A stretch of DNA of 64,000 nt. Source: Trypanosoma brucei (Eukaryota). The DNA lies in assembly GCA_000002445.1 (NCBI GenBank), contig AL929603.2:96001-160000 (forward strand), read 5' to 3'. A program made the position numbers and the translations under genes. Below the pieces are notes generated by a model that saw only the letters and a program-made list of their open reading frames with translations, was not told the DNA's origin and searched no databases. Below are positions 1-64,000 of the stretch, piece after piece; within the stretch, counting starts at the first letter, position 1, and the number at the start of each line of letters is the position of its first letter.

Positions 1-2051
1 CTTGAATCTCACTCTGCCAGTTCGGTTACTCAGAAATGATACGCACCACTTCACAATGTGGGGTGATACCTTCATTCTGTGCATTTCCCTCGCAATTTTG
101 TCGTGGTCTACTGTATCAAATGCCTTCTCGTAGTCAACGAATACAGCACCCGTACGATATTGGTGCGTGGGACGGCAGAGGGCAGCGCGGACGTGCAGGA
201 GTTGTTCGAGCGTTGAGCATCCGGGGCGAAAGCCTGATTGCTGCGGCGTCAGCTGGGACTCAACAGTGTCTCTAAGTCTCGCGGCAATTATGCGCTCCAT
301 GACTTTGCAGAGACAGCTCGTGAGCGTCACAGGCCTGTAAGAATCGAGGTCCTCCGCCTTTTTTCCGGCCTTCAGGATGGGGATGATAACACCAGTCTTC
401 CATGCAGGCGGCACGACTCCCGTTCGTAGGCTCTCATTGAATAGCCTCAGAACAACATTCAGCGCTGTTCTGCCGAGATGTTGCAGTGCCTCGTTGTATA
501 AGCAATCAGGTCCGGCTGCGGATCCACTCGGTAGCAGTTTGATCGATCTCCGTAGTTCAGCCATCGTGATGGGACTGAACTCACTCGCTATCGTCTTTAT
601 TGGTGCCGGTGGGTGTGAGTCGGGGTGCCTTCTTGCGCGGGACGAGTACAGTTTACTGAACCTCTCAGCTTGACGGTAGTCCGTGATGGCCGCGTTATCT
701 ACAAGTACAGCCGGTGTGGTTAGTGGTCGTGGCGCATATACCTTCTTGACAATGTGCCAACTGCAGCGGTCTGACACCGCAAGTCTGGAGCATAGCGTGC
801 TCCATCTCTTCTTTGTGGTACGGTCCAGGATCTGCTTACGCGTGGCTACCAACTTTTCCCTTCGGTGGGAGGGTCCGCATCCAGCGATCTCTTCATCGAG
901 TTTCGCGAGCTCAGGTGTCCAATGTGGTGGCGTTGCTCTGCAGCCACGGGGGACGGAGACCTTCGTCGCAATGCGGATGGCGGAGCTCAATTTCTGTTCC
1001 AGGGTGTTGACGTTCTTCTCTCTACCAATTTTCCTGCAGAGCTCGTCAACCTTGAGACGGAAATTCCTCCAGTTAGCTTTTAGCCATGCGTACATGGGCT
1101 TTTGAAGCCGCGGGCAACTCAGTGCATCTGTGTCGTCTCCAACGATAACGTCGAAAAATATGTGATGGTGATCGCTATCGGGAGAATACAGCGATGTCCA
1201 CGTGTACACTGTGCAATTCCTTGACAGTGTCACATCAGGGGTGGACTCCCCGTGGTGGCGCGCGTACCTGGTGCACTCACCAGTGTTGCAGACCAGAAAC
1301 TGGTTGTCAATGCACCACTGTGTGAGGGTTTCACCCTTGGTATTTGGTGGGCTCGCGCGATCCCATGCCAACGCGTGTGCGTTAGCGTCTGCACCGATGA
1401 GCTGGGCACCGTCAGTCGTCAGAAGCGTATCTAGGTCAGTTGCCGTGAAGGTGTGTTTTGGTGGGATGTATGCCGACGTGACAGTCAGCGCCGTTCCACG
1501 TGCAAGGTGAATTGTTGCATGCACTTGTTCAATGCGACCAATAACGGCCATACCGGTCTCGACTGGTAGGTCCTCCCTCACTAGTATTGATACACCACCT
1601 CCTTTGCAGTTACGAGCTATTCCGTGATGTTGGTAGCCAGCAACGCTAAAGCAAGCCGCCTCTCCAGGCGTCATCCTTGTCTCGCTCAACAGACAAAAGG
1701 CGATCCGCTCATCAACAAGGGTTTTGTGGAGTGCTAATCTCTTTCCTTGAGATAGCCCGGCGCAGTTCCACTGCATCCCGCGCAACGACGGGCCGGGATT
1801 CTCTTCCACATCACCGGACAGCAGCATCTTAGTGCGGATGATACTGCTGATGGCACGCTGGCACGTGCCCAGGGACCGACAAATGAAAGACGGTGTCCCA
1901 GCAAGACGCTGCTGATCCCTGTGCTGTATGATGCCGTAGCCGGAGCACAGCAGTGTTCCCCATGAAAGGAACGCTGCTGGCTCTTGGCTTCCCCCGATGA
2001 TACGGGGTACTGGACCCTGGCACCACGTTGAGGTGGCCGGCATCGCCAGGG
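1..2051 (-). mobile_element. ingi non-LTR retrotransposon, 5' ~2 kb (RIME-A half, APE-like endonuclease, start of RT), truncated by the window edge
   Basis: The reverse complement matches the ingi at 26518..28519. For example, the + ORF at 36..275 equals the - ORF at 28245..28484, and the - ORF at 1734..2105 equals the + ORF at 26464..26835. The 5' end CCCTGGCGATGCCGGCCACC lies at 2051..2032 on the minus strand. The main frame reads ...LPVETGMAVIGRIEQVHATIHLARGTALTV. A 48-bp indel relative to the second copy lies near 900..950. Confidence 0.9.
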
Positions 2052-3080
2052 TTTGGAGCAGAAACGAGCCAACACCAAATGATTTCCCAATACCTGGAGT
2101 GCCAACGAGGACGCAAGGTATCTTTTTTTTATTCACGCCTGGCCCTAACCACAAATCCAGCCTCTGCTTCACAAGATACCACACTCTCATTACCTCTCGA
2201 CGAATGTACACATCCCGGTCAAACACGTAGTCTCCTGGTTCCTCCGCACCCTCTTGAATTACACTTCGCGGAATACGGAAACGGTTAAACGGCCAACCCT
2301 TCTGCGAGGTGAGCACAGCAATCTCTAAATTACCGTGACGAGGCAGTGGGTCGCACAAGTCATAAGGCGTGTGACTGACATTCACCTCCTCTTCTGTCCA
2401 CAACTCGGGCTCGCCGTCACTATTACCCACAACCTTCATGCCAAGAGGTAAATCATTGTGGCCCGATTCCACATAACCCCACGTCGCATTGTATACGGAT
2501 TCATATACTCCTTTCAGTTCGACACCATCAGCTGTTTGGTGAGCTCGTTTCCTTGCTTCTTTGGCGGCCGCCAACGCTCCATCCAACATTCCCCTCGCCA
2601 CGGGACCAACAAATTCCCTTATTTCCCCTCTTCCCTTCTCCTCCCACTGCCGGAGGTAGTAAATTTCCTTCTCAGACAGATAAATAGCTGCCCTCACTGT
2701 TTTAAATTCATCAAGCCGCCGTATCCTTCCTAGAATCCCGGCATCCAAAATATAATACTCCGGGCTCTGAACAAACACATCCATTGCCACATTCTCTGTG
2801 TCATACGTATTAGAGAATTTTTTCAGCAGAAAGTCATGCAACTTCATATCCCTCAAACCCTCACAGCGTTGCAGCAATACATCTTCAATAGAACTATTCA
2901 TCGTCCAGTTGGGCCCCTCTTCAGTTCTCTGCCGTATTTGTGGAGGCTGAGCAGCAGCAGCAGCAGGAGGTGGCGGTACATTTTCATCCCGTGGCCTCCT
3001 CATGGGCCCTTCAATATTACCTGCCACTTGTTGGTTTTCATTATTTCCTTGTGGAGCTGCGGGACTATTTGCTCTTGACA
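2052..3080 (-). pseudogene. RHS: RHS (retrotransposon hot spot) gene 5' portion, interrupted by the ingi immediately after the P-loop
   Basis: The minus-strand translation runs from the Met at 3078. It reads MSRANSPAAPQGN...NTYDTENVAMDVFVQSPEYYIL...GRGEIREFVGPVARGMLDGAL...VYNATWGYVESGHNDLPLGMKVVGN...VYIRREVMRVWYLV...GTPGIGKSFGVGSFLLQTL. It then continues in frame into the ingi (AMPATSTWCQ). The ESIYNAKW/ATWGYV and GxPGIGKS motifs are typical of RHS. Confidence 0.85.
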
Positions 3081-6000
3081 TAACTCTCCTAATATTATTA
3101 ACTTAACTTCCTTTCCTTTTCTTTTTTCTCTGAAATTATAAATAACTGAAGTAAAGTAACATATGAGGAAAATAATAGCGGGTGAACAGTGTAACATAAT
3201 ATCAAAAGTGATCAAGCATGCTAATGTTTATTCACTATCATTTGTATAATATGATATCAAAATGTATTTGGTATTGAGAAGAGCAATTTCAAAATATAGC
3301 AGCTGTAAATAAATATTTCCCTTGCTTCATTATCATGTGCTAAATATAATGAACTTCATACACCATTTCTTTTTTAAACCATATATAATATGGAAACGAA
3401 AAATATTACTGCCTCATACACCTGCATCAACACTTCGTATATATAATCAACATTTACAAAAAGTCAAATTCTATTGATTAAAATCAAGTAAAACAATAAA
3501 CAATAAAAATATATGGATATTAATGAAACGAAGAAAAAGATTATCGGAACAACACATAGATACATACACACATGAATACGCACTACACAATTGCTTCTTT
3601 GTATATCCTCCCCATTTTTACAATTCATAATATTCACTTGCATTGAATAAACTCATTGAAAATATAAATCACCTATCCCCTCCCCCGTGTATTCACTTAC
3701 TTCCAAAGGAGAATATTAAATAATGTCTGTAGGACAGGTAAAAAAAAACTGATAGTCTTTTTGCATCAGATAACCAGTGAGTATTTCTGTTTACTTTCAT
3801 AATAAATAAAAACATCATTTTGCCTTCAGTTAAAATAAAATTTAATTACTTGCCTCCTCACTGTTCACAACTGTCAACAACTAATTCAGCCCCACACATT
3901 CATATGAATCTGATGTGCCATCATTGTTTGATGAATTCACACACCTTTTATGATAGCGATGATACAACACATTGTAAAAAATTGGAATAAAATTAATACA
4001 ATTAATTGAGGAACCCATGAAAGACTATCATAACATTTTTAAAATTTACCTCCTTTCATTTACACAAATTAAATATGTAATGAGACAATTCCCTTTCAGT
4101 ACCTGTCCACACTTATTGTATCATCATTGTAAGTTTCCTATTGCTCACATACACGAAGCTATTGGAGTAACAAAAAATAAAACAACACATCTAAACAACT
4201 TGAAACTATATATAATAAATAAATAAAGGTAATAGAGAGAATGAGCGTGAACTGACAGATAATAAAATGAAACACGTCTCGCACTTTCCTTATAAATATT
4301 CAATAGTTGGTATGTTACAAATAAAAACAATTACACATTATAGAAAGGAAGGGATATAATTACATTATACACCTGTATGTGGATATGTAACAGTGAGTCA
4401 TAGTAGAAATAAATTGCCTAAACACAATAGTTATGGAAGATAAAATAATTCAAAATATCAATAATATTATTCTATCAACATTCCCTTCCTTCTCCATTAA
4501 GTTTTCAATGGTTTCAAATAATAATTCACATAATCCCATACATGTGTTACGATGGGTATTGCATGCAGTACCATCTAAAGGAAGTGCAACTCATATAACA
4601 TTTTCAAAAAAAGGTATTGAATGGTTGTTTGCTACCATCAATTACATTTCCAATGCCTAATTACACTTTTATATGCATGAAGGAAGTTACTGATGATAAC
4701 TTTGACATGCTCGAGAATTCATAACACAAAGCAGCAGCTGCATGCAATAAAAAATAAAAATATAAATAACATCCGAATTCATTTACCGACAGATGAGTGC
4801 AATTCATTCACCCAAACTTCATAGCTGTAAACATAAACTCGCTGCTTCCAATAGGAAATAATCCCGCATAAATATTGAGTATCTGAAAATGATAGCAACG
4901 GGTTTCCATTTTTGAAATATATGCATAAAATACATGAGGTATATGAAGCCATATTGGTAAAGTGTCACTACGCATGTTGCAATTTACTATCAGAAGTGTC
5001 TGCCTTATTTTATTTCTTGTGTTACTGTAACTCATGAGTATCATTCATTATTCTTTACAATACAACTGTAAGTCATTTTGCATTTTTACATATTTTCTTA
5101 TTCTCTCATACTGGAAGTATTCCACATATAAGATTCCTCAATATCGTTCACAAAATAAAAATAATTTCATTTCCTTCTGCATTCAGTTTCTCGTGTAGCA
5201 GTGTGTACTAATCATCCATAAAGTCTTTAATTTGCCAAATACATCATTACGAAACTATTTTCCACAAACAAATAAACAAACAAATCATTGGGACAATATC
5301 TTTGAGGAATTTCCTTCACTATATTTGCAGTTCAGTAGTAATTAAAATACACTTTTCTGTATAATTCAACACATGGTGGAATTGCAAAGAAATGTGATGG
5401 TACTTATAATCAATAAGTTCCCAATTTTCCTCATACGGTCTCTTTTCATGCCTTTACATCCTTATATAATTCACAGAGAATTACTGCAATTTCTTTCATA
5501 TGCTTTCAGGATTCCATAAGTCACAATACAAATAATATATATATATATTTGCTTCTACATAATTTGGACATAATATTGCTTAACATATAAATTATCACAA
5601 ACCTATGATATTACACTCCTCCTAAGAATAATAGAATCAAATTATTTCTATTTTGCATCATTACATGAAGCTTTGGAAAAGGAAAAAAAAGAATCAAACA
5701 AAAGGTAATGTAAAGAACACAGTTTTTTAATACAGATTATAACTTGTTTGTGAATTTCAGATGCAAACACAATATGTTCAAACAGGGAAACAGTAAAGGA
5801 TGTTACTGGTGATGTAAGCACAAATTAACCAAAAATAGAAACATAAATAAAATTGAAACTTATAAAAACACAAATATATATGATACAAATATTTACCATA
5901 TATTATAATTCGCCACCCTCACACTTGAATTACAAAGAGTGCATAACACGCATATGTGGTAAAGCTAATACAACTCGAATATACGTATGCGCCATCTCCT

Positions 6001-7002
6001 TAACATAATCATTCTAATATTTAGTATGTATGTCTGTGTGTGTGTAGAAATGATGAAATGTAATCGACAGTCCCTTGACTCGGAATGCGGTATTAACGTG
6101 TCTCAGATTTTAAGCATTCTTGTTCTACAAGGGAAGTCATTCGCCTTTTTTTTCCTTTTTGCGCAAACAAAAAATAAAAAGAAGAATACAGGGGTTGTAG
6201 CGGATAACTAGCTTTTTGAATCGTAGGAATATATTATGAAGCATCTACTAAGGCACAATCGTCGTTATTTCACTTTCAACACTTCTTCTGACTCTATCTA
6301 CTTTTATCCATGTTTATAAATGATACTTTTTTTTGTGAAAGTTATAACAAGAAACTAACTCGTATTTTTACTCACCGTCTTCCTTATTTCTATATTTCGC
6401 AATTGTACCATGGCAAAATATCATTCTTGTTTCCTATTTCATTGAGCAGTTATGCTTGCAGAAGAAAACAGGATGAAAATAATCAAGACCTCACCAACAG
6501 GGTCCAGACATCCTTCAAAAAAGAACGAACAAAGAAGTTAACAACGCAACCCTTCCCACAAATGAGCGTCTGTCACTGTGCAAGAAAAAACAATGGCTCT
6601 TCAACTGCACACAACACGAGAAACGATATCAGCGGCTTCAATCCCACAGTTAAAGTCACTTGACGAAACACTCCGCATATGAGACCTTTGCAAAGCAATG
6701 TATTTGCTATTAAAAAAGAAAACGCATTCCTTCACGTGCCGTTTCAACAAACTGCTAGCCAAGAACTAAGAGTATCAACACACACAGGTGATATCTACGC
6801 GTCGAATATTTGCTGCCCAGCTGACTCCAAACTCACAAAGAGGAAACAACACGTAACCACTTACAGCCCAGCTGCTAGTGTCCTTTAAGTACATACAAAT
6901 ACACAACAGCAATCATTGTCACACCACTAACTTTAGGTATCATTTAATGCGTATTTAACAAACATGATGCCCGACTCCAAATGTGAAAGGCACTTGTCAC
7001 GC

Positions 7003-7026
7003 ACCCGCCCCGCCCCCCTCCCCACC
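7003..7026. promoter_or_regulatory. C-rich / GC-box-like island (CACCCGCCCCGCCCCCCTCCCCACC) in otherwise AT-rich DNA, a possible strand-specific G-rich Pol II start-region element (speculative)
   Basis: The island is seen directly in the sequence. It is mirrored as a G-rich tract at 52209..52233. It lies between the leftward RHS at 2052..3080 and the rightward gene set. Confidence 0.2.
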
Positions 7027-10000
7027 AATTCCACAGAATGGTGGAAACAGAGCGGCAAAGGAGGAGCGGCGCGGCACTGTTAAAATAGAGCAGCTGCGCA
7101 TCAGTTGCATTGATTTTGTGGAATGCAGAGAAACCACCAGTTGAGTTTAGAGTAAAGGATGCCTCCCATAGAGCCGTGACGGCAGAATATGATGTAGACG
7201 TCGCGATTCTTTTTTTTTGTTTTGCTGCAACCTCCCGAAATGCGTTGAAACGCCAAGCGCTACCGTCACCCCCAGAGCAAAAACGTTGGGGAGAAAAAGC
7301 GGAACAATGCGTGGGTTGTGGCGCTGAAACCACAATTACCAACTGGCAAGGTGGATGGACCGCGACAGGTGAGCGGGCAAGGGGAGGTATCGCGATATGT
7401 TTGTGAAATGTGGGGAAATGTAAGAAAAGAGACCACTAAATATGATAACGATGTCAGAGCAACGAATATGAATGGCGTACAATTCCGTTCAGAAACACTG
7501 TCTGGAAACTCTGTCCGTAAAACAACAACCGGCAGCACCGACGAATTCGTAACAGAAGGTTGCGGGATGCCAGCCAAAAAAAAAACCATCAATAGGCCAC
7601 AACCACACCGAATCAGAAAGTCCATGTAAAAGTAACCAAATACACGCAGCTCAAACGCTCGAATGTTGGATACGCGGCAGGTGACACGACGGAAGGAATA
7701 TTATCCGGCGCTTGGAAGCATGTCACCACCGCAACGAATCCTCAGAAACTGGACAACTTCAAGTGTGGAGTGGCGGCTTGCATATGAACGCAGTTAATGT
7801 CAGAAAAGGGGTGAAAGGCACAGCGGGAGGAATGGCGGAGTAAAAAAGGCAGGGAGGCGGTGCCAAGACTCCCGAGCAGCCATCCGCTAAAACCTACGGC
7901 ATATGACATGTGTGTTATGGCCATCGCAGCGCAGGAGGAACTGTTGCAACAGATCAGACATGACTGTTATGGGCCCGTCACTGCCTTCAGAGGCTTTTCC
8001 AAACGAAAGGAAAGAGCGCAATGAAACAGAGTGATGCTGACGTGTGCAGAAGTCTGAAGGCATTATATCAGCGAGGTCTGTGGTGACTAAAAGCCTGAGT
8101 TGGATGCATGGTTGGAAGGGTGGTGGATCCTGCGAATAGTTGAAAGTAGGGTGCCTGTACTTTATTTCTCATATACTCGCGTGCTCCGTATACAAAATAT
8201 AAATGCGAAATGGAGCTAACAAACGCGCCAGCAAAGTGACTCTGTTCCTTTACAATGTCCAGACAATTCTTACTAAGACTCTTAAAGCTACTGGACCGAA
8301 GGAACCTCACGACCATGTGCAGCCGGCAAACGTACGAAAATGAGGAGCTGGCCGGCATCCCACCCTCTACTTGATAGCTGCTCTCAACTGGAATATCGGG
8401 GATTATGGATGGTGCAGAAAGCTCACCATTTCGTAGATTCTCCTGAATAGCAATGGAGTCTGAAGGTTAACCCAAAGAATTAAACTGTTGAACAGACCTG
8501 GTGACCCACATAGTCTTTTTTTGTGTGAAGAGTGTCGGACTGCCTTACTGCATCCCTTCGCGTGCATGCAAACTGAGCACAACGCAATGTCTCCTTTATT
8601 ATTTGAAGCATGAAAGCTCATGGATCATAGCCATGTGACAGAACGCCTTGATTACGTTAGACTGATAGGACCGCTGTGTATTTTTATCGTTTATGTTGGG
8701 ATGTGCATTTGATAGTAGCATCTGTTAATGTACAATTATTTTGATGGATTTGGCACATTACAGTGATTTCTTTTGAGAGTTTCTCTTCCCCCTCACTCTG
8801 AGTAGATGTGGGGTAACTGGTTACCTTTCTGACGTTAACATGGTTTGCCAGCTCTGTTTGGAAATGTTACGGTTTCCTCATAGACAGTTTCGAAAATTGT
8901 CCGTAAAGCTGTTTTGAATCCATGTTGCGGTTGTCACGAATCAGAAAAATTATAACGAAGACGGGTCTGCAACAAGTGATTGTGAGTAAGCGGCAATACT
9001 GCGTATCAAGTAATGTCACATCATGATGATTACAGTGCTGCTTCACAACTTCAGCATAGGGGAATGGCGGAATCGTTTCAAATGCGGAACAAATAATGAG
9101 AGTTCAATTCTTCCTTATTAAATTCCCGTGGCCGCATAAACTGTATGCAGGTGAAACATTTATCAAGGAAACTGTATTTACGAGACTTAATTCAAGGAGA
9201 GATTAGGAATGCAGATACTTCATGCTTTCACTGAACAGCCGTACATCAGACCTGTCAACTCCATTAAGTGACTGAGGAGTTAACCCATTGTAAGGTGTAT
9301 GAACATGGAGACATGGTTTGAGCAACCAACAACCAGTATTCAGTATAGTTGGCTTATGTGAAACCAAAACATCTGCATTCGTGTATGTTCAACCTGACAG
9401 CTTCGCTTACCCTTTTGTTAAGCTATAAGACACTCTTCCAGGTGTATGCAACAAAATACAGTTATGCGCGTGATCTTGCGAGTGAGGATGATAGTCTACA
9501 GGAAACATGCGAAACAGGAAAAATATATATTGAGCTGATCTGAATCCATTTGATGCAGAATGTAAGAGCACAACCCAGCTGATATTTTCGTATTAACCAA
9601 CACACTAAAGAATGATTTAAGAAGCAGGAAAAAGTTGATCCAAACAGCACTTAGCCTGGAGTTGTTTCCAATGCTCCTAGATAATAATGTGTATGATGCG
9701 TATGGGGGTTCATTACTTTTTGAGGGAGTATGAAAAAACGATGATGGGCAGAAACTGTTCGGAAGATGACAATCTTTACCATTCTTATTATTAGGTTGAC
9801 ATCCATTTTGTGATGGTTTAATGGTTTAGTATGTATGAGTGCTTTATGCTCGCTTTATTTGAACACAAACTCATGCATGCGCGAAAATTGTGAAGCTGCA
9901 TACCCACAGATATCAATTAAGGGCATCAAACTTTTGGTGTAAAGCAGTCATTTTCATATGAAGTTAGCATTCCGAAACAGTTACTTGGGAAAGGAAATTG

Positions 10001-12071
10001 AAGGTCCACCACCCTTACCAACATGCATTTTATCTGTATTTGTTGTCAAAACGGAGGTCACATATAGTCGCTGCGTAATATATTCCCTTACTTATACTCA
10101 TTAATATCCACTGACGCCTCTCTTTTCTCTCTTCGTGTGCGGGAGGCACTGCCGTCATACAGAGAGAATCGCAACATTGGATAAGAGAATGGATCTCGAG
10201 TGTGTTAGAAGGCAGTCAGAGACGATAGCAGTTGTGACGGTTGTGGTGTTCCGGGTGAATTTGGATTTGATTAATGATGAACCGCTTCGTGTAGCGGTAA
10301 GAGACCCTGATGAAACTGCATGTAAAGAAACTGGAGGAAGGGTTCACAATGGTCATAAACACGTCTTATGGATGTGATAATGTATGAAGTGAAAGTGTGG
10401 AAACAAGGTTGAGAGAAATCATGTGTGAGACTGTATTGGCCAATTTTTACAAAATGGGGATGAATTCTCTCCGTGTATGAATGCTGCGTTGGAGAGTGCA
10501 AATGATGCGTTACATGTACAAGCTGGAGAGGATGGCGACTGACGTCTGAAATTGGAATGGATGTAAAAGGCATAAAGCATTGTACCGATGCGAAAGCAAA
10601 GGGCGCATGCATGTCAACGATAGGAAACTAGTTTAGACTCTTTTTGTTCGGATATGCTTTGGCGGAAACAGTGTGCATGCAGGACCCCCGAGCATCCGAC
10701 AAAGGGATATAGAAGCGTTAACGATAGTCTCCAACTCATGGAAATCCGGCGGACATCAACTCCTCTCAATTATAAGTTACTTCGAGCTTATCAATTTCTT
10801 CCTTATGAGGTCCCATTTCCTCCACACACTTTTGCATCACAACAATGGAGAGAAGGAGAAAATGTTGAAGCGCATTATGCACTGTATCAAACTTGTTTGT
10901 GTATGTATTTGGTCTCTTCTGATATGAGTCTAACCGTTACCAACATGTTACCGGCTCTAGGAATCCATGAGCATGATGTACATAAAGTATCACGAACTTT
11001 GTGCGCGGCCCGATGTTCCACTTAGTGAGCGTCATCAAACTCAATGAGCAGAACCACATGAAAGGAGGAAATTGTGTATTTGTATGCATACATGTGTGTC
11101 AATATGTTGGTTTGTAACACTGTGGTGAGAGTAAATGGAAGTATCTTTTAATATGGAGAACACCACACATAAACACACCTCAGTGTATCGCCAAGAAATA
11201 ATGGCGGAAACGGGTCAGACAATGTTGCAAAGATATCAGTCTCAAATATATACATATGACAGTAGCCATTCTCTGGTCACACAACAAGGAAGAGCAAGGT
11301 GTAGCGTTGATTGGATGTAACGGCAGGATGAATCATTTCCTTTAGAGGACAAATGAGCAGATGCGCGTGTGCAGTCCGAACCGGCTAACTGTGAATTGCA
11401 TTTCATTGAGAAATATTTTGTTAATTCAGCAGGAAGAACGCCTTCTTTTTTCACTCTCATTTTACGCAGACATGACGGTCGATAGAGGTTTGTACCAGCT
11501 GATGCATTTACAACCGTGCACAGTGATAAATGTTAACTGATTATTCCTGTCATGTGACTCTCGAGACGTTACCAGGTGACCATGGAATTATCTTAAAGAT
11601 GTTTGGATAGAAGGGCGTCTGATAGGTGCCGGTCTTCTAATACGGCGAAAAGCTTGTAATGCATGCGTATGTTTGGTAAGATGCGAGGAAGCCATTGATT
11701 GTACTGTTGTAGTTAGCTGTTGCGCGCCGGATTGACTGGGTGTGGTTGTAGCACATCTCAGTAATGAAGTGCAGAAACCTCTCATCCATCGCAGTGATCG
11801 GCAAATATGTCTTAATTAAGTTGAATGGCAGGTGGTGTCTATGCATATGCTGGGTTGCTCGACTGCCAGAAACATGGATTAAAGCAGCAAAAGGTGTTGT
11901 CGTTTGTTTTTATCCATGCATTTGTTCAAACTATCTGTGCATCAATGAGAACTATCATTGTCTTTCAGTACAACCAACCTTTCTATACCATCACTAACAA
12001 CTCTCCTCTTCCATCCATCATTGCTAGACAAGATAACTTTCTCGATTAATTTCATTCATGATCGCACGCGT

Positions 12072-14958
12072 ATGCCGGCTGACGAAGCACAGCAAGCTCC
12101 ACCACCTCTCCCAATTACCTTTACGACACCAACACTTTTCCTGTTGCTGTTAGTGTTACTTCAACTTTATCAAATATGTGTTCTTGTTAACGCAGATGAC
12201 AGTAGGAAAGTTACGGTGAAGGCAATATCTCTGTTATACAGTCGAAAATGGGACCTACAAGTTATCAATGCCGTGAATGCCGGTTTCAATGCCTCCCTGG
12301 TTGCTCGGAACTGGACGGTGGCACCCGGGGTGAATGTTGAAGTTGCCCGCTCCCCCTCATACGGCATCGATTCGGTCCAGTTTCTGAATGATTACTTGAA
12401 GCCACTAAATGGCGATGACGCGAACAAGCTGTGCAATACATTAGAAGGGAACCAACTTGTTGGATTCGGTCCCATAACTGAGTGTCGATGGGGCATGAGG
12501 GATGTCTGCCGCATTTTTACTTCCTGCTCCTTGAGGCCACTGGCGAACTTATTACCCCAGTACGTTATGCAGTGAGTCACTTACATGTGCTAAAGCAGGG
12601 TTTCATGTATCTTGATGGGCTCCCGGGAGGTAGTGAGGCATATAATCAGGCAGTGGATTTCATATAGCGCATGGGGTACAGTTTCTGTTGTGTTTTCACG
12701 GGGGAAGACAAAGCGGGTGGCCAAGGTGGATCACCTGAGGAATTCGACGCCGTATGGGATGAGTTTGCTGGGGGAAATCCACAGGCTGTGATTATGTTTG
12801 CCGCCATGAAGCCTGATGCCAAAAAAATATCTCGTGAGGTTGGTGTCTGATCCGCGTACGGAAGATACGTTCGTGCTAACTCCGATCTTCTTGCAGAAAT
12901 CAATTGTGAGCATCTGGAAGGAGACATTGGAGGAAGCGAATGTTCCGTTTGTTCCCCATCGTGTGATTCAGACGGGGTCAAATCCTCTCACTAAGGAAGA
13001 TTATATCGACGCGGTAAAACGCTTTCAGACTGAAATGAGGAACTACTTGACTGAATACAAGGAGTGGAGTGGCTTCAATGATGCAGATCACTTTCTAAAG
13101 AGTGACGCGCACGGGGAGCTGACGATTAATGGCTGGATTACTGGAGAGGTGTTGGCGCGGGCACTGCGTAGCCATGGCTGGATGAAAAATCGCACAGCCT
13201 TCATTGAGTCGCCGTTACGTGGTTGATGGCATAGTGATCGGTGATTTTGGAGGTGAGTGCGATAGCTTTACCACTGCAAATGATGCCACTTGCCGCTGCA
13301 ACCGTGGCAGGAAGGACGTCTACATGAGGGAGATTGCTGAGAATTACCGCCTGCAGCCGCTTGTTGGCAGGCATATTATGACAACTTCCCTACAGTGTTA
13401 TATCGATCCCTCATTCCTATAGATACCACTCACCGGCCTCACCGTTGATATGGAAGATCACGAGGAGCTTCTGAGATGTTCCACACAGTTTGAAACTGGT
13501 GTGTCCACCACGACCTCATCTGGGAAAGCTGGCGAGATGAACAGTTTCTTCCTTCAGAAGGTTGTTACGGATATGCAGAAGGTTTCCGACGAGCTCAACA
13601 CATTACGACGGGAAAGGATAGTCGCTGCTGTGTTCGGCATCGTGACAAAAGCGGTGCTCGGTCTGACATTCATTGACCCTATGACACCAATCCCCCATCT
13701 GAACAGTTTCAGCAGGAATGTGATCCACTTGTCCCCAACAATGGAGCAGCAGCTATGCATGTTAGCGAGCTCCCTCTCCAGCATTCGTGCTGACTTCCAC
13801 CAATCGCGTTGTAAGGGGCGGTGAGGCGTCCGCTTTCATTGATGTGCTAAGAAAGACACTGCTCACATTTGGCTTGAACCTCAGCTCTACCGTTGTGTTG
13901 ACTGCAGGGGACTCTGTTGGAGAGTATCTTTCGAAAAGTGGTAGCACTTTTATCATTGGACTTGCTGTTGATGGCATTGTGGTAACTGAAGAGCATCTAC
14001 GTACTCGCAACAAGGTGCGCGTATTTGTCCAGTTCTCTGGCATTGCGCTGCTGTAAAATGAGTTTGTGCAAGCCTTCAACAGTAGCGACGGCGCCAAGCA
14101 CCTTTTGTTCGCAACAAGTTTGCTTTGCTAGCCAGACATCAACACGACATCGTAGACTGTGCAACGGTTCCACGAGGCGGTACGTGAGGTGGAAAAGTGG
14201 ACGCCGCTGTCGGTGCTGGGTTTCGCCACGGGTAGACTAATACAAGAGAATCTGCAAAACATGGAAAGGGTAACGTCCGGCCTGCTGCTCGATTTTTTCT
14301 TCAACCAAACAGTAATCACCATTGATGACATGCATTATATGGGCCGTACAAACATTATGATTGCATAATCAACGTTGTTGTTGCCGCTGATGACTGCGTG
14401 ACAAACTTCGGTGCTACGGATATAAGTCTGTGTGTGTGTGTGTGATCAATGGCACGTGCGCTACGGTCAGATGCACCAACACTACAGAATGCGATGTCGC
14501 CGTCGTTGATGTGCGCTGTCCCCAACGGTAATGCCCTCAACCCCTCACAACTTGCTGGTGTGGTTGATGACTCTTTATTCGTTGTGGCTCTCGCAATATG
14601 TCTAAGCTTACTTGCGTCATTCCCTCTCCGTGGCACCCGTGATAACGACAGCGCGCCGAAGGAGCCAACGGACCCTGTGACACTAATATTTACTGACATT
14701 GAGAGCAGGACTGTGTTGTGGGCTGCACACCCTGACCTGACGCCTGATGCCGTTGCAACACATCACCGTCTGATTCGTTCACTGATTGGGAGGTATGACT
14801 GCTACGAGGTGAAAACTGTTGGTGATTTGTTCACAATAGCGAGCAAGAGTCCCTTCGCTGCCGTCCACCTCGCACAGGAACTACAGCTGTGTTTCTTGCA
14901 TCATTCCTTCCGAAGGGGCTGCACAATTTCTGACAGCGCCGAATGGACAAATGCATAA
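12072..14958 (+). pseudogene. GRESAG4: Receptor-type adenylate cyclase (GRESAG4/ESAG4 family) pseudogene with multiple frameshifts and stops, and C-terminally truncated
   Basis: A signal-peptide-like start reads MPADEAQQAPPPLPITFTTPTLFLLLLVLLQ. The extracellular domain reads KVTVKAISLLYSRKWDLQVINAVNAGFNASLVARNWT...SYGIDSVQFLND. A TM helix reads SLFVVALAICLSLLASF. The class III cyclase catalytic core reads VTLIFTDIESRTVLWAAHPD...HHRLIRSLIGRYDCYEVKTVGDLFTIASKSPFAAVHLAQELQL. The reading frame is broken across the ORFs 11958..12575, 12816..13226, 13450..13824, 13787..14056 and 14449..14958. Confidence 0.8.
14428..14444. repeat. (TG)n microsatellite
   Basis: gtgtgtgtgtgtgtgtg seen in the sequence. 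Confidence 0.9.
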
Positions 14959-16380
14959 TATTACTGAGCGCTGCTTACGCACGCAGCTTATATAATGTCA
15001 CATGCGTTGTGATTTGTAGAGGGGAGTGGGCCACCAGAAATTAGGTCATTTTAATGTCAATAAGTTTTTACCGCTTGTTGGAGCCGTCATTCCCCGCACT
15101 TAACCTTTTCGAACCGAGGAGTTGGTAAAAGACGGCCAATCAACGGTATCGTCGACACCATGGCCATCAGTACGGGATTTTACATACGGTAACGAAGCGT
15201 GGGCATATGTTTTTCTTTAAACGTCATTTTTATTTTATTTTTCTGTACATTGTTGCTGTCACTTCTATGAAGTATAGCCAGAATGTCAGAGTAGTGCATT
15301 TGTGTGCAAAACAAAGAAAATAATACTCCCTTTGTTTTTCTCTCCCTCTTGGGTTGTATGAAAAGAGGGGGCTCCTGTTTGTAGGATGACAAGAGCTGTT
15401 TTGTTTCTTTCCTCAAAAAAAATTACATGCTCCATAGTTGCTCCAATATTCCCATCCCTTCATTGGAAAATGACCCGACGGCTCCGTCCATGTGAGTGAA
15501 GCGGTGTCCCTGATATTTGCCCTGATGCTTTTTCTTTTTTCCACCGTGGAACCTGCACTGCACTGCACTTGCGTTCCCTCATCCCCTCTTACAGTTATCC
15601 GTTTCACTTCCCCTGTTGAGGAATGCGTATTTCCAACCGTGCGAGATATCAAACAGTAAATCTGTCGGACAAACAAAAGGCTGAGAAATTCTTCACATAA
15701 ACTTATGAGCTTCCACCACTGAGGCACGCACGCTCACCAACACCAACAAAGTCAAGCAAAAGTCGCTGCATATTAATACTCAATGGCGCCATAATGTTCC
15801 CTTTTCCTTTTTCCTTCCGTTGGGGTTACACAACACTTGTGGGAACCCGCTTCACTTCGTCCTTTTCCAATTATGAAGGTAACTGTGTTTTGTTTGCCAC
15901 ACTTCCGCTTGTTATTTCTCCAACTGGTTTCACTTTCAGAAGTCGCGTGTACACCACTTGTGGAGGAAATATTACATTAAGCAAAACCAACAACGAAAAA
16001 AATGGCAATACATTCTAAAACATTCCCTCAACATTGCAGAACTCATGAAAGGAACCATGGTTACTGCCACCAGGCTAAGCAAAGACCAAAAGGCTTTTGA
16101 AATGTGTTTTCGAATCGAATGTACCACTGGTATTTCTTTAACATGCAAACACAACACAAATCACTGCATACACAAACACGAGTGCCAAGCTTCTTATAGA
16201 GATATTTCAATACCTGAAAAAGGGACCGGGACGCAAAGTTTGGGAATGGAATTTCCCCACCCGTAACGGTGATTATCTAAGACGCTCAATCAACACATTT
16301 CCGCCTGTCCACAGTTAATCGGAAACCGTAGTGCCCATATGTCTCCCTAATTACTGTTGTCCCTTCAGTTTTCACAGTAG

Positions 16381-16743
16381 ATGTTTCAATTGGTTTCTGC
16401 GGCCGAGGTAAATAAAGCTTATGTGTCATATCCGGGAGGTGTTTCCATGTGTCTTCGCTTTCCGTTTTGTCACTGCGTTTGGGCTCACGCAATGACATTA
16501 ATTGAAATTTCAGGCCACTACCATATATGGGTGGCTCGTGGAGAGAGTGAGGATTGGGATTATTCTAACAGCTTTGTGGTTGTGTGTGTCGTGCTTTTGG
16601 AAAATATTGCAACCAATGAAAGGGAAGGCAAGTGTCACCTTACTTTCCATGCTGCGACATCAATGCATAAGAATTATATGCTAGTTGCTCTGCGAGGGAA
16701 GGCCGTGAAGGCGAAGGTTAGCTTCCGGTTTAAGGAAGTGTAG
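16381..16743 (+). CDS. Hypothetical 120-aa ORF conserved in both arms (mirror at 48726..49151 -); possibly non-coding
   Basis: The ORF is present in both arms with about 11% aa divergence and no frameshift. No family was recognised. Confidence 0.2.
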   Translation: MFQLVSAAEVNKAYVSYPGGVSMCLRFPFCHCVWAHAMTLIEISGHYHIWVARGESEDWDYSNSFVVVCVVLLENIATNEREGKCHLTFHAATSMHKNYMLVALRGKAVKAKVSFRFKEV

Positions 16744-16924
16744 AGACTTCCTGATACTACTGTCAGAAACTACTGTTGCTGCGTGCTTCAGGCACTGGGT
16801 CAGTAATTCATAAATACAACAACGAGAATAAAATTAATCCCTTGTGGCTGCTAAGCGTGTAAGCAACTGAGAATAATAAACAGTATATTTTTGCCACACT
16901 TTATTGATTTCTTTATATATACAA

Positions 16925-16965
16925 AAAACCTCATTACATTTATCATTTCTTTTGTGCCCAAAGAC
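16925..16965 (+). promoter_or_regulatory. Polypyrimidine tract plus AG, a candidate trans-splice acceptor region upstream of the LRRP
   Basis: TCATTTCTTTTGTGCCCAAAG precedes the LRRP ORF. This is a kinetoplastid trans-splicing convention and is not verified. Confidence 0.25.
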
Positions 16966-16971
16966 TGCTGA

Positions 16972-19900
16972 ATGAAGGTTAGGATTACTGACCATAACAC
17001 ATTTTGGCATGCACCTCAATTACTTCCTTATAACACTTCCCCCCCTCGTTTGATTCATCGCTTAGCTCTATTATTAAAAAAGAAAAAGCATTTCCTCAAC
17101 ACTCAGCACCTCAAGGAATCGGAAACGGGAACTACAATGTCAGGAAACCAAGGAAGAAAGCGACAGCGCAGCTCATCACCTGAGCAGTCAGAAGCTTTAA
17201 AGGAACCATCAACTACTGAACAAAATAAACTCACCACCGTTACAATCACCGAAGAGACGCGTGACGCCGGTAATGATGAAACTGTGATATCATTACTGAA
17301 TGAGCATGAGAAATTGATTAAACAAACGACACGGCTGGAAAGCAGTGTGAAGGCACTTAAATGTTTCATGAGTAATCTCACAGCTATGAGTGGCGAAAGG
17401 CAAGGTGGTGTGTGTGATGACACCGAATGCATACATAGAGTAACATTATATAATGCTGCTGATAATGCCTTCAGTGACGAAGGACTATATGAAGGTGCTC
17501 TTTCCTCACTCTGTGGCCGTATTCAAGCTAAGAAATTAACCATCACGTTATCAAAGGGTTGGAAATTTAACTCACGACAAGTCAGTAAGCTAAAGCAGTT
17601 AGAAGAGTTACGCATTGAATATCCGCGTGGAAAACTTGTGAATATGATATCTTTGAAGAGACTGCAAATGTTGAAAAGGCTTTGTCTCAGGAGCAACAAT
17701 ATTGACAACAATGACGGTCGTCACTTATTCAATATTGGAACATTGGAGGAGTTGGCTATTACTGATACCATGCAACTGACAAATATCAGAGGAATCTCTC
17801 GCTTGACTAACCTGAAGTGTCTTGAGTTAAATTCCACAAATATTGACGACAGCTGTGTGGAGGAAATAAGTGCATGTGCTAAACTGTCCAAACTGTGTAT
17901 ATCTAAATGCAACAATATCACAGACGCGACACCAATTTCACAACTTGCAGCGCTGGAAGAGTTGAATCTAAGCAATTGCCACATAACGAAGGGAATAGGA
18001 ACACTTGGCATGTTGTTGCGACTGCGTATGCTTGACTTGAGTGGTGTTCCTGTGGAAGATAATTGTCTGAAGGATTTGTGTGACTGTGGGTCTCTTGAAA
18101 GGCTGAACATTTCTTATCGTATTCAGCTGACAGATATCAATCCACTCTCCAATGCCACTGCTATTGAGGAATTGAACCTTAACGGTTGTCGCCGAATAAC
18201 ACGGGGGATAGGCGTTGTGTGGGCATTACCAAAGCTCCGTGTATTGCACATGAAGGATGTGCACCTGAGCGAGCCATCTCTCGATTCAGTTGGGACTGGT
18301 GGACCACTTGTAAAGGTCAGTCTTGATAACTGCGCAGGCTTTGGTGATATGACACTCTTATCCAGCATTGTTACACTCGAGGAGCTGAATATTCAAAAAT
18401 GTGCTGACATCATTAGTGGTGTGGGTTGCCTTGGTACACTGCCATACCTGCGTGTGCTTAACATAAAGGAGGCACACATCTCGTCCCTTGACTTTACTGG
18501 TATTGGTGCCTCAAAATCCCTTTTACAGCTCAATATGGAGAGTATCACGGGACTGAGTAATGTGGAAGCACTCGCCAACATTTTGACTCTGGAAAAACTA
18601 AGCCTTCACGGCTGCACGGGTATTGACGCAGGAATTGGATGTCTTGGAAACCTGCCACAGCTTAAAATGTTGGACCTGTCTGGCACAAATACCGACAATG
18701 AGTCTCTCAGAAGTTTATGCCTATCGCAGACAGTGGTGTCCCTCAACCTTTCCCATTGTTGGAAAATGACAAATGTGTCCCATATTTCAAGCCTCGAAGC
18801 ATTGAATGAACTGAATCTGAGCAACTGTTTTGGAATAAATGCAGGATGGGAAGCACTTGAAAAACTTCAGCAGCTACATGTGGCAATCCTCTCGAATACA
18901 CATATTACTGATAGAGACATATCCCATTTCAGCAACTGCAAAAACCTTATTACGCTTGATCTTTCTTTCTGCAATAAGTTACTTGATGTTACAGCTCTCT
19001 CTAACATCACTACGCTTGAGGAGTTGAATCTTGATAGTTGTTCAAACATCAGAAAAGGGCTGAGCGTTCTTGGAGAGTTGCCACGGCTTTGTGTGTTGAA
19101 CATAAAGGGTGTACAGTTGGAAGACTCAGTTATTGTTTCACTAGGGAATGGTAACTCATTTGTAAGGCTCAGTCTTGAGAACTGCAAAGGGTTTGGTGAT
19201 GTCGCGCCCCTCTCGAACCTTGTTACACTTGAGGAACTGAATCTCCACTACTGTGACAAAGTAACCTCTGGAATGGGAACACTGGGCAGGCTACCGCAGC
19301 TTCGTGTACTGGATTTGGGACGGACACAAGTTGATGATAATTCCCTTGAGAATATCTGCACATGCTCAAGCCCACTTGTATCATTAAATCTTTCGAATTG
19401 CAAGAAAATAACATCTATTTCTGCAATAGCTTCCCTTACAGCATTGGAGGAACTCAACATTGACAACTGCTGTAATGTAACATCCGGCTGGAATGTATTT
19501 GGTACACTTCACCAACTGCGTGTAGCCACACTGTCGAATACACGCACTAATGATGAAAACGTACGGCACGTTAGCGAGTGCAAGTCTTTGAATACACTCA
19601 ACCTTGCGTTTTGCAAAGATATAACAGACGTCACAGCACTTTCTAAAATTACCATGCTTGAGGAGTTGAACCTTGATTGTTGCCATAACATCAGAAAAGG
19701 TATTGAAACTCTTGGAACGCTTCCCAAGGCACGTATCCTAAGCATGAAGGAATGTTACATGGGAGACGGATATGCGCAACAATGTTCCATCCTTGGGAAT
19801 AGTAAGTCACTTGTGAAACTGAATCTTGAGAGGTCAAGAGGGCGCATATCTGTGAAAGCTCTGTCTAACGTTGCGACGTTGGAGGAATTGGTACTCGATC

Positions 19901-21318
19901 ATGCACGGAAAGTATGTTGTATACCGTCATTTTCCTGTCTACCGCGCCTTCGAGTACTGAATCTGAAATATACGGATATCAATGGTGATGTAACTAAAAA
20001 TATTTCCGAATCAAAATCGCTGCGATCACTCAACTTATCACATTGCAAATGGGTAACTGATATATCAGTATTATCTTCCTTATTGACACTGGAGGAGCTG
20101 AATGTTAACTGCTGCAATGGAATACGAAAAGGCTGGGAGTCGCTCGGAAAGCTGCCTCTACTACGTGTGGCAATTCTATCTGATACTAAAATCACCGCTA
20201 AAGATATAGCTTGCCTCAGCAGTTGCAAAAAGCTGGTGAAACTAAAGTTCTTCCAGTGTGAGAAGTTGTCAGATGTTACGGTGGTGTATAAAATTCAATC
20301 ACTGGAGGAGCTGATAGTTACGAGCTGTTCAGACGGCCTCAAGGGACTGAATGCCCTTGGTACACTCCCACGGTTGCGTTTTCACCATCTGCGAAATGTG
20401 AGAGGTAGTGATATATCTGTTGAATCTATTGGGACGAGCAAATCTCTCGTGAGGCTTCATATTGAAGTGGGCGAGGAGTTGACAGATATAACACCCCTCT
20501 CCAACATCACGTCCCTTGAGGAATTGTCATTGCGGGATTACCGTAAACCCCCGGAAGGAGTCGGGACACTTGGGAAACTGCCACGGCTTAAATCGCTGGA
20601 TCTCGGTTTATCTCGCATTAGCGATAGCACACTTTATTGTATTTGTCTGTCTCGATCAATTACGTCACTTAACCTAGACTCCAGTTGGAAACTAACAGAC
20701 ATATCTCATATATCAAATCTTACGGCACTGGAGGAATTGAATCTGGGAGGATGTTACTACATAACTTCAGGCTGGGAAGCACTAAGCGAATTACCACGAC
20801 TTCGTGTGCTCAACTTGGAATTCACCAGAGCTACGACGCGTGACGGTGGATACTATATCAGCAGATGCAAATACCTCGTCACACTCAACCTTGAATTGTG
20901 TGATATGACCGATGCTTCATGTCTTGCTAATATCAAGACACTGGAGGAGTTGCATATAGGAGGATGCGACGAGCTAACGCAGGGGTTTAGTGCACTTTTC
21001 ACTCTTCCACAGTTGCGCATTCTTAACTTGATTTGTTCTCTTATTACAGATGAAGATCTCAGGGAAATTCAACCACCCCATACCATTGAGGAGCTCAATC
21101 TTTCTTATTGTGTGGAGCTTAATGATATTACACCACTTGGGAGGATAAAATCAATTAAAAAATTGCATCTCCGTCAGAGACATGATGTCAGAAGGCCTAC
21201 AGAAGGATTCAGGAGTCTTTTGGAATTGCCATGTCTTTCTTGGGTTGACCTAGACAACGTGTATGGCTGGTCTGATGTTTCTTGTGAACTGAGAAAAAGG
21301 AGAGTACATATCCGTTAA
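16972..21318 (+). CDS. LRRP: Leucine-rich repeat protein (LRRP, ESAG8-like), 1448 aa; the likely true start is Met56 at 17137 (MSGNQGRKRQR...)
   Basis: The ORF is uninterrupted over 4.3 kb. It has a basic/coiled-coil N-terminus followed by about 16 super-repeats of roughly 70 aa. Each super-repeat is three LRRs, with the pattern ...ITD.TPLSN.T.LEELNLS.C..IT.G...LG.LP.LR.L.L.G. An identical-length paralogue lies at 44214..48560. Confidence 0.9.
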   Translation: MKVRITDHNTFWHAPQLLPYNTSPPRLIHRLALLLKKKKHFLNTQHLKESETGTTMSGNQGRKRQRSSSPEQSEALKEPSTTEQNKLTTVTITEETRDAGNDETVISLLNEHEKLIKQTTRLESSVKALKCFMSNLTAMSGERQGGVCDDTECIHRVTLYNAADNAFSDEGLYEGALSSLCGRIQAKKLTITLSKGWKFNSRQVSKLKQLEELRIEYPRGKLVNMISLKRLQMLKRLCLRSNNIDNNDGRHLFNIGTLEELAITDTMQLTNIRGISRLTNLKCLELNSTNIDDSCVEEISACAKLSKLCISKCNNITDATPISQLAALEELNLSNCHITKGIGTLGMLLRLRMLDLSGVPVEDNCLKDLCDCGSLERLNISYRIQLTDINPLSNATAIEELNLNGCRRITRGIGVVWALPKLRVLHMKDVHLSEPSLDSVGTGGPLVKVSLDNCAGFGDMTLLSSIVTLEELNIQKCADIISGVGCLGTLPYLRVLNIKEAHISSLDFTGIGASKSLLQLNMESITGLSNVEALANILTLEKLSLHGCTGIDAGIGCLGNLPQLKMLDLSGTNTDNESLRSLCLSQTVVSLNLSHCWKMTNVSHISSLEALNELNLSNCFGINAGWEALEKLQQLHVAILSNTHITDRDISHFSNCKNLITLDLSFCNKLLDVTALSNITTLEELNLDSCSNIRKGLSVLGELPRLCVLNIKGVQLEDSVIVSLGNGNSFVRLSLENCKGFGDVAPLSNLVTLEELNLHYCDKVTSGMGTLGRLPQLRVLDLGRTQVDDNSLENICTCSSPLVSLNLSNCKKITSISAIASLTALEELNIDNCCNVTSGWNVFGTLHQLRVATLSNTRTNDENVRHVSECKSLNTLNLAFCKDITDVTALSKITMLEELNLDCCHNIRKGIETLGTLPKARILSMKECYMGDGYAQQCSILGNSKSLVKLNLERSRGRISVKALSNVATLEELVLDHARKVCCIPSFSCLPRLRVLNLKYTDINGDVTKNISESKSLRSLNLSHCKWVTDISVLSSLLTLEELNVNCCNGIRKGWESLGKLPLLRVAILSDTKITAKDIACLSSCKKLVKLKFFQCEKLSDVTVVYKIQSLEELIVTSCSDGLKGLNALGTLPRLRFHHLRNVRGSDISVESIGTSKSLVRLHIEVGEELTDITPLSNITSLEELSLRDYRKPPEGVGTLGKLPRLKSLDLGLSRISDSTLYCICLSRSITSLNLDSSWKLTDISHISNLTALEELNLGGCYYITSGWEALSELPRLRVLNLEFTRATTRDGGYYISRCKYLVTLNLELCDMTDASCLANIKTLEELHIGGCDELTQGFSALFTLPQLRILNLICSLITDEDLREIQPPHTIEELNLSYCVELNDITPLGRIKSIKKLHLRQRHDVRRPTEGFRSLLELPCLSWVDLDNVYGWSDVSCELRKRRVHIR

Positions 21319-23420
21319 TATTTGATCCATTGCTTCACTTTGTATAATTTAGCAACTTATTGCTGAGAATACGTTATTAAATTTAACAGCCAGTTTGAGT
21401 GGTTCGCTCACTGTAGGCACTATTACTCAAACAGATACCAGTAACAATTCATACGGATGATATTGTATGTTACACTATCTTAAATACGAGAAATACGAAG
21501 ATCTCATTACAGTCATGTAAGCGTTTAACAAATTAGTAAGTCATACCAATCATATATTGTGAAGAATAAAGAACAGTTAGGAAGGTGCGTGTGCGTGTAT
21601 GTGACAAGCTTTTTTCTCAATGGAAATTTTGATTTTAGTTGTAAGCGTAGTAATTATTGTATTATTCTCGTTCATATTACAACTATACCAAATGAACATA
21701 TCATTATATTGTATGCCATTCTAACTTTATGACTACACATCCACACACATATATATTGAATTATTATTACTATTTCTATCGTTCTTATTGTTATTACATG
21801 AAACACAACATTCACATTTAATTTTTACTCATAGCCACACCTGAAAAGTAAAAGCACTCAACATTCTGCAGTACTGTATACCTTTCAATGATATGAGGAG
21901 GTGAAGTTTATATACCATTAAAGTATAGTGAATATATTTCATTATTCTTATTATTATTTGCTTTACTGAAAGAAATGACAGAGTGACTTTACAATAAATT
22001 ATATCAGAGCAGCATCTTAACCACCAATTTGCTACACAGGAAGAGGATAATACAACACATCACGTGTCTCGTGATTCTTTTTTACACTTGCCACTGGTAT
22101 ATCTACATTCTCAAACAGTGCGATTGAATATTCTCGTTTCATTAAAATATTATATTATAACTTGTTGTATTTGTTTGGTTTTTTAATAACATAATTTATT
22201 TTATTACATTTCCTTTCAGAATTATTTGGGCCAAACTTTTGTGAAGATGTCATACAATCTGAATTCCCTTGCGCAGCAAAGGGTTGTGTACCGCCTTAAC
22301 CCATTAACATTTGTGCTACATGTGCATGGGAAAGTGTATTAAACATTTCACTGGTTTTGGGAAATATTATTTTCTTTCTTACAACATGATGCCTCAGAAG
22401 AACTGAAGGCGAGAGCAGATCCTTTCATTCATTTTATTTTCCTTTTCTCACCGTATCCGTATATGTTTATGACTTTCCAGAAAACACTGCTGGGGTAAAT
22501 TATGTATTTCTTCATATTTACTTTTTATTTGACAACAACAAGAAAGGGATTTCCTCCTCACACACTTAAATTAATTAGACACTGCTGTTAACTGATAAGT
22601 TACAGACAGCCGCACATTTAAGTTACACAAATCCACACCGATTCGAAATAGTAAAATATCAAATATTATGTATTTATTTGAGAAAAAAAAGAGACGAAAA
22701 GAAGCGCTGCATCTGAAGCAAGATGCATGTGAGTTCGAAGAACAACTGTCATTTGAATATCATATCCCCAAATTGTTTTGATTACATTATTAGCAGTAAA
22801 TGCTTACGGAACTTGGGAAGTGAATGACTACTGAAATTAGAAGCATGAGGACGCACCGCGATGGCACATGAAAGTAACATTGGTGGGATTTTTATATATT
22901 GGAAAGTGGAGTGGCTTTAAGGTGTTTTACATGATGTTTAGTTGGAGATTGAAATAATTCAAAAAGCAGTGAAAGACTGTTATGATACAGGAATCTTTTC
23001 GTTTACTAATTTCAAGCTCACTCCCGCGACGCACTATTTTCGGTTTGCATTGCAGGAGGTGGTATGATATATGCAACCGCTTATTTCTTATTTATTTATT
23101 TTTGCGAGTTTATATAAGTGTGGTTTGGTGGCGTGGAAAATTTTAGCATGTGGTTAATGTCTTTATGACAAGAAACTGCTCTGCTCGAGCGATGGTATTG
23201 GAAGGTTAAATATAAATTATATGTTTTATGAGTTAATCAAATGCTGAATGCTTCAACTGACTCACTCTTCAAACCAAAACACTTTCTCAGCTTTTCCACT
23301 CTCAGCTAAAAATGTAGTTCAGTTTCCAAACAGCACACCACATCTCATTCACCATCGGGTAAAGAGATATTTGTATGGGCAACACGAAAGTGGAGAAGTG
23401 CAGAAAGTAGAAATAAAGAA

Positions 23421-23435
23421 TATATATATATATAT
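23421..23435. repeat. (TA)n microsatellite (also 24191..24207; mirrored at about 42076..42097 and 41318..41335)
   Basis: Seen in the sequence. Confidence 0.9.
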
Positions 23436-26029
23436 CGAATTATGTTGGAACTGCAGGTATCATTCAACCTAAGAGTAAAAACACCCTTCCTTCTGTTGTG
23501 AGCCGCAACCATGCCGTGATGAAGTTACAAGTGGAAGGAGTTGACTCAAATCATTCATCACCTAATCTCTGTAATGTGAATATGTTTGTTGAGAGATATT
23601 CGTATGTTAATGAGAGACCATTATGCAGAGGGAAGAACAGCCGACGACTGCAACCTAAAACCCGTAATTTGCGGACTGTGATAAACTTTAATAGTTTCAT
23701 TTTATTATGTAAAGATGGCATCAGCAGATTATACTTGTAAGCTGTTTGAAGTCAAAACAACGATACACGGAAGGGAATGTACAAGTGGTGATTTAAATCG
23801 TATGTTTATGAGAAATTTGTAGTGTGAATCAACTGTTGAAATATGTTGTGCGACATTAACACCAGATTTTTTTTTTTCATATTATTCTTCTTTTCTTTTT
23901 TTTTTTGCTTGTCTGTCGAACAATCTGAGGTTTAGTTGATATATTCCTGAGTTTCATCACATGTGTTGCTGTTTATATAATACTAATCGTTACAAACTAA
24001 ATATCTGCAGTAAGTATATTAAAAGCATACGATTTGTCACCACCTCTTGTTTAATTTCTCTTTATTCAAACGGCACTTTCTTTTAATCTTGTAAATAATT
24101 TTTTTATCGTTGTTTCATTTGTTTGTACCCTTCATCCTCTGCGCACAGTGTTGTATTTATTTGCTTCTACACGCTCGCAAAAAAAAAAATATATATATAT
24201 ATATATCATTTTTAAACAAATCGCTTTTGTGACTGATGTTTGTTCGGTTTGCATCGTATTATAAGTGGAATGTAAGATTCGTTGATTAAACATTTCATGG
24301 CGCATCATTACCAATTTGTTTGCTATGAACTCACAATTAACCATGAGAAAGGTTTTTACGACTCATACTCCCTGCATAAGTGCAATGCACTGAAGGAATG
24401 TAATTTAATTAATTAATCTATTTATTTTTTATTACTATCATTTTTATTACCATTATTATTGTCAGTATTAATATTCAGGTTTTCATCCATCACTATTTTA
24501 TTATTTATATTTTCTTTCCAACATCTGTTTCAAGAAACATGGTCGATTGGAAATAATGTAAACATCAATGGTTAGAGAAACTTTGATTTGCCTTGAGCGT
24601 GCAGATGCGCACAGTTCAAAAGGTTTCAGAAAGGTGATGGGGAACTTTAACCATATTTTTTATTACTGAATTCTTTCTCTCAAATGTTTTTGTTCTTTTG
24701 TATTGCACTTACATTCAAAACCAATTGGGCAGCGCTTCGAAGACAGTCAAGTGGCGTATGGAAATATTTGCGTATTGGTGGTTCTTTAAATTGTGATGAT
24801 TACGTTCCTAACGGTGATGGAAAAAAATTAACATATGAATGTGTGTTCAATAATAATAATTATTATTAAATGCCAAGTTCCCTTACATTTTGTATCAAAT
24901 AGTGAGTCTTTTTTTTAATCTCATTTTTTTAAAATGCGTATCGAGGTTTAGGAGGCACAATGTTGCTTAAAACTCAACTCTCACGAAAATGACACAAATT
25001 AAGGGAAGCTTCTATCGCAGCCACCATTTCCATGTGTGCAACAGTAATCGAGTCATTGTAACAATATATTTTTTGCGCGTGTGAAGTGTGAAATCCTCAT
25101 GAGAACTCAAAATTTACTACAATAATACTCATTATGCAAGGTGCTTTGAGTGGGTAAGGCGGCGCAGACTCAAATATCCAAAACAATTTATTTTCCCATA
25201 TGGCGGAACGAACGGAAACTGTAGTGAAACACACACTGCAAAGCGAGAAAAGTATATCTCCTGGTGCCGACACTCTCCAACGATGTGAACACAAACTCTT
25301 CATTTACGAACAGGAGGCTTCAGTTTGTTTATTTGTTTGTTTGTTTTTGAATCCATTCCTCACACCAGCGTCCAACATTAAATACAGGGAATTCAGAAAC
25401 TTTATCATGACCATTATTGTTGTGTCTTGTAAGATGATGCATATTTTATGATAGGAACTTACTGGGCACCAGCAGCCAACAAAGAAATACGAAAGAATAC
25501 AACAGTGATAAACATATATTACCTTGAAGTTACATGTGTACATTTGCGCGGAATTAGCTCAGTGGTGTTTGCGAACTCAGAGAATGAGGAAAACCAACAG
25601 TCAGATGAAATGAATAAAATACCAAATGTCGTGCATTCCTTGGAGGCATGAAAATAGATTCAATAACGCTAAGGTGTGACAGCAATGAGGCATGCCTCTG
25701 CTTGTAAACATGCGTTAAAAAGAGGGGAAATGTCAGTGAATACCTGAGGCAGCGCCAAAACTATTTTTTTTAATGGCCACCATGCTGCAGTAGAGCACTG
25801 TGGAAATATTTTCATTGGATAGAAAAATGTGTGTGGAAAGCTTATTAAAATTATTTGAAATTTATAACTGTTCTATCTGAGTAACCATGTGCGTCCTTTA
25901 GTATAGGAATCCCTTTGCGATAAAGCTTTTGTATCCTTTAAAAGGAAACACTAAGAAGCCGAATTAGTTAGAAAAGTAAAGCAAATATTTTAATCAAGAA
26001 CAATACTCAACATTTTGCTTCAGGACACC

Positions 26030-26517
26030 AGACACTTATTCTGGGAGAAAAGCGTCTGAGGGAACGTGAAGCAAGAGGTGATAATGTTTTCAGTTTATAT
26101 GGCTCCGTATGCAATTCAAAGTGGAGTGACATTATAATGGACAATGGAACTCAAATGCTGGGCATGAAGTTTGTTGATGGAACGCGTGCTGATGATATAA
26201 TGTGGAAAGATGAAGAAGTTAATGTCGTCCCCAAAATTGAGGAAACTTTTGAACATAAGCCGGAACGCACGGGAAGGAGGTGAAGCAACGGTTCCAACAT
26301 CTTAAATGGAGTGGTCGTACTCACAGTTTAATATTTAAATTCACAATGACATTCTCATTCAGAGAAAGGACTGGAGACTGAAATGTTGTGGAAAGAAAGC
26401 TCTGCGCTTGGCCAGCTGAGGAAACTCGAATACTAAGACACGCACCAAATCCTTACATTGTGATTGGAAACTCCAGAATCAGTAAGTCACTGGCCATCGG
26501 CTCACTTCTCCTTCACA
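26030..26517 (+). pseudogene. RHS: RHS gene 5' portion (degenerate) upstream of the ingi insertion
   Basis: The translation reads ...LYGSVCNSKWSDIIMDNGTQMLGMKFVDGTRADDIMWKDEEVNVVPKIEETFEHKPERT.... It parallels the RHS at 60384 (LYESIYNAKLSHIIIDDGTQPLGMRLVDGMPNEGLMWKDEEVNVVPEIEETLEQKPERT). A P-loop remnant reads IVIGNSRISKSLAIGSLLLHTL. The frame is interrupted by stops. Confidence 0.75.
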
Positions 26518-27674
26518 CCCTGGCGATGCCGGCCACCTCAACGTGGTGCCAGGGTCCAGTACCCCGTATCATCGGGGGAAGCCAAGAGCCAGCAGAGTTC
26601 CTTTCATGGGGAACACTGCTGTGCTCCGGCTACGGCATCATACAGCACAGGGATCAGCAGCGTCTTGCTGGGACACCGTTTTTCATTTGTCGGTCCCTGG
26701 GCACGTGCCAGCGTGCCATCAGCAGTATCATCCGCACTAAGATGCTGCTGTCCGGTGATGTGGAAGAGAATCCCGGCCCGTCGTTGCGCGGGATGCAGTG
26801 GAACTGCGCCGGGCTATCTCAAGGAAAGAGATTAGCACTCCACAAAACCCTTGTTGATGAGCGGATCGCCTTTTGTCTGTTGAGCGAGACAAGGATGACG
26901 CCTGGAGAGGCGGCTTGCTTTAGCGTTGCTGGCTACCAACATCACGGAATAGCTCGTAACTGCAAAGGAGGTGGTGTATCAATACTAGTGAGGGAGGACC
27001 TACCAGTCGAGACCGGTATGGCCGTTGTTGGTCGCATTGAAAAAGTGCATGCAACAATTCACCTTGCACGTGGAACGGCGCTGACTGTCACGTCGGCATA
27101 CATCCCACCAGAACACACCTTCACGGCAACTGACCTAGATACGCTTCTGACGACTGACGGTGCCCAGCTCATCGGTGCAGACGCTAACGCACACGCGTTG
27201 GCATGGGATCGCGCGAGCCCGCCAAATACCAAGGGTGAAACCCTCACACAGTGGTGCATTGACAACCAGTTTCTGGTATGCAACACTGGTGAGTGCACCA
27301 GGTACGCGCGCCACTACGGGGAGTCCACCCCTGATGTGACACTGTCAAGGAATTGCACAGTGTACACGTGGACATCGCTGTATTCTCCCGATAGCGATCA
27401 CCATCACATATTTTTCGACGTTATCGTTGGAGACGACACAGGTGCACTGAGTTGCCCGCGGCTTCAAAAGCCCATGTACGCATGGCTAAAAGCTAACTGG
27501 AGGAATTTCCGTCTCAAGGTTGACGAGCTCTGCAGGAAAATTGGTAGAGAGAAGAATGTCAACACCCTGGAACAGAAATTGAGCTCCGCCATCCGCATTG
27601 GACACCTGAGCTCGCGAAACTCGATGAAGAGAGCGCTGGATGCGGACCCTCCCACCGAAGGGAAAAGTTGGTAG
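26388..27674 (+). CDS. Chimeric reading frame in which the RHS P-loop remnant is fused in frame to the ingi N-terminal APE-like endonuclease region
   Basis: The translation reads ...SLAIGSLLLHTL|AMPATSTWCQGPVP...QWNCAGLSQGKRLALHKTLVDERIAFCLLSETR.... The endonuclease part belongs to the element. The first 130 nt are RHS-derived. Confidence 0.7.
   Translation: MERKLCAWPAEETRILRHAPNPYIVIGNSRISKSLAIGSLLLHTLAMPATSTWCQGPVPRIIGGSQEPAEFLSWGTLLCSGYGIIQHRDQQRLAGTPFFICRSLGTCQRAISSIIRTKMLLSGDVEENPGPSLRGMQWNCAGLSQGKRLALHKTLVDERIAFCLLSETRMTPGEAACFSVAGYQHHGIARNCKGGGVSILVREDLPVETGMAVVGRIEKVHATIHLARGTALTVTSAYIPPEHTFTATDLDTLLTTDGAQLIGADANAHALAWDRASPPNTKGETLTQWCIDNQFLVCNTGECTRYARHYGESTPDVTLSRNCTVYTWTSLYSPDSDHHHIFFDVIVGDDTGALSCPRLQKPMYAWLKANWRNFRLKVDELCRKIGREKNVNTLEQKLSSAIRIGHLSSRNSMKRALDADPPTEGKSW
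26506..26517 (+). repeat. Target-site duplication TTCTCCTTCACA (5' copy)
   Basis: The identical 12-mer recurs at 31724..31735 immediately after the ingi poly(A). Confidence 0.85.
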
Positions 27675-29695
27675 CCACGCGTAAGCAGATCCTGGACCGT
27701 ACCCCAAAGAAGAGATGGAGCACGCTATGCTCCAGACTTGCGGTGTCAGACCGCTGCAGTTGGCACATTGTCAAGAAGGTATATGCGCCACGACCACTAA
27801 CCACACCGGCTGTACTTGTTGATAACGCGGCCATCACGGACTACTGTCAAGCTGAGAGGTTCAGTAAACTGTACTCGTCCCGCGCAAGAAGGCACCCCGA
27901 CTCACACCCACCGGCACCAATAAAGACGATAGCGAGTGAGTTCAGTCCCATCACGATGGCTGAACTACGGAGATCGATCAAACTGCTACCGAGTGGATCC
28001 GCAGCCGGACCTGATTGCTTATACAACGAGGCACTGCAACATCTCGGTAGAACAGCGCTGAATGTTGTTCTGAGGCTATTCAATGAGAGCCTACGAACGG
28101 GAGTCGTGCCGCCTGCATGGAAGACTGGTGTTATCATCCCCATCCTGAAGGCCGGAAAAAAGGCGGAGGACCTCGATTCTTACAGGCCTGTGACGCTCAC
28201 GAGCTGTCTCTGCAAAGTCATGGAGCGCATAATTGCCGCGAGACTTAGAGACACTGTTGAGTCCCAGCTGACGCCGCAGCAATCAGGCTTTCGCCCCGGA
28301 TGCTCAACGCTCGAACAACTCCTGCACGTCCGCGCTGCCCTCTGCCGTCCCACGCACCAATCTCGTACGGGTGCTGTATTCGTTGACTACGAGAAGGCAT
28401 TTGATACAGTAGACCACGACAAAATTGCGAGGGAAATGCACAGAATGAAGGTATCATCCCACATTGTGAAGTGGTGCGTATCATTTCTGAGTAACCGAAC
28501 TGGCAGAGTGAGATTCAAGGAGAAACTCTCCAGAAGCAGAACATTTGAGCGAGGAGTGCCACAAGGAACTGTCCTTGGCCCAATCATGTTCATTATTGTC
28601 ATGAACTCGTTGAGCCAACGCCTTGCAGAGGTGCCGTTACTGCAGCACGGATTCTTTGCAGACGACCTAACGCTACTTGCGAGGCACACAGAGAGGGATG
28701 CCATCAACCACACACTACAGTGCGGTCTAAACGTGGTGTTACAGTGGTCAAAAGAGTACTTCATGTCTGTCAACGTAGCGAAAACAAAGTGCACACTCTT
28801 CGGGTGTATAGAGCGCCACCCCCTTACGTTGCAACTGGACGGCGAAAGAATAGGAGCTGACAGGACACCGAAGCTTCTAGGAGTAACATTCCAGTGTCTG
28901 CAAGGGATGGCAACACATGCGGCCGAAACGAGACGCAAGATGGACTTCCGACTACTGCAGATAGCAGCCATCTCAGCTTCTACATGGGGGCCAAGACGAC
29001 AAGTACTGAGAACTTTTTATCTAGCACTCGTACAGGCACACACCATGTATGGCATTGAGGTATGGTACTGGGACGCTTCGGAACGAAGTCGCGACCTCCT
29101 TGCATCAGCACAACACAAAGCCAGTCGCATCATAGCCGGCATACCGCATGGGACGCGCAAAGAGGACTCTCTGCTGGAAGCAAACCTCCTGCCACTCAAG
29201 ACGGCCACTCTTGTGCGCAGCATGAAATTCATGCTGATGTGTGAGTCACGAGGCGGATGTTTGCGGCGCAGTGCTGAAGAAGTATACCACAGCAAACACC
29301 CAGTCAGAGTCTTACATTCCCGCATCATGCGGTCCTACCCCCACCTCCGCATTGAGCCACGCGAGCACCCACTAGAGACATCGACGCTCCGCCACAGCTG
29401 CCGACCGATATTTCACACGCAGATAAAGCCTGTGTGCGCTGATGACCCTGACGATGTCAAAAGGGAGGCTTCCGAAAAGTGGATTGAACGACATTTTGCA
29501 CGGAGGGGGAAGGAGCCACCGCGGCGAGAGCACTACGAATTGTGGACTGATGGATCCGTGTCCCTCGGTGAGAAGACCGGGGCAGCTGCCCTGCTCTATA
29601 GAAACAACACGCTGATTTGTGCACCAAAGACCGGAGCAGGGGAACTCTCATGCAGTTACAGAGCGGAATGCGTAGCATTAGAGATAGGACTGTAA
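27668..29695 (+). CDS. ingi reverse transcriptase / RNase H ORF fragment (675 aa)
   Basis: RT motifs are present (...YRPVTLTSCLCKVMERII..., FADD). An RNase H-like C-terminal end is present. The start is offset by -1 from the upstream ORF. Confidence 0.85.
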   Translation: MVATRKQILDRTPKKRWSTLCSRLAVSDRCSWHIVKKVYAPRPLTTPAVLVDNAAITDYCQAERFSKLYSSRARRHPDSHPPAPIKTIASEFSPITMAELRRSIKLLPSGSAAGPDCLYNEALQHLGRTALNVVLRLFNESLRTGVVPPAWKTGVIIPILKAGKKAEDLDSYRPVTLTSCLCKVMERIIAARLRDTVESQLTPQQSGFRPGCSTLEQLLHVRAALCRPTHQSRTGAVFVDYEKAFDTVDHDKIAREMHRMKVSSHIVKWCVSFLSNRTGRVRFKEKLSRSRTFERGVPQGTVLGPIMFIIVMNSLSQRLAEVPLLQHGFFADDLTLLARHTERDAINHTLQCGLNVVLQWSKEYFMSVNVAKTKCTLFGCIERHPLTLQLDGERIGADRTPKLLGVTFQCLQGMATHAAETRRKMDFRLLQIAAISASTWGPRRQVLRTFYLALVQAHTMYGIEVWYWDASERSRDLLASAQHKASRIIAGIPHGTRKEDSLLEANLLPLKTATLVRSMKFMLMCESRGGCLRRSAEEVYHSKHPVRVLHSRIMRSYPHLRIEPREHPLETSTLRHSCRPIFHTQIKPVCADDPDDVKREASEKWIERHFARRGKEPPRREHYELWTDGSVSLGEKTGAAALLYRNNTLICAPKTGAGELSCSYRAECVALEIGL

Positions 29696-29740
29696 CGGCT
29701 GCTGAAATGGCTTCCGGCTTACAGAAGCACACCGAGCAGG

Positions 29741-31084
29741 TTGTCCATCTTCTCTGACTCGCTGTCAATGTTAACAGCACTGCAGGCAGGTCCACTAGCC
29801 GTAACGGACCCAATTCTGAGACGACTATGGAGGCTTCTGCTTCAAGTTCAGAGAAGGAAGGTGCGTATCCTAATTCAATTTATGTTCGGTCATTGTGATA
29901 TGAAACGGAATGAGGTTTGTGATGAAATGGCTAAAAAGGCCGCAGATTTACCACAGTTGCGAGACACATGGATCCCCGACATCATTGCTTATGCGAAGCG
30001 AGTGCTTAGGTCGGAAGAAGTCCATGAGAACACTCATAGGTTTGGTATCACTGGCAACCACTTTTCAACAAAATATAAAGAAGAACTGACGAGGGAAGAA
30101 GAAACGGCACTGGCACGCTTTCGGGTTGGGTCTTCAAGACACTATGGATGGATGTTGCGAAAGATCAACCCGAGTGTGCCTCCACAGTGCCGATGGTGCA
30201 ACCCGCAACATGCAGCGATAGGGCCAACAATACAAAAGGCCCCAACTGTTGCGACACGCACTCTTCAGAGAACCTCCGAACCGACCAAATGTACGGAATG
30301 TGATGCCACATACCAATGCCGCTCGAGTGCTGTAACGCATATGGTAAACAAACATGGCTTTGTGCGAGCTGATGCCCTCCGGAGGATCAAATACGGCGAT
30401 GCAACACCCGCAGTGGATATCCCCCCGGAGCCCCCTCCAGTGGTGGCGATCGTTCCCCTACCATCGAGCACACGAGTCCCGATGAGACCGCAGGTGCTTC
30501 ATTGTACCATCTGTGCCTCCAAATTCGCAGTGCCAGGCCGACTATTACACCACCTTAGAACAATACATGGCATAGGCAGCGGTAGTTTCCGCGTGAAAAG
30601 GGGGCGAGAGAACGAAGACTCATTGCAAGGAGATGGTAGCGCTCCAGCAGCGCCAGCCTCTCAGGATACACGGAAGCTGCCGTTTCAATGTGACCTGTGC
30701 GAGGCGAGCTTCGGTACACGTTCTTCCCTGACACTACACAAAAAATTCAAACATAAAAGCATAGTGACGGAGGACGGTACCGTGGTGTTAGTGCAATTCC
30801 CTCGTAAGCGTGCCCGTGAGGGAAACGTTGACGTCCCGGGGAAGGGCGAGGTGCAGTGTGGTGTGTGTGCCAAAAAGTGCTCAGTTGCAGGGACTCCCTC
30901 ATCCGACACTGTAAGGCTTTCCACAAAGGTGAGGAAGTCGAGCTTAAATGCAGCAAAAGCACAAAATTGTGTGCCACTGATTCCCCCCGTACAAACACAT
31001 CCATGTTGGTGTGCCCGACATGCGGAAGGCAGTGTGCTAGCAAAACTGGCCTCACCCTACATCAAAAGAAGATGCACGGTATGA
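29741..31084 (+). CDS. ingi C-terminal ORF fragment with multiple C2H2 zinc fingers
   Basis: The fingers read CTECDATYQCRSSAVTHMVNKHG, CTICASKFAVPGRLLHHLRTIHG, CDLCEASFGTRSSLTLHKKFKHK and CPTCGRQCASKTGLTLHQKKMHG. The frame continues as 30856..31452 after a frameshift. Confidence 0.8.
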   Translation: MSIFSDSLSMLTALQAGPLAVTDPILRRLWRLLLQVQRRKVRILIQFMFGHCDMKRNEVCDEMAKKAADLPQLRDTWIPDIIAYAKRVLRSEEVHENTHRFGITGNHFSTKYKEELTREEETALARFRVGSSRHYGWMLRKINPSVPPQCRWCNPQHAAIGPTIQKAPTVATRTLQRTSEPTKCTECDATYQCRSSAVTHMVNKHGFVRADALRRIKYGDATPAVDIPPEPPPVVAIVPLPSSTRVPMRPQVLHCTICASKFAVPGRLLHHLRTIHGIGSGSFRVKRGRENEDSLQGDGSAPAAPASQDTRKLPFQCDLCEASFGTRSSLTLHKKFKHKSIVTEDGTVVLVQFPRKRAREGNVDVPGKGEVQCGVCAKKCSVAGTPSSDTVRLSTKVRKSSLNAAKAQNCVPLIPPVQTHPCWCARHAEGSVLAKLASPYIKRRCTV

Positions 31085-31723
31085 AGGTAGAGCGCGCTGT
31101 AACCAGCCAACGCGGCGACTGCGAAGAAACGTCGCTGCACTTGATGAGCTGTCCCGGTTTGAAGAAGTTACGTGTCAGGTTTGCGGTAGAAGGTGAGTGT
31201 GTGCGGGATGTATGCTTCTCCAAAAGGCTGGCGCAATTTCTCATTGCGGTTGAACGGAGCCGGCCGCAGGTGAAGTCCTCACCTAAGGTAACAGTCATAC
31301 AACCCACTCTTCCTTCTGCAACTTCCCCCCTTATTGCCGAGTGTGGAGCTAGCAGGAAAAGCACCGGACGCAGGAATAGTCCAGACACCCTCAGAGACAG
31401 AGGAGGTATGCAGTCAACAAGCAACAGAAACAGAAAGAGGGGGAGAGAATAATAAACGAATAACAAAAATCAAAACAAAAGGATTGCCAATTGACATCTT
31501 TTGGAGAGTCCAGGGTGGGAGGCTTCTCGCCCCATCTGCTGTATTCCGTTCATATGCGGAAATACAACAAAAATTATAGAGAGTGTGTTAGGATGAATGA
31601 AAAAGGGAGACTCTGCCACAGTCGCCAGACCGATAGCATTTCAGGGCTCTACGGTGATGGCTGATGGCCGCGCCAGTGGGGGGAAACTCCCACGAAGGCA
31701 CGAAGAAAATTCAAAAAAAAAAA

Positions 31724-31800
31724 TTCTCCTTCACAAACTAAAGCATGATGCCAGAGTATTGCCTGTTACCGCATATTTTATAGGAGGTCATGCATGCATA
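31724..31800 (+). pseudogene. RHS: TSD (3' copy) followed by RHS continuation after the ingi
   Basis: TTCTCCTTCACA is followed by LLHKLKHDARVLPVTAYFIGG. Intact RHS reads LYKLLHYDAEELPVVAYFRG at this point. Confidence 0.75.
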
Positions 31801-32410
31801 TATATATGTATATGTATATATGTCTGTGTTGTATCTTGGAACGTTGCGCCCATATGGCAAATGGATTGGAAGACTGCTGCTGCATAAATTCATCAACCTT
31901 GGTCGCATCTATCGTACAGGAGATTCCGAAACGTATGTGTGCACGCTGCACTTTGAATCCGCATTGAGGGTGGTAACTTTCCAGTCGCGCAGAGACGTTG
32001 CACGACAACATTGTGTGAGGAGAGTCACTCATATACAGATCAGTTTTGTCTTGTGTTTTGAAGGTGATGCCGCAAGTGCTTTCGATTTTCCCAGGGTATT
32101 ATTTCCTTTTATTGACATGATAGGGTCATTGCCCGCAACCGCGGAGTGGAAACAGGAAACGATGCAGGATGTCAGCGTGTTGAACCGCCTGAGCGATATT
32201 TTCCTGAACTTCAGTAAAGCACAGCGCCTTCCAAATATCCATGAGGGAACAATCAACTCTCCACACACCATGCAACTTTACGGGTTCCCACCCATTTTCC
32301 CACTATTTGATACCTTGTTTGTTGTGGATTGCGACACAACCACCGAAGTTGAAAATCAACGAAAAATAAACGGTGGTGATGTTGCAATTCCAAACTGCTG
32401 GATCACATGA
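31790..32410 (+). CDS. Conserved 206-aa ORF, 100% identical in both arms (mirror at 37784..38404 -); possibly a remnant of an RHS 3' region
   Basis: Similarity to the RHS C-terminal region is weak (TYVCTLHFESALRVV versus TYVCVAHSESIKKRI). The ORF begins inside the (TATATG)n tract, so a genuine start is doubtful. Confidence 0.25.
   Translation: MHAYIYVYVYMSVLYLGTLRPYGKWIGRLLLHKFINLGRIYRTGDSETYVCTLHFESALRVVTFQSRRDVARQHCVRRVTHIQISFVLCFEGDAASAFDFPRVLFPFIDMIGSLPATAEWKQETMQDVSVLNRLSDIFLNFSKAQRLPNIHEGTINSPHTMQLYGFPPIFPLFDTLFVVDCDTTTEVENQRKINGGDVAIPNCWIT
31795..31830. repeat. (TATATG/TATG)n microsatellite at the RHS remnant junction (mirror at about 38375..38410)
   Basis: catatatatatgtatatgtatatatgtctgtg seen in the sequence. 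Confidence 0.85.
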
Positions 32411-34248
32411 TAACAAAACAGGAACAGCCCTTAATATGCTCGAGAATCCTGTCCTTCTAACATGTGATGCGAATAGGGATATGTTTTTGGGAAATTTTAT
32501 GAATGAATTTGGGTGGGGAGTTATTTGTGCTCAGCATGTTGCCGTCAGAAAGATGAGACGCCAACAATTGTGCAACGATACAGCGGGCAAATGAAGTGAG
32601 GAAGATCGCAAATATGTTCATTTATTTTGGGCCAACAGTATGAAACATTACCTTGTGCAATTTAATGTTAATACCGTCGCTATGTTAGCTATTGAAAATA
32701 TTGCGGGGAGGGGAAGTAACCGACATGGATGTAAATCATGAAAGAGCGGCTGTGGGAAATCAATAAAAGAGAGGAAGGAGAAGAGTAAACGGGGAAAACA
32801 TCAACAAAAGAGTGTGGAAACAAATAATCACGGCAGGTGATGTCACGGTATAACTCTGTGTTAGGAGGGTTGTGGACTCTATCAAAATTAACCTCTCGGC
32901 AGTAAGCACAGTTAACAACGAGCGTATGATCCCTTTTTAAAATTTGGTTACTTTAATTCGTTTTTTTTTATTACTTAACGATGTTAACATTAGATACGAT
33001 ATGCATTTTTTGTAGAAGCACATATGTGTTAATGAAAACATTGCAACATTGTTTACATCAGATATTAATACTTAGCTGCCTAACCGTAATTTCCTACAGA
33101 GCGTGTCGTTTACGGTTTTCATTTCTACCAGATGGATGTCACATATTGTGTTTAATATTTTACACTGAGTGATGTGTCCGAAATATTTTTTTTTCTTAAT
33201 CGTCGACGCCCCTTTCACCTTTTCATGTATTCTCCTAATTTTTCTCTACCATTTGTTACTTAAGGTGCGCACAGATACGAATGTATGAAGGTTTCTGTGC
33301 AAGAAGCCGAGGTGTCCAGTTCACTATTTATTTGATGGAAAGTCATTATTTTGAGTGTGCGATTCGTTGTACATCCACTGGCTACCGGCACAGCGTATGT
33401 TATCACTTGCCCTATCTTTCATATGATTACTCTAAAATGATTAGAGTTCAGCGGTATGAAAAGTGTAATAATACCCGAGAAGTGCAGTTCCAACTGTTGA
33501 TGGGTAATATTTATGTTTGATTGTCAGGTGGTGATTTACTAACATGAAGTATGCAGTTTATTATGATAGGCTGAGAAGGAGGGGAATGATGATGCGTTGA
33601 AGGACGTGAGGTAACTGATAGTATTATTATTATTATTGTTTTTTTTTGTTAACTGATGTATTCCATAACATTGAGGATGCAGTGGGACTTAGGGGTGAAG
33701 CACTTTGGGAACTGTATTTGTGTTTGCATGGATGAGCTTGAGCCAATAGAACCCGCTGTCGCGTATCAACAAGAGTGGAAATTAGTGGAACAGTTTTTGT
33801 ATGTTTCTTTGTATTGTGGTGAGCTTTCGTTGATTTCCCTCTTAACTTTCGTTGTTTATTGATTTTTGTTATTTGTTGTTTCATTCATTTTGGATCGTCA
33901 GAAATGTGAGGGTGCAATGTGTTTGTTTTTGGTTTTTTTCACACCGCCCACAGTTGGGATTGGTGATGCATGAAATTCATTATTTTTATATTTGGCATAT
34001 GATAACAAGGCAAGGGAAATATTTATACAGCTGCCGTATTTTGGAATTGTTTTCCTTAATACCAAATAAGGTATAATACCGTATAACACAAACAATAGTG
34101 AATAAATATTATCTCGCTTTATTACTTTTGTTATTATATTAAACTATTCGCACACTGTTATTTTCCTCATCGGTTATTTTACTTCAGTTATTTATATTTT
34201 CAGAGAAGTAAAGGAAAGGGAAGTTAAATTAAGTTAATAATAAAATGT

Positions 34249-35074
34249 ATGCCGAGAGCCAACAATCCTGCAGCTCCACGTGGAAACGATGCAAATCAAC
34301 AAGTGGCAGGTAATATTGAAGCAGCCATGAGGAGACCACGGGATGAAAATGTACCGCCTCCTCCTCCTCCTGCTGCTGCTGCTGCTCAGCCTCCACAAAT
34401 ACGGCAGAGAACTGAAGAGAGGCCCAATTGGACAATGAATAGTAAGGTGAGGGATGTGCTGCTGGAAGATGTGCCGCTGCAACGGTATGAGGTTCTGCGT
34501 AAAATGACACTGCATGATTTATGGAGTGGCAGAAACGGAAAATGTGAGGATTCCCATGTTTGTTGAAAATCCGGGAGAATATATTACGAACGCAAGAATT
34601 CTACATGACATACAGAATCTCCACAAGTTCAGACAGTACAAAAAGATTTGTGAGCGGTTGCCTGAAGTAGAAGGAAATCTCCTCTCTACCTTAATGGGAA
34701 GGGAAATTTACTACCTCAGTCAGTGGGAGGAGAAGGGAAGAGGGGAAATAAGGGAATTTGTTGGTCCCGTGGCGAGGGGAAGGTTGGATGGAGCACTGGA
34801 GGTCGCCAAAGAAGCAAGGAAACGAGCTGCCCAACCAGCCTGTGGTGCTGTCGAACTTAAAGGAGTGTATGATTCTATATACAATGCGAAATGGAGTTAT
34901 GTGATGCCGGGTTATGATGAAGAGCCACTTGGAATGAAAGTGTTTAATGGAAAACCGCAGCGCATTTGGACCGAAGCGGAGGTGGATATAACTCCTGAAC
35001 CTGCGAATGTTGATGCAGAGATTAAGAAGGGATCCAATGGTTTAGAGATTTTTGTTCTCACTTCGGAGAAGGTG
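34249..35074 (+). pseudogene. RHS: RHS gene 5' portion (about 275 codons, one frameshift near 34560), truncated at the palindrome centre after ...LEIFVLTSEKV
   Basis: The translation reads MPRANNPAAPRGNDANQQVAGNIEAAMRRPRDENVPPPPPPAAAAAQPPQIRQRTEE...GRGEIREFVGPVARGRLDGALEVAKEARKRA...GVYDSIYNAKWSYVMPGYDEEPLGMKVFNGKPQRIWTEAEVDITPEPANVDA. The 5' flank at 34150..34248 matches the flank of the RHS at 3081..3150 on the other strand. Confidence 0.85.
34356..34386. repeat. (CCT)n(GCT)n trinucleotide repeat encoding the Pro/Ala run in the RHS N-terminus; its length is polymorphic between copies
   Basis: The runs are PPPPPPAAAAAQ here, PPAAAAAAQ in the mirror copy (about 35800) and PPPPAAAAAQ in the copy at 2052..3080. 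Confidence 0.85.
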
Positions 35075-35139
35075 ATTTGCGCCCCGTACCGCTATGTGAA
35101 GCAGGAGTTCGAGCTTTGAATAGTGTTACGCCCCCCGCC
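35075..35139. other. Non-palindromic central spacer of the inverted repeat (~65 bp)
   Basis: The left arm ends at ...CACTTCGGAGAAGGT (35074). The right arm starts at ACCTTCTCCGAAGTG (35140). The intervening GATTTGCGCCCCGTACCGCTATGTGAAGCAGGAGTTCGAGCTTTGAATAGTGTTACGCCCCCCGCCA is not self-complementary. Confidence 0.8.
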
Positions 35140-35944
35140 AACCTTCTCCGAAGTGAGAACAAAAATCTCCAAACCATTGGGTCTCTCCGGCACTCGTGCA
35201 TCAACATTCGCAGGTTCAGGAGTTATATCCACCTCCGCTTCGGTCCAAATGCGCTGCGGTTTTCCATTAAACACTTTCATTCCAAGTGGCTCTTCATCAT
35301 AACCCGGCATCACATAACTCCATTTCGCATTGTATATAGAATCATACACTCCTTTAAGTTCGACAGCACCACAGGCTGGTTGGGCAGCTCGTTTCCTTGC
35401 TTCTTTGGCGACCTCCAGTGCTCCATCCAACCTTCCCCTCGCCACGGGACCAACAAATTCCCTTATTTCCCCTCTTCCCTTCTCCTCCCACTGACTGAGG
35501 TAGTAAATTTCCCTTCCCATTAAGGTAGAGAGGAGATTTCCTTCTACTTCAGGCAACCGCTCACAAATCTTTTTGTACTGTCTGAACTTGTGGAGATTCT
35601 GTATGTCATGTAGAATTCTTGCGTTCGTAATATATTCTCCCGGATTTTCAACAAACATGGGAATCCTCACATTTTCCGTTTCTGCCACTCCATAAATCAT
35701 GCAGTGTCATTTTACGCAGAACCTCATACCGTTGCAGCGGCACATCCCTCGCCTTACTATTCATCGTCCAGTTGGGCCCCTCTTCAGTTCTCTGCCGTAT
35801 TTGTGGAGGCTGAGCAGCAGCAGCAGCAGCAGGAGGCGGTACATTTTCATCCCGTGGTCTCCTCATGGCTGCTTCAATATTACCTGCCACTTGTTGATTT
35901 GCATCGTTTCCACGTGGAGCTGCAGGATTGTTGGCTCTCGGCAT
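35140..35944 (-). pseudogene. RHS: Mirror copy of the truncated RHS 5' portion (tail-to-tail with 34249..35074)
   Basis: The ORFs 35092..35700 (-) and 35648..35944 (-) are near-identical to 34514..35119 and 34249..34566. The differences are one 15-bp indel, the (CCT/GCT)n length and a small indel near ...ANVDA(RVPERPNGLEIF). Confidence 0.85.
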
Positions 35945-38458
35945 ACATTTTATTATTAACTTAATTTAACTTCCCTTTCCTTTACTTCTCTGAAAATATA
36001 AATAACTGAAGTAAAATAACCGATGAGGAAAATAACAGTGTGCGAATAGTTTAATATAATAACAAAAGTAATAAAGCGAGATAATATTTATTCACTATTG
36101 TTTGTGTTATACGGTATTATACCTTATTTGGTATTAAGGAAAACAATTCCAAAATACGGCAGCTGTATAAATATTTCCCTTGCCTTGTTATCATATGCCA
36201 AATATAAAAATAATGAATTTCATGCATCACCAATCCCAACTGTGGGCGGTGTGAAAAAAACCAAAAACAAACACATTGCACCCTCACATTTCTGACGATC
36301 CAAAATGAATGAAACAACAAATAACAAAAATCAATAAACAACGAAAGTTAAGAGGGAAATCAACGAAAGCTCACCACAATACAAAGAAACATACAAAAAC
36401 TGTTCCACTAATTTCCACTCTTGTTGATACGCGACAGCGGGTTCTATTGGCTCAAGCTCATCCATGCAAACACAAATACAGTTCCCAAAGTGCTTCACCC
36501 CTAAGTCCCACTGCATCCTCAATGTTATGGAATACATCAGTTAACAAAAAAAAAACAATAATAATAATAATACTATCAGTTACCTCACGTCCTTCAACGC
36601 ATCATCATTCCCCTCCTTCTCAGCCTATCATAATAAACTGCATACTTCATGTTAGTAAATCACCACCTGACAATCAAACATAAATATTACCCATCAACAG
36701 TTGGAACTGCACTTCTCGGGTATTATTACACTTTTCATACCGCTGAACTCTAATCATTTTAGAGTAATCATATGAAAGATAGGGCAAGTGATAACATACG
36801 CTGTGCCGGTAGCCAGTGGATGTACAACGAATCGCACACTCAAAATAATGACTTTCCATCAAATAAATAGTGAACTGGACACCTCGGCTTCTTGCACAGA
36901 AACCTTCATACATTCGTATCTGTGCGCACCTTAAGTAACAAATGGTAGAGAAAAATTAGGAGAATACATGAAAAGGTGAAAGGGGCGTCGACGATTAAGA
37001 AAAAAAAATATTTCGGACACATCACTCAGTGTAAAATATTAAACACAATATGTGACATCCATCTGGTAGAAATGAAAACCGTAAACGACACGCTCTGTAG
37101 GAAATTACGGTTAGGCAGCTAAGTATTAATATCTGATGTAAACAATGTTGCAATGTTTTCATTAACACATATGTGCTTCTACAAAAAATGCATATCGTAT
37201 CTAATGTTAACATCGTTAAGTAATAAAAAAAAACGAATTAAAGTAACCAAATTTTAAAAAGGGATCATACGCTCGTTGTTAACTGTGCTTACTGCCGAGA
37301 GGTTAATTTTGATAGAGTCCACAACCCTCCTAACACAGAGTTATACCGTGACATCACCTGCCGTGATTATTTGTTTCCACACTCTTTTGTTGATGTTTTC
37401 CCCGTTTACTCTTCTCCTTCCTCTCTTTTATTGATTTCCCACAGCCGCTCTTTCATGATTTACATCCATGTCGGTTACTTCCCCTCCCCGCAATATTTTC
37501 AATAGCTAACATAGCGACGGTATTAACATTAAATTGCACAAGGTAATGTTTCATACTGTTGGCCCAAAATAAATGAACATATTTGCGATCTTCCTCACTT
37601 CATTTGCCCGCTGTATCGTTGCACAATTGTTGGCGTCTCATCTTTCTGACGGCAACATGCTGAGCACAAATAACTCCCCACCCAAATTCATTCATAAAAT
37701 TTCTCAAAAACATATCCCTATTCGCATCACATGTTAGAAGGACAGGATTCTCGAGCATATTAAGGGCTGTTCCTGTTTTGTTATCATGTGATCCAGCAGT
37801 TTGGAATTGCAACATCACCACCGTTTATTTTTCGTTGATTTTCAACTTCGGTGGTTGTGTCGCAATCCACAACAAACAAGGTATCAAATAGTGGGAAAAT
37901 GGGTGGGAACCCGTAAAGTTGCATGGTGTGTGGAGAGTTGATTGTTCCCTCATGGATATTTGGAAGGCGCTGTGCTTTACTGAAGTTCAGGAAAATATCG
38001 CTCAGGCGGTTCAACACGCTGACATCCTGCATCGTTTCCTGTTTCCACTCCGCGGTTGCGGGCAATGACCCTATCATGTCAATAAAAGGAAATAATACCC
38101 TGGGAAAATCGAAAGCACTTGCGGCATCACCTTCAAAACACAAGACAAAACTGATCTGTATATGAGTGACTCTCCTCACACAATGTTGTCGTGCAACGTC
38201 TCTGCGCGACTGGAAAGTTACCACCCTCAATGCGGATTCAAAGTGCAGCGTGCACACATACGTTTCGGAATCTCCTGTACGATAGATGCGACCAAGGTTG
38301 ATGAATTTATGCAGCAGCAGTCTTCCAATCCATTTGCCATATGGGCGCAACGTTCCAAGATACAACACAGACATATATACATATACATATATATATGCAT
38401 GCATGACCTCCTATAAAATATGCGGTAACAGGCAATACTCTGGCATCATGCTTTAGTT

Positions 38459-38470
38459 TGTGAAGGAGAA
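38459..38470 (-). repeat. TSD TGTGAAGGAGAA (reverse complement of TTCTCCTTCACA) flanking the RIME; second copy at 38972..38983
   Basis: Seen in the sequence. It is identical to the left-arm TSD. Confidence 0.85.
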
Positions 38471-38971
38471 TTTTTTTTGAATTTTCTTCGTGCCTTCGTG
38501 GGAGTTTCCCCCCACTGGCGCGGCCATCAGCCATCACCGTAGAGCCCTGAAATGCTATCGGTCTGGCGACTGTGGCAGAGTCTCCCTTTTTCATTCATCC
38601 TAACACACTCTCTATAATTTTTGTTGTATTTCCGCATATGAACGGAATACAGCAGATGGGGCGAGAAGCCTCCCACCCTGGACTCTCCCAAAGATGCCAA
38701 TTGGCAATCCTTTTTTTTTGGAGTTCCACATCACCGGACAGCAGCATCTTAGTGCGGATGATACTGCTGATGGCACGCTGGCACGTGCCCAGGGACCGAC
38801 AAATGAAAAACGGTGTCCCAGCAAGACGCTGCTGATCCCTGTACTGTATGATGCCGTAGCCGGAGCACAGCAGTGTTCCCCATGAAAGGAACGCTGCTGG
38901 CTCTTGGCTTCCCCCGATGATACGGGGTACTGGACCCTGGCACCACGTTGAGGTGGCCGGCATCGCCAGGG
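38471..38971 (-). mobile_element. RIME (ribosomal mobile element, 501 bp: ingi 5' half joined to ingi 3' half) at the position that is paralogous to the left-arm ingi
   Basis: The 5' half is CCCTGGCGATGCCGG...GATGTGGAA. It joins directly to the 3' half ...GGATTGCCAATTGGCATCTTTGGGAGAGTCCAGGGTGGGAGGCTTCTCGCC...A8. The ORF 38612..39025 reads across the junction as ...CCCPVMWN|SKKKGLPIGIFGRVQGGRLLAPSAVFRSYAEIQQKL. Confidence 0.9.
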
Positions 38972-38983
38972 TGTGAAGGAGAA

Positions 38984-39459
38984 GTGAGCCGATGGCCAGT
39001 GACTTACTGATTCTGGAGTTTCCAATCACAATGTAAGGATTTGGTGCGTGTCTTAGTATTCGAGTTTCCTCAGCTGGCCAAGCGCAGAGCTTTCTTTCCA
39101 CAACATTTCACAGTCTCCAGTCCTTTCTCTGAATGAGAATGTCATTGTGAATTTAAATATTAAACTGTGAGTACGACCACTCCATTTAAGATGTTGGAAC
39201 CGTTGCTTCACCTCCTTCCCGTGCGTTCCGGCTTATGTTCAAAAGTTTCCTCAATTTTGGGGACGACATTAACTTCTTCATCTTTCCACATTATATCATC
39301 AGCACGCGTTCCATCAACAAACTTCATGCCCAGCATTTGAGTTCCATTGTCCATTATAATGTCACTCCACTTTGAATTGCATACGGAGCCATATAAACTG
39401 AAAACATTATCACCTCTTGCTTCACGTCCTCTCAGACGCTTTTCTCCCAGAATAAGTGT
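38984..39459 (-). pseudogene. RHS: RHS gene 5' portion (mirror of 26030..26517), upstream of the RIME
   Basis: The ORF 38595..39101 (-) begins with the RHS-derived MERKLCAWPAEETRILRHAPNPYIVIGNSRISKSLAIGSLLLHTL before entering the RIME. Confidence 0.75.
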
Positions 39460-42400
39460 CTGGTGTCCTGAAGCAAAATGTTGAGTATTGTTCTTGATTA
39501 AAATATTTGCTTTACTTTTCTAACTAATTCGGCTTCTTAGTGTTTCCTTTTAAAGGATACAAAAGCTTTATCGCAAAGGGATTCCTATACTAAAGGACGC
39601 ACATGGTTACTCAGATAGAACAGTTATAAATCTCAAATAAAGTTCAGTAACCTTTCCTTACACATTTTTTTATCCAATGAAAATATTTCCACAGTGCTCT
39701 ACTGCAGCATTGTGGCCATTAAAAAAATAGTTTTGGCGCTGCCTCAGGTATTCACTGGCATTTCCCCTCTTTTCAACGCATGTTTACAAGCAGAGGCATG
39801 CCTCATTGCTGTCACACCTTAGCGTTATTGAATCTATTTTCATACCTCCAAGGACCATACAGCATGAGATTCTATTTTCAAATACATTAATTGATCCACG
39901 AGATTTGGTATTTTATTCATTTCATCTGACTGTTGGTTTTCCTCATTCTCTGAGTTCGCAAACACCACTGAGCTAATTCCGCGCAAATGTACACATGTAA
40001 CTTCAAGGTAATATATGTTTATCACTGTTGTATTCTTTCGTATTTCTTTTGTTGGCTGCTGGTGCCCAGTAAGTTCCTATCATAAAATATGTATCATCTT
40101 ACAAGACACAGCAATAATGGTCATGATAAAGTTTCTGAATTCCCTGTATTTAATGTTGGACGCTGGTGTGAGGAATGGATTCAAAAACAAACAAACAAAT
40201 AAACAAACTGAAGCCTCCTGTTCGTAAATGAAGAGTTTGTGTTCACATCGTTGGAGAGTGTCGGCACCAGGAGATATACTTTTCTCGCTTTGCAGTGTGT
40301 GTTTCACTACAGTTTCCGTTCGTTCCGCCATATGGGAAAATAAATTGTTTTGGATATTTGAGTCTGCGCCGCCTTCCCCACTCAAAGCACCTTGCATAAT
40401 GAGTATTATTGTAGTAAATTTTGAGTTCTCATGAGGATTTCACACTTCACACGCGCAAAAAAAAATTGTTACAATGACTCGATTACTGTTGCACACATGG
40501 AAATGGTGGCTGCGATAGAAGCTTCCCTTAATTTGTGTCATTTTCGTGAGAGTTGAGTTTTAAGCAACATTGTGCCTCCTAAACCTCGATACGCATTTTA
40601 AAAAAATGAGATTAAAAAAAAGACTCACTATTTGATACAAAATGTAAGGGAACTTGGCATTTAATAATAATTATTATTATTGAACACACATTCATATGTT
40701 AATTTTTTTCCATCACCGTTAGGAACGTAATCATCACAATTTAAAGAACCACCAATACGCAAATATTTCCATACGCCACTTGACTGTCTTCGAAGCGCTG
40801 CCCAATTGGTTTTGAATGTAAGTGCAATACAAAAGAACAAAAACATTTGAGAGAAAGAATTCAGTAATAAAAAATATGGTTAAAGTTCCCCATCACCTTT
40901 CTGAAACCTTTTGAACTTTGCGCATCTGCACGCTCAAGGCAAATCAAAGTTTCTCTAACCATTGATGTTTACATTATTTCCAATCGACCATGTTTCTTGA
41001 AACAGATGTTGGAAAGAAAATACAAATAGTGATGGATGAAAACCTGAATATTAATACTGACAATAATAATGGTAATAATAATGGTAATAAAAAATAAATA
41101 GATTAATTAATTAAATTACATTCCTTCAGTGCATTGCACTTATGCAGGGATTATGACTCGTACAAACCTGTCTCATAGTTATTTATGAATTCATGACAAA
41201 CAACTCGGTAATGATGCGCCATGAAATGTTTAATCAACGAATCTTACATTCCACGTATAATACGATGCAAACCGAACAAACATCAGTCACAAAAGCGATT
41301 TGTTTAAAAATGATATATATATATATATATTTTTTTTTTTTGCGAGCGTGTAGAAGCAAATAAATATAACACTGTGCGCAGAGGATGAAGGGTACAAACA
41401 AATGAAACAACGATAAAAAAATTATTTACAAGATTAAAAGAAAGTGCCGTTTGAATAAAGAGAAATTAAACAAGAGGTGGTGACAAATCGTATGCTTTTA
41501 ATATACTTACTGCAGATATTTAGTTTGTAACGATTAGTATTATATAAACAGCAACACATGTGATGAAACTCAGGAATATATCAACTAAACCTCAGATTGT
41601 TCGACAGACAAGCAAAAAAAAAAAAGAAAAGAAGAATAATATGAAAAAAAAAACATCTGGTGTTAATGTCGCACAACATATTTCAACAGTTGATTCACAC
41701 TACAAATTTCCTATAAACATACGATTTAAATCACCACCTGCACATTCCCTTCCGCGTATCGTTGTTTTGACTTCAAACAGCTTACAAGTATAATTTGCTG
41801 ATGCCATCTTTACATAATAAAATGAAACTATTAAAGTTTATCACAGTCCGCAAATTACGGGTTTTAGGTTGCAGTCGTCGGTTGTTCTTCCCTCTGCATA
41901 ATGGTCTCTCATTAACATACAAATATCTCTCAACAAAAATATTCACATTAGAGAGATTAGGTGATGAATGATTTGAGTCAACTCCTTCCACTTGTAACTT
42001 CATCACGGCATGGTTGCGGCTCACAACAGAAGGAAGGGTGTTTTTACTCTTAGGTTGAATGATACCTGCAGTTCCAACATAATTCGATATATATATATAT
42101 ATATATATTCTTTATTTCTACTTTCTGCACTTCTCCACTTTCGTGTTGTCCATACAACAAATATCTCTTTACCCGATGGTGAATGAGATGTGGTGTGCTG
42201 TTTAGAAACTGAACTACATTTTTAGCTGAGAGTGGAAAAGCTGAAAAAGTGTTTTGGTTTGAAGAGTGAGTCAGTTGAAGCATTCAGCATTTGATTAACT
42301 CATAAAACATATAATTTATATTTAACCTTCCAATACCATCGCTCGAACAGAGCAGTTTCTTGTCATAAAGACATTAACCACATGCTAAAATTTTCCACGC

Positions 42401-44213
42401 CACCAAACCACACTTATATAAACTCGAAAAAATAAATAATAAATAAGCGGTTGCATATATCATACCACTTCTTGCAATGTAAACCGAAAATAGTGCGTCG
42501 CGGGAGTGAGCTTGAAATTAGTAAACGAAAAGATTCCTGTATCATAAAAGTCTTTCACTATTTCATGAAGTATTTCAATCTCCAACTAAACATCATGCAA
42601 AACACCTTAAAGCCACTCCACTTTCCAATATATAAAAATCCCACCAATGTTACTTTCATGTGCCATCGCAGTGCATCCTCATGCTTTCAATTTCAGTAGT
42701 TATTCACTTCCCAAGTTCCGTAAGCATTTACTGCTAATAATGTAAGCGAAACAATTTTGGAATATGATATTCAAGTGACAGTTGTTCTTCGATTTCACAT
42801 GCATCTCCCTTCAGATGCAGCGCTGCTTTTCGTCTCTTTTTTTTTTCTCAAATAAATAAATAACATTTGATATTTTACTATTTCGAATCGGTGTGGATTT
42901 GTATAACTTAAATGTGCGGCTGTCTGTAACTTATCAGTTAGCAGCAGTGTCTAATTAATTTAAGTGTGTGAGGAGGAAATCCTTTTGTTGTTGTTGTCAA
43001 ATAAAAAGTAAATTTGAAGAAATACATAATTTACCTCAGCAGTGTTTTCTGGAAAGTCATAAACATATACGGATACGGTAAGAAAAGGAAAATAAAATGA
43101 ATGAAAGGATTTGCTCTCGCCTTCAGTTCTTCTGAGGCATCATGTTGTAAGAAAGAAAATAATATTTCCCAAAACCAGTGAAATGGTTAATACACTTTCC
43201 CATGCACATGTATCACAAATGTTAATGGGTTAATGTGGTACACAACCCTTTGCTGTGCAAGGGAATTCGGATTGTATGACATCTTCACAAAAGTTTGGCC
43301 CAAATAATTCTGAAAGGAAATGTAATAAAATAAATTATGTTATTAAAAAACCAAACAAATACAACAAGTTATAATATAATATTTTAATGAAACGAGAATA
43401 TTCAATCGCACTGTTTGAGAATATAGATATACCAGTGGCAAGTGTAAAAAAGAATCATGAGACACGTAATGTGTTGTTTTATCCTCTTCCATGTAAGAAC
43501 TTGGTGGTCAAGATGCTGCTCTGATATAATTTATTGTAAAGTCACTCTGTCATTTCTTTCAGTAAAACAAATAATAATAAGAATAATGAAATATATTCAC
43601 TATACTTTAATGGTATATAAACTTCACTTCCTCATATCATTGACAGGCATACAGTACTGCAGAATGTTGAGTGCTTTTACTTTTCGGGTGTGGTTATGAG
43701 TAAAAATTAAATGTGAATGTTGTGTTTCATGTAATAACAATAAGAACGATAGAAATAGTAATAATATTAATTCAATATATATGTGTGAATGTGTAGTCAT
43801 AAAGTTAGAAGGGCATACAATATAATGATATATTCATTTGGTATGGTTGTAATATGAATGATCATAATACAATAATTACTACGCTTACAACTAAAATACA
43901 AATTTCCATTGAGAAAAAAGCTTGTCACATATACACACACGCTCACCTTCCTAACTGTTCTTTATTCTTCACAATATATGATGGGTATAACTTAGTAAAA
44001 TACGAAGCACTTAAATAACCGTAATGAAATCCTTGTATTTCTCGTATTTAAGATAGTGTAACATACAATACCATCCATGTGAATTGTTACTGGTATCTGT
44101 CCGAATAATGGTGTCTACAGTGAGCAAACTACTCGAACGGGCTGTTAAATTTAATAACGTGTTCTTAGCAATAAGTGGTTACAATTATACAAAGTGAAGC
44201 AATGGGTCACATA

Positions 44214-47200
44214 TTAACGGATATGCACCCTCTTTTTTCTCAGTTCAACATAAACATCAAACCAGCCATACACGTTCCTGAGATCAACCCAAGAAAGACA
44301 TGGCAATTCCAAAAGACTCCTGAATCCTTCTCTGAGCCTTCTGACATCATGGCTCTGACTGAGATGCAATTTTTTAATTGATTTTATTCTCCCAAGTGGT
44401 GTAATATCATTAAGATTTTTACAATAAGAAAGATTGAGCTCCTCAATGGTATGGGGTGGTTGAATTTCCCTGAGGTCTTCATCTGTAATGAGAGAATCCA
44501 TAAGGTTAAGAATGCGTAACCTCGGAAGAGTGAAAAGTGCACTAAACCCCTGCGTTAGCTCGTCGCATTCCCCTATATGCAACTCCTCCAGTGTCTTGAT
44601 ATTAGCAAGACATGAAGCATCGGTCATATCACACGATTCAAGGTTGAGTGTGACGAGGGATTTGCATCTGCTGATATAATATCCACCGTCACGCGTCGTA
44701 ACACTGGTGGATTCCAAGTTGAGCACACGAAGTCGTGGTAATTCGCTTAGTGCTTCCCAGCCTGAAGTTATGCGGTGACATCCGCTCAGATTCAATTCCT
44801 CCAGTGCCGTAAGGTTTGATATACTAGATATGTCTGTTAGTTTAAAATTGTAGCGTAGGTTGAGTGACGTAATGAATCGGGACAGACAAATTTCATCAAG
44901 TGTGTTATCGCTAATGTCAGATAAACCCAGATCCAGCGATCTAAGCCGTGGCAGTTTCCCAAGTGTCCAAGCTCCTTCCAGGGTATCACCGCAATCCCGC
45001 AATGACAATTCCTCAAGGGATGTGATGTTGGAGAGGGGTGTTGCGTCTGTTAACTCCTCGCGCGTTTCAATATTAAGCCTCACGAGAGATTTGCTCGTTC
45101 CAATAGATTCAACAGATATATCACTACCTCTCGCATTTCGCAGATGGAGAAAACGCAACCGTGACAGTGTACCAAGGGCATTCAGTCCCTTTAGGCCGTC
45201 TGAGTACTTCCTAACTATCAGCTCCTCCAGTGATTGAATCTCATACACCACCGTAACATCTGACAACTTCTCACACCGGAAAAACTGCAGTTTCACCAGC
45301 TTTTTGCAACTGCTGAGGCAAGCTATATCTTTAGCGGTGATGTTAGTATCAGATAGAATTGCTACACGTAGTAGAGGCAGCTTTCCGAGCGACTCCCAGC
45401 CTTTTCGTATTCCATTGCAAAAGTTAACATTCAGTTCCTCCAGTGTCGATAAGGAAGATAATACTGATATATCGGTTACCCATTTGCAATGTGATAAGTT
45501 GAGTGACTGCAGCGATTTTGATTCGGAAATATTTTTAGTTACATCATCATTGATATCCGTATATTTCAGATTCAGTACTCGAAGACGCGGCAGACAGGAA
45601 AATGACAGTACATCATATATTCCACACACAGAATCAAGTACCAGTTCCTCCAGCGTCGCAATGTTAGAGAGAGCTTTCACAGATATGAATCCCATTGACC
45701 TCTCAAGATTCAGTTTCACAAGTGACTTACTATTCCCAAGGATGGAACATTGTTGTGCATCACTGTCTCCCATGTAACATTCCTTCATGCTCAGGATACG
45801 TACCTTGGGAAGCTTTCCAAGAGTTTCAATACCTTTTCTGATGTTATGGCAACAATCAAGGTTCAACTCCTCAAGCATAGTAATGGTAGAAAGTGCTGTG
45901 ACGTCTGTTATATCTTTGCAAAACGCAAGGTTGAGTGTATTCAAAGACTTGCACTCGCTAACGTGCTGTATGTTTTCATCATTAATGCGTGTATTCGACA
46001 GTGTGGCCACACGCAGTTGGTGAAGTGTGCCAAATACATTCCAACCGGATGTTACATTACAGCAGTTGTCAATGTTGAGTTCCTCCAATGCTGTAAGGGA
46101 AGCTATTGCAGAAATAGATGTTATTTTCTTGCAATGCGAAAGATTTAATGATACAAGTGGGCTTGAGCATGTGCAGATATTCTCAAGGGAATTATCATCA
46201 ACTTGTGTCCGTCCCAAATCCAGTACACGAAGCTGCAGTAGCCTGCCCAGTGTTCCCATTCCAGAGGTTACTTTGTCACAGTAGTGGAGATTCAGTTCCT
46301 CAAGTGTAACAAGGTTTGAGAGAGGCGTGACACCACCGAACCCTTTGCAGTTCTCAAGACTGAGCCTTACAAATGAGTTACCATTCCCTAGTGAACCAAT
46401 AACTGAATCTTCCAACTGTACACCCTTTATGTTCAACACACAAAGCCGTGGCAACTCTCCAAGAACGCTCAGCCCTTTTCTGATGTTTGAACAACTATCA
46501 AGATTCAACTCCTCAAGCGTAGTGATGTTAGAGAGAGTTGTAACATCAAGTAACTTATTGCAGAAAGAAAGATCAAGCGTAACAAGGTTTTTGCACTTGC
46601 TGAAATGGGATATGTCTCTATCAGTAATATGTGTATTCGAGAGGATTGCCACATGTAGCTGCTGAAGTTTTTCAATTGCTTCCCATCCTGCATTTATCCT
46701 AATACAGTTGCTCAGATTCAGTTCATTCAATGCTTCGAGGCTTGAAATATGGGACACATTTGTCATTTTCCAACAATGGGAAAGGTTGAGGGACACCACT
46801 GTCTGCGATAGGCATAAACTTCTGAGAGACTCATTGTCGGTATTTGTGCCAGACAGGTCCAACATTTTAAGCTGTGGCAGGTTTCCGAGACATCCAATTC
46901 CTGCGTCAATACCCGTGCAGCCGTGAAGGCTTAGTTTTTCCAGAGTCAAAATGTTGGCGAGTGCTTCCACATTACTCAGTCCCGTGAAACTCTCCAGAGT
47001 TAACTGTAAAAGGGATTTTGAGGCACCAATACCAATAAAGTCAAGGGACGAGATGTGTACCTCCTTTACGTTAAGCACACGCAGGTATGGCAGTGTACCA
47101 AGGCAACCCACACCACTAATGATGTCAGCACATTTTTGAATATTCAGCTCCTCGAGTGTAACAATGCTGGATAAGAGTGTCATATCACCAAAGCCTGCGC

Positions 47201-48560
47201 AGTTATCAAGACTGACCTTTACAAGTAATCCACCAGTCCCAACTGAATCGAGAGATGGCTCGCTCAGGTGCACATCCTTCATGTGCAATATACGGAGTCT
47301 TGGTAATGCCCACACAACGCCTATCCCTCGTGTTATTCGGCGACAACCGTTAAGGTTCAATTCCTCAATAGCAGTGGCATTGGAGAGTGGATTGATATCT
47401 GTCAGCTGAATACAATAAGAAATGTTCAGCCTTTCAAGCGATCCACAGTCACACAAATCCTTCAGACAATTATCTTCCACAGGAACACCACTCAAGTCAA
47501 GTATACGCAGTCGCAACAACATGCCAAGTGTTCCTATTCCCTTCGTTATGTGGCAATTGCTTAGATTCAACTCTTCCAGTGCTGCAAGTTGTGAAATCGG
47601 TGTTGCGTCCGTGACATTGTTGCATTCAGATACACTCAGTTTGGACAGTTTAACACATGCACTTATTTCCTCCACACAGCTGTCGTCAATATTTGTGGAA
47701 TTTAACTCAAGACACTTTAGGTTAGTTAAGCGAGAGATTTCCCTGATATTTGTCAGTTGCATGGTGTCAGTAATAGCCAACTCCTCCAATGTTCCAACAC
47801 TGAATAAGTGACGGGCGTCATTGTTGTCAATATTGTTGCTCCTGAGACGAAGCCTTTTCAACATATCAAGGTTATTCAAAGATATCATATTCACAAGTTT
47901 ACCATGTGGATATTCAATGCGTAACTCTTCTAACTGTTTTAGCTTACTGACTCCTTGTAAGTCGAAGTTCTCATCCTTTGATAGCGCAATGGTTAATTTC
48001 TTAGCTTGAATGCGGCCACAGAGTGAGGAAAGAGCACCTTCATATAGTCCTTCGTCACTGAAGGCATTATCAGCAGCATTATATAATGTTACTCTATGTA
48101 TGCATTCAGTGTCATCACACACACCACCTTGCCTTTCGCCACTCATAGCTGTGAGATTACTCATGAAACACCTAAGTGCCTTCACACTGCTTTCCAGCCG
48201 TGTCGTTTGTTTAATCAATTTCTTATGCTCATTCAGTAATGATACCACAGTTTCATCATTACTGGCGTCACGCGTCTCTTCGGTGATTGTAATGGTGGTG
48301 AGTTTATTTTGTTCAGTAGTTGATGGTTCCTTTAAAGCTTCTGACTGCTCAGGTGATGAGCTGCGCTGTCGCTTTCTTCCTTGGTTTCCTGACATTGTAG
48401 TTCCCGTTTCCGATTCCTTGAGGTGCTGAGTGTTGAGGAAATGCTTTTTCTTTTTTAATAATAGAACTAAGCGATGAATCAAACGAGGGGGGGAAGTGTT
48501 ATAAGGAAGTAATTGAGGTGCATGCCAAAATGTGTTATGGTCAGTAATCCTAACCTTCAT
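44214..48560 (-). CDS. LRRP: Leucine-rich repeat protein (LRRP, ESAG8-like), 1448 aa, the right-arm paralogue
   Basis: Its length is identical to the left-arm copy and there are no indels. About 92-93% of residues are identical. Differences cluster at residues ~190-330. Confidence 0.9.
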   Translation of the reverse strand: MKVRITDHNTFWHAPQLLPYNTSPPRLIHRLVLLLKKKKHFLNTQHLKESETGTTMSGNQGRKRQRSSSPEQSEALKEPSTTEQNKLTTITITEETRDASNDETVVSLLNEHKKLIKQTTRLESSVKALRCFMSNLTAMSGERQGGVCDDTECIHRVTLYNAADNAFSDEGLYEGALSSLCGRIQAKKLTIALSKDENFDLQGVSKLKQLEELRIEYPHGKLVNMISLNNLDMLKRLRLRSNNIDNNDARHLFSVGTLEELAITDTMQLTNIREISRLTNLKCLELNSTNIDDSCVEEISACVKLSKLSVSECNNVTDATPISQLAALEELNLSNCHITKGIGTLGMLLRLRILDLSGVPVEDNCLKDLCDCGSLERLNISYCIQLTDINPLSNATAIEELNLNGCRRITRGIGVVWALPRLRILHMKDVHLSEPSLDSVGTGGLLVKVSLDNCAGFGDMTLLSSIVTLEELNIQKCADIISGVGCLGTLPYLRVLNVKEVHISSLDFIGIGASKSLLQLTLESFTGLSNVEALANILTLEKLSLHGCTGIDAGIGCLGNLPQLKMLDLSGTNTDNESLRSLCLSQTVVSLNLSHCWKMTNVSHISSLEALNELNLSNCIRINAGWEAIEKLQQLHVAILSNTHITDRDISHFSKCKNLVTLDLSFCNKLLDVTTLSNITTLEELNLDSCSNIRKGLSVLGELPRLCVLNIKGVQLEDSVIGSLGNGNSFVRLSLENCKGFGGVTPLSNLVTLEELNLHYCDKVTSGMGTLGRLLQLRVLDLGRTQVDDNSLENICTCSSPLVSLNLSHCKKITSISAIASLTALEELNIDNCCNVTSGWNVFGTLHQLRVATLSNTRINDENIQHVSECKSLNTLNLAFCKDITDVTALSTITMLEELNLDCCHNIRKGIETLGKLPKVRILSMKECYMGDSDAQQCSILGNSKSLVKLNLERSMGFISVKALSNIATLEELVLDSVCGIYDVLSFSCLPRLRVLNLKYTDINDDVTKNISESKSLQSLNLSHCKWVTDISVLSSLSTLEELNVNFCNGIRKGWESLGKLPLLRVAILSDTNITAKDIACLSSCKKLVKLQFFRCEKLSDVTVVYEIQSLEELIVRKYSDGLKGLNALGTLSRLRFLHLRNARGSDISVESIGTSKSLVRLNIETREELTDATPLSNITSLEELSLRDCGDTLEGAWTLGKLPRLRSLDLGLSDISDNTLDEICLSRFITSLNLRYNFKLTDISSISNLTALEELNLSGCHRITSGWEALSELPRLRVLNLESTSVTTRDGGYYISRCKSLVTLNLESCDMTDASCLANIKTLEELHIGECDELTQGFSALFTLPRLRILNLMDSLITDEDLREIQPPHTIEELNLSYCKNLNDITPLGRIKSIKKLHLSQSHDVRRLREGFRSLLELPCLSWVDLRNVYGWFDVYVELRKKRVHIR

Positions 48561-51500
48561 TCAGCAGTCTTTGGGCACAAAAGAAATGATAAATGTAATG
48601 AGGTTTTTTGTATATATAAAGAAATCAATAAAGTGTGGCAAAAATATACTGTTTATTATTCTCAGTTGCTTACACGCTTAGCAGCCACAAGGGATTAATT
48701 TTATTCTCGTTGTTGTATTTATGAATTACTGACCCAGTGCCTGAAGCACGCAGCAACAGTAGTTTCTGACAGTAGTATCAGGAAGTCTTTGCACTTCCCT
48801 AAACCGGAAGCTAACCTTCGCCTTCACGACCTTCCCTTGCAGAGCAACTAGCATATAATCGTGATGCATTGATGCCGCGGCATGGAAAGTAAGGTGACAC
48901 TTGCCTTCCCTTTCATTGGCTGCAATATTTTCCAAAAGCACGGCACACACAACCACAAAGCTGTTAGAATAATTCCAACCCTCACTCTCTCCACGAGCCA
49001 CCCATCTACGGTAGTGGCCTGAAATTTCAATTAATGTCATTGCGTGAGCCCAAACGCAGTGACAAAACGGAAAGCGAAGACACATGGAAACACCTCCAGG
49101 ATATGACACATACGCTTTATTTACCTCGGCCACAGAAACCAATTGAAACATCTACTGTGAAAACTGAAGGGACAACAGTAATTAGGGAGACATATGGGCA
49201 CTACGGTTTCCGATTAACTGTGGACAGGCGGAAATGTGCTGATTGAGCGTCTTAGATAATCACCGTTACGGGCGGGGAAATTCCATTCCCAAACTTTGCG
49301 TCCCGGTCCCTTTTTCCAGGTATTGAAATATCTCTATAAGAAGCTTGGCACTCGTGTTTGTGTATGCAGTGATTTGTGTTCAAATAAAACGAGTGTAAAG
49401 CACTCATATATACTAAACCGTTAAGGCATCACAAAAACGATATCGACCTAATAAAAAGAATGGTAAATATTGTCATCTTCCGAACAGTTTCTGTCCATCA
49501 TCCTTTTTCATACTCCCTCAAAAAGTAATGAACCTCCATACGCATACACAATATTATCTAGGAGCATTGGAAACAACTCCAGGCCAAGTGCAGTTTGGAT
49601 CAACTTTTTCCTGCTTCTTAAATCATTCTTTAGTATGTTGGTTAATACGAAAATATCAGCCGGGTTGTGCTCTTACATTCTGCATGAAATGGATTCAGAG
49701 CAGCTCAATATATATTTTCCCTGTTTCGCATGCTTCCTGTAGACTATCATCCTCACTCGCAAGATCACGCGCATAACTGTATTTTGTTGCATACACCTGG
49801 AAGAGTGTCTTATAGCTTAACAAAAGGGTAAGCGAAGCTATCAGGTTGAACATACACGGATGCATATGCTTTGGTTTCACATAAGCCAACTATACTGAAT
49901 ACTGGTTGTTGGTTGCTCAAACCATGTCTCCATGTCCATACACCTTACAATAGGTTAACTCCTCAGTCACTTAATGGAGTTGACAGGTCTGATGTACGGC
50001 TGTTCAATGAAGGCATGAAGTATCTGCATTCCTAATCTCTCCTTAGATTAAGTCTCGTAAATACAGTTTCCTTGAAAGAAATGTTTCACCTGTATACAGT
50101 TTATGCGGACACGGGAATTTAAGAGGGAGATTTGGACTCTCATTATTTGTTCCGCATTTGAAACGATTCCGCCATTCCCCTATGCTGCAGTTATGAAGCA
50201 GCACTGTAATCATCATGATGTGACATTATTTGATACGCAGTATTGCCGCTTACTCACAATGCCTTTTTGCAGACCCGTCTCCATTATCATTTTTCGGATT
50301 CGTGACAACCGCAACATGGATTCAAAACAGCTTTACGGACAATTTGCGAAACTGTGCGTGATGATACCGTAACTTTGCCAAACAGAGCTGGCAAACCATG
50401 TTAACGTCAGAAAGGAAACCAGTTACCCCACATCTACTCGGAGTGAGGGGGAAAGGAACTCTCAACAGAAATCACTGTAATGTGCCGAATCCACTAGAAT
50501 GATTGCACATTAACAGATGCTACTATCAAATGCACATCCCAACATAAACGACAAAAATACACAGCGGTCCTATCAGTCTAACGTAATCAAGGCGTTCTGT
50601 CACATGGCTATGATCCATGAGCTTTCATGCTTCAAATAATAAAGGAGACATTGCGTTGTGCTCAGTTTGCATGCACGCGAAGGGATGCAGTAAGGCAGTC
50701 CGGCATTTTTTTACACAAAAAAAGACCACGTGGGTCACCAGGTCTGTTCAACATTTTAATTCTTTGAGTTAACCTTCAGATTCCATTGCTATTCAGAAGA
50801 ATCCACGAAACGGTGAGCTTTACACACCATCCATAATCCCCGATATTCCAGTTGGGAGCAGCTGCTGAGTAGAGGGTGAGATGCCGCCCAGCTCTCCATT
50901 TTCGCACGTTTGCCGACTGCACATGGTCGTGAGGTTCCTTCGGTCGAATAGCTTTAAGATCCTTAATACAAATCGTGTGACCTTCCAAAGGAACAGAGTC
51001 ACTTTGCTGGCGCGTTTGTTAGCTCCATTTCTCATTTATATTTTGTATACGGAGCATACGAGTATATGAGAAATAAAGTACAGGCACCCTACTTTCAACT
51101 ATTCGCAGGATCCACCACTCTTCTAACCATGCATCCAACTCAGGCTTTTAGTCACCACAGACCTCGCTGATATAATGCCTTCAGACTTCTGCACACGTCA
51201 GCATCACTCTGTCGCATTGCGCTCTTTCCTTGAGTTTGAAAAAGTCTCTGAAGGCAGTGACGGGCCCATAACAGTCATGTCTGATTCGTTGCAACAGTTC
51301 CTCCTGTGCCGTGCCGCCATACCACACATGTCATATGCCGTAGGTTTTAGCGGATGGCTGCTCGGGAGTCTTGGCACCGCCCCCCTGCCTTTTTTACTCC
51401 GCCATTCCTTCCGCTGTGCCTTTCACCCCTTCTTTGACATTCACTGCGTTCATATGTAAGCCGCCACTCCACACTTGAAGCTGTCCAGTTTCTGAGGATT

Positions 51501-52208
51501 CGTTGCGGTAGTGACATGCTTCCAAGCGCTGGATAATATTCCTTCCGTCGTGTCACCTGCCGCGTATCCAGCATTTGAGCGTTTGAGCTGCGAGTATTTG
51601 GTTACTTTTATGTGGACTTTCTGATTTGGGGTGGCTGTGGCCTGTTGTTGGTTTTTTTTTGGTTGGCATCCCGCAGCCCTCTGTCCCTAATTCGTTGGCG
51701 CTGCCAGTTGTTGTTTTACGGACAGAAATTCCGGACAGGGTTTCTAAACGGAATTGGACGCTTCTCATATTCGCTGCTCTGACATCGTTATCATATTTAG
51801 TGGTCTCTTTTCTTACATTTCCCCACATTCCACAAACAGCGATGCCTCCCCTTGCTCGCTCACATGTCGCGGTCCATCCACCTTGCCAGTTGGTAATTGC
51901 GGTTTCAGCGCCACAACCCACACATTGTTCCGCTTTTTCTCCCCAACGTTTTTGCTTTGGGGGTGGCGGTAGTTCTTTGCGTTTCAACGCATTTCGGGGG
52001 GTTGCAGCAAAACAAAAAAAAAAAAGAATCGCGACGTCTACATCATATTCTGCCGTCACGGCTCTGTGGGAGGCATCCCTCTCTCGAAACTCAACTGGTG
52101 GTTTCTCCGCATTCCACAAAATCAACGCGACTGATGCGCAGCTGCTCTATTTTAACAGCGCCGCGCCGCTCCTCCTTTGCCGCTTCGTTTCCACCATCCT
52201 GTAGAATT

Positions 52209-52233
52209 GGTGGGGATGGGGGCGGGGCGGGTG
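52209..52233. promoter_or_regulatory. Mirror copy of the GC-box-like island (GGTGGGGATGGGGGCGGGGCGGGTG)
   Basis: This is the right-arm counterpart of 7003..7026. Its G-rich strand is oriented toward the rightward RHS array. Confidence 0.2.
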
Positions 52234-54829
52234 CGTGACAAGTGACTTTCACAATTGGAGTCGGGCATCACGTTTGTTAAATGTGCTTTTAACGGCACCT
52301 AAAGTTAGTGGGGTGACAATGATTGCTGTTGTGTATTTGTATGTACTTAAATGACACTAGCGGCTGGGCTGTAAGTGGTTACGTGTGGTTTCCTCTTTGT
52401 GAGTTTGGAGTCAGCTGGGCAGCAAATATTCGACGCGTAGATATCACCTGTGTGTGTTGATACTCTTAGTTCTAGGCTAGCAGTTTGTTGAAACGGCACG
52501 TGAAGGAATATATTTTTTTCTTTTTCTTTAAATAGCAAATACATTGCTTTGCAAAGGTCTCATGTGCGGAGTGTTTCGTCAAGTGACTTTAACTGTGGGA
52601 TTGAAGCCGCTGATATCGTTTCTAGTGTTGCATGCAGTCGAAGAGCCATTGTTTTTTCTTGCACATTGACAGACGCTCATTTGTAAGAAGGGTTGTGTGG
52701 TTAACTTCTTTGTTCGTTCTTTTTTGAAGGATGTCTGGACCCTGTTGGTGAGGTCTTGATTATTTTCATCCTGTTTTCTTCTGCAAGCATAACTGCTCAA
52801 TGAAATAAGAAAGTTGTTTTGCCGCGGCACCATGGCGAAAATTTAGCACTGACGAGGACAGTGACAGGAAATACGGATTGGTTTCTTGTAATAACTTTCA
52901 CAAAAAGTATCATTTATAAACATGGATAAAAATAGATAGAATCAGAAGAAGTCAAAAAATAAAAAATAAAAAAACACTGAGTAGACTACGGTACAAGCTT
53001 CATAATATATTCCTACGATTCAAAAAGCTAGTTATCCGCTACAACCCATGTATTCTTCTTTTTATTTTTTGTTTGCGCAAAAAGGAAAAAAAAAGGCGAA
53101 TGACATCCTTTGTAGTGCAACAGTGCTTAACATCTGAGACATGTTAATACCGCATTCCGAGTCAAGGGACTGCCGATTACATTTCATCATCACTACACAC
53201 ACACACACAGACATACTAAATATTAGAATGATTATGTTAAGGAGATGGCGCATACGTATATTCGAGTTGTATTAGCTTTACCACATATGCGTGTTATGCA
53301 CCCTTTGTAATTCAAGTGTGAGGGTGGCGAATTATAATATGTGGTAAATATTTGTATCATATATATTTGTGTTTTTATAAGTTTCAATTTTATTTATGTT
53401 TCTATTTTTGGTTAATTTGTGCTTACATCACCAGTAACATCCTTTACTGTTTCCCTGTTTGAACATTTTGTGTTTGCATCTGAAATTCACAAACAAGTTA
53501 TAATCTGTATTAAAAAACTGTGTTCTTTACATTACCTTTTGTTTGATTCTTTTTTTTCCTTTTCCAAAGCTTCATGTAATGATGCAAAATAGAAATAATT
53601 TGATTCTATTATTCTTAGGAGGAGTGTAATATCATAGGTTTGTGATAATTTATATGTTAAGCAATATTCTGTCCAAATTATGTAGGAGGATATATATATA
53701 TATTATTTGTATTGTGACATATGGAATCCTGAAAGCATATGAAAGAAATTGCAGTAATTCTCTGTGAATTATATAAGTGTGGAAAGGCATGAAAGGAGAC
53801 CATGTGAGGAAAATTGGGAACTTATGGATTATAAGTACCATCACATTTCTGTGCAATTCCACCATGTGTTGAATTATACAAAAAGTTTCTTTTAATCACT
53901 GCTGAACTGCAAATATAGTGAAGGAAATATCTCAAAGATATTGTCCCAATGATTTGTTTGTTTGTTTATTTGTGGAAAATAGTTTCGTAATGATGTATTT
54001 GGCAAATTAAAAACTTTATGGATGATTAGTGTACACTGCTACACAAGAAACTGAATGCAGAAGGAAATGAAGTTATTTTTATTTTGTGAACGATATTGAG
54101 GAATCTTATATGTGGAATACTTCCAGCATGAGAGAATAAGAAAATATGTAAAAATGCAAAATGACTTACAGTTGTATTGTAAAGAATAATGAATGATACT
54201 CATGAGTTACAGTAACACAAGAAATAAAATAAGGAAGACACTTCTTATATTAAATTGCAACATGCGTAGTAACACTTTACCAATATGGCTTCATATACCT
54301 CATGTAGTTTATGCATATATTTCAAAAATGGAAACCCGTTGCTATCATTTTCAGATACTCAATATTTATGCGGGATTATTTCCTATTGGAAGCAGCGAGT
54401 TTATTTTTGCAGCTATGAAGTTTGGGTGAATGGATTGCACTCATCTGTCAGTAAATGAATTCGGATGTTATTTTTATTTTTTATTGCATGCAGCTGTCGC
54501 TTTGTGTTATGAATTCTCGAGCATGTCAAAGTTATCATCAGTAACTTCATTCATGCATATAAAAGTGTAATCAGGCATTGGAAATGTAATTGATGGTAGC
54601 AAACAACCATTCAATACCTATTTTTGAAAATGTTATATGAGTTACACTTCCTTTAAATTGTACTGCATGCAATGCCCATCATAACATATGTATGAGATTA
54701 TGTGAATTATTTTCTCTTGCTTAATACGTGTCTGGTTTGAATTGTGAAGATAATGTTTTATATTTATTTTTACTTTTGGTATTTTTTTTAATTTTGTAAG
54801 GTAAGTAAGGCACGTACTATTTTGTATGC

Positions 54830-55276
54830 AACCGAGTATTCTACGTTTTGCATAGCTTATCACTAAAACTATTGTTTCCTATTCCTCAATGTAATGTCAA
54901 ACTATTTTATTTGCTTTTCAATACATATATATCTAAGTATATTATTTTTTTTCTCTCTGAAATGATTGTGTTTTATGAATGGGAATTGTTGTTTGAGTTT
55001 TCCTCCAAACAGAAATGTTTATTCATACTGTCATACCTTATTTGTGCTAAGTTGCTGTGAGTTCTTAACACATGATAAGATTTGTATTGAATCCTAATTT
55101 TAGTAAATAGTTTCCATCTGCCATATTAATTCCTAATATTCATTGATTTTATATTTGATTTGGTTTAGAAACGTATCCATTTTAAATTCTCTCATCTTAA
55201 TTTTTTTCATTATTTATGTTACAAAGAAAGGAAATAACACAACGCACTCAATTAAGATTATTATTCAGAGAGTGAA
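54830..55276 (+). repeat. RHS 5'-flank unit, direct repeat copy 1 (copy 2 at about 59930..60383)
   Basis: Near-identical upstream sequence runs ...TTTTTTTCATTATTTATGTTACAAAGAAAGGAAATAACACAACGCACTCAATTAAGATTATTATTC(A/G)GAGAGTGAAATGAATCA. The flank ORFs 54848..55060 and 59973..60161 share ELLFEFSS.(Q)KCLFILSYLICA. Confidence 0.8.
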
Positions 55277-57022
55277 ATGAATCAACAGGTTCCTATTGAA
55301 GGAAGGGGTGACATTGAGGGAAGGAGACGAGAGCGTGAGGAGGCTGCGCGTAACGATGCGGAACCTCCAGCAGTGCAGCAACGAGTGGAGAATAACAACC
55401 AACCACAATGGAGAATTTTCAGCCGCGTTGACGCAGTTTTGCTGAATGGTCTGCCACATCCTGAAAATGTGAGTGTAAATGATTTTTTGAGGCGTAATTT
55501 ACTCGATATTATCGACTTGGATCAACGTCTCCTGAGAGCATCAATGTTTGCCTTTGTACAACGATGCGAAGAGTATATTAATGATGTTAATGCGCTCAAT
55601 CGAATATTCGCGACACCAGAGTATAAAGTGTACAAACGTTTTGTCAGCGTCTATGGTTTCCTTGAGGATGAGGGAATATTGAGTCTTCAGCGCTGGCAAC
55701 AAGCAGATGAGGTAGTAAAGGCCAGGTTACTGGTGAATATTCGTGGACTGAGAGATGGAGGGCGGCTTTGGATTATTGTCACTAACATGTTGAATGATGC
55801 ACTCGATGAAGCATTGCAAGGAGCTGTCCTAGCAGCTGGTGGTGCTGTCGAACTGAAAGGATTGTATGAATCCATATATAATGCGAAATGGAGTTATGTA
55901 ATGTCGGGTTATCGTAGAGAACCACTTGGAATGAAAGTGTTCGATGGAAGACCACAGCGCATATGGACCGAAGCGGAGGTTGATATAACTCCTGACCCTG
56001 CGAATCTTGATGCACGAGTGCCGGAGAGACCTTATGGTTTAGAGATTTTTTGTTCTCACTTCGGAGAAAGGTTGGCCAAACAACAGGTTTGCATTGGGCC
56101 ACACTGAGGGGTGCAGGGAAAAATTTAAACATGTATATATCCGTCGTGAAATTATGCGCGTGTGGTATATAATCCAACGAGGGTTGCAAGGAAGGTGGTT
56201 GGAAAAGACAGCCCACAGACCACCGATACATATTGTTATTGGCACACCTGGTATTGGTAAATCATTTGGCCTTGGATCATTTTTGCTTCATTCCCTGCTT
56301 CACTTCCATGAAGGAATGTTTGATGTTGTTGCATATTTCACAGACGGGATAGCCTACTTAATATATAACAGAAAGGGTGATGAAAGAGGGAGGGTTGTGC
56401 GGTACGAATGTTTGAGAGCTGCTGTCAACGCCATAAATAATATGAAATTTGAAAACACAGGACACATCATTATGGACATGAGGTACGCAATGCAGCAGCT
56501 TTACACTCAACTTCCCTCTGATGTTTGGAGTGTAACTATTTTCACTTCTCCGAATTGTGTCCGTTTTGATGAATGGACTAAAAATACGGGAGGCCGCCAA
56601 ATTATTATAAACTGCGATGATGTGCGTGACATAAAGGCATTTGTGGCATGGAAAAAACTGTCAATACATGCAAGGGAAAAGGTATTCAACAGAAGAAGGC
56701 ACGAATTGAGGAAGGAAATGGAAGATAAGTGTAAAGAATAGTGGAGGGACGTATTAATTCAATTGGGCTTTTGCCTCGTTATATATTTGGTTTAAGCTGT
56801 TATGAATGGCGTCTGAAAAGAGTTCATGATGCGTTGGAAACTATGAAGAAGTCGGATGAATATTCCTATAATGATATTATTAAGCATACGGCTGCCTGGA
56901 AGAACAATGAAGTTACGGAAAAGTTAGTGAAGGTTGTAAGAGTGAAGGCAGATGTTGGTGGAATCGAATCATACAGTTGCCAAGCTCCATCACTGATGAT
57001 TAGAAATATGATGATGAGTTAA
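55277..57022 (+). pseudogene. RHS: RHS pseudogene with at least two frameshifts across three ORFs (55277..56107, 56094..56741, 56741..57022), C-terminally truncated
   Basis: The translation reads MNQQ...GGAVELKGLYESIYNAKWSYVMSGYRREPLGMKVFDGRPQRIWTEAEVDITPDPANLDARVPERPYGLEIF...YIRREIMRVWYIIQRG...VIGTPGIGKSFGLGSFLLHSLLHFHEG...VAYFTDGIAYLIY. The insertion site after GSFLLHSL is empty. Confidence 0.85.
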
Positions 57023-59140
57023 ATTGTGCTCTTGTGTGTTAATGAAATGCGGCTTTGTAACATATGATGGATTCGATACCAAAAACTGTATTTATACTTT
57101 ACTAATGACTTATGCATTGTATACGTTTCCTTTTTCGAGTATTTCATGTGGTCACAGAATTGTTTGAATTACTTACCGCACGATGGGAATATGTGTTTAA
57201 CAATTTAATTATTATTTTAGTGGCATGAGTCAGTGAATGTTTCAGTTTATTCATTGCAGATGATTGTCTTTGATATCACAGGATTCCATTACTCAAAATA
57301 AATACATTGTGCTCTACAACATCTTGGACTCCAGTTACTTTATTTTGATGGATTTCTTTTGTTTCTTTTATGATGGGAACTGCAGGAATATTGAGGGGAT
57401 TACGGAAGTGCGGAGCGGTATGTTAAAAAATAAAATAAAAGAAAAAGAGCACAACACTGTCAACAGCTACATCGCAACAAAACGAATAAGTTTTTTTTTT
57501 GAGTGAGCATCGGACAATGCCAAATGACATTGTAGAATATTATACAAACATATCTGGTTTCGTTACATTAATTTGAAAGAACACATTGAGATGTGACAGT
57601 TTTTGTTTGTGAAGGAAAACATTGATAACATTAAATTTTGAGTAACATTTTGTTATTTTTACATTCCTCACGTTACAGTTAGTTAAGCATAATTATGTTA
57701 TATTTCCTTACTTTTTATTTTTTTACTTGGAATTTTACTTTTACTTTTATTATTTAATTCTTTCTTTCTTGAGGGTTGTGAAGTTAACTATGTTTGACAG
57801 TAGCACATAACTCACAGGGGTACCCTTATGGTTTCATGCGAAGTTTTTCTTTTCTTCATGTTTCTTTAAAATAAACTTTTTGTTTTTTTTGAGTTCCACA
57901 TGTAGCCGACTAACACTGGCAGAATCATAGGAAGGTTGAATTTAATTATTTTCTCCAAATGAGCAAAGCTATTCATCTGTTGGAAAATGTTTATATATAG
58001 CAATAGAATATATTCTGCAGTGCTTGCTGTATTTTAATTTATTTATATTATTTATTTTATTGCATGTCATTATTTTACAGTTGCTATAATGAAATCATTG
58101 TTATTGTGTCGTTTCAGGATATTGGGTCACTTATCATTTAAAGTAATTTCAAATTATGATTATATTGAAACAAGTGCATGTTAGTGAAGAATATGCTTCT
58201 TTTGATAATTCATATCTTTCTCTCTTTTAATTTTTTCATTTTCAATTTAGTGCTATAGTTTTAATTCCATGCGTATATTTAACAATGTGGTATTGTTCCA
58301 TATGGAATGTATCGCCATGGGTTACCATTCACACATTAGTTACTATATTTATGGTTAAAATGTTTATGGCTGAATGCTGCATTACATTGCTATCAAAATA
58401 TTATGAATTGGAATAAAGTGGGAAAAGAAAGCTTGCATGTAAGTGAAATTATATCAAGTGTTGTATTTCTGCTACTCGTCAACTTGATACATTTTGCATT
58501 TACCCTCCACCCCCCCAAAAAAGAAACACAAGGAGGCGAATAAATATGTTTGATGTATCCAAATGTAACCAATTGTGAAGGTGCGAGTCTCTGTTTATTT
58601 TTTTTGTGTTTTATATTCTTTGAACTGTGACTCTTTATTTCAAGACTCCGGTGTTACGCTGCTGAGTGATCCAAGAAAATAGAAGCAATATATCTGGAGG
58701 AAGTTATTAGTAATTAATTAATTAGTTTGACTCTGAGATAAAATAAAAGGAAACACAACCACTGCTTCTTGAGGAACACAATTCTTTTGTGAAGCCTCTG
58801 ATGTTGTGATGATATATAACACATTTATGGTTATTATATATTTGTATATTCCACGAGATATATTATAATGTTGAAGAAAAAAACAAGGAAGGACTTTTGA
58901 AGGGGTTTTGTATGTTCTGCTGAATAAAATGAATGAGAAATAAAAATATTAGTAGCTTAACATAACATAGAAGGAGTTTAGAAATATTATGATATGTAAT
59001 GCCTAAACTGTCTCACTTACACTTTTTTTGGAAATAGCTACAGTAACAAAAAGAAATTTACAGTATTTATAAGGAATGGAAATAGGCGGATGAAACATTA
59101 GCGGGAAGAGAAGAAAAAAAAGTAAATTATTATTTCTCTA

Positions 59141-59416
59141 ATGGATATTTTCATGAATGTATATTCATTTACCAAAGTTCTTTCCATACTTTTTGCCTCT
59201 CATATGTTTTCCATATATTTCAAATATTTTCTTATATTTGATATATTTCCTTATACTTCATATATTCCCTATGTTTCTTGTTCCCTATATATTCCATATA
59301 TTCCATATTTTCAGATAGAGAGAAAACATTGTAAAGCATTAGTCCATATGGCATACATTTTCAATACTTCTTTTTCACCATTATTCCACTTAGCACATTC
59401 CTCAAAAGAGGCCTAA
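59141..59416. repeat. Degenerate about 9-10-bp (T)CCATATATT-type tandem low-complexity tract
   Basis: ttccatatatttcaaatattttcttatatttgatatatttccttatacttcatatattccctat... seen in the sequence. Confidence 0.6.
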
Positions 59417-59929
59417 TATTGAATTATTATTCCCACAAATATATTTGCTCCCTTCCGTGAGCCTTTCGTTTCGTTTGAGTTTCACCAAGGCAGAAAAGCA
59501 GACGCATGGAAAGGTGCTCCAATACCAAAACAAAAACAAATACCTTTCATTCCTTCATATATATATTTCTTAGATTCATGATCCCATGGTTGCAAGAAAA
59601 AGAAAAAAAACACAGGATCACTTTAATGAAGGATAAAGAAAGTGAGCAGCATTTGTTCGTCGGGTGAGAGAGGTTCCTCTTTGATGTATAAGATTTTATT
59701 TTCATTGGTTTTACTTTTTACGGCGATTATTATTGTATTTTTTGATATCTCGTACTCTCATTTGCACACTGTGTACTCATTCGGAGTGTGAGAGTTGGCA
59801 TTAGAAATAGTTTTTCCACATTAATAAGTAATTACAACGTGTCATTCCGAGTGACGGCTCATGTGAGATTATGCGCAAGTTCTGATAGTTGTTTGTATTG
59901 TTTCTTAATGTGAAGAACCCTCATTATGC

Positions 59930-60383
59930 ACATGAATACCTTTAACCAAGTATTATACATTTTACATAGCTTATGAGTAAAGCTATTGTTTCCCATTTTT
60001 CATGGCAATGCCACATTTATTTATTTGTTTTTGCTTTTCAATACATATATAAATATATTATTTTTTCTGCACTGATGGTGTACAGTAACTTGGAATTGTT
60101 GTTTGAGTTTTCCTCCCAAGAGAAATGTTTATTCATACTGTCATACCTTATCTGTGCTTAAGTTGCCGTGAAGCCCCAACACATGATAAGATTTGTGTTT
60201 AATCTCAATTTTAGTAAATATTTTTCATCTGCCATATTAATTCCTAATATTCATTTTATATTTGATTTGGTTTAGAAACGTATCCATTTTAAATTCTCTC
60301 ATCTTAATTTTTTTCATTATTTATGTTACAAAGAAAGGAAATAACACAACGCACTCAATTAAGATTATTATTCGGAGAGTGAA
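59930..60383 (+). repeat. RHS 5'-flank unit, direct repeat copy 2
   Basis: See copy 1. Confidence 0.8.
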
Positions 60384-62411
60384 ATGAATCAGAATGGCGG
60401 TAGTGTGGGAGATACTCGGAATGTTTTAAATGGATGGTTGAATGGTGCGTACCGCCCGATGAAGAGACAAGCCGGCCGAGAAAACGAGAACCCATCAGAA
60501 ACCGGAGAGGGCAAGTCTCTCGAAGAGAAATTATATGAATCCATATACAATGCGAAATTGAGTCATATTATCATCGACGATGGAACTCAACCATTGGGAA
60601 TGAGGTTGGTTGATGGAATGCCCAATGAAGGTTTGATGTGGAAGGATGAGGAAGTTAATGTCGTGCCTGAAATTGAGGAAACTCTTGAACAGAAGCCGGA
60701 ACGCACTAAAGGAGTTGAGCTGTTGGTTCTTACCTCAGAAATGGGTTGGCCATATACAGGCTTTGCCCGGGGAAGTAACAGTGACATATTCATTCGCAGA
60801 GAAGAGCTCCGTGTATGGAATGTTGTAAGGAATGGAATTGAATTATGGCGTACACAACGTGTTATACCGGGATGTCTTTATTTACCACGATCATACGTTG
60901 CCATCGGTAATCCTGGGATTGGCAAATCTCAGAATTTGGGTTCTTTTATCCTCTACAAGTTACTGCATTATGATGCGGAAGAGTTGCCTGTTGTTGCGTA
61001 CTTCCGTGGTGTAGCCGCATATATATTTGAGAAATCAAGTGGTGGTGGCGTTGGCAGAGTTAAAAAGTACAGTAAAGGTGCAGCAATGGACTTGCTAGAG
61101 GTTATATCATCTAATACACGTGGTTATATTATTTATGACTTCGTCAACAAAGGCGAGCAGCCACCGGCAGATGTGGCTCCAAAATGGGGAAGCATTTTGA
61201 TCAGTTCACCCAATTTGAGAAATTTTGACAGCTGGCAAAAGCAACGTAAAGGCGCGTTTATTGTTGTTAACTGCTGGGCTATGAGTGAAATGCGGGCCTT
61301 CTTCTCACGTATTGGACCCAAGCTTTTTCCTCAAGCCACACCTGTTGAGTTGAGGGAAAAGTGGAACATGTATAAGGACCGTGTGGAGCGTGTCGGACCT
61401 TCACTTCGTTATGTGTTTGATGAAGTAATGTATGAACAGCAGCTTACTGCAGTGGACGGGGAATTGGGGAGTATTGTAGCAGGTAACAAGTACGGAATAT
61501 ATACTAAGGTACTGGACAACTGTGGGGAATGGAGAGAAAGTGACGCGTCTCACAAACTCGTGAAGATCGTTCGTATCAAAGCTCGAGAAGGAAACTTTTT
61601 TGACACGTATGTCTGCGTGGCGCATTCTGAATCTATAAAGAAAAGAATTTTGAATGTAGTGTTTTCCGGCATTGCTGAGGAGTGGGCACTGGTGTCTGGT
61701 ATGACGCGGGACGCATCTGTCATCGGGCATTATTTTGAGAAGAATGCAATTAAATATTTGTGTTCCCCCAAAGTGTTAACTTGTTTCGTAAGTCTAATAA
61801 CGAAACTTCCAGCAAATGAAAGGGCCAGACGCATGAGGACACGCAAAAGCATTTTGCAACACGTAAGGGATGGCCTCCTCAAAGTTGGTCGAACAAACAC
61901 AGTGCCAGGTGACATCAACTGGGCTGAGTCGGAGGGGGCTCCGGTGGAATTATATGTGCCATGCGTTTCCAACTTCCCCGTAGCGGATGCATTCTTTATT
62001 TTTGATGACAAGGAGGCTGCACAGGCTTCAGGAACCACAGGAAAGAAAACTATTGTGTTGTTGCAGTTTACTGTTGCCAGCAGCCATCACACAACAACCG
62101 ACGAATTCATTCATTTGTTACAATCCCTCTTTCCAAGTGCGGAGGGGGGAGGTCACCAGAATGAGGCTACCGTTGAACAGTTGAAGGAAATTACTGAGAT
62201 GTTTCACTGGGAAATCATTTACGTTCAGCACTTCGAATCCACAGCGATGAGGTCTGAGCAGAAGTGTGAAATTACGCAGGGTAAGGCAAAGCACCGCAGT
62301 CACCAGTTTGTGGAGGGATTCTGGAAGAACAATGTGCAGCAGTACCATGTGCAGTATGAGGATAACATAGTTACCAAAATGCTTGCGGTGGCTGCTGTGG
62401 GCCGAAGGTAA
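60384..62411 (+). CDS. RHS: RHS (retrotransposon hot spot) protein, 675 aa, apparently intact, with an empty ingi/RIME target site
   Basis: The translation reads MNQNGG...LYESIYNAKLSHIIIDDGTQPLGMRLVDG...FIRREELRVWNVVRNG...AIGNPGIGKSQNLGSFILYKLLHYDAEELPVVAYFRGVAAYIFEK.... The P-loop is present and the ORF runs uninterrupted to a stop. Confidence 0.85.
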   Translation: MNQNGGSVGDTRNVLNGWLNGAYRPMKRQAGRENENPSETGEGKSLEEKLYESIYNAKLSHIIIDDGTQPLGMRLVDGMPNEGLMWKDEEVNVVPEIEETLEQKPERTKGVELLVLTSEMGWPYTGFARGSNSDIFIRREELRVWNVVRNGIELWRTQRVIPGCLYLPRSYVAIGNPGIGKSQNLGSFILYKLLHYDAEELPVVAYFRGVAAYIFEKSSGGGVGRVKKYSKGAAMDLLEVISSNTRGYIIYDFVNKGEQPPADVAPKWGSILISSPNLRNFDSWQKQRKGAFIVVNCWAMSEMRAFFSRIGPKLFPQATPVELREKWNMYKDRVERVGPSLRYVFDEVMYEQQLTAVDGELGSIVAGNKYGIYTKVLDNCGEWRESDASHKLVKIVRIKAREGNFFDTYVCVAHSESIKKRILNVVFSGIAEEWALVSGMTRDASVIGHYFEKNAIKYLCSPKVLTCFVSLITKLPANERARRMRTRKSILQHVRDGLLKVGRTNTVPGDINWAESEGAPVELYVPCVSNFPVADAFFIFDDKEAAQASGTTGKKTIVLLQFTVASSHHTTTDEFIHLLQSLFPSAEGGGHQNEATVEQLKEITEMFHWEIIYVQHFESTAMRSEQKCEITQGKAKHRSHQFVEGFWKNNVQQYHVQYEDNIVTKMLAVAAVGRR

Positions 62412-63499
62412 TTGACGAACCTCGGGCAAGCCAACAATGAAGTAATCACTGTGAAGAACGAATGAAAGGGCAAGAGGAGGCGTCACATTTTGTGTTGGAG
62501 TAATGAAGTTCAATCATCGTATATCCTGGACAGGCTTCTGGCAGCATAACGAACTTACAGTTGCGTTGGTGTAATCCTTTCGCAACTGTTTACATCCTCT
62601 CTATGATTCACCGCACGACGGAAGGCGTACGAAATCCGTGGTATCGATTGTATTTTGCGTTTGTTGTCACAATGAAATGGATAGTAACAATGGTATTACA
62701 TACATCCATTAATGGCAAGGTGGCAGCTTGTTGCGTCGTGTCTTATCATTTACATTTTTTTTATTCCTTGAATCGTTACGATTATCAAATCATTTTGTGA
62801 AAAACTAATTAAACACTGATATACAAGAGGATTGTGAGCACTGTTGTTGTATGGGTGTTAGCATTCTCATCTAGAAGGTTTCCTGTAAGTTCCCATTAAA
62901 ATCCTTATGTGTTGTGATGGCTTTCTTTATTTTCCCCCTTTCCTTCTGCCGTCCGCTGTGTTATTTTGTGACAGGCAGAATATTGATTCCCGCGTAGGGG
63001 TGCGATTGAGTAGGGATCCTCAGAGGCAAATGTGCGGAACCGTTTCGAGTTCTTAGCGCATTGCATGCAATTGTGATTCACGCTGTCTTGTTTAGGTTAG
63101 TATGGAGGGGTCATAAGTCTTGTGGTCTTCCACTGTGTTTGTTGGGGAATGTTGTGTCTTTACTGGCAGGGAAGGGGCACAACTCCTTATTAGTAGTAAG
63201 TAGGTTCTGCTTTATGGCGCTGAGCTGTCTTTTTGAGGGTGTTTGCTTTTGTGATTATCTTCCTAGAATGAGTGACTCACTGTGATGTCCTTTCCTACAG
63301 TGTAAACTGTCTCTGTCTCTGTTTCTGATTCTATTTTTGTTTATGCTTTTATCGCAAGCTTGTGAAGAATCAGGGGGCAAGTTTTCAGAAGTGTGGAATT
63401 CAATAAGGCGTTTCCATAGTAATAGGTTGCATGCGGCAATATATTTTTTGAATTGACTGCGTGGAGGCGAAAAAGGGCCAACTTGATCAATTAACAGTT

Positions 63500-64000
63500 C
63501 TATTGAGGATGTGCTGCTGGAAGATTATGCGGGTTTGGATGAAATGAAACTGCATGAAATTTTGAATCAATACATCTCAAACACGTATAACACAGAGAAT
63601 GTGGCCATGTTTTTGTTTGTTCAGAATCCGGGAAAATATATTAATGCTAATGTTCTTGAAGAAATAGAGGATACCGACGAGTTTCAATTACCGAGAGCAG
63701 TTATTTATTTGCCTCTAATGGAATTGAAGACATGCAGCAATGGGAGGAGAGGGCAACAGCGCAAATAAGGGAATTTGTTGGTCCCGTGGCGAGGGGAATG
63801 TTGGATGGAGCATTGGATACTGCCAAAGAAGCAAGGAAACGAGCTGACCAAACAGCTGGTGGTGCCGAACTGAAAGGAGTGTATGATTCTATGTACAATG
63901 CGACATGGGGTTATGTGGAGTCGGGTCACAATGATTTACCTCTTGGCATGAAGGTGGTGGGTAATTGTGACGGCGAGCCCGAGTTGTGGACAAAAGAGGA
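63500..64000 (+). pseudogene. RHS: RHS 5' fragment (same subfamily as 2052..3080), frameshifted, running off the window
   Basis: The ORF 63511..63768 reads LLEDYAGLDEMKLHEILNQYISNTYNTENVAMFLFVQNPGKYINANVLEEI.... The next frame reads ...IREFVGPVARGMLDGALDTAKEARKRADQTAGGAELKGVYDSMYNATWGYVESGHNDLPLGMKVVGNCDGEPELWTKE. Confidence 0.75.

What the first reader, a model, noticed from the sequence alone, without database searches (positions are those of the whole stretch)
4521..54711. Giant imperfect palindrome (~30.6 kb + ~19.6 kb arms) carrying a pair of intact LRRP genes
Coordinate sums of mirrored ORFs are constant within blocks. The sum is 59237 in the outer block, 65532 around the LRRP and about 70200 near the centre. 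This places almost everything between 4521 and 54711 into one inverted duplication centred at 35075..35139. The steps between block sums equal two arm-specific indels. An inverted duplication of this size is unusual. It pairs two full-length 1448-aa LRRP genes on opposite strands and creates a convergent strand-switch at its centre. The arms differ by 0-5% nt and by two large indels, so a single-molecule foldback assembly artefact cannot explain the structure.
Basis: seen in the sequence. Interest (0 to 1): 0.8.

Follow-up and report, generated by a model that had tools for sequence, protein, structure and literature searches.

The report
Inverted LRRP/RHS repeat pair, trypanosome chromosome 1
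The 50-kb imperfect palindrome is real and lies in the retroelement-rich RHS/LRRP region of Trypanosoma brucei chromosome 1, but it is two opposite-facing copies of a repeat unit found elsewhere in the genome plus a nearly identical inner core, so it is an instructive example of a known kind of rearrangement rather than a new one.

Summary
Self-BLAST gives one broken anti-diagonal from 4520 to 54711, with a 67-nt spacer at 35074-35140 and two left-arm-only segments (9879-16152 and 26766-31470). The window is T. b. brucei TREU927 chromosome 1, and both LRRPs are annotated proteins there.

The single-event reading is only partly supported.
- Each arm is a copy of a ~20-25 kb unit: upstream block, DUF1181 gene, LRRP, and an RHS pseudogene carrying ingi.
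- A third copy of this unit lies upstream in direct orientation in T. b. equiperdum, and related units sit on other chromosomes.
- Outside about 23 kb, the left and right arms are no closer to each other than to that third unit (88-98% identity, mosaic).
- Only the inner part is 96-100% identical.

The 4.7-kb "indel" is a deletion inside the right-arm ingi. The 6.3-kb one is an adenylate-cyclase pseudogene segment flanked by a 17-nt direct repeat.

An independent T. equiperdum assembly has the same inverted ingi junction. It lacks the 5.1 kb around the centre and most of the right arm.

Both LRRPs are kept open by selection. A foldback read artefact is excluded. A published survey of TREU927 inverted repeats does not list this locus. 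Interest is modest.

The parts
1..2051 (-). 5' part of a second ingi retroelement, cut by the window start. It is inserted at the hot spot of the flanking RHS pseudogene. It is 98.5-99% identical, in inverted orientation, to the first 2 kb of the left-arm ingi.
   Evidence: element start CCCTGGCGATGCC at 2051 on the minus strand
2052..2850 (-). RHS pseudogene, N-terminal part up to the P-loop hot spot (...GTPGIGKSFGVGSFL|ingi). It points away from the palindrome.
4520..9878 (.). Left outer block. It has no long ORF and mirrors 49364-54711 at 92.9%.
9879..16152 (+). Left-arm-only 6.3-kb segment carrying a fragmented receptor-type adenylate cyclase (GRESAG4-like) pseudogene. It is flanked by a ~17-nt imperfect direct repeat, AACACAAA(C/T)..TGCAT. 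It is present in the T. equiperdum orthologue and absent from the right arm and from the third unit.
   Evidence: PF25495, PF00211
16381..16743 (+). DUF1181 gene, 120 aa, XP_846397.1
16972..21318 (+). Left LRRP gene, 1448 aa, XP_846398.1
26388..26517 (+). End of an RHS pseudogene at its retroelement hot spot (...LAIGSLLLH|)
26518..31480 (+). Left-arm ingi, ~5.0 kb, with endonuclease and reverse transcriptase domains and an A-rich tail. Its ORF is broken into three pieces in TREU927. No target-site duplication is seen.
31471..35073 (+). Inner left arm, 99-100% identical to 35141-38720 except for a mismatch patch at about 35017-35036. It contains a 206-aa ORF (31790-32410) and an RHS_N pseudogene (34249-35073) reading into the centre.
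35074..35140 (.). Asymmetric 67-nt spacer at the centre. No copy of it exists elsewhere in the window or in the five fetched loci.
35141..38720 (-). Inner right arm, with a mirrored RHS_N pseudogene and a 206-aa ORF at 37784-38404. RHS homology runs 5 nt further here (GGTTGGC) than in the left arm.
38711..38971 (-). Stub of the right-arm ingi: its first 248 nt, then CTCC, then A9. It sits at the mirrored RHS hot spot. It is the remnant of a 4.7-kb internal deletion and is not a canonical RIME.
   Evidence: a full ingi occupies this side in T. equiperdum
40080..40397 (-). 105-aa ORF annotated 'hypothetical protein, unlikely', XP_846401.1
44214..48560 (-). Right LRRP gene, 1448 aa, 100% identical to XP_846402.1
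48726..49151 (-). DUF1181 gene, 141 aa, XP_846403.1
49364..54711 (.). Right outer block, mirror of 4520-9878
55277..56741 (+). Frameshifted RHS pseudogene pointing away from the palindrome
60384..62411 (+). RHS5a gene, XP_846406.1, with RHS_N and P-loop domains

Best explanation
The window is T. b. brucei TREU927 chromosome 1, in its RHS/LRRP/ingi-rich region.

Two neighbouring copies of a ~20-25 kb repeat unit lie in opposite orientation. The unit runs: non-coding upstream block, DUF1181 gene, LRRP gene, 105-aa ORF, RHS pseudogene interrupted at its hot spot by ingi, then 3.6 kb ending in a truncated RHS_N pseudogene. The two copies meet head-on across a 67-nt spacer.

Shown:
- The inverted arrangement is genuine and predates the split from T. 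b. equiperdum.
- The ingi was already in place when the inner part was duplicated. Both arms have the same RHS hot-spot junction and the same 3' flank.
- The right-arm ingi later lost 4.7 kb in TREU927.
- The 6.3-kb cyclase-pseudogene segment is flanked by 17-nt direct repeats.
- Both LRRP copies are kept open by selection.

Inferred:
- The inversion junction arose from a break inside an RHS N-terminal coding region. Repair was by fold-back (hairpin) priming or by template switching. That would account for a short unique spacer and for arms ending within a few bases of each other in the same RHS codon region.
- Afterwards the arms exchanged sequence with each other near the centre, keeping that part 99-100% identical.
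- The outer, multi-copy part exchanged patches with other LRRP units elsewhere in the genome, giving mosaic 88-98% identity.

Consequences, also inferred: there are two mirror-image transcription units that diverge from the flanking outward-facing RHS genes and converge at the centre. Read-through of the centre would yield hairpin RNA covering RHS and ingi sequence, which could feed the trypanosome RNAi pathway.
For: Structure:
- Anti-diagonal blocks and coordinate sums. Centre and spacer. The spacer is unique.

Identity of the locus:
- The right LRRP is 100% identical to XP_846402.1, on a 1,064,672-bp contig. Both LRRPs, both DUF1181 genes, the 105-aa ORF and RHS5a are TREU927 chromosome-1 proteins with consecutive accession numbers.
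- Pfam confirms RHS_N (cut at profile position 69 of 127 at the centre), the ingi endonuclease and reverse transcriptase domains, cyclase fragments and DUF1181.

Independent assembly:
- T. equiperdum L001 and L004 are colinear with window 8049-33379 at 97-98%. The sequence then switches to window 38471-38720 followed by an inverted full ingi.

Same ingi junction in both arms:
-.

Identity gradient and mosaic:
- arm-to-arm profile; comparison with the third unit; LRRP proteins.

Arm-to-arm exchange:
- In segment 31471-31720, 7 variable sites group by strain and 0 by arm.
- In 31471-33379, left and right arms differ at 4 sites, while the T. equiperdum orthologue differs from them at 21 (left) and 18 (right) sites.

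Selection on the LRRPs:
- dN/dS is 0.58.
- None of the 22 indel events in the block falls inside the ORF (P about 9e-6). None of 5000 simulations with 242 random substitutions avoided a premature stop.

Repeats flanking the 6.3-kb segment:
-.
Against: - The formation mechanism is not demonstrated. No microhomology at the junction can be scored without the ancestral sequence, and the source of the 67-nt spacer was not found.
- A single duplication predicts even divergence along the arms, which is not seen. The account needs later conversion events that are inferred, not observed.
- The 'ingi 3' end plus first 135 nt of flank' junction also occurs at a third place in T. equiperdum (L003 10408-11873). 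Orthology of the T. equiperdum inverted junction therefore rests on position and on the continuity a'-b' in TREU927.
- The T. equiperdum orthologue is 99.6-99.9% identical to the left arm in some windows. Its 1% difference in 31471-33379 could reflect conversion in T. equiperdum rather than homogenisation in TREU927.
- The exact centre of the TREU927 sequence was not verified with reads. If the sequenced clones were propagated in E. coli, a near-perfect palindrome centre could have been altered during cloning. This last point is my own reasoning.
Confidence: 0.65

Rival explanations
1. Two-step origin. The two LRRP units were already old paralogues (about 5-7% apart) brought into opposite orientation by ectopic recombination among RHS genes. 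Only the inner ~7 kb (plus ingi) per arm is a more recent palindromic duplication or one long conversion tract. On this view there was never a single 50-kb palindrome-forming event.
For: - The three units are nearly equidistant in the outer and LRRP blocks.
- The left LRRP is closer to chromosome-2 LRRPs and to the third unit than to the right LRRP.
- Identity rises over the 23.1-24.6 kb windows.
- Every boundary lies in or beside an RHS fragment or an ingi.
- T. equiperdum and TREU927 differ in which RHS type flanks the left arm, from about window 2470 leftwards.
Against: - Colinearity of the two arms holds across about 20 kb of mostly non-coding sequence with only two large indels.
- Divergence is patchy rather than uniformly old. 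For example, 98.6% at 5500-6000 sits next to 88.2% at 6000-6500. That pattern fits later mosaic conversion as well as old age.
Confidence: 0.25
2. Assembly or cloning artefact. The inverted join at 35.1 kb would be a mis-join of clones or of the two chromosome-1 homologues. Alternatively the centre could have been altered during cloning, so the native locus would not be palindromic or would have a different centre.
For: - No read-level data could be examined.
- Exact look-ups of the two ORFs that span the centre found nothing in other assemblies.
- T. equiperdum lacks exactly the 5.1 kb around the centre.
Against: - T. equiperdum, a different strain and a separate assembly with no Ns in this stretch, has an inverted ingi plus 250-bp flank 1.66 kb from the left-arm copy.
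- The mirrored order a'-b'-c' in TREU927 is continuous.
- The arms differ by two large indels and hundreds of substitutions, which is too many for a read foldback.
Confidence: 0.07

Closest known systems
The seven long inverted repeats of T. brucei TREU927 that give rise to siRNAs (Tschudi et al. 2012, PMC3447711)
   Same: Both are large inverted repeats inside megabase chromosomes of the same strain. The arms are essentially identical in the inner part here. The published repeats are sources of Dicer-dependent small RNAs, and that paper counts ingi/RHS as the largest siRNA source.
   Different: The published set lies on chromosomes 2, 7, 8, 10 and 11, spans 422-10,011 bp and is >=99% identical. 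None is on chromosome 1. The two chromosome-1 convergent units they list are at 636-642 and 721-736 kb; I did not map the window onto chromosome-1 coordinates. This locus has 30.6 and 19.6-kb arms of 88-100% identity, built from RHS, LRRP and ingi sequence. Small-RNA output from it was not tested.
Gene-bearing palindromes of primate sex chromosomes with arm-to-arm gene conversion (own knowledge)
   Same: Both have multi-kilobase arms carrying paired genes on opposite strands and a short spacer. Within a lineage, the arms are more alike than the orthologous arms are between lineages.
   Different: There the whole arm is about 99.9% identical. Here only the part inward of about 23 kb (roughly 7 kb per arm, excluding the ingi) is 96-100% identical, and the rest is mosaic. 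The organism and gene content are unrelated.
Inverted-duplication amplicons of Leishmania, and fold-back inversions from breakage-fusion-bridge cycles (own knowledge; references listed in PMC11739655)
   Same: Both involve head-to-head duplication with a short spacer. Both form at pre-existing repeats or breaks in a kinetoplastid genome.
   Different: The Leishmania amplicons are extrachromosomal or terminal and arise under selection. This structure is interstitial, old and remodelled. No terminal deletion or uniform arm age is seen.
RHS clusters, the 'repetitive region' of T. brucei chromosome I (Bringaud et al. 2002; Hall et al. 2003; own knowledge, papers not held)
   Same: It is the same region and the same gene families: RHS with ingi/RIME at the hot spot, and LRRP. 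RHS5a (60384-62411) carries a second GenBank protein accession (AAL14356.1) named RHS5a, which I take from memory to come from that work.
   Different: I could not check whether those papers draw or mention the inverted arrangement. It was not found in any paper I could search.
Palindromic 177-bp repeat cores of T. brucei minichromosomes (Wickstead et al. 2004, cited in PMC1868937)
   Same: It is a palindromic chromosome architecture in the same species.
   Different: Those are inverted arrays of a satellite repeat forming the core of small chromosomes. This is a gene-bearing segmental duplication in a megabase chromosome, and no satellite is present.

Membership tests
Long inverted repeat / imperfect palindrome (structural class) | Two arms that are reverse complements, colinear over their length, far beyond chance | tested here: met
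   (E = 0 blocks with constant coordinate sums)
Long inverted repeat / imperfect palindrome (structural class) | Short spacer between the arms | tested here: met
   67 nt, 35074-35140. The centre folds as a hairpin with z = -27.
T. brucei siRNA-producing long inverted repeats (Tschudi 2012) | Arms essentially identical (>=99%) | tested here: inconclusive
   Met for 31471-34970 (99-100%). Not met for the whole arms (88-98%).
T. brucei siRNA-producing long inverted repeats (Tschudi 2012) | Listed in the published survey | tested here: not met
   Table 3 has no chromosome-1 entry. The chromosome-1 convergent units are at 636-642 and 721-736 kb.
T. brucei siRNA-producing long inverted repeats (Tschudi 2012) | Argonaute-bound 22-25 nt RNAs map to the arms or spacer | not testable with these tools
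   No small-RNA reads are available here.
Fold-back inverted duplication (break, hairpin, replication) | Short unique spacer, with arms ending at nearly the same point of the duplicated sequence | tested here: met
   Both arms end in the same RHS_N codon region. The right arm runs 5 nt further.
Fold-back inverted duplication (break, hairpin, replication) | Short inverted microhomology at the junction in the ancestral sequence | tested here: inconclusive
   No unduplicated ancestral copy is available. The spacer matches nothing.
Fold-back inverted duplication (break, hairpin, replication) | Arms of one age (even divergence) | tested here: not met
   Identity is 88-100% with a gradient and mosaic. 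Later conversion must be invoked.
Palindrome with arm-to-arm gene conversion (concerted evolution) | Arms within a lineage are more alike than orthologous arms between lineages | tested here: met
   7 sites group by strain and 0 by arm in the 250-bp segment. Left and right differ at 4 sites against 18-21 versus T. equiperdum over 1.9 kb. Caveats are in the text.
ingi non-LTR retrotransposon | Endonuclease and reverse-transcriptase ORF, conserved 5' start, A-rich tail | tested here: met
   PF14529, PF03372 and PF00078. The start CCCTGGCGATGCC is at 26518 and the tail ends at 31480. The T. equiperdum orthologue is annotated with an RNase H domain.
ingi non-LTR retrotransposon | Target-site duplication flanking the element | tested here: not met
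   The 5' flank ...CTCCTTCACA and the 3' flank GGATTGCCAATTG do not match.
RHS (retrotransposon hot spot) genes | RHS_N and P-loop domains, with a retroelement inserted just after the P-loop motif | tested here: met
   PF20445 and PF07999. Three ingi insertions follow ...GS(F/L)LL(H/Q).
LRRP (leucine-rich repeat protein, ESAG8-related) | Identity to annotated LRRP proteins, with LRR domains | tested here: met
   XP_846398.1 and XP_846402.1 are exact matches. LRR Pfam families are listed.

The most novel reading that the evidence does not exclude
The inner palindrome (~12 kb per arm originally, including ingi) may be actively homogenised by arm-to-arm gene conversion. Because two transcription units run into its centre, it could be a hairpin-RNA source that feeds the RNAi pathway against ingi and RHS transcripts. 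Its centre could also be a fragile site whose asymmetric deletions and ingi-ingi recombination generate the known size polymorphism of chromosome 1. The T. equiperdum allele would be one such outcome.
Probability: 0.2. Interest if true: 0.55.

Novelty: new member of a known kind. Interest (0 to 1): 0.35.

Why it matters
- This would be by far the longest inverted repeat catalogued in a T. brucei megabase chromosome. The published survey stops at 10 kb.
- It gives a worked example of how RHS pseudogenes and ingi elements shape chromosome 1. The evidence covers a break inside RHS, an internal ingi deletion, probable ingi-ingi deletion in another strain, and concerted evolution near a palindrome centre.
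- It also shows that two LRRP paralogues are both under selection, although the function of LRRP is unknown.
- It does not reveal a new kind of element or mechanism.

Tried and rejected
- **Exact-protein look-ups that found nothing.** Both LRRPs, P0001, the two centre-spanning ORFs, the 206-aa ORF and the right-arm 105-aa ORF had no record. TREU927 itself seems not to be indexed, so I walked along T. equiperdum using annotated proteins instead.
- **Homologue searches.** A search with the centre ORF gave only distant RHS fragments. A search with the 206-aa ORF gave only short Logan contigs.
- **P0009 as the T. equiperdum right-arm LRRP.** Rejected. It lies upstream in direct orientation and is about equally distant from both arms.
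- **Centre at the RHS retroelement hot spot.** Rejected. The hot spot lies after the P-loop motif, roughly 70-75 codons downstream of the truncation point in intact RHS copies.
- **Spacer as a continuation of RHS coding sequence or a copy of local DNA.** Beyond GGTTGGC it does not follow the RHS paralogues. It has no match elsewhere.
- **Right-arm element as a canonical RIME.** Rejected. It has only the 5' 248 nt plus an A-run.
- **Donor for the mismatch patch at 35017-35036.** None found.
- **Structured RNAs and satellites.** There are no tRNAs and no Rfam families. The only tandem repeat is one weak 19-bp array outside the palindrome.
- **Literature.** Hall 2003, El-Sayed 2003 and Bringaud 2002 are not held. 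Eight full-text searches found no description of this palindrome.

Full report

Yes. A self-BLAST of the window gives four inverted blocks that together form one broken anti-diagonal:

| Left arm | Right arm | Identity | Coordinate sum |
|---|---|---|---|
| 4520-9878 | 54711-49364 | 92.9% | ~59237 |
| 16153-25636 | 49380-39894 | 95.4% | ~65532 |
| 25637-26765 | 39854-38724 | 98.2% | ~65490 |
| 31471-38720 (self) | – | 98.35% counting gaps | 70191 |

- The jumps between sums correspond to two left-arm-only segments, 9879-16152 (6.3 kb) and 26766-31470 (4.7 kb).
- Base-level alignment puts the arm ends at 35073 and 35141, with a 67-nt asymmetric spacer between them.
- The stated 0-5% divergence is too narrow. 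In 500-nt windows identity runs from 88% to 100%.

**2. Where the window comes from**

- The right-arm LRRP is 100% identical to XP_846402.1 of T. b. brucei TREU927, on a 1,064,672-bp contig. That is the size I recall for TREU927 chromosome 1, and the orthologous T. equiperdum locus tags begin DPX39_01.
- The left LRRP is XP_846398.1.
- The DUF1181 genes are XP_846397.1 and XP_846403.1. The 105-aa ORF is XP_846401.1. The RHS gene at 60384-62411 is RHS5a, XP_846406.1.
- The locus has therefore long been in the annotated reference genome.

**3. Anatomy**

Pfam and sequence reading show that each arm is one unit with this order:
1. A ~5.3-kb block without long ORFs.
2. In the left arm only, a 6.3-kb segment with fragments of a receptor-type adenylate cyclase pseudogene (PF25495, PF00211).
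3. A DUF1181 gene.
4. The 1448-aa LRRP gene.
5. About 4 kb that includes the 105-aa ORF.
6. An RHS pseudogene cut at its hot spot (...GSLLLH|) by an ingi.
7. A further 3.6 kb with a 206-aa ORF and an RHS_N pseudogene that reads into the centre.

Further details:
- The RHS_N pseudogene is cut at profile position 69 of 127.
- The left-arm ingi spans 26518-31480.
- At the mirrored hot spot (38971-38711) the right arm has only the first 248 nt of ingi, then CTCC, then A9.
- Both arms are flanked by RHS genes that point away from the palindrome: 2850->2052 on the minus strand and 55277-> on the plus strand.
- The gene order therefore makes two mirror-image units that converge at the centre.
- No tRNA, Rfam family or satellite lies in the structure.

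**4. Evidence from another strain**

TREU927 DNA could not be reached elsewhere. Chromosome 1 of T. b. equiperdum (GCA_003543875.1, CM010672.1) could be walked through annotated proteins.

- **Left arm.** L001 and L004 are the orthologue of the left arm (97-98%). They include the 6.3-kb cyclase segment and an intact ingi.
- **Inverted junction.** After the equivalent of window 33379 the T. equiperdum sequence switches to window 38471-38720, followed by a full-length ingi in inverted orientation. An independent assembly of another strain thus has the inverted 'flank plus ingi' next to the left-arm copy.
  - This rules out a read or assembly foldback as the origin of the arrangement.
  - It also shows that ingi was once present in both arms. 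The 4.7-kb 'indel' is a deletion within the right-arm ingi of TREU927.
- **Missing centre.** T. equiperdum lacks 33380-38470, the 5.1 kb that holds the TREU927 centre. The mirrored order a-b-c | c'-b'-a' is continuous in TREU927. A single asymmetric deletion in T. equiperdum is therefore the simplest reading.
- **Missing right arm.** Beyond the 5' end of the inverted ingi, T. equiperdum does not continue into the mirrored RHS pseudogene. It runs into unrelated DNA with an Rpb2-like polymerase gene. No T. equiperdum orthologues of the right-arm LRRP, DUF1181 or 105-aa genes exist in the protein clusters. Most of the right arm is thus absent there, probably through recombination between two ingi copies (inference).

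**5. One palindrome, or two members of a repeat family?**

- T. equiperdum has a third unit (L002, with LRRP P0009) upstream of the left arm in direct orientation. The strand follows from the 'reversed' flags. This unit lacks the 6.3-kb segment and has no ingi.
- Identities are nearly equal among the three units:

| Pair | LRRP block | Outer block |
|---|---|---|
| L-R | 95.7% | 93.7% |
| L-A | 94.8% | 93.4% |
| R-A | 94.4% | 91.9% |

- At protein level the left LRRP is 92.3% identical to a chromosome-2 LRRP and 91.1% to the right LRRP. In residues 901-1050 it is 97% identical to the chromosome-2 copy and to the third unit, but only 85% to the right LRRP.
- DUF1181 cluster members show related units on at least four other contigs, including Tb927.2.680, Tb927.2.940, Tb927.4.150 and Tb927.7.7550.
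- Only the region inward of about 23.1 kb is specifically similar between the arms: 96-100% overall, and 99-100% for 31470-34970.
- This leaves two readings:
  - A single inverted duplication, followed by arm-to-arm conversion near the centre and patchy exchange of the outer multi-copy part with other units.
  - Two old paralogues in opposite orientation that later acquired a young palindromic core.
- I favour the first but cannot exclude the second. Colinearity holds over ~20 kb of non-coding DNA, and divergence is patchy rather than uniformly old.

**6. Concerted evolution near the centre**

- All four sequences exist for the 250-bp segment next to ingi: the TREU927 left and right arms and the T. 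equiperdum left and right arms. Seven variable sites group by strain and none by arm.
- Over 31471-33379 the TREU927 arms differ at 4 sites. The T. equiperdum orthologue differs from them at 21 (left) and 18 (right) sites.
- If the inversion predates the strain split, as section 4 argues, this is the signature of arm-to-arm gene conversion.
- Caveats:
  - A third copy of 'ingi 3' end plus 135 nt of flank' exists in T. equiperdum (L003).
  - Orthologous identity is 99.6-99.9% in some other windows. Conversion within T. equiperdum could therefore add to the pattern.

**7. Origin of the junction**

- The two arms end within five bases of each other in the same RHS_N codon region. They are separated by 67 nt that match neither the RHS paralogues nor anything else in hand.
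- A 20-nt cluster of 16 mismatches lies 35-55 nt from the left arm end. There the right arm keeps the sequence seen in other RHS copies. No donor was found for the left-arm version.
- A break within RHS, repaired by fold-back priming or template switching, fits these features. This step is inferred and not shown.
- The centre is not at the RHS retroelement hot spot. The hot spot lies after the P-loop motif.

**8. The 6.3-kb segment**

- It is flanked by an imperfect 17-nt direct repeat.
- The right arm and the third unit lack it, with slightly different junctions.
- Either loss by recombination between the repeats or gain in the left-arm lineage is possible.

**9. The LRRP pair**

- The genes differ at 242 of 4344 nt with no indel, and dN/dS is 0.58.
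- All 22 indel events of the surrounding block fall outside the ORF (P about 9e-6).
- None of 5000 simulations with 242 random substitutions avoided a premature stop.
- Both copies have therefore been kept open by selection.
- dS varies from 0.01 to 0.18 along the gene, which again points to a mosaic history.

**10. What is known**

- A systematic survey of TREU927 for large inverted repeats found seven, on chromosomes 2, 7, 8, 10 and 11. They span 422-10,011 bp, are >=99% identical, and all give siRNAs. None is on chromosome 1 (PMC3447711).
- The chromosome-1 convergent units that paper lists are at 636-642 and 721-736 kb.
- That study pooled ingi/RHS reads, which made up 52% of siRNAs.
- I found no paper describing this palindrome.
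- The primary chromosome I and RHS papers are not held. From memory, they describe this region as an RHS/LRRP-rich, size-polymorphic 'repetitive region'.

**11. Verdict**

- The structure is real, old and remodelled, and it is a useful example of RHS- and ingi-driven rearrangement.
- It belongs to known kinds: inverted segmental duplication, and a palindrome with arm-to-arm conversion. It sits in a region already known to be repetitive and recombination-prone.
- Interest is modest, at 0.35.
- The most novel reading still open is an actively homogenised, hairpin-RNA-producing and fragile centre. I give it about 0.2 probability.

Noticed in passing
window 1-2070 vs 26499-28519: A second ingi, cut by the window start, sits in the hot spot of another RHS pseudogene on the minus strand. 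It is 98.5-99% identical to the first 2 kb of the left-arm ingi. The two form an extra pair of inverted repeats about 24 kb apart, a possible substrate for inversion.
   Followed up: partly
window 38711-38971: The right-arm element is not a canonical RIME. It has the first 248 nt of ingi, then CTCC, then A9. It looks like an internal deletion running from ingi nt ~249 to the tail.
   Followed up: yes
L004 18282 / L005 (T. equiperdum CM010672.1 ~91.8-97.1 kb): T. equiperdum lacks window 33380-38470; the junction lies at a T-run. Its inverted ingi is followed by non-RHS DNA leading to a 273-aa gene and an Rpb2-like polymerase gene. The RHS/LRRP region of chromosome 1 is therefore much shorter in that assembly.
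   Followed up: partly
L003 2067-10269 (T. equiperdum CM010672.1 52779-60981, minus strand): To the left of the left arm, T. equiperdum carries the reverse complement of a sequence 92.7% identical to window 55833-64000, the RHS genes to the right of the right arm. The mirror symmetry may once have extended at least 8 kb further out on each side. In TREU927 the left flank differs from about 2470 leftwards.
   Followed up: partly
L002 (T. equiperdum CM010672.1 24298-47603): This is a third LRRP unit in direct orientation upstream. It has no 6.3-kb cyclase segment and no ingi in its RHS.
   Followed up: yes
window 35017-35036: A cluster of 16 mismatches lies within about 20 nt, 35-55 nt from the left arm end, inside an otherwise 99-100% identical inner arm. 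The right arm matches other RHS copies, so the left-arm version is the derived one. No donor was found.
   Followed up: partly
window 26388-31084 vs L004 11383-16353: The left-arm ingi ORF is split into three pieces in TREU927 (428, 675 and 447 aa). The orthologous T. equiperdum element has one intact 1656-aa ORF.
   Followed up: no
window 31790-32410 and 37784-38404: The 206-aa ORF is identical in both arms and has no Pfam match. Its only database relatives are 196-aa calls on short Logan contigs. It is not annotated in TREU927.
   Followed up: partly
window 44214-48560 (right LRRP), residues ~901-1050 and 1201-1350: These patches of the right LRRP are 80-89% identical to every other LRRP compared. 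In residues 901-1050 the left LRRP is 97% identical to a chromosome-2 copy and to the third unit. The right copy therefore carries divergent tracts of unknown origin.
   Followed up: partly
window 54830-55284 vs 59944-60391: An 86% direct repeat lies just upstream of two RHS genes (55277 and 60384). It is probably a shared RHS 5' region.
   Followed up: no
window 59208-59317: A weak tandem array of a 19-bp unit (TTTCCTTATATTTCATATA, 6 copies, 69% matches) lies between two RHS genes.
   Followed up: no
window 4001-6000: This is a very AT-rich stretch (GC 0.30) at the outer end of the left arm. Its mirror at 52-56 kb has GC of about 0.35-0.37. These ORF-free blocks sit where the LRRP units and the flanking RHS genes diverge.
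   Followed up: no

What the first reader, a model, noticed from the sequence alone, without database searches (positions are those of the whole stretch)
9862..16160. 6.29-kb arm-specific segment with an adenylate-cyclase (GRESAG4) pseudogene, bounded by 8-bp AACACAAA microhomology
The left arm contains 9870..16160, which is missing from the right arm. The left boundaries each carry AACACAAA (9862..9869 and 16153..16160). The right arm has a single copy at 49363..49370 (TTTGTGTT). This is the footprint of a microhomology-mediated deletion in the right arm and not an insertion in the left. The lost segment carries a decayed receptor-type adenylate cyclase gene. That gene has an intact signal peptide and TM, a recognisable catalytic core, multiple frameshifts and a truncated C-terminus. 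ESAG4-like cyclases are normally associated with VSG expression sites or dispersed GRESAG4 arrays. One embedded in an RHS/LRRP palindrome is worth noting.
Basis: partly seen in the sequence, partly recalled or inferred. Interest (0 to 1): 0.55.

Follow-up and report, generated by a model that had tools for sequence, protein, structure and literature searches.

The report
Arm-specific dead adenylate cyclase segment
One arm of a large inverted duplication on Trypanosoma brucei chromosome 1 keeps a 6.3-kb stretch holding a dead adenylate-cyclase gene that the other arm lacks; the junction looks like an ordinary short-repeat deletion, though which arm changed is not proven.

Summary
The window is T. 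brucei brucei TREU927 chromosome 1. A 6,291-bp segment (9870-16160) is present in the left arm only. AACACAAA lies at both ends of it. The right arm has one copy, at 49373-49380, not 49363-49370 as written.

The segment carries a GRESAG4-type cyclase pseudogene (12058 to about 14937). It has six frame changes and six in-frame stops. It stops at residue 962 of 1229 of GRESAG4.3, so only the first half of the catalytic domain remains.

The repeat is longer than 8 nt. It is a 17-nt imperfect match, with weak similarity over about 56 nt. This fits T. brucei microhomology-mediated joining and argues against a target-site duplication. The segment has no transposon hallmarks.

T. b. equiperdum chromosome 1 has the same filled unit. 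It also has a separate empty unit whose junction switches at a different point in the same repeat. Deletion is therefore the favoured direction. Placing the event in the right arm is not proven, because trees of the flanks are unresolved and gene conversion is rife. Copying the segment in from a filled donor remains possible.

This is ordinary subtelomere-like turnover in a published genome, of low novelty.

The parts
9870..16160 (+). Left-arm-specific segment of 6,291 bp (equivalently 9862-16152). It is unique within the window.
   Evidence: arm alignment; no other copy and no ingi/RIME pieces; no terminal inverted or long terminal repeats.
9862..9878 (+). Left copy of the boundary repeat, 'L-type': AACACAAA-C-TCA-TGCAT. 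The exact 8-mer is 9862-9869. Weak similarity to the right copy continues to about 9917.
   Evidence: Anchored extension after the 8-mer has P of about 0.0008, and beyond the 17-mer about 0.013.
16153..16169 (+). Right copy of the boundary repeat, 'R-type': AACACAAA-TCA-C-TGCAT. The exact 8-mer is 16153-16160. Weak similarity continues to about 16211.
49364..49380 (-). Single R-type repeat at the empty junction of the right arm. The 8-mer is at 49373-49380.
12058..14937 (+). Receptor-type adenylate cyclase (GRESAG4) pseudogene. It aligns to residues 1-962 of the 1229 residues of GRESAG 4.3. Frame changes lie near 12090-12108, 12480, 12824, 13210, 13802-13818 and 14338. There are six in-frame stops.
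   Evidence: DNA homology to a gambiense chromosome 7 GRESAG4 ends at 14899.
14659..14904 (+). Remnant of the class III cyclase catalytic domain, first half only (Pfam PF00211 positions 3-88 of 183). It is preceded by an intact transmembrane helix at about 14551-14628.
9870..12057 (+). 2.2 kb upstream of the pseudogene with no recognisable coding content.
   Evidence: no Pfam hits. (no similarity to the flanks of the gambiense chromosome 7 GRESAG4).
14938..16152 (+). 1.2 kb of unassigned sequence between the truncation point and the right boundary. It belongs to the same near-identical TREU927/equiperdum haplotype block as the downstream genes.
16381..16743 (+). Context: small DUF1181 gene (XP_846397.1) that precedes LRRP genes at several T. 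brucei loci.
16972..21318 (+). Context: left-arm LRRP gene (XP_846398.1). Its right-arm twin is 44214-48560 on the minus strand (XP_846402.1).

Best explanation
The unit 'flank - GRESAG4 pseudogene segment - DUF1181 - LRRP' is the older form, and empty units are deletion products.

Inferred mechanism: a break or a stalled replication fork in or near the 6.3-kb segment was repaired by annealing two imperfect direct repeats, AACACAAA-C-TCA-TGCAT at 9862 and AACACAAA-TCA-C-TGCAT at 16153. T. brucei lacks classical end joining, so this kind of microhomology or micro-single-strand-annealing repair is what would be expected. The flaps were removed. One repeat copy was left and 6,291 bp were lost.

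In the TREU927 right arm the switch lies within or to the left of the 8-mer, so the surviving copy is R-type.

The cyclase gene was already dead and truncated before this happened, so the loss had no functional cost.

Shown: the indel, the repeats, the pseudogene lesions, and conservation of the filled form in a second strain.

Inferred: the direction of change, the repair pathway, and above all which lineage the event happened in.
For: - The repeat extends beyond the 8-mer to an imperfect 17-mer. Anchored extension has P of about 0.0008, and P of about 0.013 for similarity beyond the 17-mer. T. brucei microhomology joining uses 5-20 bp with mismatches tolerated, and one pairing can give several different junctions (PMC3045614).
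- A non-transposon insertion gives no reason for a direct repeat at both ends. A deletion selects for one.
- The segment has no inverted or long terminal repeats, no poly(A) and no ingi/RIME pieces. It has no transposase or reverse transcriptase.
- T. b. equiperdum L002 has the same filled unit with the same boundaries and nearly all the same frame changes and the same truncation. It is 4.9-5.3% diverged inside the segment, so the filled form is old.
- The empty equiperdum unit L003 keeps the first 8 nt of the segment (CTCATGCA) before switching to right-flank sequence. That junction derives from a filled copy.
- The right arm also lacks 4.7 kb of the ingi element that the left arm keeps whole.
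Against: - The footprint alone is symmetric between deletion and insertion.
- A unit outside the palindrome (L003) is also empty. If the two window arms are sisters, as their shared rearranged RHS-ingi junction suggests, parsimony needs one insertion against two deletions.
- Rooted site patterns do not resolve the tree: 59/44/42.
- Experimental T. brucei microhomology deletions were 81-948 bp in total. This one is 6,291 bp.
- L003's left flank resembles L002, while its right flank is about 6% diverged in the first 500 bp (29 sites unique to L003). Its junction may therefore come from gene conversion and not from an independent deletion.
- No other TREU927 LRRP unit could be read.
Confidence: 0.6

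Rival explanations
1. The segment was copied into the left-arm lineage. An originally empty left arm was broken upstream of DUF1181. It was repaired by RAD51-dependent invasion of a filled donor (the allele or a paralogous unit) on the LRRP side. Synthesis ran through the GRESAG4 segment, and the second end was captured at the AACACAAA/TGCAT microhomology. This is one-sided microhomology gene conversion.
For: - One-sided microhomology gene conversion, allelic and ectopic, is documented in T. brucei.
- The empty state is shared by the right arm and by the separate equiperdum unit L003, so one gain is more parsimonious on a tree that pairs the two window arms.
- The arms are mosaics of 88-99.6% identity, which shows frequent conversion.
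- TREU927 and equiperdum filled units switch from about 5% to about 0.3% divergence near 14850-15070. A conversion tract that crossed the left boundary has therefore occurred.
Against: - It needs a pre-existing filled donor that already carries both repeats. It moves the origin elsewhere but does not explain it.
- Segments copied experimentally were 28-1084 bp, not 6.3 kb.
- It is no better than deletion at explaining the imperfect 17-mer.
Confidence: 0.28
2. The segment is a mobile element, or was moved by one, and inserted into the left arm with an 8-bp target-site duplication.
For: Formally, an exact 8-bp direct repeat flanks the segment and the empty site has one copy.
Against: - There are no terminal inverted repeats, long terminal repeats or poly(A)/poly(T) ends.
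- There are no element proteins, no ingi/RIME sequence and no second copy in the window.
- The content is a 3'-truncated cellular pseudogene with 2.2 kb of upstream sequence, unlike a processed retrocopy.
- Similarity continuing past the 8-mer has P of about 0.0008 under this model.
- From general knowledge, no cut-and-paste DNA transposons are known in trypanosomatids.
Confidence: 0.04
3. Assembly artefact: the palindrome was mis-assembled, and the segment was dropped from one arm or added to the other.
For: Large palindromes and RHS/ingi-rich regions are hard to assemble.
Against: - An independent T. b. equiperdum assembly (GCA_003543875.1) contains both a filled and an empty unit, with its own sequence differences.
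- The arms differ by about 5% throughout, so they are distinguishable.
- The junction is clean.
Confidence: 0.03

Closest known systems
GRESAG 4.3 receptor-type adenylate cyclase of T. brucei (UniProt Q99280); more broadly the ESAG4/GRESAG4 family
   Same: Same architecture up to the break: signal peptide, two periplasmic-binding-protein-like extracellular domains, one transmembrane helix, and the start of the class III cyclase domain. Identity is 75% overall and 67-88% in the larger aligned blocks.
   Different: It is dead. It has six frame changes and six stops, a 13-residue deletion, and lacks the last 267 residues, including the second half of the catalytic domain. It is not in a VSG expression site.
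Microhomology-mediated deletion in T. brucei (Glover, Jun and Horn 2011, PMC3045614)
   Same: It has an imperfect 17-nt microhomology within the reported 5-20 bp range, no filler bases, and one copy retained. Alternative switch points within one pairing are known experimentally and are seen here between the TREU927 right arm and equiperdum L003.
   Different: This is a natural event of 6,291 bp, against 81-948 bp in the assay. The initiating break and the pathway are inferred, and the polarity is not proven.
One-sided microhomology gene conversion (same paper)
   Same: It would give the same final structure if a filled donor was copied into an empty recipient.
   Different: It needs a filled donor, and reported tracts were 28-1084 bp.
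The ESAG4-ESAG8 neighbours in bloodstream VSG expression sites (Hertz-Fowler 2008, PMC2567434)
   Same: A cyclase gene lies directly upstream, on the same strand, of a leucine-rich-repeat gene.
   Different: - A DUF1181 gene lies in between.
- ESAG4's closest relative is reported to be Tb11.01.8820, and ESAG8's closest relatives are Tb927.1.3670 and Tb927.3.580, not these LRRP genes (PMC3605285).
- A gambiense chromosome 7 GRESAG4 has no LRRP within 10 kb.
The 160-kb RHS/LRRP/ingi region of TREU927 chromosome I (Hall et al. 2003, recalled from memory; the paper is not held)
   Same: The window's proteins are exact matches to chromosome 1 entries XP_846397, XP_846398, XP_846402 and XP_846406.
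   Different: I could not read whether that paper describes this arm difference.

Membership tests
Trypanosome receptor-type adenylate cyclase (GRESAG4/ESAG4) | Extracellular periplasmic-binding-protein-like domains (PF25495, PF25493) | tested here: met
   E-values from 3.7e-12 to 2.6e-27 across four fragments.
Trypanosome receptor-type adenylate cyclase (GRESAG4/ESAG4) | Single transmembrane helix followed by a complete class III cyclase domain (PF00211) | tested here: not met
   The helix is present, but only profile positions 3-88 of 183 of the domain remain. Homology ends at 14899-14937.
Trypanosome receptor-type adenylate cyclase (GRESAG4/ESAG4) | Closest relatives are family members | tested here: met
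   GRESAG 4.3 at 75% identity; other T. brucei and T. congolense cyclases at 38-57%.
Trypanosome receptor-type adenylate cyclase (GRESAG4/ESAG4) | Intact reading frame (a functional gene) | tested here: not met
   Six frame changes and six in-frame stops, almost all shared with the equiperdum copy.
Microhomology-mediated deletion footprint | Two repeat copies flank the segment in the long form and one remains in the short form, with no filler bases | tested here: met
Microhomology-mediated deletion footprint | Microhomology of the length and quality used by T. brucei (5-20 bp, mismatches tolerated) | tested here: met
   17 nt with two 1-nt offsets. Range taken from PMC3045614.
Microhomology-mediated deletion footprint | The long form is ancestral (polarity from an outgroup) | tested here: inconclusive
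   The equiperdum outgroup-like unit is empty but carries 8 nt of the segment. Rooted site patterns are 59/44/42. The gambiense chromosome 9 unit does not reach the junction.
Microhomology-mediated deletion footprint | Deletion size within the experimentally observed range | tested here: not met
   6,291 bp against 81-948 bp.
Transposable element insertion with target-site duplication | Short direct repeat of target sequence at both ends | tested here: met
   Exact 8-mer. The similarity continues imperfectly beyond it, which a duplication does not predict.
Transposable element insertion with target-site duplication | Terminal inverted or long terminal repeats, or a poly(A) tail | tested here: not met
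Transposable element insertion with target-site duplication | Element-encoded transposase, reverse transcriptase or endonuclease, or similarity to ingi/RIME | tested here: not met
Transposable element insertion with target-site duplication | Multiple dispersed copies in the genome | not testable with these tools
   There is only one copy in the window. TREU927 DNA outside the window could not be fetched.

The most novel reading that the evidence does not exclude
The same-strand order 'cyclase - (DUF1181) - leucine-rich-repeat gene' in this chromosome-internal RHS region is a decayed relic of the ancestral linkage that was later captured as the ESAG4-ESAG8 pair of bloodstream VSG expression sites. 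The empty units would then record its repeated loss at an imperfect-repeat deletion hotspot.
Probability: 0.05. Interest if true: 0.5.

Novelty: new member of a known kind. Interest (0 to 1): 0.18.

Why it matters
It matters little in itself. The gene is a long-dead cyclase fragment in a published chromosome. The indel is the kind of change expected in RHS/ingi-rich, recombination-prone T. brucei DNA.

Its modest value is as a clean natural example of a multi-kilobase deletion, or its reciprocal conversion, at an imperfect microhomology. The organism relies on microhomology joining, and two different junction outcomes are preserved in two genomes.

It also marks how a 2 x 19.6-kb palindrome becomes asymmetric. 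The two left-arm-only blocks, this segment and 4.7 kb of ingi, account for the length difference between the arms.

Tried and rejected
- Fetching TREU927 DNA around the other LRRP/DUF1181 units: six exact-protein look-ups failed because that assembly is not in the index.
- The equiperdum chromosome 2 LRRP locus (L004) starts at a contig end inside the gene and misses the junction.
- The gambiense chromosome 9 unit (L001) shares homology only from window 16465, 312 bp short of the junction.
- The gambiense chromosome 7 GRESAG4 (L005) has no LRRP or DUF1181 within 10 kb and no similarity to the flanks of the segment. The idea of a recurrent cyclase-LRRP linkage gained no support.
- A DUF1181 homologue search added no new accessible loci.
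- Quartet and rooted site-pattern analyses gave a mosaic and no polarity.
- A free local alignment of the two boundaries is only marginally above shuffles: score 16, against a shuffle mean of 12.8 and maximum of 19. Only the anchored test is significant.
- A weak second cyclase-like match at 15509-15823 (E = 0.035) was treated as noise.
- The chromosome I and II genome papers are not held. Text searches found no paper describing this indel.
- The seven known siRNA-producing inverted repeats do not include this palindrome.
Full report
**Source of the window.** Exact-sequence look-ups identify three proteins of T. brucei brucei TREU927 chromosome 1 (1,064,672 bp). These are the left-arm LRRP (16972-21318, XP_846398.1), the right-arm LRRP (44214-48560 on the minus strand, XP_846402.1) and RHS5a (60384-62411, XP_846406.1). 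From memory, this lies in the RHS/LRRP/ingi-rich region described when the chromosome was published. That paper is not held.

**Architecture.**
- Self-comparison and protein mapping show a large palindrome centred near 35,095-35,140.
- The left arm runs from 4520 and the right arm ends at 54711.
- Two blocks are present only in the left arm: the 6,291-bp segment under study, and about 4.7 kb of an ingi retroposon (26766-31470).
- Once those two blocks are removed, the arms are about 19.6 kb each.
- Identity between the arms is a mosaic of 88-99.6% per 500 bp, with no step at the junction. This points to repeated gene conversion.

**The observation.**
- The global arm alignment gives a single large indel, 6,291 bp at left 9862-16152. 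All other indels are 50 bp or shorter.
- AACACAAA is at 9862-9869 and at 16153-16160.
- The right arm has one copy on the minus strand at 49373-49380.

**The pseudogene.**
- ORF fragments match the two extracellular periplasmic-binding-like domains of trypanosome cyclases and the start of the class III catalytic domain.
- The best database match is GRESAG 4.3 (Q99280) at 75% identity.
- Translated alignment covers residues 1-962 of 1229, with six frame changes and six in-frame stops.
- The native ATG at 12058 is out of frame with the signal-peptide core. The transmembrane helix is intact.
- Only profile positions 3-88 of 183 of the catalytic domain survive.
- DNA homology to an intact gambiense GRESAG4 ends at 14899.
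- The remaining 2.2 kb upstream and 1.2 kb downstream have no recognisable content.

**The repeat is more than an 8-mer.**
- Aligning the boundaries gives AACACAAA-C-TCA-TGCAT on the left and AACACAAA-TCA-C-TGCAT on the right. Weaker similarity continues to about 56 nt.
- I compared an anchored extension against random pairs drawn from the unique segment and the right flank. It gives P of about 0.0008 after the 8-mer and about 0.013 beyond the 17-mer.
- There is no similarity to the left of the 8-mer.

**Could it be a mobile element?** The segment has no terminal inverted repeats, long terminal repeats or poly(A). It has no ingi/RIME sequence and no element proteins. An 8-bp target-site duplication would not predict the extended imperfect match. 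A 17-bp duplication would not be expected to have acquired two indels while the arms differ by only about 5%.

**A second genome.**
- T. b. equiperdum chromosome 1 (CM010672.1) has a filled unit, L002. It is collinear with window 8049-31289. It has the same boundaries, nearly all the same frame changes and the same truncation.
- Its differing alignment columns against TREU927 are 6.9% in the left flank and 4.9-5.3% inside the segment. They fall to about 0.3% from roughly 14850-15070 onward. That switch coincides with the point where the cyclase gene is truncated.
- The filled form is therefore old, and at least one conversion tract has crossed its left boundary.
- About 42 kb upstream, on the same strand, is an empty unit, L003. 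It is collinear with the left arm's outer flank from window 2462.
- L003's junction reads AACACAAA-CTCATGCA-CAAACACG. It keeps the first 8 nt of the segment and then switches to right-flank sequence.
- The TREU927 right arm instead switches within or before the 8-mer.
- Different junctions from one imperfect pairing are reported for experimental T. brucei microhomology joining.

**Polarity.** The footprint alone cannot separate deletion from insertion.

Points in favour of deletion:
- A direct repeat at both ends is what a repeat-mediated deletion selects for. A non-transposon insertion gives no reason for one.
- T. brucei lacks classical end joining and uses 5-20 bp imperfect microhomologies.
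- L003's junction derives from a filled copy.
- The right arm has also lost most of its ingi element.

Points against a simple 'right-arm deletion':
- L003 is empty too. The two window arms share a rearranged RHS-ingi junction that L003 lacks, so one gain is more parsimonious than two losses.
- Patterns rooted with the gambiense chromosome 9 LRRP split 59/44/42 among the three trees.
- Near the left junction, the filled copies do not group together.
- L003's left flank looks like L002 while its right flank is about 6% diverged in the first 500 bp. Its junction may therefore be a conversion product.
- One-sided microhomology gene conversion is documented and would give the same structure.
- The event is about seven times larger than the largest experimental deletion.

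**Conclusion on polarity.** Deletion is the favoured direction of change at the level of the repeat family, at about 0.6. Which lineage it happened in is open. Copying in from a filled donor is the main rival, at about 0.28.

**Comparison with known systems.**
- The cyclase upstream of a leucine-rich-repeat gene recalls the ESAG4-ESAG8 order in expression sites.
- Published phylogenies, however, derive ESAG4 from Tb11.01.8820 and ESAG8 from Tb927.1.3670/Tb927.3.580.
- A gambiense chromosome 7 GRESAG4 has no LRRP nearby.
- I therefore treat the resemblance as probably coincidental.

**Verdict.** Interest is low.

Noticed in passing
window 26451-31470 versus 39038-38711 (minus strand): The left arm holds a near full-length ingi inserted in an RHS pseudogene. 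The right arm has only its first ~315 bp (to 38724), joined directly to CTCC plus an A-run (38724-38711), at the same site. This is a second left-only block of about 4.7 kb. The A-rich tails differ between the arms, so it is not a simple clean deletion.
   Followed up: partly
window 26739-26780: The ingi reading frame encodes LLSGDVEENPGP, a 2A-like 'self-cleaving' peptide motif. The right-arm remnant breaks off exactly after GDVE.
   Followed up: no
window about 14850-15070; L002 about 6830-7050: Divergence between TREU927 and T. b. equiperdum drops sharply from about 5% to about 0.3%. The drop coincides, to within about 100 bp, with the point where the cyclase gene is truncated. It may be an old recombination joint that has been reused.
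   Followed up: partly
L003 (T. b. equiperdum CM010672.1 24298-47603): A third LRRP unit lies on the same strand as the filled unit and about 42 kb upstream. It lacks the cyclase segment and continues into an RHS gene where the window arms have the ingi. It could be a paralogue, or the other haplotype assembled in tandem.
   Followed up: partly
window 17651-17960 (inside the left-arm LRRP): A 300-bp patch is 7.4% different from the equiperdum orthologue, inside a region that is otherwise about 0.3% different. It looks like a short gene-conversion patch from another LRRP copy.
   Followed up: no
window 16381-16743 and about 48789-49214 (minus strand): A small DUF1181 gene precedes the LRRP in both arms, at 120 aa on the left and 141 aa on the right. 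It recurs on chromosomes 1, 2, 4, 6 and 7 (Tb927.2.680, Tb927.2.940, Tb927.4.150, Tb927.7.7550).
   Followed up: partly
window 35073-35137: The palindrome centre lies between two head-to-head RHS N-terminal fragments (34514-35119 on the plus strand, 35092-35700 on the minus strand). A non-palindromic spacer of about 60 bp sits there.
   Followed up: no
window about 14428: There is a (TG)n run inside the pseudogene, just before the transmembrane region. It is 12 bp longer in T. b. equiperdum.
   Followed up: no
window 1-2118 (minus strand) and 2047-3036 (minus strand): Another ingi copy, cut by the window edge, is inserted in an RHS pseudogene just outside the left arm. It is 98.6-98.8% identical to the ingi at 26499-28519.
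   Followed up: no

What the first reader, a model, noticed from the sequence alone, without database searches (positions are those of the whole stretch)
16972..21318. Two divergent but fully intact LRRP paralogues (1448 aa each, zero indels): evidence of selective maintenance
The surrounding non-coding DNA in the two arms differs by many indels. Yet the two 4.3-kb LRRP reading frames have exactly the same length and no stops. They differ only by substitutions, concentrated around residues ~190-330 (for example GWKFNSRQ versus DENFDLQG, and KRLQMLKRLCL versus NNLDMLKRLRL). Both copies are therefore probably functional. The proteins are ESAG8-like, with about 16 three-LRR (~70-aa) super-repeats built around a conserved (T/A)LEELNL..C core, behind a basic, coiled-coil-like N-terminus (GRKRQRSSSPEQ...). 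The upstream 55 in-frame codons (MKVRITDHNTFW...LLLKKKKHFL) look like UTR. The true start is probably Met56.
Basis: partly seen in the sequence, partly recalled or inferred. Interest (0 to 1): 0.55.

Follow-up and report, generated by a model that had tools for sequence, protein, structure and literature searches.

The report
Paired, already-annotated trypanosome LRRP genes
These are two already-annotated leucine-rich-repeat protein genes of Trypanosoma brucei chromosome 1, lying in opposite arms of a large inverted duplication; both reading frames are kept open, but the proteins are only weakly constrained and are patchworks of variants shared with sister genes on other chromosomes, so the finding is real but ordinary.

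Summary
Both ORFs (16972-21318 +, 44214-48560 -) have 1448 codons, align without gaps and have no internal stops, with 242 nt and 129 aa differences. They are identical to XP_846398.1 and XP_846402.1, "LRRP, putative", of T. brucei TREU927 chromosome 1.

Frame preservation is beyond chance. Flanking arm DNA has 3.7-4.7 indels/kb, so 7-20 are expected in the CDS and none is seen. Random substitutions give no stop in 0.14% of trials.

Three points need correcting:
- Differences are not concentrated at residues 190-330 (22 of 129). The C-terminal third holds 71.
- dN/dS is 0.57 (NG86) but 0.78-0.82 once transition bias is modelled, not significantly below 1. Constraint shows only as avoidance of LRR scaffold positions.
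- The two copies are not simple diverging duplicates. At 81 of 129 differing positions both states occur in other paralogues. A third paralogue's matches are strongly clustered (79 runs against 114 expected). This indicates ectopic gene conversion.

The Met56 start is supported. "ESAG8-like" holds only as generic LRR: there is no RING, and the N-terminal domain is an orphan.

Verdict: known genes, with family-level maintenance plus mosaic conversion. Function is untested. Low novelty.

The parts
16972..21318 (+). [quoted passage not shown]
   Evidence: Pfam LRR_4 E=4e-54, LRR_14, LRR_8; exact sequence look-up
17137..21318 (+). Most likely true CDS of copy A, starting at Met56 (1393 aa): 150-aa family-specific N-terminal region with the basic cluster RKRQR, then about 51 LRRs organised as 16 super-repeats of about 71 aa, then the basic C-terminal tail RKRR
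16972..17136 (+). 55 in-frame upstream codons, probably 5' UTR or splice-acceptor region. A pyrimidine-rich tract at about 17021-17075 is followed by AG dinucleotides at 17081-17115
   Evidence: sequence; homology to the chr-11 paralogue ends 12 nt before ATG 17137, with an in-frame stop upstream there
44214..48560 (-). LRRP copy B, longest ORF (1448 codons), identical to XP_846402.1 / CAB95333.1. The Met56-equivalent ATG is at 48395-48393, so the likely CDS is 44214-48395
45611..45633 (-). B-specific hyperdivergent patch (aa 977-985, SVCGIYDVL against HARKVCCIP in A and in nearly all other paralogues). It is either a micro-conversion from an unsampled donor or a compensated frameshift (+1, +1, -2)
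16153..26765 (.). Left middle block of the inverted duplication that carries copy A. It pairs with 38724-49380 at 95.3% identity
38724..49380 (.). Right middle block of the inverted duplication that carries copy B
16527..22283 (.). Segment homologous to LRRP loci on other chromosomes (ORF plus 445 nt upstream and 965 nt downstream). This is the unit available for ectopic gene conversion
   Evidence: blastn of T. b. gambiense chr-9 locus L001 against the window
4520..9878 (.). Outer block of the inverted duplication. It pairs with 49364-54711 at 92.9% identity with 25 indels
31471..38720 (.). Inner, nearly identical core of the palindrome (arms 31471-35073 and 35141-38720, 98.8-100% identity, 67-nt spacer centred near 35107). 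Two truncated RHS N-terminal ORFs converge at the centre

Best explanation
The two ORFs are the annotated LRRP genes XP_846398.1 and XP_846402.1 of Trypanosoma brucei TREU927 chromosome 1. They belong to a small T. brucei-specific family of 1393/1394-aa leucine-rich-repeat proteins, with at least three copies on chr 1, three on chr 2, and relatives on chr 9 and 11.

They sit in opposite arms of a roughly 50-kb inverted duplication in an RHS/ingi-rich region and point towards its centre.

Shown:
- Their frames are kept open far beyond chance.
- Replacements avoid LRR scaffold positions, so the family is under selection for an intact LRR solenoid.
- The residues themselves are only weakly constrained (omega about 0.6-0.8 overall).
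- The two coding sequences are mosaics. Most A/B differences are variants that also occur in paralogues on other chromosomes and are arranged in tracts. The divergence therefore comes mainly from ectopic gene conversion among family members, not from independent mutation after the duplication.
- Translation most likely starts at Met56.

Inferred: the product is a soluble, probably nuclear or cytoplasmic protein-binding scaffold. It has no signal peptide or transmembrane segment, has terminal basic NLS-like clusters, and has about 51 cysteine-containing LRRs of the SKP2 / plant-NLR type. Its variable loop positions tolerate or favour change. The partner and the biological role are unknown.
For: Identity with annotated proteins.

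LRR domains.

Frame maintenance:
- No indels against 7-20 expected.
- No stops in 0.14% of simulations.
- Contrast with the T. b. gambiense chr-9 paralogue, which at similar divergence (93.2%) has three uncompensated frameshifts and many stops.

Structure-preserving selection:
- A/B replacements fall at 5.8% of scaffold positions against 12.4% of variable positions (Fisher p = 0.002).
- Among 7 intact copies, 14.0% of scaffold positions are polymorphic against 29.6% of variable positions (p = 2e-7).
- All seven are 1393/1394 aa from Met56.

Weak residue constraint: omega 0.575 by NG86, 0.82 spectrum-corrected, 0.78 by ML with p = 0.10.

Mosaicism:
- A-B identity (91.1%) is no higher than A or B against the chr-2 copies.
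- At 81 of 129 differing positions both states are present in other paralogues.
- In 100-aa windows the nearest neighbour of A or B is almost always another paralogue. The last 100 aa of B are 99% identical to the third chr-1 copy.
- At A/B-differing nucleotides the chr-9 paralogue matches A or B in clustered runs (79 against 114 +/- 7.5, P < 5e-5).
- Substitutions are clumped (variance/mean 2.46; 44 codons with more than one change).
- The CDS (5.6%) is more diverged than the arm DNA on either side that lacks paralogue homology (2.6% upstream, 2.1% downstream).

Start codon.

Soluble protein with basic termini.
Against: - No expression, splicing or protein data were available, so function of either copy is not shown.
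- Omega is not significantly below 1 by ML.
- Copy-specific (unique) changes do not avoid scaffold positions significantly (3.0% against 5.6%, p = 0.10), so current constraint on these two particular copies is not demonstrated.
- In T. b. equiperdum the chr-1 orthologues are annotated as split fragments (213 + 1102 aa; 243 + 1101 aa). In T. b. gambiense a family member is a pseudogene. Individual copies are therefore dispensable in some lineages, or those assemblies contain errors.
- DNA of the TREU927 chr-2 and third chr-1 copies could not be fetched, so conversion tracts were mapped with one DNA outgroup plus protein sequences only.
Confidence: 0.75

Rival explanations
1. Diversifying selection. 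The LRRP family is a repertoire of variable binding proteins, comparable to plant R-gene clusters. Each copy is functional. Positive selection acts on the variable loop positions after the beta-strands, and gene conversion shuffles the variants to create new specificities.
For: - Omega at the variable LRR columns is 1.78, against 0.63-0.68 at conserved columns.
- Differences pile up in the 'xxCxx' columns after the first and third LRR of each super-repeat.
- The CDS is more diverged than neighbouring non-coding arm DNA.
- The structure is mosaic.
Against: - Omega > 1 at variable columns is not significant (LRT p = 0.06) and rests on 355 codons of a single pair.
- Relaxed constraint at surface positions gives the same pattern with omega approaching 1.
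- No ligand, no surface exposure (no signal peptide or transmembrane segment) and no host-interaction rationale.
Confidence: 0.15
2. Passive maintenance. One or both of these two copies are functionally dispensable or silent. Their frames stay open only because frequent gene conversion from intact family members keeps overwriting lesions, so intactness says nothing about selection on these copies.
For: - Omega is not distinguishable from 1.
- 63% of differing positions carry imported variants.
- If only about 90 substitutions are de novo, the expected number of stops falls to about 2.6 (inference from the 2.9% stop fraction).
- Copy-unique changes include scaffold hits such as C1119Y, P1133S and L1138H.
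- The location is an RHS/ingi/pseudogene-rich region next to a degenerate adenylate cyclase.
- Family members are broken in T. b. gambiense and possibly T. b. equiperdum.
Against: - Even scaled to de novo changes only, several indels would be expected (indel:substitution ratio 0.08-0.16 in the flanks) and none is seen.
- The flanks that share paralogue homology (21319-22283) do carry indels (5.2/kb), although they are equally open to conversion.
- Seven family members keep exactly 1393/1394 aa.
Confidence: 0.2
3. Chance or youth. The duplication is recent and the copies have simply not had time to acquire disabling mutations.
For: The inner part of the palindrome is 99-100% identical.
Against: - The ORFs differ at 5.6% of nucleotides.
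- At that divergence the flanks have 3.7-4.7 indels/kb.
- Random substitution would introduce about 6 stops.
- The gambiense paralogue at similar divergence is broken.
Confidence: 0.02

Closest known systems
T. brucei LRRP family of 1393/1394-aa proteins (XP_846409.1 on chr 1; XP_951476.1, XP_951492.1, XP_951489.1 on chr 2; 'hypothetical LRRP1' CAD21749.1 and CAD21866.1; Tb11.53.0001)
   Same: The two ORFs are members: exact matches to XP_846398.1 and XP_846402.1, 89-93% aa identity to the chr-1/chr-2 copies, the same N-terminal domain, the same 16 x 71-aa super-repeat plan and the same length.
   Different: Nothing categorical. These two lie as an inverted pair in a palindrome. Copy B carries more private changes (26 against 21) and one unique 9-aa patch.
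ESAG8 (expression-site-associated gene 8) and its closest chromosome-internal relatives Tb927.1.3670 / Tb927.3.580
   Same: T. brucei LRR proteins with a basic NLS-like motif. The literature reports remote homology between ESAG8 and the LRRP family (PMC3605285).
   Different: - ESAG8 and its close relatives are defined by NLS plus RING motifs (PMC3605285). No RING or any other Pfam domain is found here.
- The N-terminal 150 aa have no homologue outside this family in 1.84 billion representatives.
- ESAG8 did not appear among the hits of the family search.
- The genes are not in a VSG expression site.
Cysteine-containing LRR proteins (SKP2-type F-box LRRs, plant NLR LRR domains, internalins)
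   Same: Best solved-structure matches by sequence are ROQ1 7crb (E = 1e-10), SKP2 (4e-7) and internalins. Pfam hits are LRR_4, LRR_14, LRR_FBXL-like and others.
   Different: No F-box, NB-ARC or TIR domain. The protein has an orphan N-terminal domain and a much longer, highly regular array of about 51 LRRs.
Large genomic palindromes with arm-to-arm gene conversion (for example primate Y-chromosome ampliconic palindromes; own knowledge)
   Same: Inverted arms around a short unique spacer, each arm carrying a copy of the same gene, with near-identity close to the centre.
   Different: - Arm identity decays to 93-95% away from the centre.
- The gene pair is not homogenised arm-to-arm. Instead it exchanges sequence with paralogues elsewhere.
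- The arms differ by a 6.3-kb and a 4.7-kb insertion.

Membership tests
T. brucei LRRP (1393/1394-aa subfamily) | Sequence identity with annotated family members | tested here: met
   Exact sequence matches to XP_846398.1 and XP_846402.1. 89-93% aa identity to chr-1 and chr-2 LRRPs.
T. brucei LRRP (1393/1394-aa subfamily) | Shared family-specific N-terminal domain of about 150 aa before the LRRs | tested here: met
   Alignment A2. The exhaustive search finds this domain only in the family.
T. brucei LRRP (1393/1394-aa subfamily) | 16 super-repeats of about 71 aa (three LRRs each), with total length 1393/1394 aa from Met56 | tested here: met
Leucine-rich repeat superfamily | Significant match to LRR profile HMMs above curated cut-offs | tested here: met
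   LRR_4 at 180-214 bits (cut-off 27), LRR_14 at 126-134 bits (cut-off 40), and LRR_8.
ESAG8 | RING-type zinc finger in the N-terminal region (diagnostic according to PMC3605285) | tested here: not met
   No RING or zf family in the whole protein at E <= 0.01. No Pfam hit at all in the N-terminal 182 aa at E <= 10. No N-terminal homologues outside the family.
ESAG8 | Nuclear localisation signal | tested here: inconclusive
   Basic clusters RKRQR (aa 7-11) and RKRR (aa 1386-1389) in Met56 numbering are present. Localisation is untested.
ESAG8 | Location in a telomeric VSG expression site, co-transcribed with the VSG | tested here: not met
   The neighbours in the window are RHS fragments, an ingi, and an adenylate-cyclase pseudogene. 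No VSG or other ESAG was found among the ORFs scanned.
ESAG8 | Direct sequence similarity of the LRR region to ESAG8 | not tested
   No ESAG8 sequence could be obtained with the tools. ESAG8 was absent from the 37 hits, but that search scores only the 8000 candidates sharing the most words.
Functional protein-coding gene (as opposed to pseudogene) | Open frame preserved beyond chance | tested here: met
   contrast pseudogene.
Functional protein-coding gene (as opposed to pseudogene) | dN/dS significantly below 1 | tested here: inconclusive
   0.575 by NG86. 0.78 by ML, p = 0.10. Scaffold positions are protected, p = 0.002.
Functional protein-coding gene (as opposed to pseudogene) | Trans-spliced mRNA and protein detected | not testable with these tools
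   No RNA-seq or proteomics data were reachable. A literature search for the accession numbers found nothing.

The most novel reading that the evidence does not exclude
The chr-1, chr-2 and chr-9 LRRP genes form a diversity-generating repertoire. Ectopic gene conversion between dispersed copies, some placed in palindromes, continually reshuffles variants at the loop positions of a rigid solenoid of about 51 LRRs. Positive selection (omega about 1.8 at variable columns) favours new combinations. This would be an intracellular analogue of plant R-gene clusters in a parasite otherwise known for VSG mosaicism.
Probability: 0.12. Interest if true: 0.55.

Novelty: already known. Interest (0 to 1): 0.2.

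Why it matters
It matters little beyond curation. The genes and the family are already in the T. brucei TREU927 annotation.

Three by-products are useful:
- The annotated 1448-aa models of the chr-1 copies probably start 55 codons too early.
- Pairwise dN/dS between such paralogues is misleading. Transition bias alone moves it from 0.57 to about 0.8, and the differences are imported by gene conversion.
- The family shows a clear, quantifiable mosaic pattern. This could be exploited to study ectopic recombination in non-VSG genes of RHS-rich regions, if anyone establishes what LRRPs do.

Tried and rejected
- AlphaFold2 of residues 56-420 with a 6-sequence alignment gave pLDDT 31.6. It is unusable, so no fold search was run and "coiled-coil-like" stays untested.
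- Homology search with the N-terminal 234 aa returned only T. b. equiperdum fragments of the same family.
- Pfam on the N-terminus found nothing.
- The look-up of encoding contigs has no record for the TREU927 proteins. DNA-level family analysis was therefore limited to two T. b. gambiense loci.
- A search for intragenic or in-window donors of the hyperdivergent patches, using 16-mers, found none. Only the aa 196-203 patch of B recurs, in the gambiense chr-9 copy. Conversion between repeats within the gene is therefore rejected for these patches.
- I tested whether copy-unique changes hit scaffold positions more often than shared ones, which would signal recent relaxation. There was no difference (p = 0.62).
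- The chr-11 paralogue was tested as donor of B's 977-985 patch. The alignment was poor, so this is rejected.
- Papers on chromosome I (Hall et al. 2003) and on RHS/LRRP1 (Bringaud et al. 2002) are not held. Accession and keyword searches found nothing on these two genes.
- Assembly artefact was considered and rejected. The arms differ by hundreds of substitutions, dozens of indels and two large insertions.


Full report
WHAT IS THERE

The window contains two ORFs of exactly 1448 codons, at 16972-21318 (+) and 44214-48560 (-). Aligned without gaps they differ at 242 of 4347 nucleotides (94.4% identity) and at 129 of 1448 residues (91.1%). Neither has an internal stop.

Both match LRR profile HMMs far above threshold (LRR_4, LRR_14, LRR_8 and others). 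[quoted passage not shown] The objects are therefore already annotated genes.

CONTEXT

The genes lie in opposite arms of a roughly 50-kb inverted duplication and both point towards its centre.
- 4520-9878 pairs with 54711-49364 at 92.9% identity.
- 16153-26765 pairs with 49380-38724 at 95.3%.
- 31471-35073 pairs with 38720-35141 at 98.8-100%, around a 67-nt spacer near 35107.

The left arm alone carries two insertions:
- A 6.3-kb segment with a degenerate receptor-type adenylate cyclase (9879-16152).
- The 4.7-kb internal part (26766-31470) of an ingi retroelement with an RVT_1 domain that spans about 26451-31724.

Truncated RHS N-terminal ORFs converge at the centre, and further RHS genes follow on the right.

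IS FRAME PRESERVATION MORE THAN CHANCE?

Yes. Arm-to-arm alignment gives 20 indel events in the 5447 nt downstream of the ORF (3.7/kb) and 25 in the outer 5359 nt (4.7/kb). The ORF needs none.
- From these rates, 14.6-19.5 events are expected in the 4182-nt CDS (P(0) = 5e-7 to 3e-9).
- Counting only the roughly nine downstream indels that are not in homopolymer or microsatellite runs, 6.9 are expected (P = 0.001).
- Placing 242 substitutions at random with the observed spectrum creates 6.3 stops on average. The frame stays open in 27 of 20000 trials.

A natural control exists. The T. b. gambiense chr-9 paralogue (L001:10001-14346) is 93.2% identical to copy A, yet has three uncompensated 1-nt frameshifts and many stops.

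Two caveats apply:
- The 756 nt upstream of the ORF are also indel-free, where about 3 would be expected.
- One 24-nt patch of copy B (aa 977-985) aligns about equally well as two 1-nt insertions plus a 2-nt deletion. "Zero indels" may therefore hide a compensated frameshift.

WHERE THE DIFFERENCES ARE

They are not concentrated at residues 190-330. That stretch has 22 of the 129 replacements, residues 331-949 have 30, and residues 950-1448 have 71.

Substitutions are clumped. The variance/mean ratio is 2.46 in 30-nt windows, 44 codons have more than one change, and identical tracts reach 183 nt. dS ranges from 0.01 to 0.18 between 150-codon windows.

SELECTION

Nei-Gojobori gives dN 0.0495, dS 0.0861 and omega 0.575. 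However, transitions outnumber transversions 168 to 74.
- Using the observed spectrum, the neutral N:S ratio is 2.38 and omega becomes 0.82 (binomial p = 0.08).
- A pairwise ML codon model (GY94, F3x4) gives kappa 4.45 and omega 0.78. The LRT against omega = 1 gives p = 0.10, and omega is 0.774 with p = 0.087 from Met56.

Constraint does show once the repeat structure is used. I aligned the 16 super-repeats (anchors at 258, 328..., 1324) and classed columns by conservation between repeats.

| Column class | Replacements A vs B | Omega |
|---|---|---|
| Scaffold | 5.8% | 0.68 |
| Semi-conserved | 8.6% | 0.63 |
| Variable | 12.4% | 1.78 (p = 0.06) |

The scaffold-against-variable contrast in replacements is significant (Fisher p = 0.002).

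Across seven intact family members, 14.0% of scaffold positions are polymorphic against 29.6% of variable positions (p = 2e-7). All seven are 1393 or 1394 aa from Met56. The family is thus selected for an intact LRR solenoid, while surface or loop residues are free or favoured to change.

THE TWO COPIES ARE MOSAICS, NOT SIMPLY DIVERGING DUPLICATES

- A and B (91.1%) are no closer to each other than to the chr-2 copies (A 91.8-92.3%, B 89.2-90.6%).
- With eight independent comparators, both states occur in other paralogues at 81 of the 129 differing positions. Only 21 states are private to A and 26 to B.
- In 100-aa windows the nearest neighbour of A or B is almost always some other paralogue. 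It changes along the gene. For example, the last 100 residues of B are 99% identical to the third chr-1 copy XP_846409.1.
- At the DNA level, at sites where A and B differ, the gambiense chr-9 copy matches A at 126, B at 103 and neither at 12. These matches fall in clustered runs (79 runs against 114 +/- 7.5 expected, P < 5e-5).
- The inter-chromosomal homology unit spans 16527-22283, that is the ORF plus short flanks.
- Within it, divergence between the arms is 5.6-6.4%. Arm DNA just outside it is only 2.1-2.6% diverged. Coding DNA being more diverged than neighbouring non-coding DNA is what imported variation predicts.

Ectopic gene conversion among LRRP loci is therefore the main source of the A/B differences.

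This weakens copy-by-copy inference. Imported variants are pre-filtered, and lesions can be overwritten from intact donors. Even so, the paralogue-homologous 3' flank carries 5.2 indels/kb while the CDS carries none. Selection on the frame, at least at family level, is still needed.

START CODON

ATG 17137 (Met56) is preceded by a pyrimidine-rich tract (about 17021-17075) and several AG dinucleotides (17081-17115). This is the usual layout of a trypanosome trans-splice acceptor (the layout is own knowledge).

The chr-11 paralogue (L002) is alignable only from 12 nt upstream of this ATG and has an in-frame stop two codons before its MGTT start. The chr-2 copies are annotated from this Met. Met56 is therefore supported, and the chr-1 models are probably 55 codons too long.

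WHAT THE PROTEIN IS LIKE

From Met56 the protein has these parts:
- A hydrophilic start with the basic cluster RKRQR.
- An N-terminal region of about 150 aa with no Pfam match even at E <= 10. It has no homologue outside this family among 1.84 billion representatives.
- About 51 cysteine-containing LRRs.
- A basic tail, RKRR.

There is no signal-peptide-like or transmembrane-like segment (maximum KD over 19 aa is 1.48). The nearest solved structures are generic LRR domains: ROQ1, SKP2 and internalins.

I infer a soluble, possibly nuclear, protein-binding scaffold. This step is inference only.

"ESAG8-like" is not supported beyond the LRR class. ESAG8 and its nearest relatives (Tb927.1.3670, Tb927.3.580) are diagnosed by NLS plus RING (PMC3605285), and no RING is present here.

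KNOWN OR NEW

Both genes and the family are already annotated. LRRP genes are routinely treated as a repetitive family marking RHS/ESAG-rich regions (PMC5359979; PMC6173450).

I found no held paper that analyses this pair. The chromosome I paper could not be read.

The mosaic pattern and the start-codon correction are modest additions. Novelty: already known. Interest: low.

The least ordinary reading not excluded is a conversion-driven, positively selected LRR repertoire. It rests on a non-significant omega of 1.78 at variable columns.

Noticed in passing
window 4520-54711, centre about 35107: The whole region is a roughly 50-kb palindrome. Arm identity falls from 99-100% at the centre (3.6-kb arms, 67-nt spacer) to 93-95% at the outside. 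[quoted passage not shown]
   Followed up: partly
window 34514-35119 (+) and 35092-35700 (-): Two truncated RHS N-terminal ORFs (RHS_N, DUF7578) converge exactly at the palindrome centre. The fold-back junction therefore lies inside an RHS gene, the family known as a retroelement insertion hot spot.
   Followed up: no
window about 26451-31724 against about 38470-39038: The left arm carries a full-length ingi (RVT_1 domain, poly(A) at about 31714-31724). At the same site the right arm has only the two ingi ends joined, a RIME-sized element of about 570 nt. A further ingi fragment (1-2118) is 97-99% identical to the left-arm copy in inverted orientation.
   Followed up: partly
window 9879-16152: A left-arm-only 6.3-kb segment holds a degenerate receptor-type adenylate cyclase (GRESAG4-like), with fragments in several frames at 12816-14958, upstream of LRRP copy A. 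The same cyclase-then-LRRP order is seen at the T. b. gambiense chr-11 locus L002.
   Followed up: partly
window 21253-21553 (and the mirror region in the right arm): The 300 nt just after the stop codon are the most diverged part of the arms (14.7%). This is probably because the 3' end of copy B, whose last 100 aa are 99% identical to XP_846409.1, was converted from the third chr-1 LRRP locus.
   Followed up: no
protein P0052 (XP_951489.1, chr 2), outside the window: This family member is 1110 aa, which is 1394 minus 284 aa, exactly four 71-aa super-repeats. This suggests an in-frame unequal recombination between super-repeats.
   Followed up: no
L001:10001-14346 (T. b. gambiense chr 9) and T. 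b. equiperdum proteins P0039-P0041, P0043: The gambiense chr-9 copy is a true pseudogene with three frameshifts. In the T. b. equiperdum assembly both chr-1 copies are annotated as split fragments, and no clear orthologue of copy B was seen. These may be real decay or assembly errors.
   Followed up: partly
window 25637 (right-arm equivalent): A 39-nt insertion/deletion difference between the arms is the largest small indel in otherwise 98-99% identical non-coding DNA.
   Followed up: no
window 59208-59317: A short degenerate tandem array (19-nt unit, 6 copies, 69% matches) lies between RHS genes.
   Followed up: no

What the first reader, a model, noticed from the sequence alone, without database searches (positions are those of the whole stretch)
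26506..31735. Same insertion site and same 12-bp TSD, but an ingi (5.2 kb) in one arm and a RIME (0.5 kb) in the other
Both arms carry a retroelement at the identical RHS codon. Both are flanked by the identical TSD TTCTCCTTCACA, at 26506..26517 and 31724..31735 on the left and 38459..38470 and 38972..38983 on the right. So one insertion predated the duplication. Yet the left element is a full ingi and the right one is a precise RIME (5' half ...GATGTGGAA joined to the 3' half). The two are almost identical in the shared 250-bp ends. The 4.7 kb interior is not flanked by repeats. The difference therefore cannot come from simple homologous excision between direct repeats. It implies either precise conversion against ectopic RIME or ingi copies, or a precise internal deletion. 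Either way this is a rare paralogous-site snapshot of ingi/RIME interconversion.
Basis: partly seen in the sequence, partly recalled or inferred. Interest (0 to 1): 0.7.

Follow-up and report, generated by a model that had tools for sequence, protein, structure and literature searches.

The report
Ingi versus RIME at twin hot-spot sites
Two mirror-image copies of a broken trypanosome gene carry a long (ingi) and a short (RIME) retroelement at the same nucleotide; the short one is a true RIME-family copy whose tail matches the ingi opposite, so recombination, not deletion, explains the difference, at an already known insertion hot spot.

Summary
The window is T. b. brucei TREU927 chromosome 1. 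TTCTCCTTCACA occurs exactly four times, flanking a defective 5,206-bp ingi (26518-31723, +) and a 501-bp RIME (38471-38971, -). Both sit at the same position of a short RHS relic in the two arms of a ~50-kb imperfect palindrome.

- The same site and TSD do not prove a single insertion. This is the known RHS hot spot, and a third ingi in the window sits at the same codon position of a different RHS.
- De novo deletion is rejected. The RIME has the family-wide junction (GTGGAA-CTCC-An-GGATTGCC) and RIME-type bases next to it, as in two unrelated T. b. gambiense RIMEs.
- The RIME is a mosaic. Its last 205 nt match the opposite ingi (0 differences; 8-27 in the 20 other pairs). The shared ends differ about 30-fold more than the flanks.
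- The left ingi is old: T. equiperdum has it at the same site with the same rare A79 variant. Its interior is mosaic between the two strains.

Best reading: one arm was copied onto the other, then the core was repaired against an ectopic RIME (0.45). Main rival: independent hot-spot insertions with arm-to-arm homogenisation of the edges (0.30). Interest is modest.

The parts
4520..54711 (.). Imperfect palindrome. Left arm 4520-~35073, spacer ~35074-35140, right arm to 54711. Identity is mosaic: about 93% in the outer arms and near 100% around the elements.
   Evidence: Self-BLAST; per-250-bp difference map; centre sequence.
26388..26517 (+). 5' part of the RHS-derived relic, left arm. It holds a degenerate P-loop (IGNSRISKS) and then ...GSLLLH, and reads in frame into the ingi.
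   Evidence: Translations; BLASTP to the intact RHS, E=6e-12; Pfam RHSP 28.1 bits.
26506..26517 (+). Target-site duplication, upstream copy, left arm (TTCTCCTTCACA).
26518..31723 (+). Defective ingi, 5,206 bp. The 5' RIME-like half is 26518-26765, the interior is 26766-31470, the 3' RIME-like half is 31471-31712, and the poly(A) of 11 is 31713-31723. The reading frame is broken into at least 4 ORFs.
   Evidence: Pfam Exo_endo_phos_2 and RVT_1; collinear with the T. equiperdum ingi and sharing the rare A at 26596.
31724..31735 (+). Target-site duplication, downstream copy, left arm.
38459..38470 (-). Target-site duplication, downstream copy, right arm.
38471..38971 (-). RIME, 501 bp. The 5' half is 38971-38724. 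The family-specific junction is CTC at 38723-38721, then C plus A9 at 38720-38711. The 3' half is 38710-38479 and the poly(A) of 8 is 38478-38471. It is a mosaic: RIME-type alleles within 32 nt of the junction, and the last 205 nt identical to the left ingi.
38972..38983 (-). Target-site duplication, upstream copy, right arm.
38984..39101 (-). 5' part of the RHS-derived relic, right arm. It is identical to the left copy except for a TG indel.
26064..26505 (+). Near-identical 5' flank block: 0 substitutions and one TG indel against the right arm.
31736..34356 (+). Near-identical 3' flank block: 1 substitution and one 1-nt indel against 35835-38458.
1..2051 (-). Third ingi, with its 3' part cut by the window edge. 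It is inserted at the same codon position of a different, diverged RHS. Its upstream target, TTCTGCTCCAAA, is at 2052-2063.
60946..60957 (+). Empty homologous hot-spot 12-mer (TTATCCTCTACA) in the intact RHS gene at 60384-62411.
   Evidence: Pfam RHSP 195 bits; codon alignment.

Best explanation
The two arms of an old palindrome, which is being homogenised patch by patch, on T. b. brucei TREU927 chromosome 1 each carry an occupied RHS retroelement hot spot. The left occupant is an old, defective ingi. The right occupant is a genuine RIME-family copy that is recombinant: it has a RIME-type 5' half, junction and first ~32 nt of the 3' half, but an outer 3' tail, TSDs and flanks identical to the ingi arm.

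Most likely route (inferred):
1. A block spanning flank, ingi and flank (about 26064-35017) was copied from the left arm onto the right arm by arm-to-arm gene conversion, or both arms inherited the same occupied site.
2. A break in or near the right-arm ingi was then repaired by homologous recombination against an ectopic RIME. This could be gap repair, gene conversion, or template switching within one repair event.
3. The tract ends fell inside the shared terminal ~250 bp: between positions 1-79 of the 5' half and between about positions 32-100 of the 3' half.
4. That swapped the 4.7-kb coding core for the RIME junction while keeping the TSDs and the outer tail.

Shown: the anatomy, the canonical junction, the mosaic, the excess divergence of the ends over the flanks, the age of the left ingi, and patchy conversion between arms. 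Inferred: the order of events, the direction of transfer, and the DSB-repair mechanism.
For: 1. Flanks versus ends. There is 1 substitution in ~3,075 nt of flank (26064-26505 plus 31736-34356) against 5 in the 498 nt of shared ends (Fisher p=2.7e-4). The element cores therefore have a different history from the flanks.
2. Canonical junction. GTGGAA-CTCC-A(n)-GGATTGCC and the alleles ttgGcatc and ctttGggag occur in 3 of 3 RIMEs (this one plus T. b. gambiense L002 and L003, which sit at unrelated sites with their own 12-bp TSDs) and in 0 of 4 ingis.
3. Shared tail. The left ingi and right RIME differ at 0 of 205 positions. All 20 other pairs among 7 copies differ at 8-27 of 205. Two variants are unique to this pair. 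In the inner 27 nt the RIME matches RIME L003 at 27 of 27 but differs from the left ingi at 2 of 27.
4. Age of the left ingi. T. equiperdum locus L008 is collinear with window 8049-31289 and has an ingi at the same site. That ingi carries the otherwise unseen A at element position 79 and is 800 of 800 identical over the first 800 nt. The RIME has the consensus C there.
5. Precedent at the same site. Beyond ~800-1800 nt the orthologous ingis diverge to paralogue level (3-4%), a conversion mosaic.
6. Arm-to-arm conversion. Three-way site patterns switch between L=T≠R and L=R≠T in patches.
7. One block. The near-identical stretch abuts the element on both sides. This is most simply explained by one tract that spanned the element.
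Against:
- The comparison set for tails is small (5 external copies) and comes from T. b. gambiense and T. equiperdum, not TREU927. A young TREU927 subfamily in which RIMEs and ingis share this tail would weaken the identity-by-descent argument.
- Poly(A) lengths differ (11 versus 8), which needs later slippage. Two other small indels do occur in the flanks.
- The same final pattern arises from two independent insertions plus two arm-to-arm tracts that stop at the heterology.
- The polarity of the flank conversions is only weakly resolved (3 L=R≠T sites in 454 nt).
Confidence: 0.45

Rival explanations
1. Two independent retrotranspositions, an ingi into the left arm and a RIME into the right arm, hit the same nucleotide of the RHS hot spot. 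Later, short-patch arm-to-arm gene conversion homogenised the flanks, the TSDs and the outer edges of the elements. The tracts stopped before the ingi/RIME heterology.
For: - The hot spot is reused at nucleotide precision. A third ingi sits at the same codon position in a diverged RHS, with target TTCTGCTCCAAA. A T. b. gambiense paralogue carries an old element at GSLLLH|.
- The literature reports a 12-bp TSD, an endonuclease recognition motif and the RHS hot spot (PMC3820030, PMC7563717).
- Patchy arm-to-arm conversion is demonstrated in the 5' flank.
- The differences cluster toward the heterology. The 3' differences lie 6, 24 and 32 nt from the junction.
- Different poly(A) lengths are natural for separate insertions.
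Against: - It needs two separate, very recent conversion tracts that each abut and enter the element from opposite sides. A single tract spanning the element would have made both arms the same type.
- If the poly(A) was converted along with the tail, slippage is still needed.
- No empty right-arm site has been observed.
Confidence: 0.3
2. Re-insertion followed by collapse. Both arms inherited the ingi. A RIME then inserted into the regenerated upstream TSD target of the right arm, giving a tandem RIME-TSD-ingi. Recombination between the two 3' halves deleted the ingi and left a RIME with the ingi's tail.
For: - The TSD restores the 12-nt target on both sides of an element, so the hot spot remains available.
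- The predicted product matches the observed mosaic: an entirely RIME 5' half, a RIME junction and proximal 3' half, and an ingi distal tail with the downstream TSD.
Against: - It needs two events where one conversion suffices.
- No tandem intermediate is seen here or in the fetched loci.
- The endonuclease motif upstream of the TSD would have to work with the same geometry, which is untested.
Confidence: 0.08
3. Two independent insertions with no later conversion of the element edges. The identical tails would simply reflect a shared, recently active source subfamily.
For: - Poly(A) lengths differ, 11 versus 8.
- The 5' halves are consensus apart from one private change each.
- The literature says some RIMEs are >99% identical to their consensus (PMC2323293).
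Against: - Tails differ at 0 of 205 positions and share two variants unseen in 5 other copies, while family tails differ by 4-13%.
- The RIME-diagnostic bases stop 32 nt into the 3' half.
- The left ingi is old (shared with T. equiperdum). A young RIME would have to match an old copy's tail exactly.
Confidence: 0.07
4. De novo precise internal deletion of a right-arm ingi copy.
For: Same TSDs and same outer tail.
Against: - The junction contains CT(C), which is absent from the ingi at either breakpoint.
- The A-run is uninterrupted (A9, against AAAACAAAA in the ingi).
- Two adjacent bases are RIME-type.
- All of these characters are shared with unrelated RIMEs.
- There is no usable microhomology.
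Confidence: 0.01
5. Assembly or haplotype-merging artefact in a repeated, palindromic region of the reference.
For: Palindromes and retroelements are hard to assemble. Chromosome 1 homologues differ in size (PMC1868937).
Against: - The arms differ at hundreds of positions and carry arm-specific indels, so they are not a collapsed duplicate.
- The left arm with its ingi is independently present in the T. equiperdum assembly.
- The two annotated LRRP genes match distinct RefSeq proteins exactly.
Confidence: 0.04

Closest known systems
RHS (retrotransposon hot spot) pseudogenes of T. brucei with RIME and/or ingi at one fixed position (Bringaud et al. 2002, Eukaryot Cell 1:137; content known to me from memory and through PMC7563717 and PMC6393297, because the paper itself is not held)
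   Same: - Insertion lies a few codons downstream of the P-loop, in frame.
- The TSD is 12 bp.
- Both ingi and RIME occur at the site.
- The site sits in a chromosome 1 cluster with LRRP genes.
- Recombination around the elements has been invoked to explain chimeric pseudogenes.
   Different: - Here the RHS is only a ~45-codon relic.
- The two occupied sites are paralogous arms of one palindrome with near-identical flanks.
- That lets the ingi/RIME difference be attributed to recombination with tract ends inside the shared ends.
The ingi/RIME autonomous and non-autonomous retroposon pair (Hasan 1984; Kimmel 1987; reviewed in PMC2323293 and PMC3820030)
   Same: - RIME equals the first ~250 plus the last ~250 bp of ingi.
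- RIME has a poly(A) tail and a 12-bp TSD.
- RIME is mobilised in trans and propagates as its own family with one common junction.
   Different: Textbook RIME copies arise by retrotransposition. This copy carries a tail identical to a neighbouring ingi, so at least part of it was acquired by DNA recombination.
Ectopic gene conversion and DSB gap repair between dispersed repeats (for example Alu or L1 conversion in primates, and template-directed internal loss during P-element gap repair); general knowledge
   Same: - A longer copy is replaced by a shorter homologous template, or the reverse.
- Tract ends lie in shared terminal homology.
- TSDs are preserved.
   Different: It has not been demonstrated experimentally here. 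The donor copy is unidentified.
Arm-to-arm gene conversion in large palindromes (for example primate Y-chromosome ampliconic palindromes); general knowledge
   Same: - Inverted arms are separated by a short spacer.
- Patches of near-identity sit within older divergence.
- Three-way site patterns show post-split homogenisation.
   Different: - The identity is a much more mosaic pattern (0 to >10% per 250 bp).
- The arms carry large asymmetric insertions: 4.7 kb of ingi core and a 6.3-kb adenylate-cyclase pseudogene segment.

Membership tests
ingi (Tbingi non-LTR retroposon) | About 5.2 kb, with RIME-like ~250-bp halves at both ends and the conserved 5' signature. | tested here: met
   5,206 bp. 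The 5' 248 nt and 3' ~250 nt align to RIMEs and to other ingis.
ingi (Tbingi non-LTR retroposon) | Encodes an AP-endonuclease and a reverse transcriptase. | tested here: met
   Pfam Exo_endo_phos_2 (E=6.6e-13) and RVT_1 (E=2e-45).
ingi (Tbingi non-LTR retroposon) | A single uninterrupted ~1,657-aa ORF, which marks a potentially autonomous copy. | tested here: not met
   The frame is broken into ORFs 26388-27674, 27668-29695, 29741-31084 and 30856-31452. There is a 49-nt gap relative to the T. equiperdum copy. This is therefore a defective member.
ingi (Tbingi non-LTR retroposon) | A 3' poly(A) tail and a 12-bp target-site duplication. | tested here: met
   A11 at 31713-31723, with TTCTCCTTCACA on both sides. 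The 12-bp TSD for Tbingi/TbRIME is stated in PMC3820030.
RIME (non-autonomous partner of ingi) | About 0.5 kb, made of the ingi 5' ~250 bp plus the ingi 3' ~250 bp. | tested here: met
   501 bp. The 5' part matches at 246 of 248 and the 3' part at 247 of 250.
RIME (non-autonomous partner of ingi) | The family-wide junction sequence shared by independent copies. | tested here: met
   GTGGAA-CTCC-A(n)-GGATTGCC is also present in T. b. gambiense RIMEs L002 and L003 at unrelated loci, and in peptides P0001 and P0002.
RIME (non-autonomous partner of ingi) | Poly(A) tail and 12-bp TSD. | tested here: met
   A8 at 38478-38471; TSDs at 38459-38470 and 38972-38983.
RIME (non-autonomous partner of ingi) | Arose at this locus by retrotransposition of a RIME RNA. 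| not testable with these tools
   The mosaic tail shows that at least part of the copy shares descent with the ingi arm. Whether the core arrived by TPRT or by DNA repair cannot be decided from this sequence.
RHS (retrotransposon hot spot) gene family | RHSP P-loop domain (Pfam PF07999). | tested here: met
   The reconstructed empty site hits RHSP at 28.1 bits (cut-off 25), covering profile positions 1-44 only. It is 40% identical to the intact RHS at 60384-62411, E=6e-12.
RHS (retrotransposon hot spot) gene family | An intact coding gene with N-terminal, P-loop and variable C-terminal regions. | tested here: not met
   There are many stops upstream. The homology ends ~25 codons after the site in TA/TG-rich sequence. 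It is a relic or pseudogene fragment.
RHS (retrotransposon hot spot) gene family | Retroelement inserted at the fixed hot-spot position just downstream of the P-loop. | tested here: met
   The same codon position (after the first base of Lys following GS[LF][LI]L[HYQ]) is used in both arms and in the third ingi. It is empty in the intact RHS. The hot spot is described in PMC7563717.
Palindrome with arm-to-arm gene conversion | Inverted arms whose identity shows patches younger than the duplication, by comparison with an outgroup copy. | tested here: met
   The outer arms show L=T≠R. The 23.5-25 kb and 26064-26517 stretches show L=R≠T.

The most novel reading that the evidence does not exclude
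An ingi was switched to a RIME in situ by homologous repair against an ectopic RIME, keeping the original TSDs and the outer tail. If that is general, RIME and ingi copy numbers and 'insertion' catalogues in T. brucei are shaped partly by DNA-level type switching rather than by retrotransposition alone. TSD-flanked elements would then not reliably record what was originally inserted.
Probability: 0.4. Interest if true: 0.4.

Novelty: new member of a known kind. Interest (0 to 1): 0.3.

Why it matters
It gives a clean natural example, with internal controls (near-identical flanks, a third hot-spot insertion, and an orthologue in T. equiperdum). It shows that retroelements at the T. brucei RHS hot spot are reshaped by gene conversion with tract ends inside the shared RIME-like termini.

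There are three practical consequences:
- Same-site, same-TSD elements cannot be used naively to date insertions relative to duplications.
- Counting RIME and ingi 'insertions' may overestimate retrotransposition.
- Subtelomere-proximal RHS/LRRP palindromes are homogenised patch by patch.

It does not reveal a new kind of element or mechanism.

Tried and rejected
- Exact-protein look-ups of window ORFs (the 206-aa flank ORF and both LRRPs) found nothing on record, and neither did P0013. The strain was identified instead by BLASTP identity to cluster members.
- A homologue search with the ingi C-terminal ORF, meant to harvest many ingi 3' ends, returned only two T. theileri proteins. The tail comparison therefore rests on 5 external copies.
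- The primary papers (Bringaud 2002, by PMC id and by DOI; Hall 2003) are not held. The supplements of PMC2323293 contain no RIME alignment. Literature searches found no report of ingi/RIME type switching at paralogous sites.
- Repeat-mediated excision is rejected. Only a 7-nt AGAGAAT is shared near the breakpoints and it gives the wrong junction. The CTCCAAAA at ingi position 4701 is a coincidence.
- De novo deletion is rejected on the junction characters.
- The T. b. gambiense locus L001 turned out to be a paralogue, not the orthologue. Its LRRP is 84-90% identical and it holds an old element fragment.
- The right-arm orthologue in T. equiperdum could not be fetched because the look-up cap (12 of 12) was reached. 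L008 also stops 434 nt before the ingi 3' end.

Full report
**1. The observation**

The 12-mer TTCTCCTTCACA occurs exactly four times in the window, at 26506 and 31724 on the plus strand and at 38459 and 38972 on the minus strand. None is expected from shuffles.

On the left it brackets a 5,206-bp element (26518-31723) ending in A11. On the right it brackets a 501-bp element (38471-38971, minus strand) ending in A8.

The long element encodes an AP-endonuclease and a reverse transcriptase (Pfam). Its frame is broken into at least four ORFs, so it is a defective ingi.

The short element is the ingi 5' 248 nt, then CTC, then the ingi 3' ~250 nt. That makes it a RIME. The shared ends differ by 5 substitutions in 498 nt plus the tail length.

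**2. Where this is**

The two 1,448-aa LRR proteins of the window are 100% identical to XP_846398.1 and XP_846402.1 of T. b. brucei TREU927, on the 1.06-Mb chromosome 1 record.

The elements lie in the two arms of a ~50-kb imperfect palindrome (4520-54711). It has a ~65-nt spacer near 35074-35140.

The 'RHS' at the insertion site is only a relic:
- The reconstructed empty site hits Pfam RHSP at 28.1 bits over profile positions 1-44.
- It aligns to the intact RHS at 60384-62411 (40% identity, E=6e-12).
- It is full of stops upstream and runs into TA/TG-rich sequence ~25 codons downstream.

The insertion point is after the first base of the Lys codon that follows GSLLLH.

**3. Same site and same TSD do not establish one insertion**

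ingi and RIME make 12-bp TSDs and insert after a motif recognised by their endonuclease (PMC3820030). The RHS family is defined by a fixed hot spot just downstream of the P-loop (PMC7563717, PMC6393297). From memory, Bringaud et al. 2002 reported RIME and/or ingi at exactly the same relative position in many RHS copies; that paper is not held.

The window itself shows independent reuse of the site:
- A third ingi (1-2051, minus strand) sits at the identical codon position of a different RHS. Its flank is only loosely similar and its target is TTCTGCTCCAAA.
- The intact RHS has the homologous 12-mer TTATCCTCTACA empty, at 60946-60957.
- A T. b. gambiense paralogue (L001) carries an old element fragment at GSLLLH|.

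With identical target sequences in the two arms, independent insertions would give identical TSDs.

**4. The arms are old and homogenised in patches**

Differences per 250 bp between the arms range from 0 to more than 30.

T. equiperdum OVI locus L008 is collinear with window 8049-31289. Three-way site patterns give the following:
- L=T≠R dominates from 16 to 23.5 kb. The duplication is therefore older than the split of these lineages.
- L=R≠T dominates from 23.5 to 25 kb and in the 454 nt next to the element. This points to later arm-to-arm conversion.

Around the elements the flanks are nearly identical:
- 26064-26505 has no substitution.
- 31736-34356 has one substitution.

**5. The element cores do not share the flanks' history**

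Five substitutions in the 498 nt of shared ends, against one in ~3,075 nt of flank, is a ~30-fold excess (Fisher p=2.7e-4).

The two 5' differences are private, one to each copy:
- A at element position 79 is seen only in the left ingi and in its T. equiperdum orthologue.
- T at position 129 is seen only in the RIME.

**6. De novo deletion is rejected**

Two RIMEs at unrelated T. b. gambiense loci (L002 and L003, each with its own 12-bp TSD) have the same junction, GTGGA(A/C)-CTCC-A(n)-G(G/A)ATTGCC. They also share the alleles ttgGcatc and ctttGggag.

All four ingi 3' ends examined instead have aatCAAAACAAAA, ttgAcatc and ctt(t/c)Tggag. Peptides P0001 and P0002 show the same GDV(E/D)-LQK junction.

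Near the ingi breakpoints the longest shared word is 7 nt. It is offset and would give a different junction.

**7. The RIME is a mosaic**

| Region compared | Right RIME vs left ingi | Comparison |
|---|---|---|
| Last 205 nt before the poly(A) | 0 differences | All 20 other pairs among seven copies differ at 8-27 positions |
| First 27 nt after the A-run | 2 differences | Right RIME vs RIME L003: 0 differences |

The right RIME and left ingi also share two tail variants seen in none of the other five copies.

So the right element has a RIME-type core joined to a tail, TSD and flank that are identical by descent with the ingi arm.

**8. Conversion is seen at this same site in another comparison**

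The left ingi and its T. equiperdum orthologue have 0 mismatches in the first 800 nt. Beyond about 1.8-3 kb they differ by 3-4%, which is as much as unrelated copies differ.

Beyond 800 nt the left ingi is at least as close to the third ingi of the window as to its own orthologue.

**9. Mechanism**

Best explanation (0.45):
- A block containing flank, ingi and flank was present in both arms, either by left-to-right arm conversion or by shared inheritance.
- The right-arm core was then replaced by homologous repair against an ectopic RIME.
- The tract ends fell inside the shared termini. This explains all five substitutions in one event, the canonical junction and the retained tail.

Main rival (0.30):
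- An ingi and a RIME inserted independently at the hot spot.
- Two arm-to-arm tracts then homogenised the flanks and the element edges up to the heterology.
- I rank this lower because both flanks are near-identical right up to the element, which a single spanning tract explains more simply.
- The data cannot exclude it.

Minor rivals:
- Re-insertion into the regenerated TSD followed by collapse (0.08).
- Independent insertions from one subfamily with no conversion (0.07).
- Assembly artefact (0.04).
- De novo deletion (0.01).

**10. Limits**

- The tail comparison uses only five external copies, all from other subspecies.
- The T. equiperdum TSD lacks one T, which may be an assembly error.
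- The primary RHS, ingi-distribution and chromosome I papers could not be read.

**11. Verdict**

This is a real and correctly described feature at a well-known hot spot in a long-published reference chromosome.

Its 'single insertion' premise is not established, and its deletion alternative is refuted.

It is a good worked example of recombination reshaping retroelements, not a new kind of system.

Noticed in passing
window 4520-54711 (centre ~35074-35140): A ~50-kb imperfect palindrome with mosaic arm identity, from 0 to more than 30 differences per 250 bp. No chromosome 1 inverted repeat appears among the seven long inverted repeats listed as siRNA sources in PMC3447711 Table 3.
   Followed up: partly
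window 9879-16152 (right arm joins at 49364-49380): A 6.3-kb segment present only in the left arm. ORFs at 12816-14958 hit the adenylate-cyclase periplasmic-binding and catalytic domains (PF25495, PF25493, PF00211), so this is a fragmented receptor-type adenylate cyclase pseudogene. It is also present in T. equiperdum L008.
   Followed up: partly
window 1-2063 (minus strand): A third ingi, cut by the window edge, is inserted at the same codon position of a different RHS with target TTCTGCTCCAAA. It is 99.15% identical to the left ingi over the first 2 kb.
   Followed up: yes
L008 18494-23309 versus window 26518-31289: The T. equiperdum orthologue of the left ingi carries an open ORF of at least 1,656 aa, with endonuclease, RT and RNase H domains. 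The TREU927 copy is broken, including a 49-nt gap. The pair is identical for 800 nt and then diverges to paralogue level, which indicates interior gene conversion in one lineage.
   Followed up: yes
window 26751-26780 and 38715-38740: The RIME junction cuts through the 2A-like peptide motif of ingi. GDVEENPGP becomes GDVE|LQKK, so RIME read-through ORFs lose the motif.
   Followed up: no
window 16972-21318 (+) and 44214-48560 (-): The two LRRP paralogues are both intact, both exactly 1,448 aa, and 91% identical. Their differences concentrate at 19.5-21.7 kb, while neighbouring stretches are almost identical. The pattern looks like patchy conversion plus possible diversification of part of the LRR region.
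   Followed up: no
L001 10001-10345 (T. b. gambiense DAL972, FN554972.1): A paralogous unit of an LRRP plus an RHS relic. An old ingi/RIME 5' fragment (87-89% identical) sits at the same GSLLLH| position. This suggests that this relic lineage has been hit, or copied with its occupant, repeatedly.
   Followed up: partly
window 34357-34467 and 25636 / 39855-39893: There are small islands of divergence inside otherwise identical arm sequence. One island holds 6-nt and 15-nt indels plus 5 substitutions. The other is a 39-nt indel at the boundary between two identity blocks.
   Followed up: no

What the first reader, a model, noticed from the sequence alone, without database searches (positions are those of the whole stretch)
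31790..38404. Divergence gradient along the palindrome: near-identity within ~3.5 kb of the centre, rising to 3-5% nt farther out
ORF pairs close to the centre are 100% identical at the protein level. These are 31790..32410 with 37784..38404 (206 aa), 33281..33520 with 36674..36913, and 33852..34076 with 36117..36341. Pairs 9-10 kb out differ by about 1-2 aa in 80. At 11-12 kb they differ by about 5 in 80. The LRRP pair (14-18 kb out) differs by about 7% aa. ORFs 18-30 kb out differ by 8-11% aa. This pattern is the signature of ongoing arm-to-arm gene conversion seeded at the palindrome centre, as known for large palindromes in other genomes. Here it would be acting on a trypanosome RHS/LRRP locus.
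Basis: partly seen in the sequence, partly recalled or inferred. Interest (0 to 1): 0.6.

Follow-up and report, generated by a model that had tools for sequence, protein, structure and literature searches.

The report
Trypanosome palindrome with a homogenised core

Summary
The window is T. b. brucei TREU927 chromosome 1. It carries a ~50-kb palindrome (4520-54711) around a 67-nt unique spacer (35074-35140). Divergence between the arms rises in steps with distance from the spacer:
- 0.27% at 0.15-4.3 kb
- 1.7% at 4.3-7.3 kb
- 4.4% at 7.3-8.8 kb
- 9.7% at 8.8-10.6 kb

Beyond that it is a trendless mosaic of 0.7-20%, averaging about 5.5%.

The T. equiperdum orthologue of the left arm adds evidence from another lineage. 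Inside ~6.5-6.9 kb the two TREU927 arms group together against it (86 versus 26 sites). Outside, the left arm groups with its orthologue (335 versus 34; Fisher 3e-43). So arm-to-arm homogenisation happened after the lineages split and only in the inner arms.

Selection does not explain this. The identical core is AT-rich spacer, RHS pseudogene remnants and a retroelement.

"Seeded at the centre" remains an inference:
- The innermost 100 bp is diverged.
- An isolated 450-bp converted patch lies 18 kb out.
- Part of the outer divergence comes from exchange with other LRRP paralogues.

This is a new example of a known process. Interest is moderate.

The parts
4520..9878 (.). Left arm, outer block. 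It pairs with 49364-54711 and is mostly non-coding and AT-rich.
   Evidence: 92.9% identity over 5383 columns; 4.5-6.5% substitutions, with a 20% patch and a 0.67% patch.
5576..6025 (.). Isolated near-identical patch far from the centre. It pairs with 53215-53664 and looks like a short distal arm-to-arm conversion tract.
   Evidence: 3 substitutions in 450 positions; the third unit, L002, differs by 6.0% and 5.8% from the two arms here, so the identity is not conservation.
9879..16152 (.). 6.3-kb block present only in the left arm. It contains adenylate-cyclase (ESAG4-like) fragments.
   Evidence: Guanylate_cyc hit for ORF 14449-14958; 8-nt microhomology AACACAAA at both junctions; present in the T. 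equiperdum left-arm orthologue, absent from L002.
16153..26517 (+). Left arm, middle block. It holds LRRP gene 16972-21318 (XP_846398.1) and, near 26388-26517, the P-loop part of an RHS pseudogene.
23092..26063 (.). Intermediate-identity zone of the left arm (1.73%). It pairs with 39428-42435. The switch of tree topology lies at L ~23,480-23,854 / R ~41,668-42,040.
   Evidence: segmentation. (site-pattern switch, cumulative maximum at 6528 bp from the spacer).
26518..31723 (+). Full-length ingi retrotransposon at the RHS hot spot. It is flanked by the 12-bp target-site duplication TTCTCCTTCACA (26506-26517 and 31724-31735). Its 4705-bp core, 26766-31470, has no counterpart in the right arm.
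   Evidence: endonuclease and reverse-transcriptase domains..
31724..34362 (.). Near-identical core of the left arm. It has 1 substitution and one 1-bp indel against 35831-38470. Content: about 20 RHS codons, then AT-rich non-coding sequence, then the start of a second RHS.
   Evidence: list of all differences. (translations). (ORF pairs nucleotide-identical).
34249..35073 (+). 5' fragment of an RHS gene (DUF7578 plus RHS_N) reading towards the centre. It is cut off at ...SEKG. Its mirror copy lies at about 35141-35944 on the minus strand.
   Evidence: RHS_N positions 1-69 of 127. (alignment with intact RHS copies)..
35018..35044 (.). Cluster of 7 substitutions and 2 indels next to the spacer. 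Here the right arm matches another RHS copy in the window and the left arm is the odd one out.
35074..35140 (.). 67-nt non-palindromic spacer of unknown origin, at the centre of symmetry.
   Evidence: unique in the window and in the fetched loci; self-complementarity 18 of 67, p 0.49.
35141..38470 (.). Inner right arm, the mirror of 31724-35073.
38471..38971 (-). 501-bp RIME at the same RHS hot-spot site as the left-arm ingi. It has the same target-site duplication (38459-38470 and 38972-38983).
38972..49380 (-). Right arm, middle block, with LRRP gene 44214-48560 (XP_846402.1).
   Evidence: (identical to P0001).
49364..54711 (.). Right arm, outer block. The palindrome ends at 54711.

Best explanation
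**What it is.** The window is the RHS/LRRP region of T. b. brucei TREU927 chromosome 1. An old inverted duplication of an RHS-LRRP unit forms a ~50-kb palindrome. Its genes point towards the centre, so the centre is a convergent strand-switch.

**What happened.** After the TREU927 lineage separated from the T. equiperdum lineage, homologous recombination between the two arms copied sequence from one arm to the other. This happened in at least two nested, multi-kilobase tracts that both run up to the centre-proximal end.
- The older tract reaches about 6.5-7.3 kb from the spacer. It now shows 1.7% divergence.
- The younger tract reaches about 4.3 kb. It now shows 0.27%.
- The outer arms have not been homogenised since the split, apart from short isolated patches.

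**Inferred, not shown.**
- Lesions arise preferentially at or near the centre. Possible causes are hairpin formation at the short-spacer palindrome, or conflict and termination at the convergent strand-switch.
- These lesions are repaired by RAD51-type recombination using the other arm as template.
- This gives a polarity of conversion that falls off with distance.
- The diverged 67-nt spacer and the adjacent cluster are a stabilising scar at the centre.
For: **Structure and identity steps**
-.

**Origin of the window**
- Both LRRPs and RHS5a are exact TREU927 chromosome 1 proteins.

**Cross-lineage test with the T. equiperdum left-arm orthologue** (L001/L003/L004; 98.2% to window 15140-27603)

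| Zone (distance from spacer) | L=R, differs from Teq | L=Teq, differs from R | L alone differs |
|---|---|---|---|
| 1.7-4.3 kb | 21 | 3 | 3 |
| 1.7-6.5 kb | 86 | 26 | - |
| 6.5-14.2 kb | 34 | 335 | - |

- For the 1.7-4.3 kb zone the binomial p is 2.8e-4.
- The Fisher test on inner versus outer counts gives 3e-43.
- With L002 as a fourth sequence, the LR|TO to LT|RO split counts are 21:7 inside and 6:143 outside, p 3e-16.

**Not selection**
- The identical core is non-coding or pseudogene.
- The intact LRRP pair has dN/dS 0.58. Its dS ranges from 0.01 to 0.16 along the gene.

**Not a mirrored assembly**
- The arms differ by ingi versus RIME, by poly(A) length and by a few indels inside the near-identical zone.
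- The intermediate zone is 1.7% diverged yet still groups L with R.

**Tract size**
- Tract lengths of 2-9 kb are known from Y palindromes (PMC3723533).
Against: - The innermost 100 bp (7%) and the spacer are the least similar part. This is not what strict seeding at the centre predicts.
- A 450-bp converted patch lies 18 kb out. Low-dS patches lie inside LRRP. So conversion is not confined to the centre.
- The gradient rests on only 2-3 nested events.
- The 9.7% peak at 8.8-10.6 kb and 48 of the 129 LRRP amino-acid differences involve states shared with other paralogues. Part of the rise is therefore ectopic exchange and not elapsed time.
- A 4.7-kb ingi/RIME heterology sits inside the youngest tract. 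It needs an extra event or split tracts to explain.
- Only one arm is available from the second lineage. T. equiperdum lacks the centre and the right arm.
Confidence: 0.6

Rival explanations
1. One-off rebuilding rather than a recurrent process. After the strain split, one or two large repair events rebuilt the centre. Candidates are break-induced replication, a template switch or fold-back from a break in one arm. The event copied the inner 4-7 kb of one arm over the other and created the present centre and its 67-nt filler. The gradient would then simply date those events.
For: - The profile is a staircase with sharp steps, not a smooth decline.
- The spacer is unique filler-like sequence, and the arms end inside an RHS gene at slightly different bases.
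- T. equiperdum has a different structure from the position equivalent to window 33379 onwards. So this region does rearrange.
Against: - Two different identity levels (0.27% and 1.73%) need at least two events with the same inner end. That is already recurrence.
- Patchy unconverted islands lie inside the 4.3-6.6 kb zone. They look like heteroduplex repair, not wholesale copying.
- The ingi/RIME difference lies inside the youngest block.
Confidence: 0.2
2. No centre effect. Conversion between the arms and with outside paralogues happens anywhere. The apparent gradient arises because the outer arms carry LRRP and RHS family sequence that is repeatedly overwritten from other loci, which inflates their divergence. 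The latest arm-to-arm tracts happen by chance to be central. Alternatively they are favoured only because partner sequences lie physically closer there.
For: - 48 of 129 LRRP differences have both states present in other paralogues. Differences cluster in runs.
- dS varies 16-fold along LRRP.
- A distal 450-bp tract exists.
- There is no trend beyond 8.5 kb.
Against: - In the outer arms the left arm stays close to its T. equiperdum orthologue. Most 500-bp windows from 7 to 14 kb differ by 0-1.8%. So outer divergence mostly predates the split and is not being generated now on the left arm.
- The inner arms also consist of multicopy RHS, RIME and ingi sequence, yet they are identical.
- The two largest and youngest tracts are both centre-anchored.
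Confidence: 0.12
3. Assembly artefact. The identical inner 3.6 kb was collapsed or mirrored during assembly of the reference chromosome. Short-spacer palindromes are hard to clone.
For: - There is only one substitution in 2.86 kb.
- I could not obtain reads or a second assembly of the centre or the right arm. T. equiperdum lacks them.
Against: - The arms differ inside the zone: ingi versus RIME, 11 versus 8 A residues, a 1-bp indel, microsatellite indels and a 7-substitution cluster.
- The spacer is not an adaptor, and the arms continue into diverged sequence on both sides.
- The 1.7% zone cannot be a collapse, yet it shows the same L+R grouping.
- The left inner arm is confirmed up to 33379 by an independent T. 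equiperdum assembly.
Confidence: 0.05
4. Purifying selection keeps the central sequences alike.
For: None found. It was considered only because identical ORF pairs were reported.
Against: - The ORFs are low-complexity or spurious. The region is AT-rich spacer, RHS remnants and a retroelement.
- The T. equiperdum orthologue differs from both arms by ~0.8% in the same stretch.
- The intact LRRP genes are far more diverged.
Confidence: 0.01

Closest known systems
Large sex-chromosome palindromes (human and ape Y P1-P8, X palindromes) kept alike by arm-to-arm gene conversion (PMC3723533, PMC8600007)
   Same: Both have inverted arms of tens of kb around a spacer, and multi-kilobase conversion tracts. 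In both, the arms within a genome are more alike than the orthologous arms between lineages. Here that holds in the inner ~6.5-6.9 kb.
   Different: Y palindromes are ~99.97% identical along the whole arm. Here only the inner 4.3 kb exceeds 99.7% and the outer arms are ~94.5%. The spacer is 67 nt rather than kilobases. The setting is mitotic and diploid in a protist. No position-dependent gradient is described in the two Y-palindrome papers I searched.
Long inverted repeats IR1-IR7 of T. brucei TREU927, sources of siRNA (Tschudi et al. 2012, PMC3447711)
   Same: Same genome. The arms are 0.4-10 kb and "essentially identical". The authors already wondered what maintains them. Convergent transcription units and ingi/RHS are also siRNA sources.
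   Different: No chromosome 1 repeat appears in their table. This one has long diverged outer arms and consists of RHS, ingi and LRRP family sequence. siRNA output was not testable here.
Conserved inverted repeats around paralogous gene pairs in Caenorhabditis (PMC1803023)
   Same: The arms are more similar within a species than between species. This was interpreted as gene conversion maintaining the palindrome.
   Different: Those are 0.1-2 kb arms around functional gene pairs conserved for ~100 million years. Here the homogenised part is non-coding or pseudogenic, and the structure is missing in a close relative.
Polarity gradients of gene conversion around a double-strand-break hot spot in yeast, and stimulation of recombination by short-spacer inverted repeats (from my own knowledge, not checked here)
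   Same: Both show a frequency of co-conversion that falls with distance from an initiation site, and nested tracts sharing one end.
   Different: In yeast the break site is measured. Here it is only inferred from tract geometry.
RHS pseudogenes with ingi or RIME at the hot spot (summarised in PMC7563717)
   Same: Each arm carries an RHS pseudogene interrupted a few codons after the P-loop by an ingi or a RIME, with a 12-bp target-site duplication.
   Different: The two arms carry different elements, a 5.2-kb ingi and a 0.5-kb RIME, at one and the same insertion site.

Membership tests
Palindrome homogenised by arm-to-arm gene conversion | Two inverted arms flanking a short unique spacer | tested here: met
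   the arms span 4520-35073 and 35141-54711, with a 67-nt spacer.
Palindrome homogenised by arm-to-arm gene conversion | Arms within one genome are closer to each other than an arm is to its orthologue in another lineage (concerted evolution). Tested for the inner arms. | tested here: met
   at 1.7-6.5 kb from the spacer the L=R sites number 86 against 26 L=Teq sites. The four-sequence split is 21:7.
Palindrome homogenised by arm-to-arm gene conversion | Concerted evolution along the whole arm, with arm identity above 99% | tested here: not met
   beyond ~6.9 kb the arms differ by ~5.5%, and the left arm groups with its T. equiperdum orthologue (335 versus 34 sites).
Palindrome homogenised by arm-to-arm gene conversion | Both arms compared in two or more lineages | not testable with these tools
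   T. equiperdum lacks the centre and the right arm. No other T. brucei genome DNA could be fetched.
Palindrome homogenised by arm-to-arm gene conversion | GC-biased fixation of converted sites | not tested
   There are too few polarisable sites in the inner arms.
RHS pseudogene with retroelement at the hot spot | RHS N-terminal and P-loop coding sequence immediately upstream of the element | tested here: met
   ...NPYIVIGNSRISKSLAIGSLLLHT, followed directly by ingi sequence. RHS_N in the neighbouring fragments. PMC7563717 gives the position of the hot spot.
RHS pseudogene with retroelement at the hot spot | Element with an ingi/RIME 5' end, a poly(A) tail and a 12-bp target-site duplication | tested here: met
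   TTCTCCTTCACA occurs at 26506, 31724, 38459 and 38972.
T. brucei siRNA-producing long inverted repeats (IR1-IR7) | Essentially identical arms | tested here: inconclusive
   True for the inner 3.6-4.3 kb only.
T. brucei siRNA-producing long inverted repeats (IR1-IR7) | Listed among the published repeats | tested here: not met
   Table 3 lists repeats on chromosomes 2, 7, 8, 10 and 11, and none on chromosome 1.
T. brucei siRNA-producing long inverted repeats (IR1-IR7) | Small RNAs map to the arms and the spacer | not testable with these tools
   No small-RNA data are available here.
Convergent strand-switch region of T. brucei | Coding units on both sides point towards the site | tested here: met
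   LRRP and RHS fragments lie on the plus strand left of 35107 and on the minus strand right of it. The flanking RHS genes point away from the palindrome at both ends.
Convergent strand-switch region of T. brucei | Termination marks (base J, H3.V) and overlapping transcripts | not testable with these tools
   There is only literature context. Multiple close strand-switch regions on chromosome 1 give large base J peaks (PMC2896530).
Fold-back or collapsed-repeat assembly artefact | Arms identical throughout, with no arm-specific features and no genuine spacer | tested here: not met

The most novel reading that the evidence does not exclude
The homogenised 7-kb core is not just a by-product of repair. 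It could be a maintained hairpin-RNA locus. Convergent read-through across a near-perfect palindrome made of RHS, RIME and ingi-end sequence would give a long double-stranded RNA. That RNA would feed the ingi/RHS siRNA pool. Arm identity near the centre would then be kept by conversion plus selection for a perfect stem. A related reading is that the centre is a programmed fragile site of the RHS region.
Probability: 0.12. Interest if true: 0.65.

Novelty: new member of a known kind. Interest (0 to 1): 0.42.

Why it matters
**A record of recombination in T. brucei.** Gene conversion is the engine of antigenic variation in T. brucei, yet natural tract lengths and polarity outside VSG loci are poorly documented. 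This palindrome preserves them in the reference genome:
- two nested tracts of about 4.3 and 6.5-7.3 kb
- patchy unconverted islands
- a short distal tract
- a datable boundary where concerted evolution gives way to ordinary orthology

**Testable predictions.** It gives a concrete site to test whether short-spacer palindromes or convergent strand-switches are break-prone in trypanosomes. It also allows a test of whether they feed the RNAi pathway.

**Practical point.** About 7.2 kb around the centre (31471-38720) cannot be mapped uniquely with short reads. Variant and expression calls there are unreliable.

Tried and rejected
**Fetching the locus from other genomes**
- Exact look-ups of the window LRRPs, of TREU927 proteins and of the 206-aa ORF found nothing on record.
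I got round this with ids from the listing of cluster members.

**Walking along T. equiperdum chromosome 1 to find its centre and right arm**
- The left arm stops at the position equivalent to window 33379.
- It is followed by an inverted ingi, then VSG-like sequence, then core genes.
- No two-arm comparison was therefore possible.

**Key papers not held**
- Hall et al. 2003 (chromosome I) and Bringaud et al. 2002 (RHS) are not in the library.
- Three literature searches found no description of this palindrome.

**Origin of the spacer**
- There is no other copy in the window or in the fetched loci.
- It is not self-complementary beyond chance.

**RNA genes and arrays at the centre**
- No tRNA, no Rfam family and no tandem array.
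- This is therefore not the centromeric LRRP/rRNA domain of chromosome 1 described in PMC1868937.

**Rejected explanations**
- Purifying selection.
- The idea that the palindrome centre sits at the RHS retroelement hot spot. It lies about 60 codons upstream of it.

**Canonical RIME junction**
- No other RIME was available in the held sequences for comparison.


Full report
**1. What the window is**

The 1448-aa ORFs at 16972-21318 (+) and 44214-48560 (-) are leucine-rich repeat proteins. Both are exact matches to annotated proteins of Trypanosoma brucei brucei TREU927 on the 1,064,672-bp chromosome 1 record: XP_846398.1 and XP_846402.1. The RHS gene at 60384-62411 is RHS5a, XP_846406.1. The window therefore lies in the RHS/LRRP region of the reference chromosome 1. 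It has no tRNA, no Rfam match and no large tandem array. So it is not the centromeric LRRP/rRNA domain described in PMC1868937.

**2. Anatomy of the palindrome**

Self-comparison gives one palindrome from 4520 to 54711. The paired blocks are:
- L 4520-9878 with R 54711-49364 (92.9%)
- L 16153-25636 with R 49380-39894 (95.4%)
- L 25637-26765 with R 39854-38724 (98.2%)
- 31471-38720, its own reverse complement

Two blocks exist only in the left arm.
- **9879-16152 (6.3 kb).** It contains adenylate-cyclase fragments and is bounded by the 8-nt microhomology AACACAAA.
- **26766-31470 (4705 bp).** This is the ingi-specific core of a full ingi retrotransposon, 26518-31723.

The right arm has a 501-bp RIME (38471-38971) at the same site as the ingi. 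Both elements are flanked by the same 12-bp target-site duplication, TTCTCCTTCACA. The site lies just after the P-loop of an RHS pseudogene (...GNSRISKSLAIGSLLLHT|). This is the known RHS hot spot (PMC7563717).

The arms end inside the N-terminal domain of a second RHS copy, at ...SEKG. They are separated by a 67-nt spacer, 35074-35140. The spacer occurs nowhere else in the held sequences and is not self-complementary beyond chance.

Genes point towards the centre from both sides, and the flanking RHS genes point away from the palindrome. The centre is therefore a convergent strand-switch flanked by two divergent ones. This agrees with the remark that chromosome 1 has several closely spaced strand-switch regions (PMC2896530).

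**3. The identity profile**

I measured distance along the right arm, which lacks the two insertions. There are 746 substitutions in 19,492 aligned positions.

| Distance from spacer | Divergence |
|---|---|
| 1-151 bp | 4.7% |
| 0.15-4.29 kb | 0.27% (11 of 4130) |
| 4.29-7.30 kb | 1.73% |
| 7.30-8.84 kb | 4.42% |
| 8.84-10.56 kb | 9.65% |
| 10.56-14.25 kb | 3.32% |
| 14.25-17.66 kb | 6.46% |
| 17.67-17.86 kb | 20% |
| 17.86-18.07 kb | 6.5% |
| 18.08-18.52 kb | 0.67% |
| 18.53-19.57 kb | 4.49% |

- Between 31724 and 34362 there is one substitution and one single-base indel.
- Divergence correlates with distance inside 10.5 kb (rho 0.86, p 6e-7). It does not beyond 8.5 kb (rho -0.09).
- The inner deficits are far beyond chance (6e-84 and 1e-25).

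The shape is a staircase followed by a mosaic plateau. Within LRRP the trend actually runs the other way, with the centre-proximal 3' end more diverged.

**4. Evidence from a second lineage**

The LRRP cluster contained T. brucei equiperdum proteins. From them I walked along chromosome 1 of assembly GCA_003543875.1.
- Record 66,443-91,843 is colinear with the TREU927 left arm from window 8049 to 33379. It includes the 6.3-kb block and the ingi, at about 97-98% identity. This is the left-arm orthologue.
- A second unit 42 kb upstream (L002) is in direct orientation and roughly equidistant from both arms. It serves as a fourth sequence.

Site patterns for TREU927-L, TREU927-R and Teq-L:

| Zone (distance from spacer) | L=R, differs from Teq | L=Teq, differs from R | L alone differs |
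|---|---|---|---|
| 1.7-4.3 kb | 21 | 3 | 3 |
| 1.7-6.5 kb | 86 | 26 | - |
| 6.5-14.2 kb | 34 | 335 | - |

- The Fisher test on the inner and outer counts gives 3e-43.
- With L002 added, the informative split (L,R | Teq,L002) beats (L,Teq | R,L002) by 21:7 inside 6.9 kb. It loses 6:143 outside (p 3e-16).
- The cumulative switch point lies 6.5-6.9 kb from the spacer, at L ~23,480-23,854 and R ~41,668-42,040.

The outer duplication is therefore older than the TREU927/T. equiperdum split and has evolved independently since then. The inner arms have been homogenised after that split. This is the signature of concerted evolution that defines arm-to-arm conversion in other palindromes (PMC1803023, PMC3723533). 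Here it is confined to the inner quarter of the arms.

The direction of copying is only tentatively readable.
- At 5.5-6.5 kb T. equiperdum differs from both arms by 4-5%, which is paralogue level. This suggests copying from right to left, or a T. equiperdum-specific replacement.
- At 1.7-4.3 kb it differs by ~0.8%, which is orthologue level.

**5. What does not explain the pattern**

*Selection.*
- The identical core is AT-rich non-coding DNA, about 20 RHS codons, a retroelement and a truncated RHS. The ORFs used as markers translate to low-complexity nonsense.
- The orthologue differs from both arms in this stretch.
- The intact LRRP genes differ by 5.6% at nucleotide level, with dN/dS 0.58.

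*A mirrored or collapsed assembly.*
- The arms differ within the near-identical zone by ingi versus RIME, 11 versus 8 A residues, indels and a 7-substitution cluster.
- The 1.7% zone cannot be a collapse, yet it groups L with R.
- The left inner arm is independently present in T. equiperdum.
- Reads were not available, so the centre and the inner right arm rest on the reference assembly alone.

**6. Limits on "seeded at the centre"**

- The innermost ~100 bp carries a 27-bp cluster of 7 substitutions. There the right arm matches another RHS copy and the left arm is aberrant. The spacer is unrelated between the arms.
- A 450-bp patch 18 kb out (5576-6025 with 53215-53664) is 99.3% identical between the arms, while L002 is 6% away from both. 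This is a short conversion tract far from the centre.
- Inside LRRP, dS ranges from 0.01 to 0.16 per 150 codons.
- 48 of the 129 amino-acid differences have both states present in LRRP paralogues on other chromosomes or strains, often in runs. Exchange with outside paralogues therefore contributes to the outer divergence, including the 9.7% peak.
- The gradient proper rests on two or three nested tracts.

The geometry favours initiation near the centre, because two large recent tracts share the centre-proximal end. It fits what is known about short-spacer inverted repeats and about conversion polarity around break sites (my own knowledge). But a proximity effect, or a few one-off rebuilding events, are not excluded. 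The Y-palindrome papers I searched describe multi-kilobase tracts (mean minimum 2.07 kb, maximum above 9 kb). They describe no positional gradient.

**7. Mechanism proposed**

*Shown:*
- an old inverted duplication
- post-split homogenisation limited to about 6.5-7.3 kb, in at least two steps
- patchy unconverted islands in the 4.3-6.6 kb zone

*Inferred:*
- Lesions arise at or near the centre, from hairpin formation at a 67-nt-spacer palindrome or from conflict at the convergent strand-switch.
- They are repaired by homologous recombination using the other arm as template.
- Tracts extend outwards for variable distances.
- The asymmetric spacer and the adjacent cluster are a stabilising scar.

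The ingi/RIME heterology inside the youngest tract needs one more step. Either the tracts stopped at the heterology on both sides, or an outside copy replaced the element after homogenisation. The three substitutions within 32 bp of the core boundary (31476, 31494, 31502) fit the second option.

**8. Comparison with what is known, and verdict**

- Tschudi et al. listed seven long inverted repeats with essentially identical arms in this same genome and speculated about their maintenance. None is on chromosome 1.
- This locus works like the sex-chromosome palindromes. It fails the criterion of whole-arm identity, because only its core is homogenised.
- It is a new, well-resolved member of a known kind, and not a new kind.
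- The most novel reading not excluded is that the core is a maintained hairpin-RNA source for ingi/RHS siRNAs. Such siRNAs do arise from inverted repeats and convergent units (PMC3447711, PMC4721609). Nothing here tests that reading.

Noticed in passing
window 26518-31723 (left) and 38471-38971 (right): The two arms carry different retroelements at one insertion site, with the identical 12-bp target-site duplication TTCTCCTTCACA. The left arm has a full 5.2-kb ingi and the right arm a 0.5-kb RIME. The T. equiperdum left arm also has the ingi. This implies that an ingi was turned into a RIME in place, or the reverse, either by an internal deletion or by replacement from another copy elsewhere in the genome.
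   Followed up: partly
L004 16900-24971 and L005 1-9777 (T. equiperdum CM010672.1, record about 91.8-106.8 kb): In T. equiperdum the left arm stops at the position equivalent to window 33379. It abuts a full inverted ingi that has no target-site duplication. This is followed by a VSG-like C-terminal ORF, a 273-aa gene and an RNA polymerase Rpb2-like gene. The centre, the right arm and the right-flank RHS array are all missing. It looks like an ingi-mediated deletion or rearrangement 1.7 kb from the palindrome centre.
   Followed up: partly
window 9879-16152: A 6.3-kb left-only block with adenylate-cyclase (ESAG4-like) fragments is bounded by 8-nt microhomology (AACACAAA). It is present in the T. 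equiperdum left-arm orthologue and absent from the right arm and from L002. This points to a microhomology-mediated deletion or insertion older than the strain split.
   Followed up: partly
window 5576-6025 and 53215-53664: A 450-bp patch is 99.3% identical between the arms although it lies 18 kb from the centre. The third unit, L002, is 6% diverged from both arms there, so this is a short distal conversion tract and not a conserved element.
   Followed up: yes
window 6241-6437 and 52805-52998: A 185-bp segment differs by 20% between the arms, far above its surroundings. The cause was not examined. It could be replacement from another locus or alignment of unrelated sequence.
   Followed up: no
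window 35018-35044 versus 35170-35196: There are seven substitutions in 27 bp right next to the spacer. The right arm matches the RHS copy at about 55990-56020 and the left arm has a different stretch. This looks like a short patch imported from another RHS copy.
   Followed up: partly
window 16972-21318 and 44214-48560: The two LRRP genes are mosaics. 48 of their 129 amino-acid differences have both states present in LRRP paralogues on chromosome 2, in T. b. gambiense or in other entries. dS varies from 0.01 to 0.16 along the gene.
   Followed up: yes
window 1-3102, minus strand: One uninterrupted 1034-codon reading frame runs from an RHS N-terminus straight into ingi sequence and off the left edge of the window. 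This is an in-frame RHS-ingi fusion at the hot spot.
   Followed up: no
L002 (T. equiperdum CM010672.1 24298-47603): A third RHS-LRRP unit lies in direct orientation 42 kb upstream of the left-arm orthologue. It is about equally distant from both TREU927 arms (92-94%). Its homology to the left flank continues 1.6 kb beyond the outer end of the palindrome, so the palindrome arms are copies of a larger repeated unit.
   Followed up: partly
window 34363-34467 versus 35746-35830: A CCT/GCT microsatellite and a short internal repeat account for the only indels (6 and about 15 nt) and for 5 of the 11 substitutions in the otherwise identical inner arms. This looks like replication slippage after homogenisation.
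   Followed up: no
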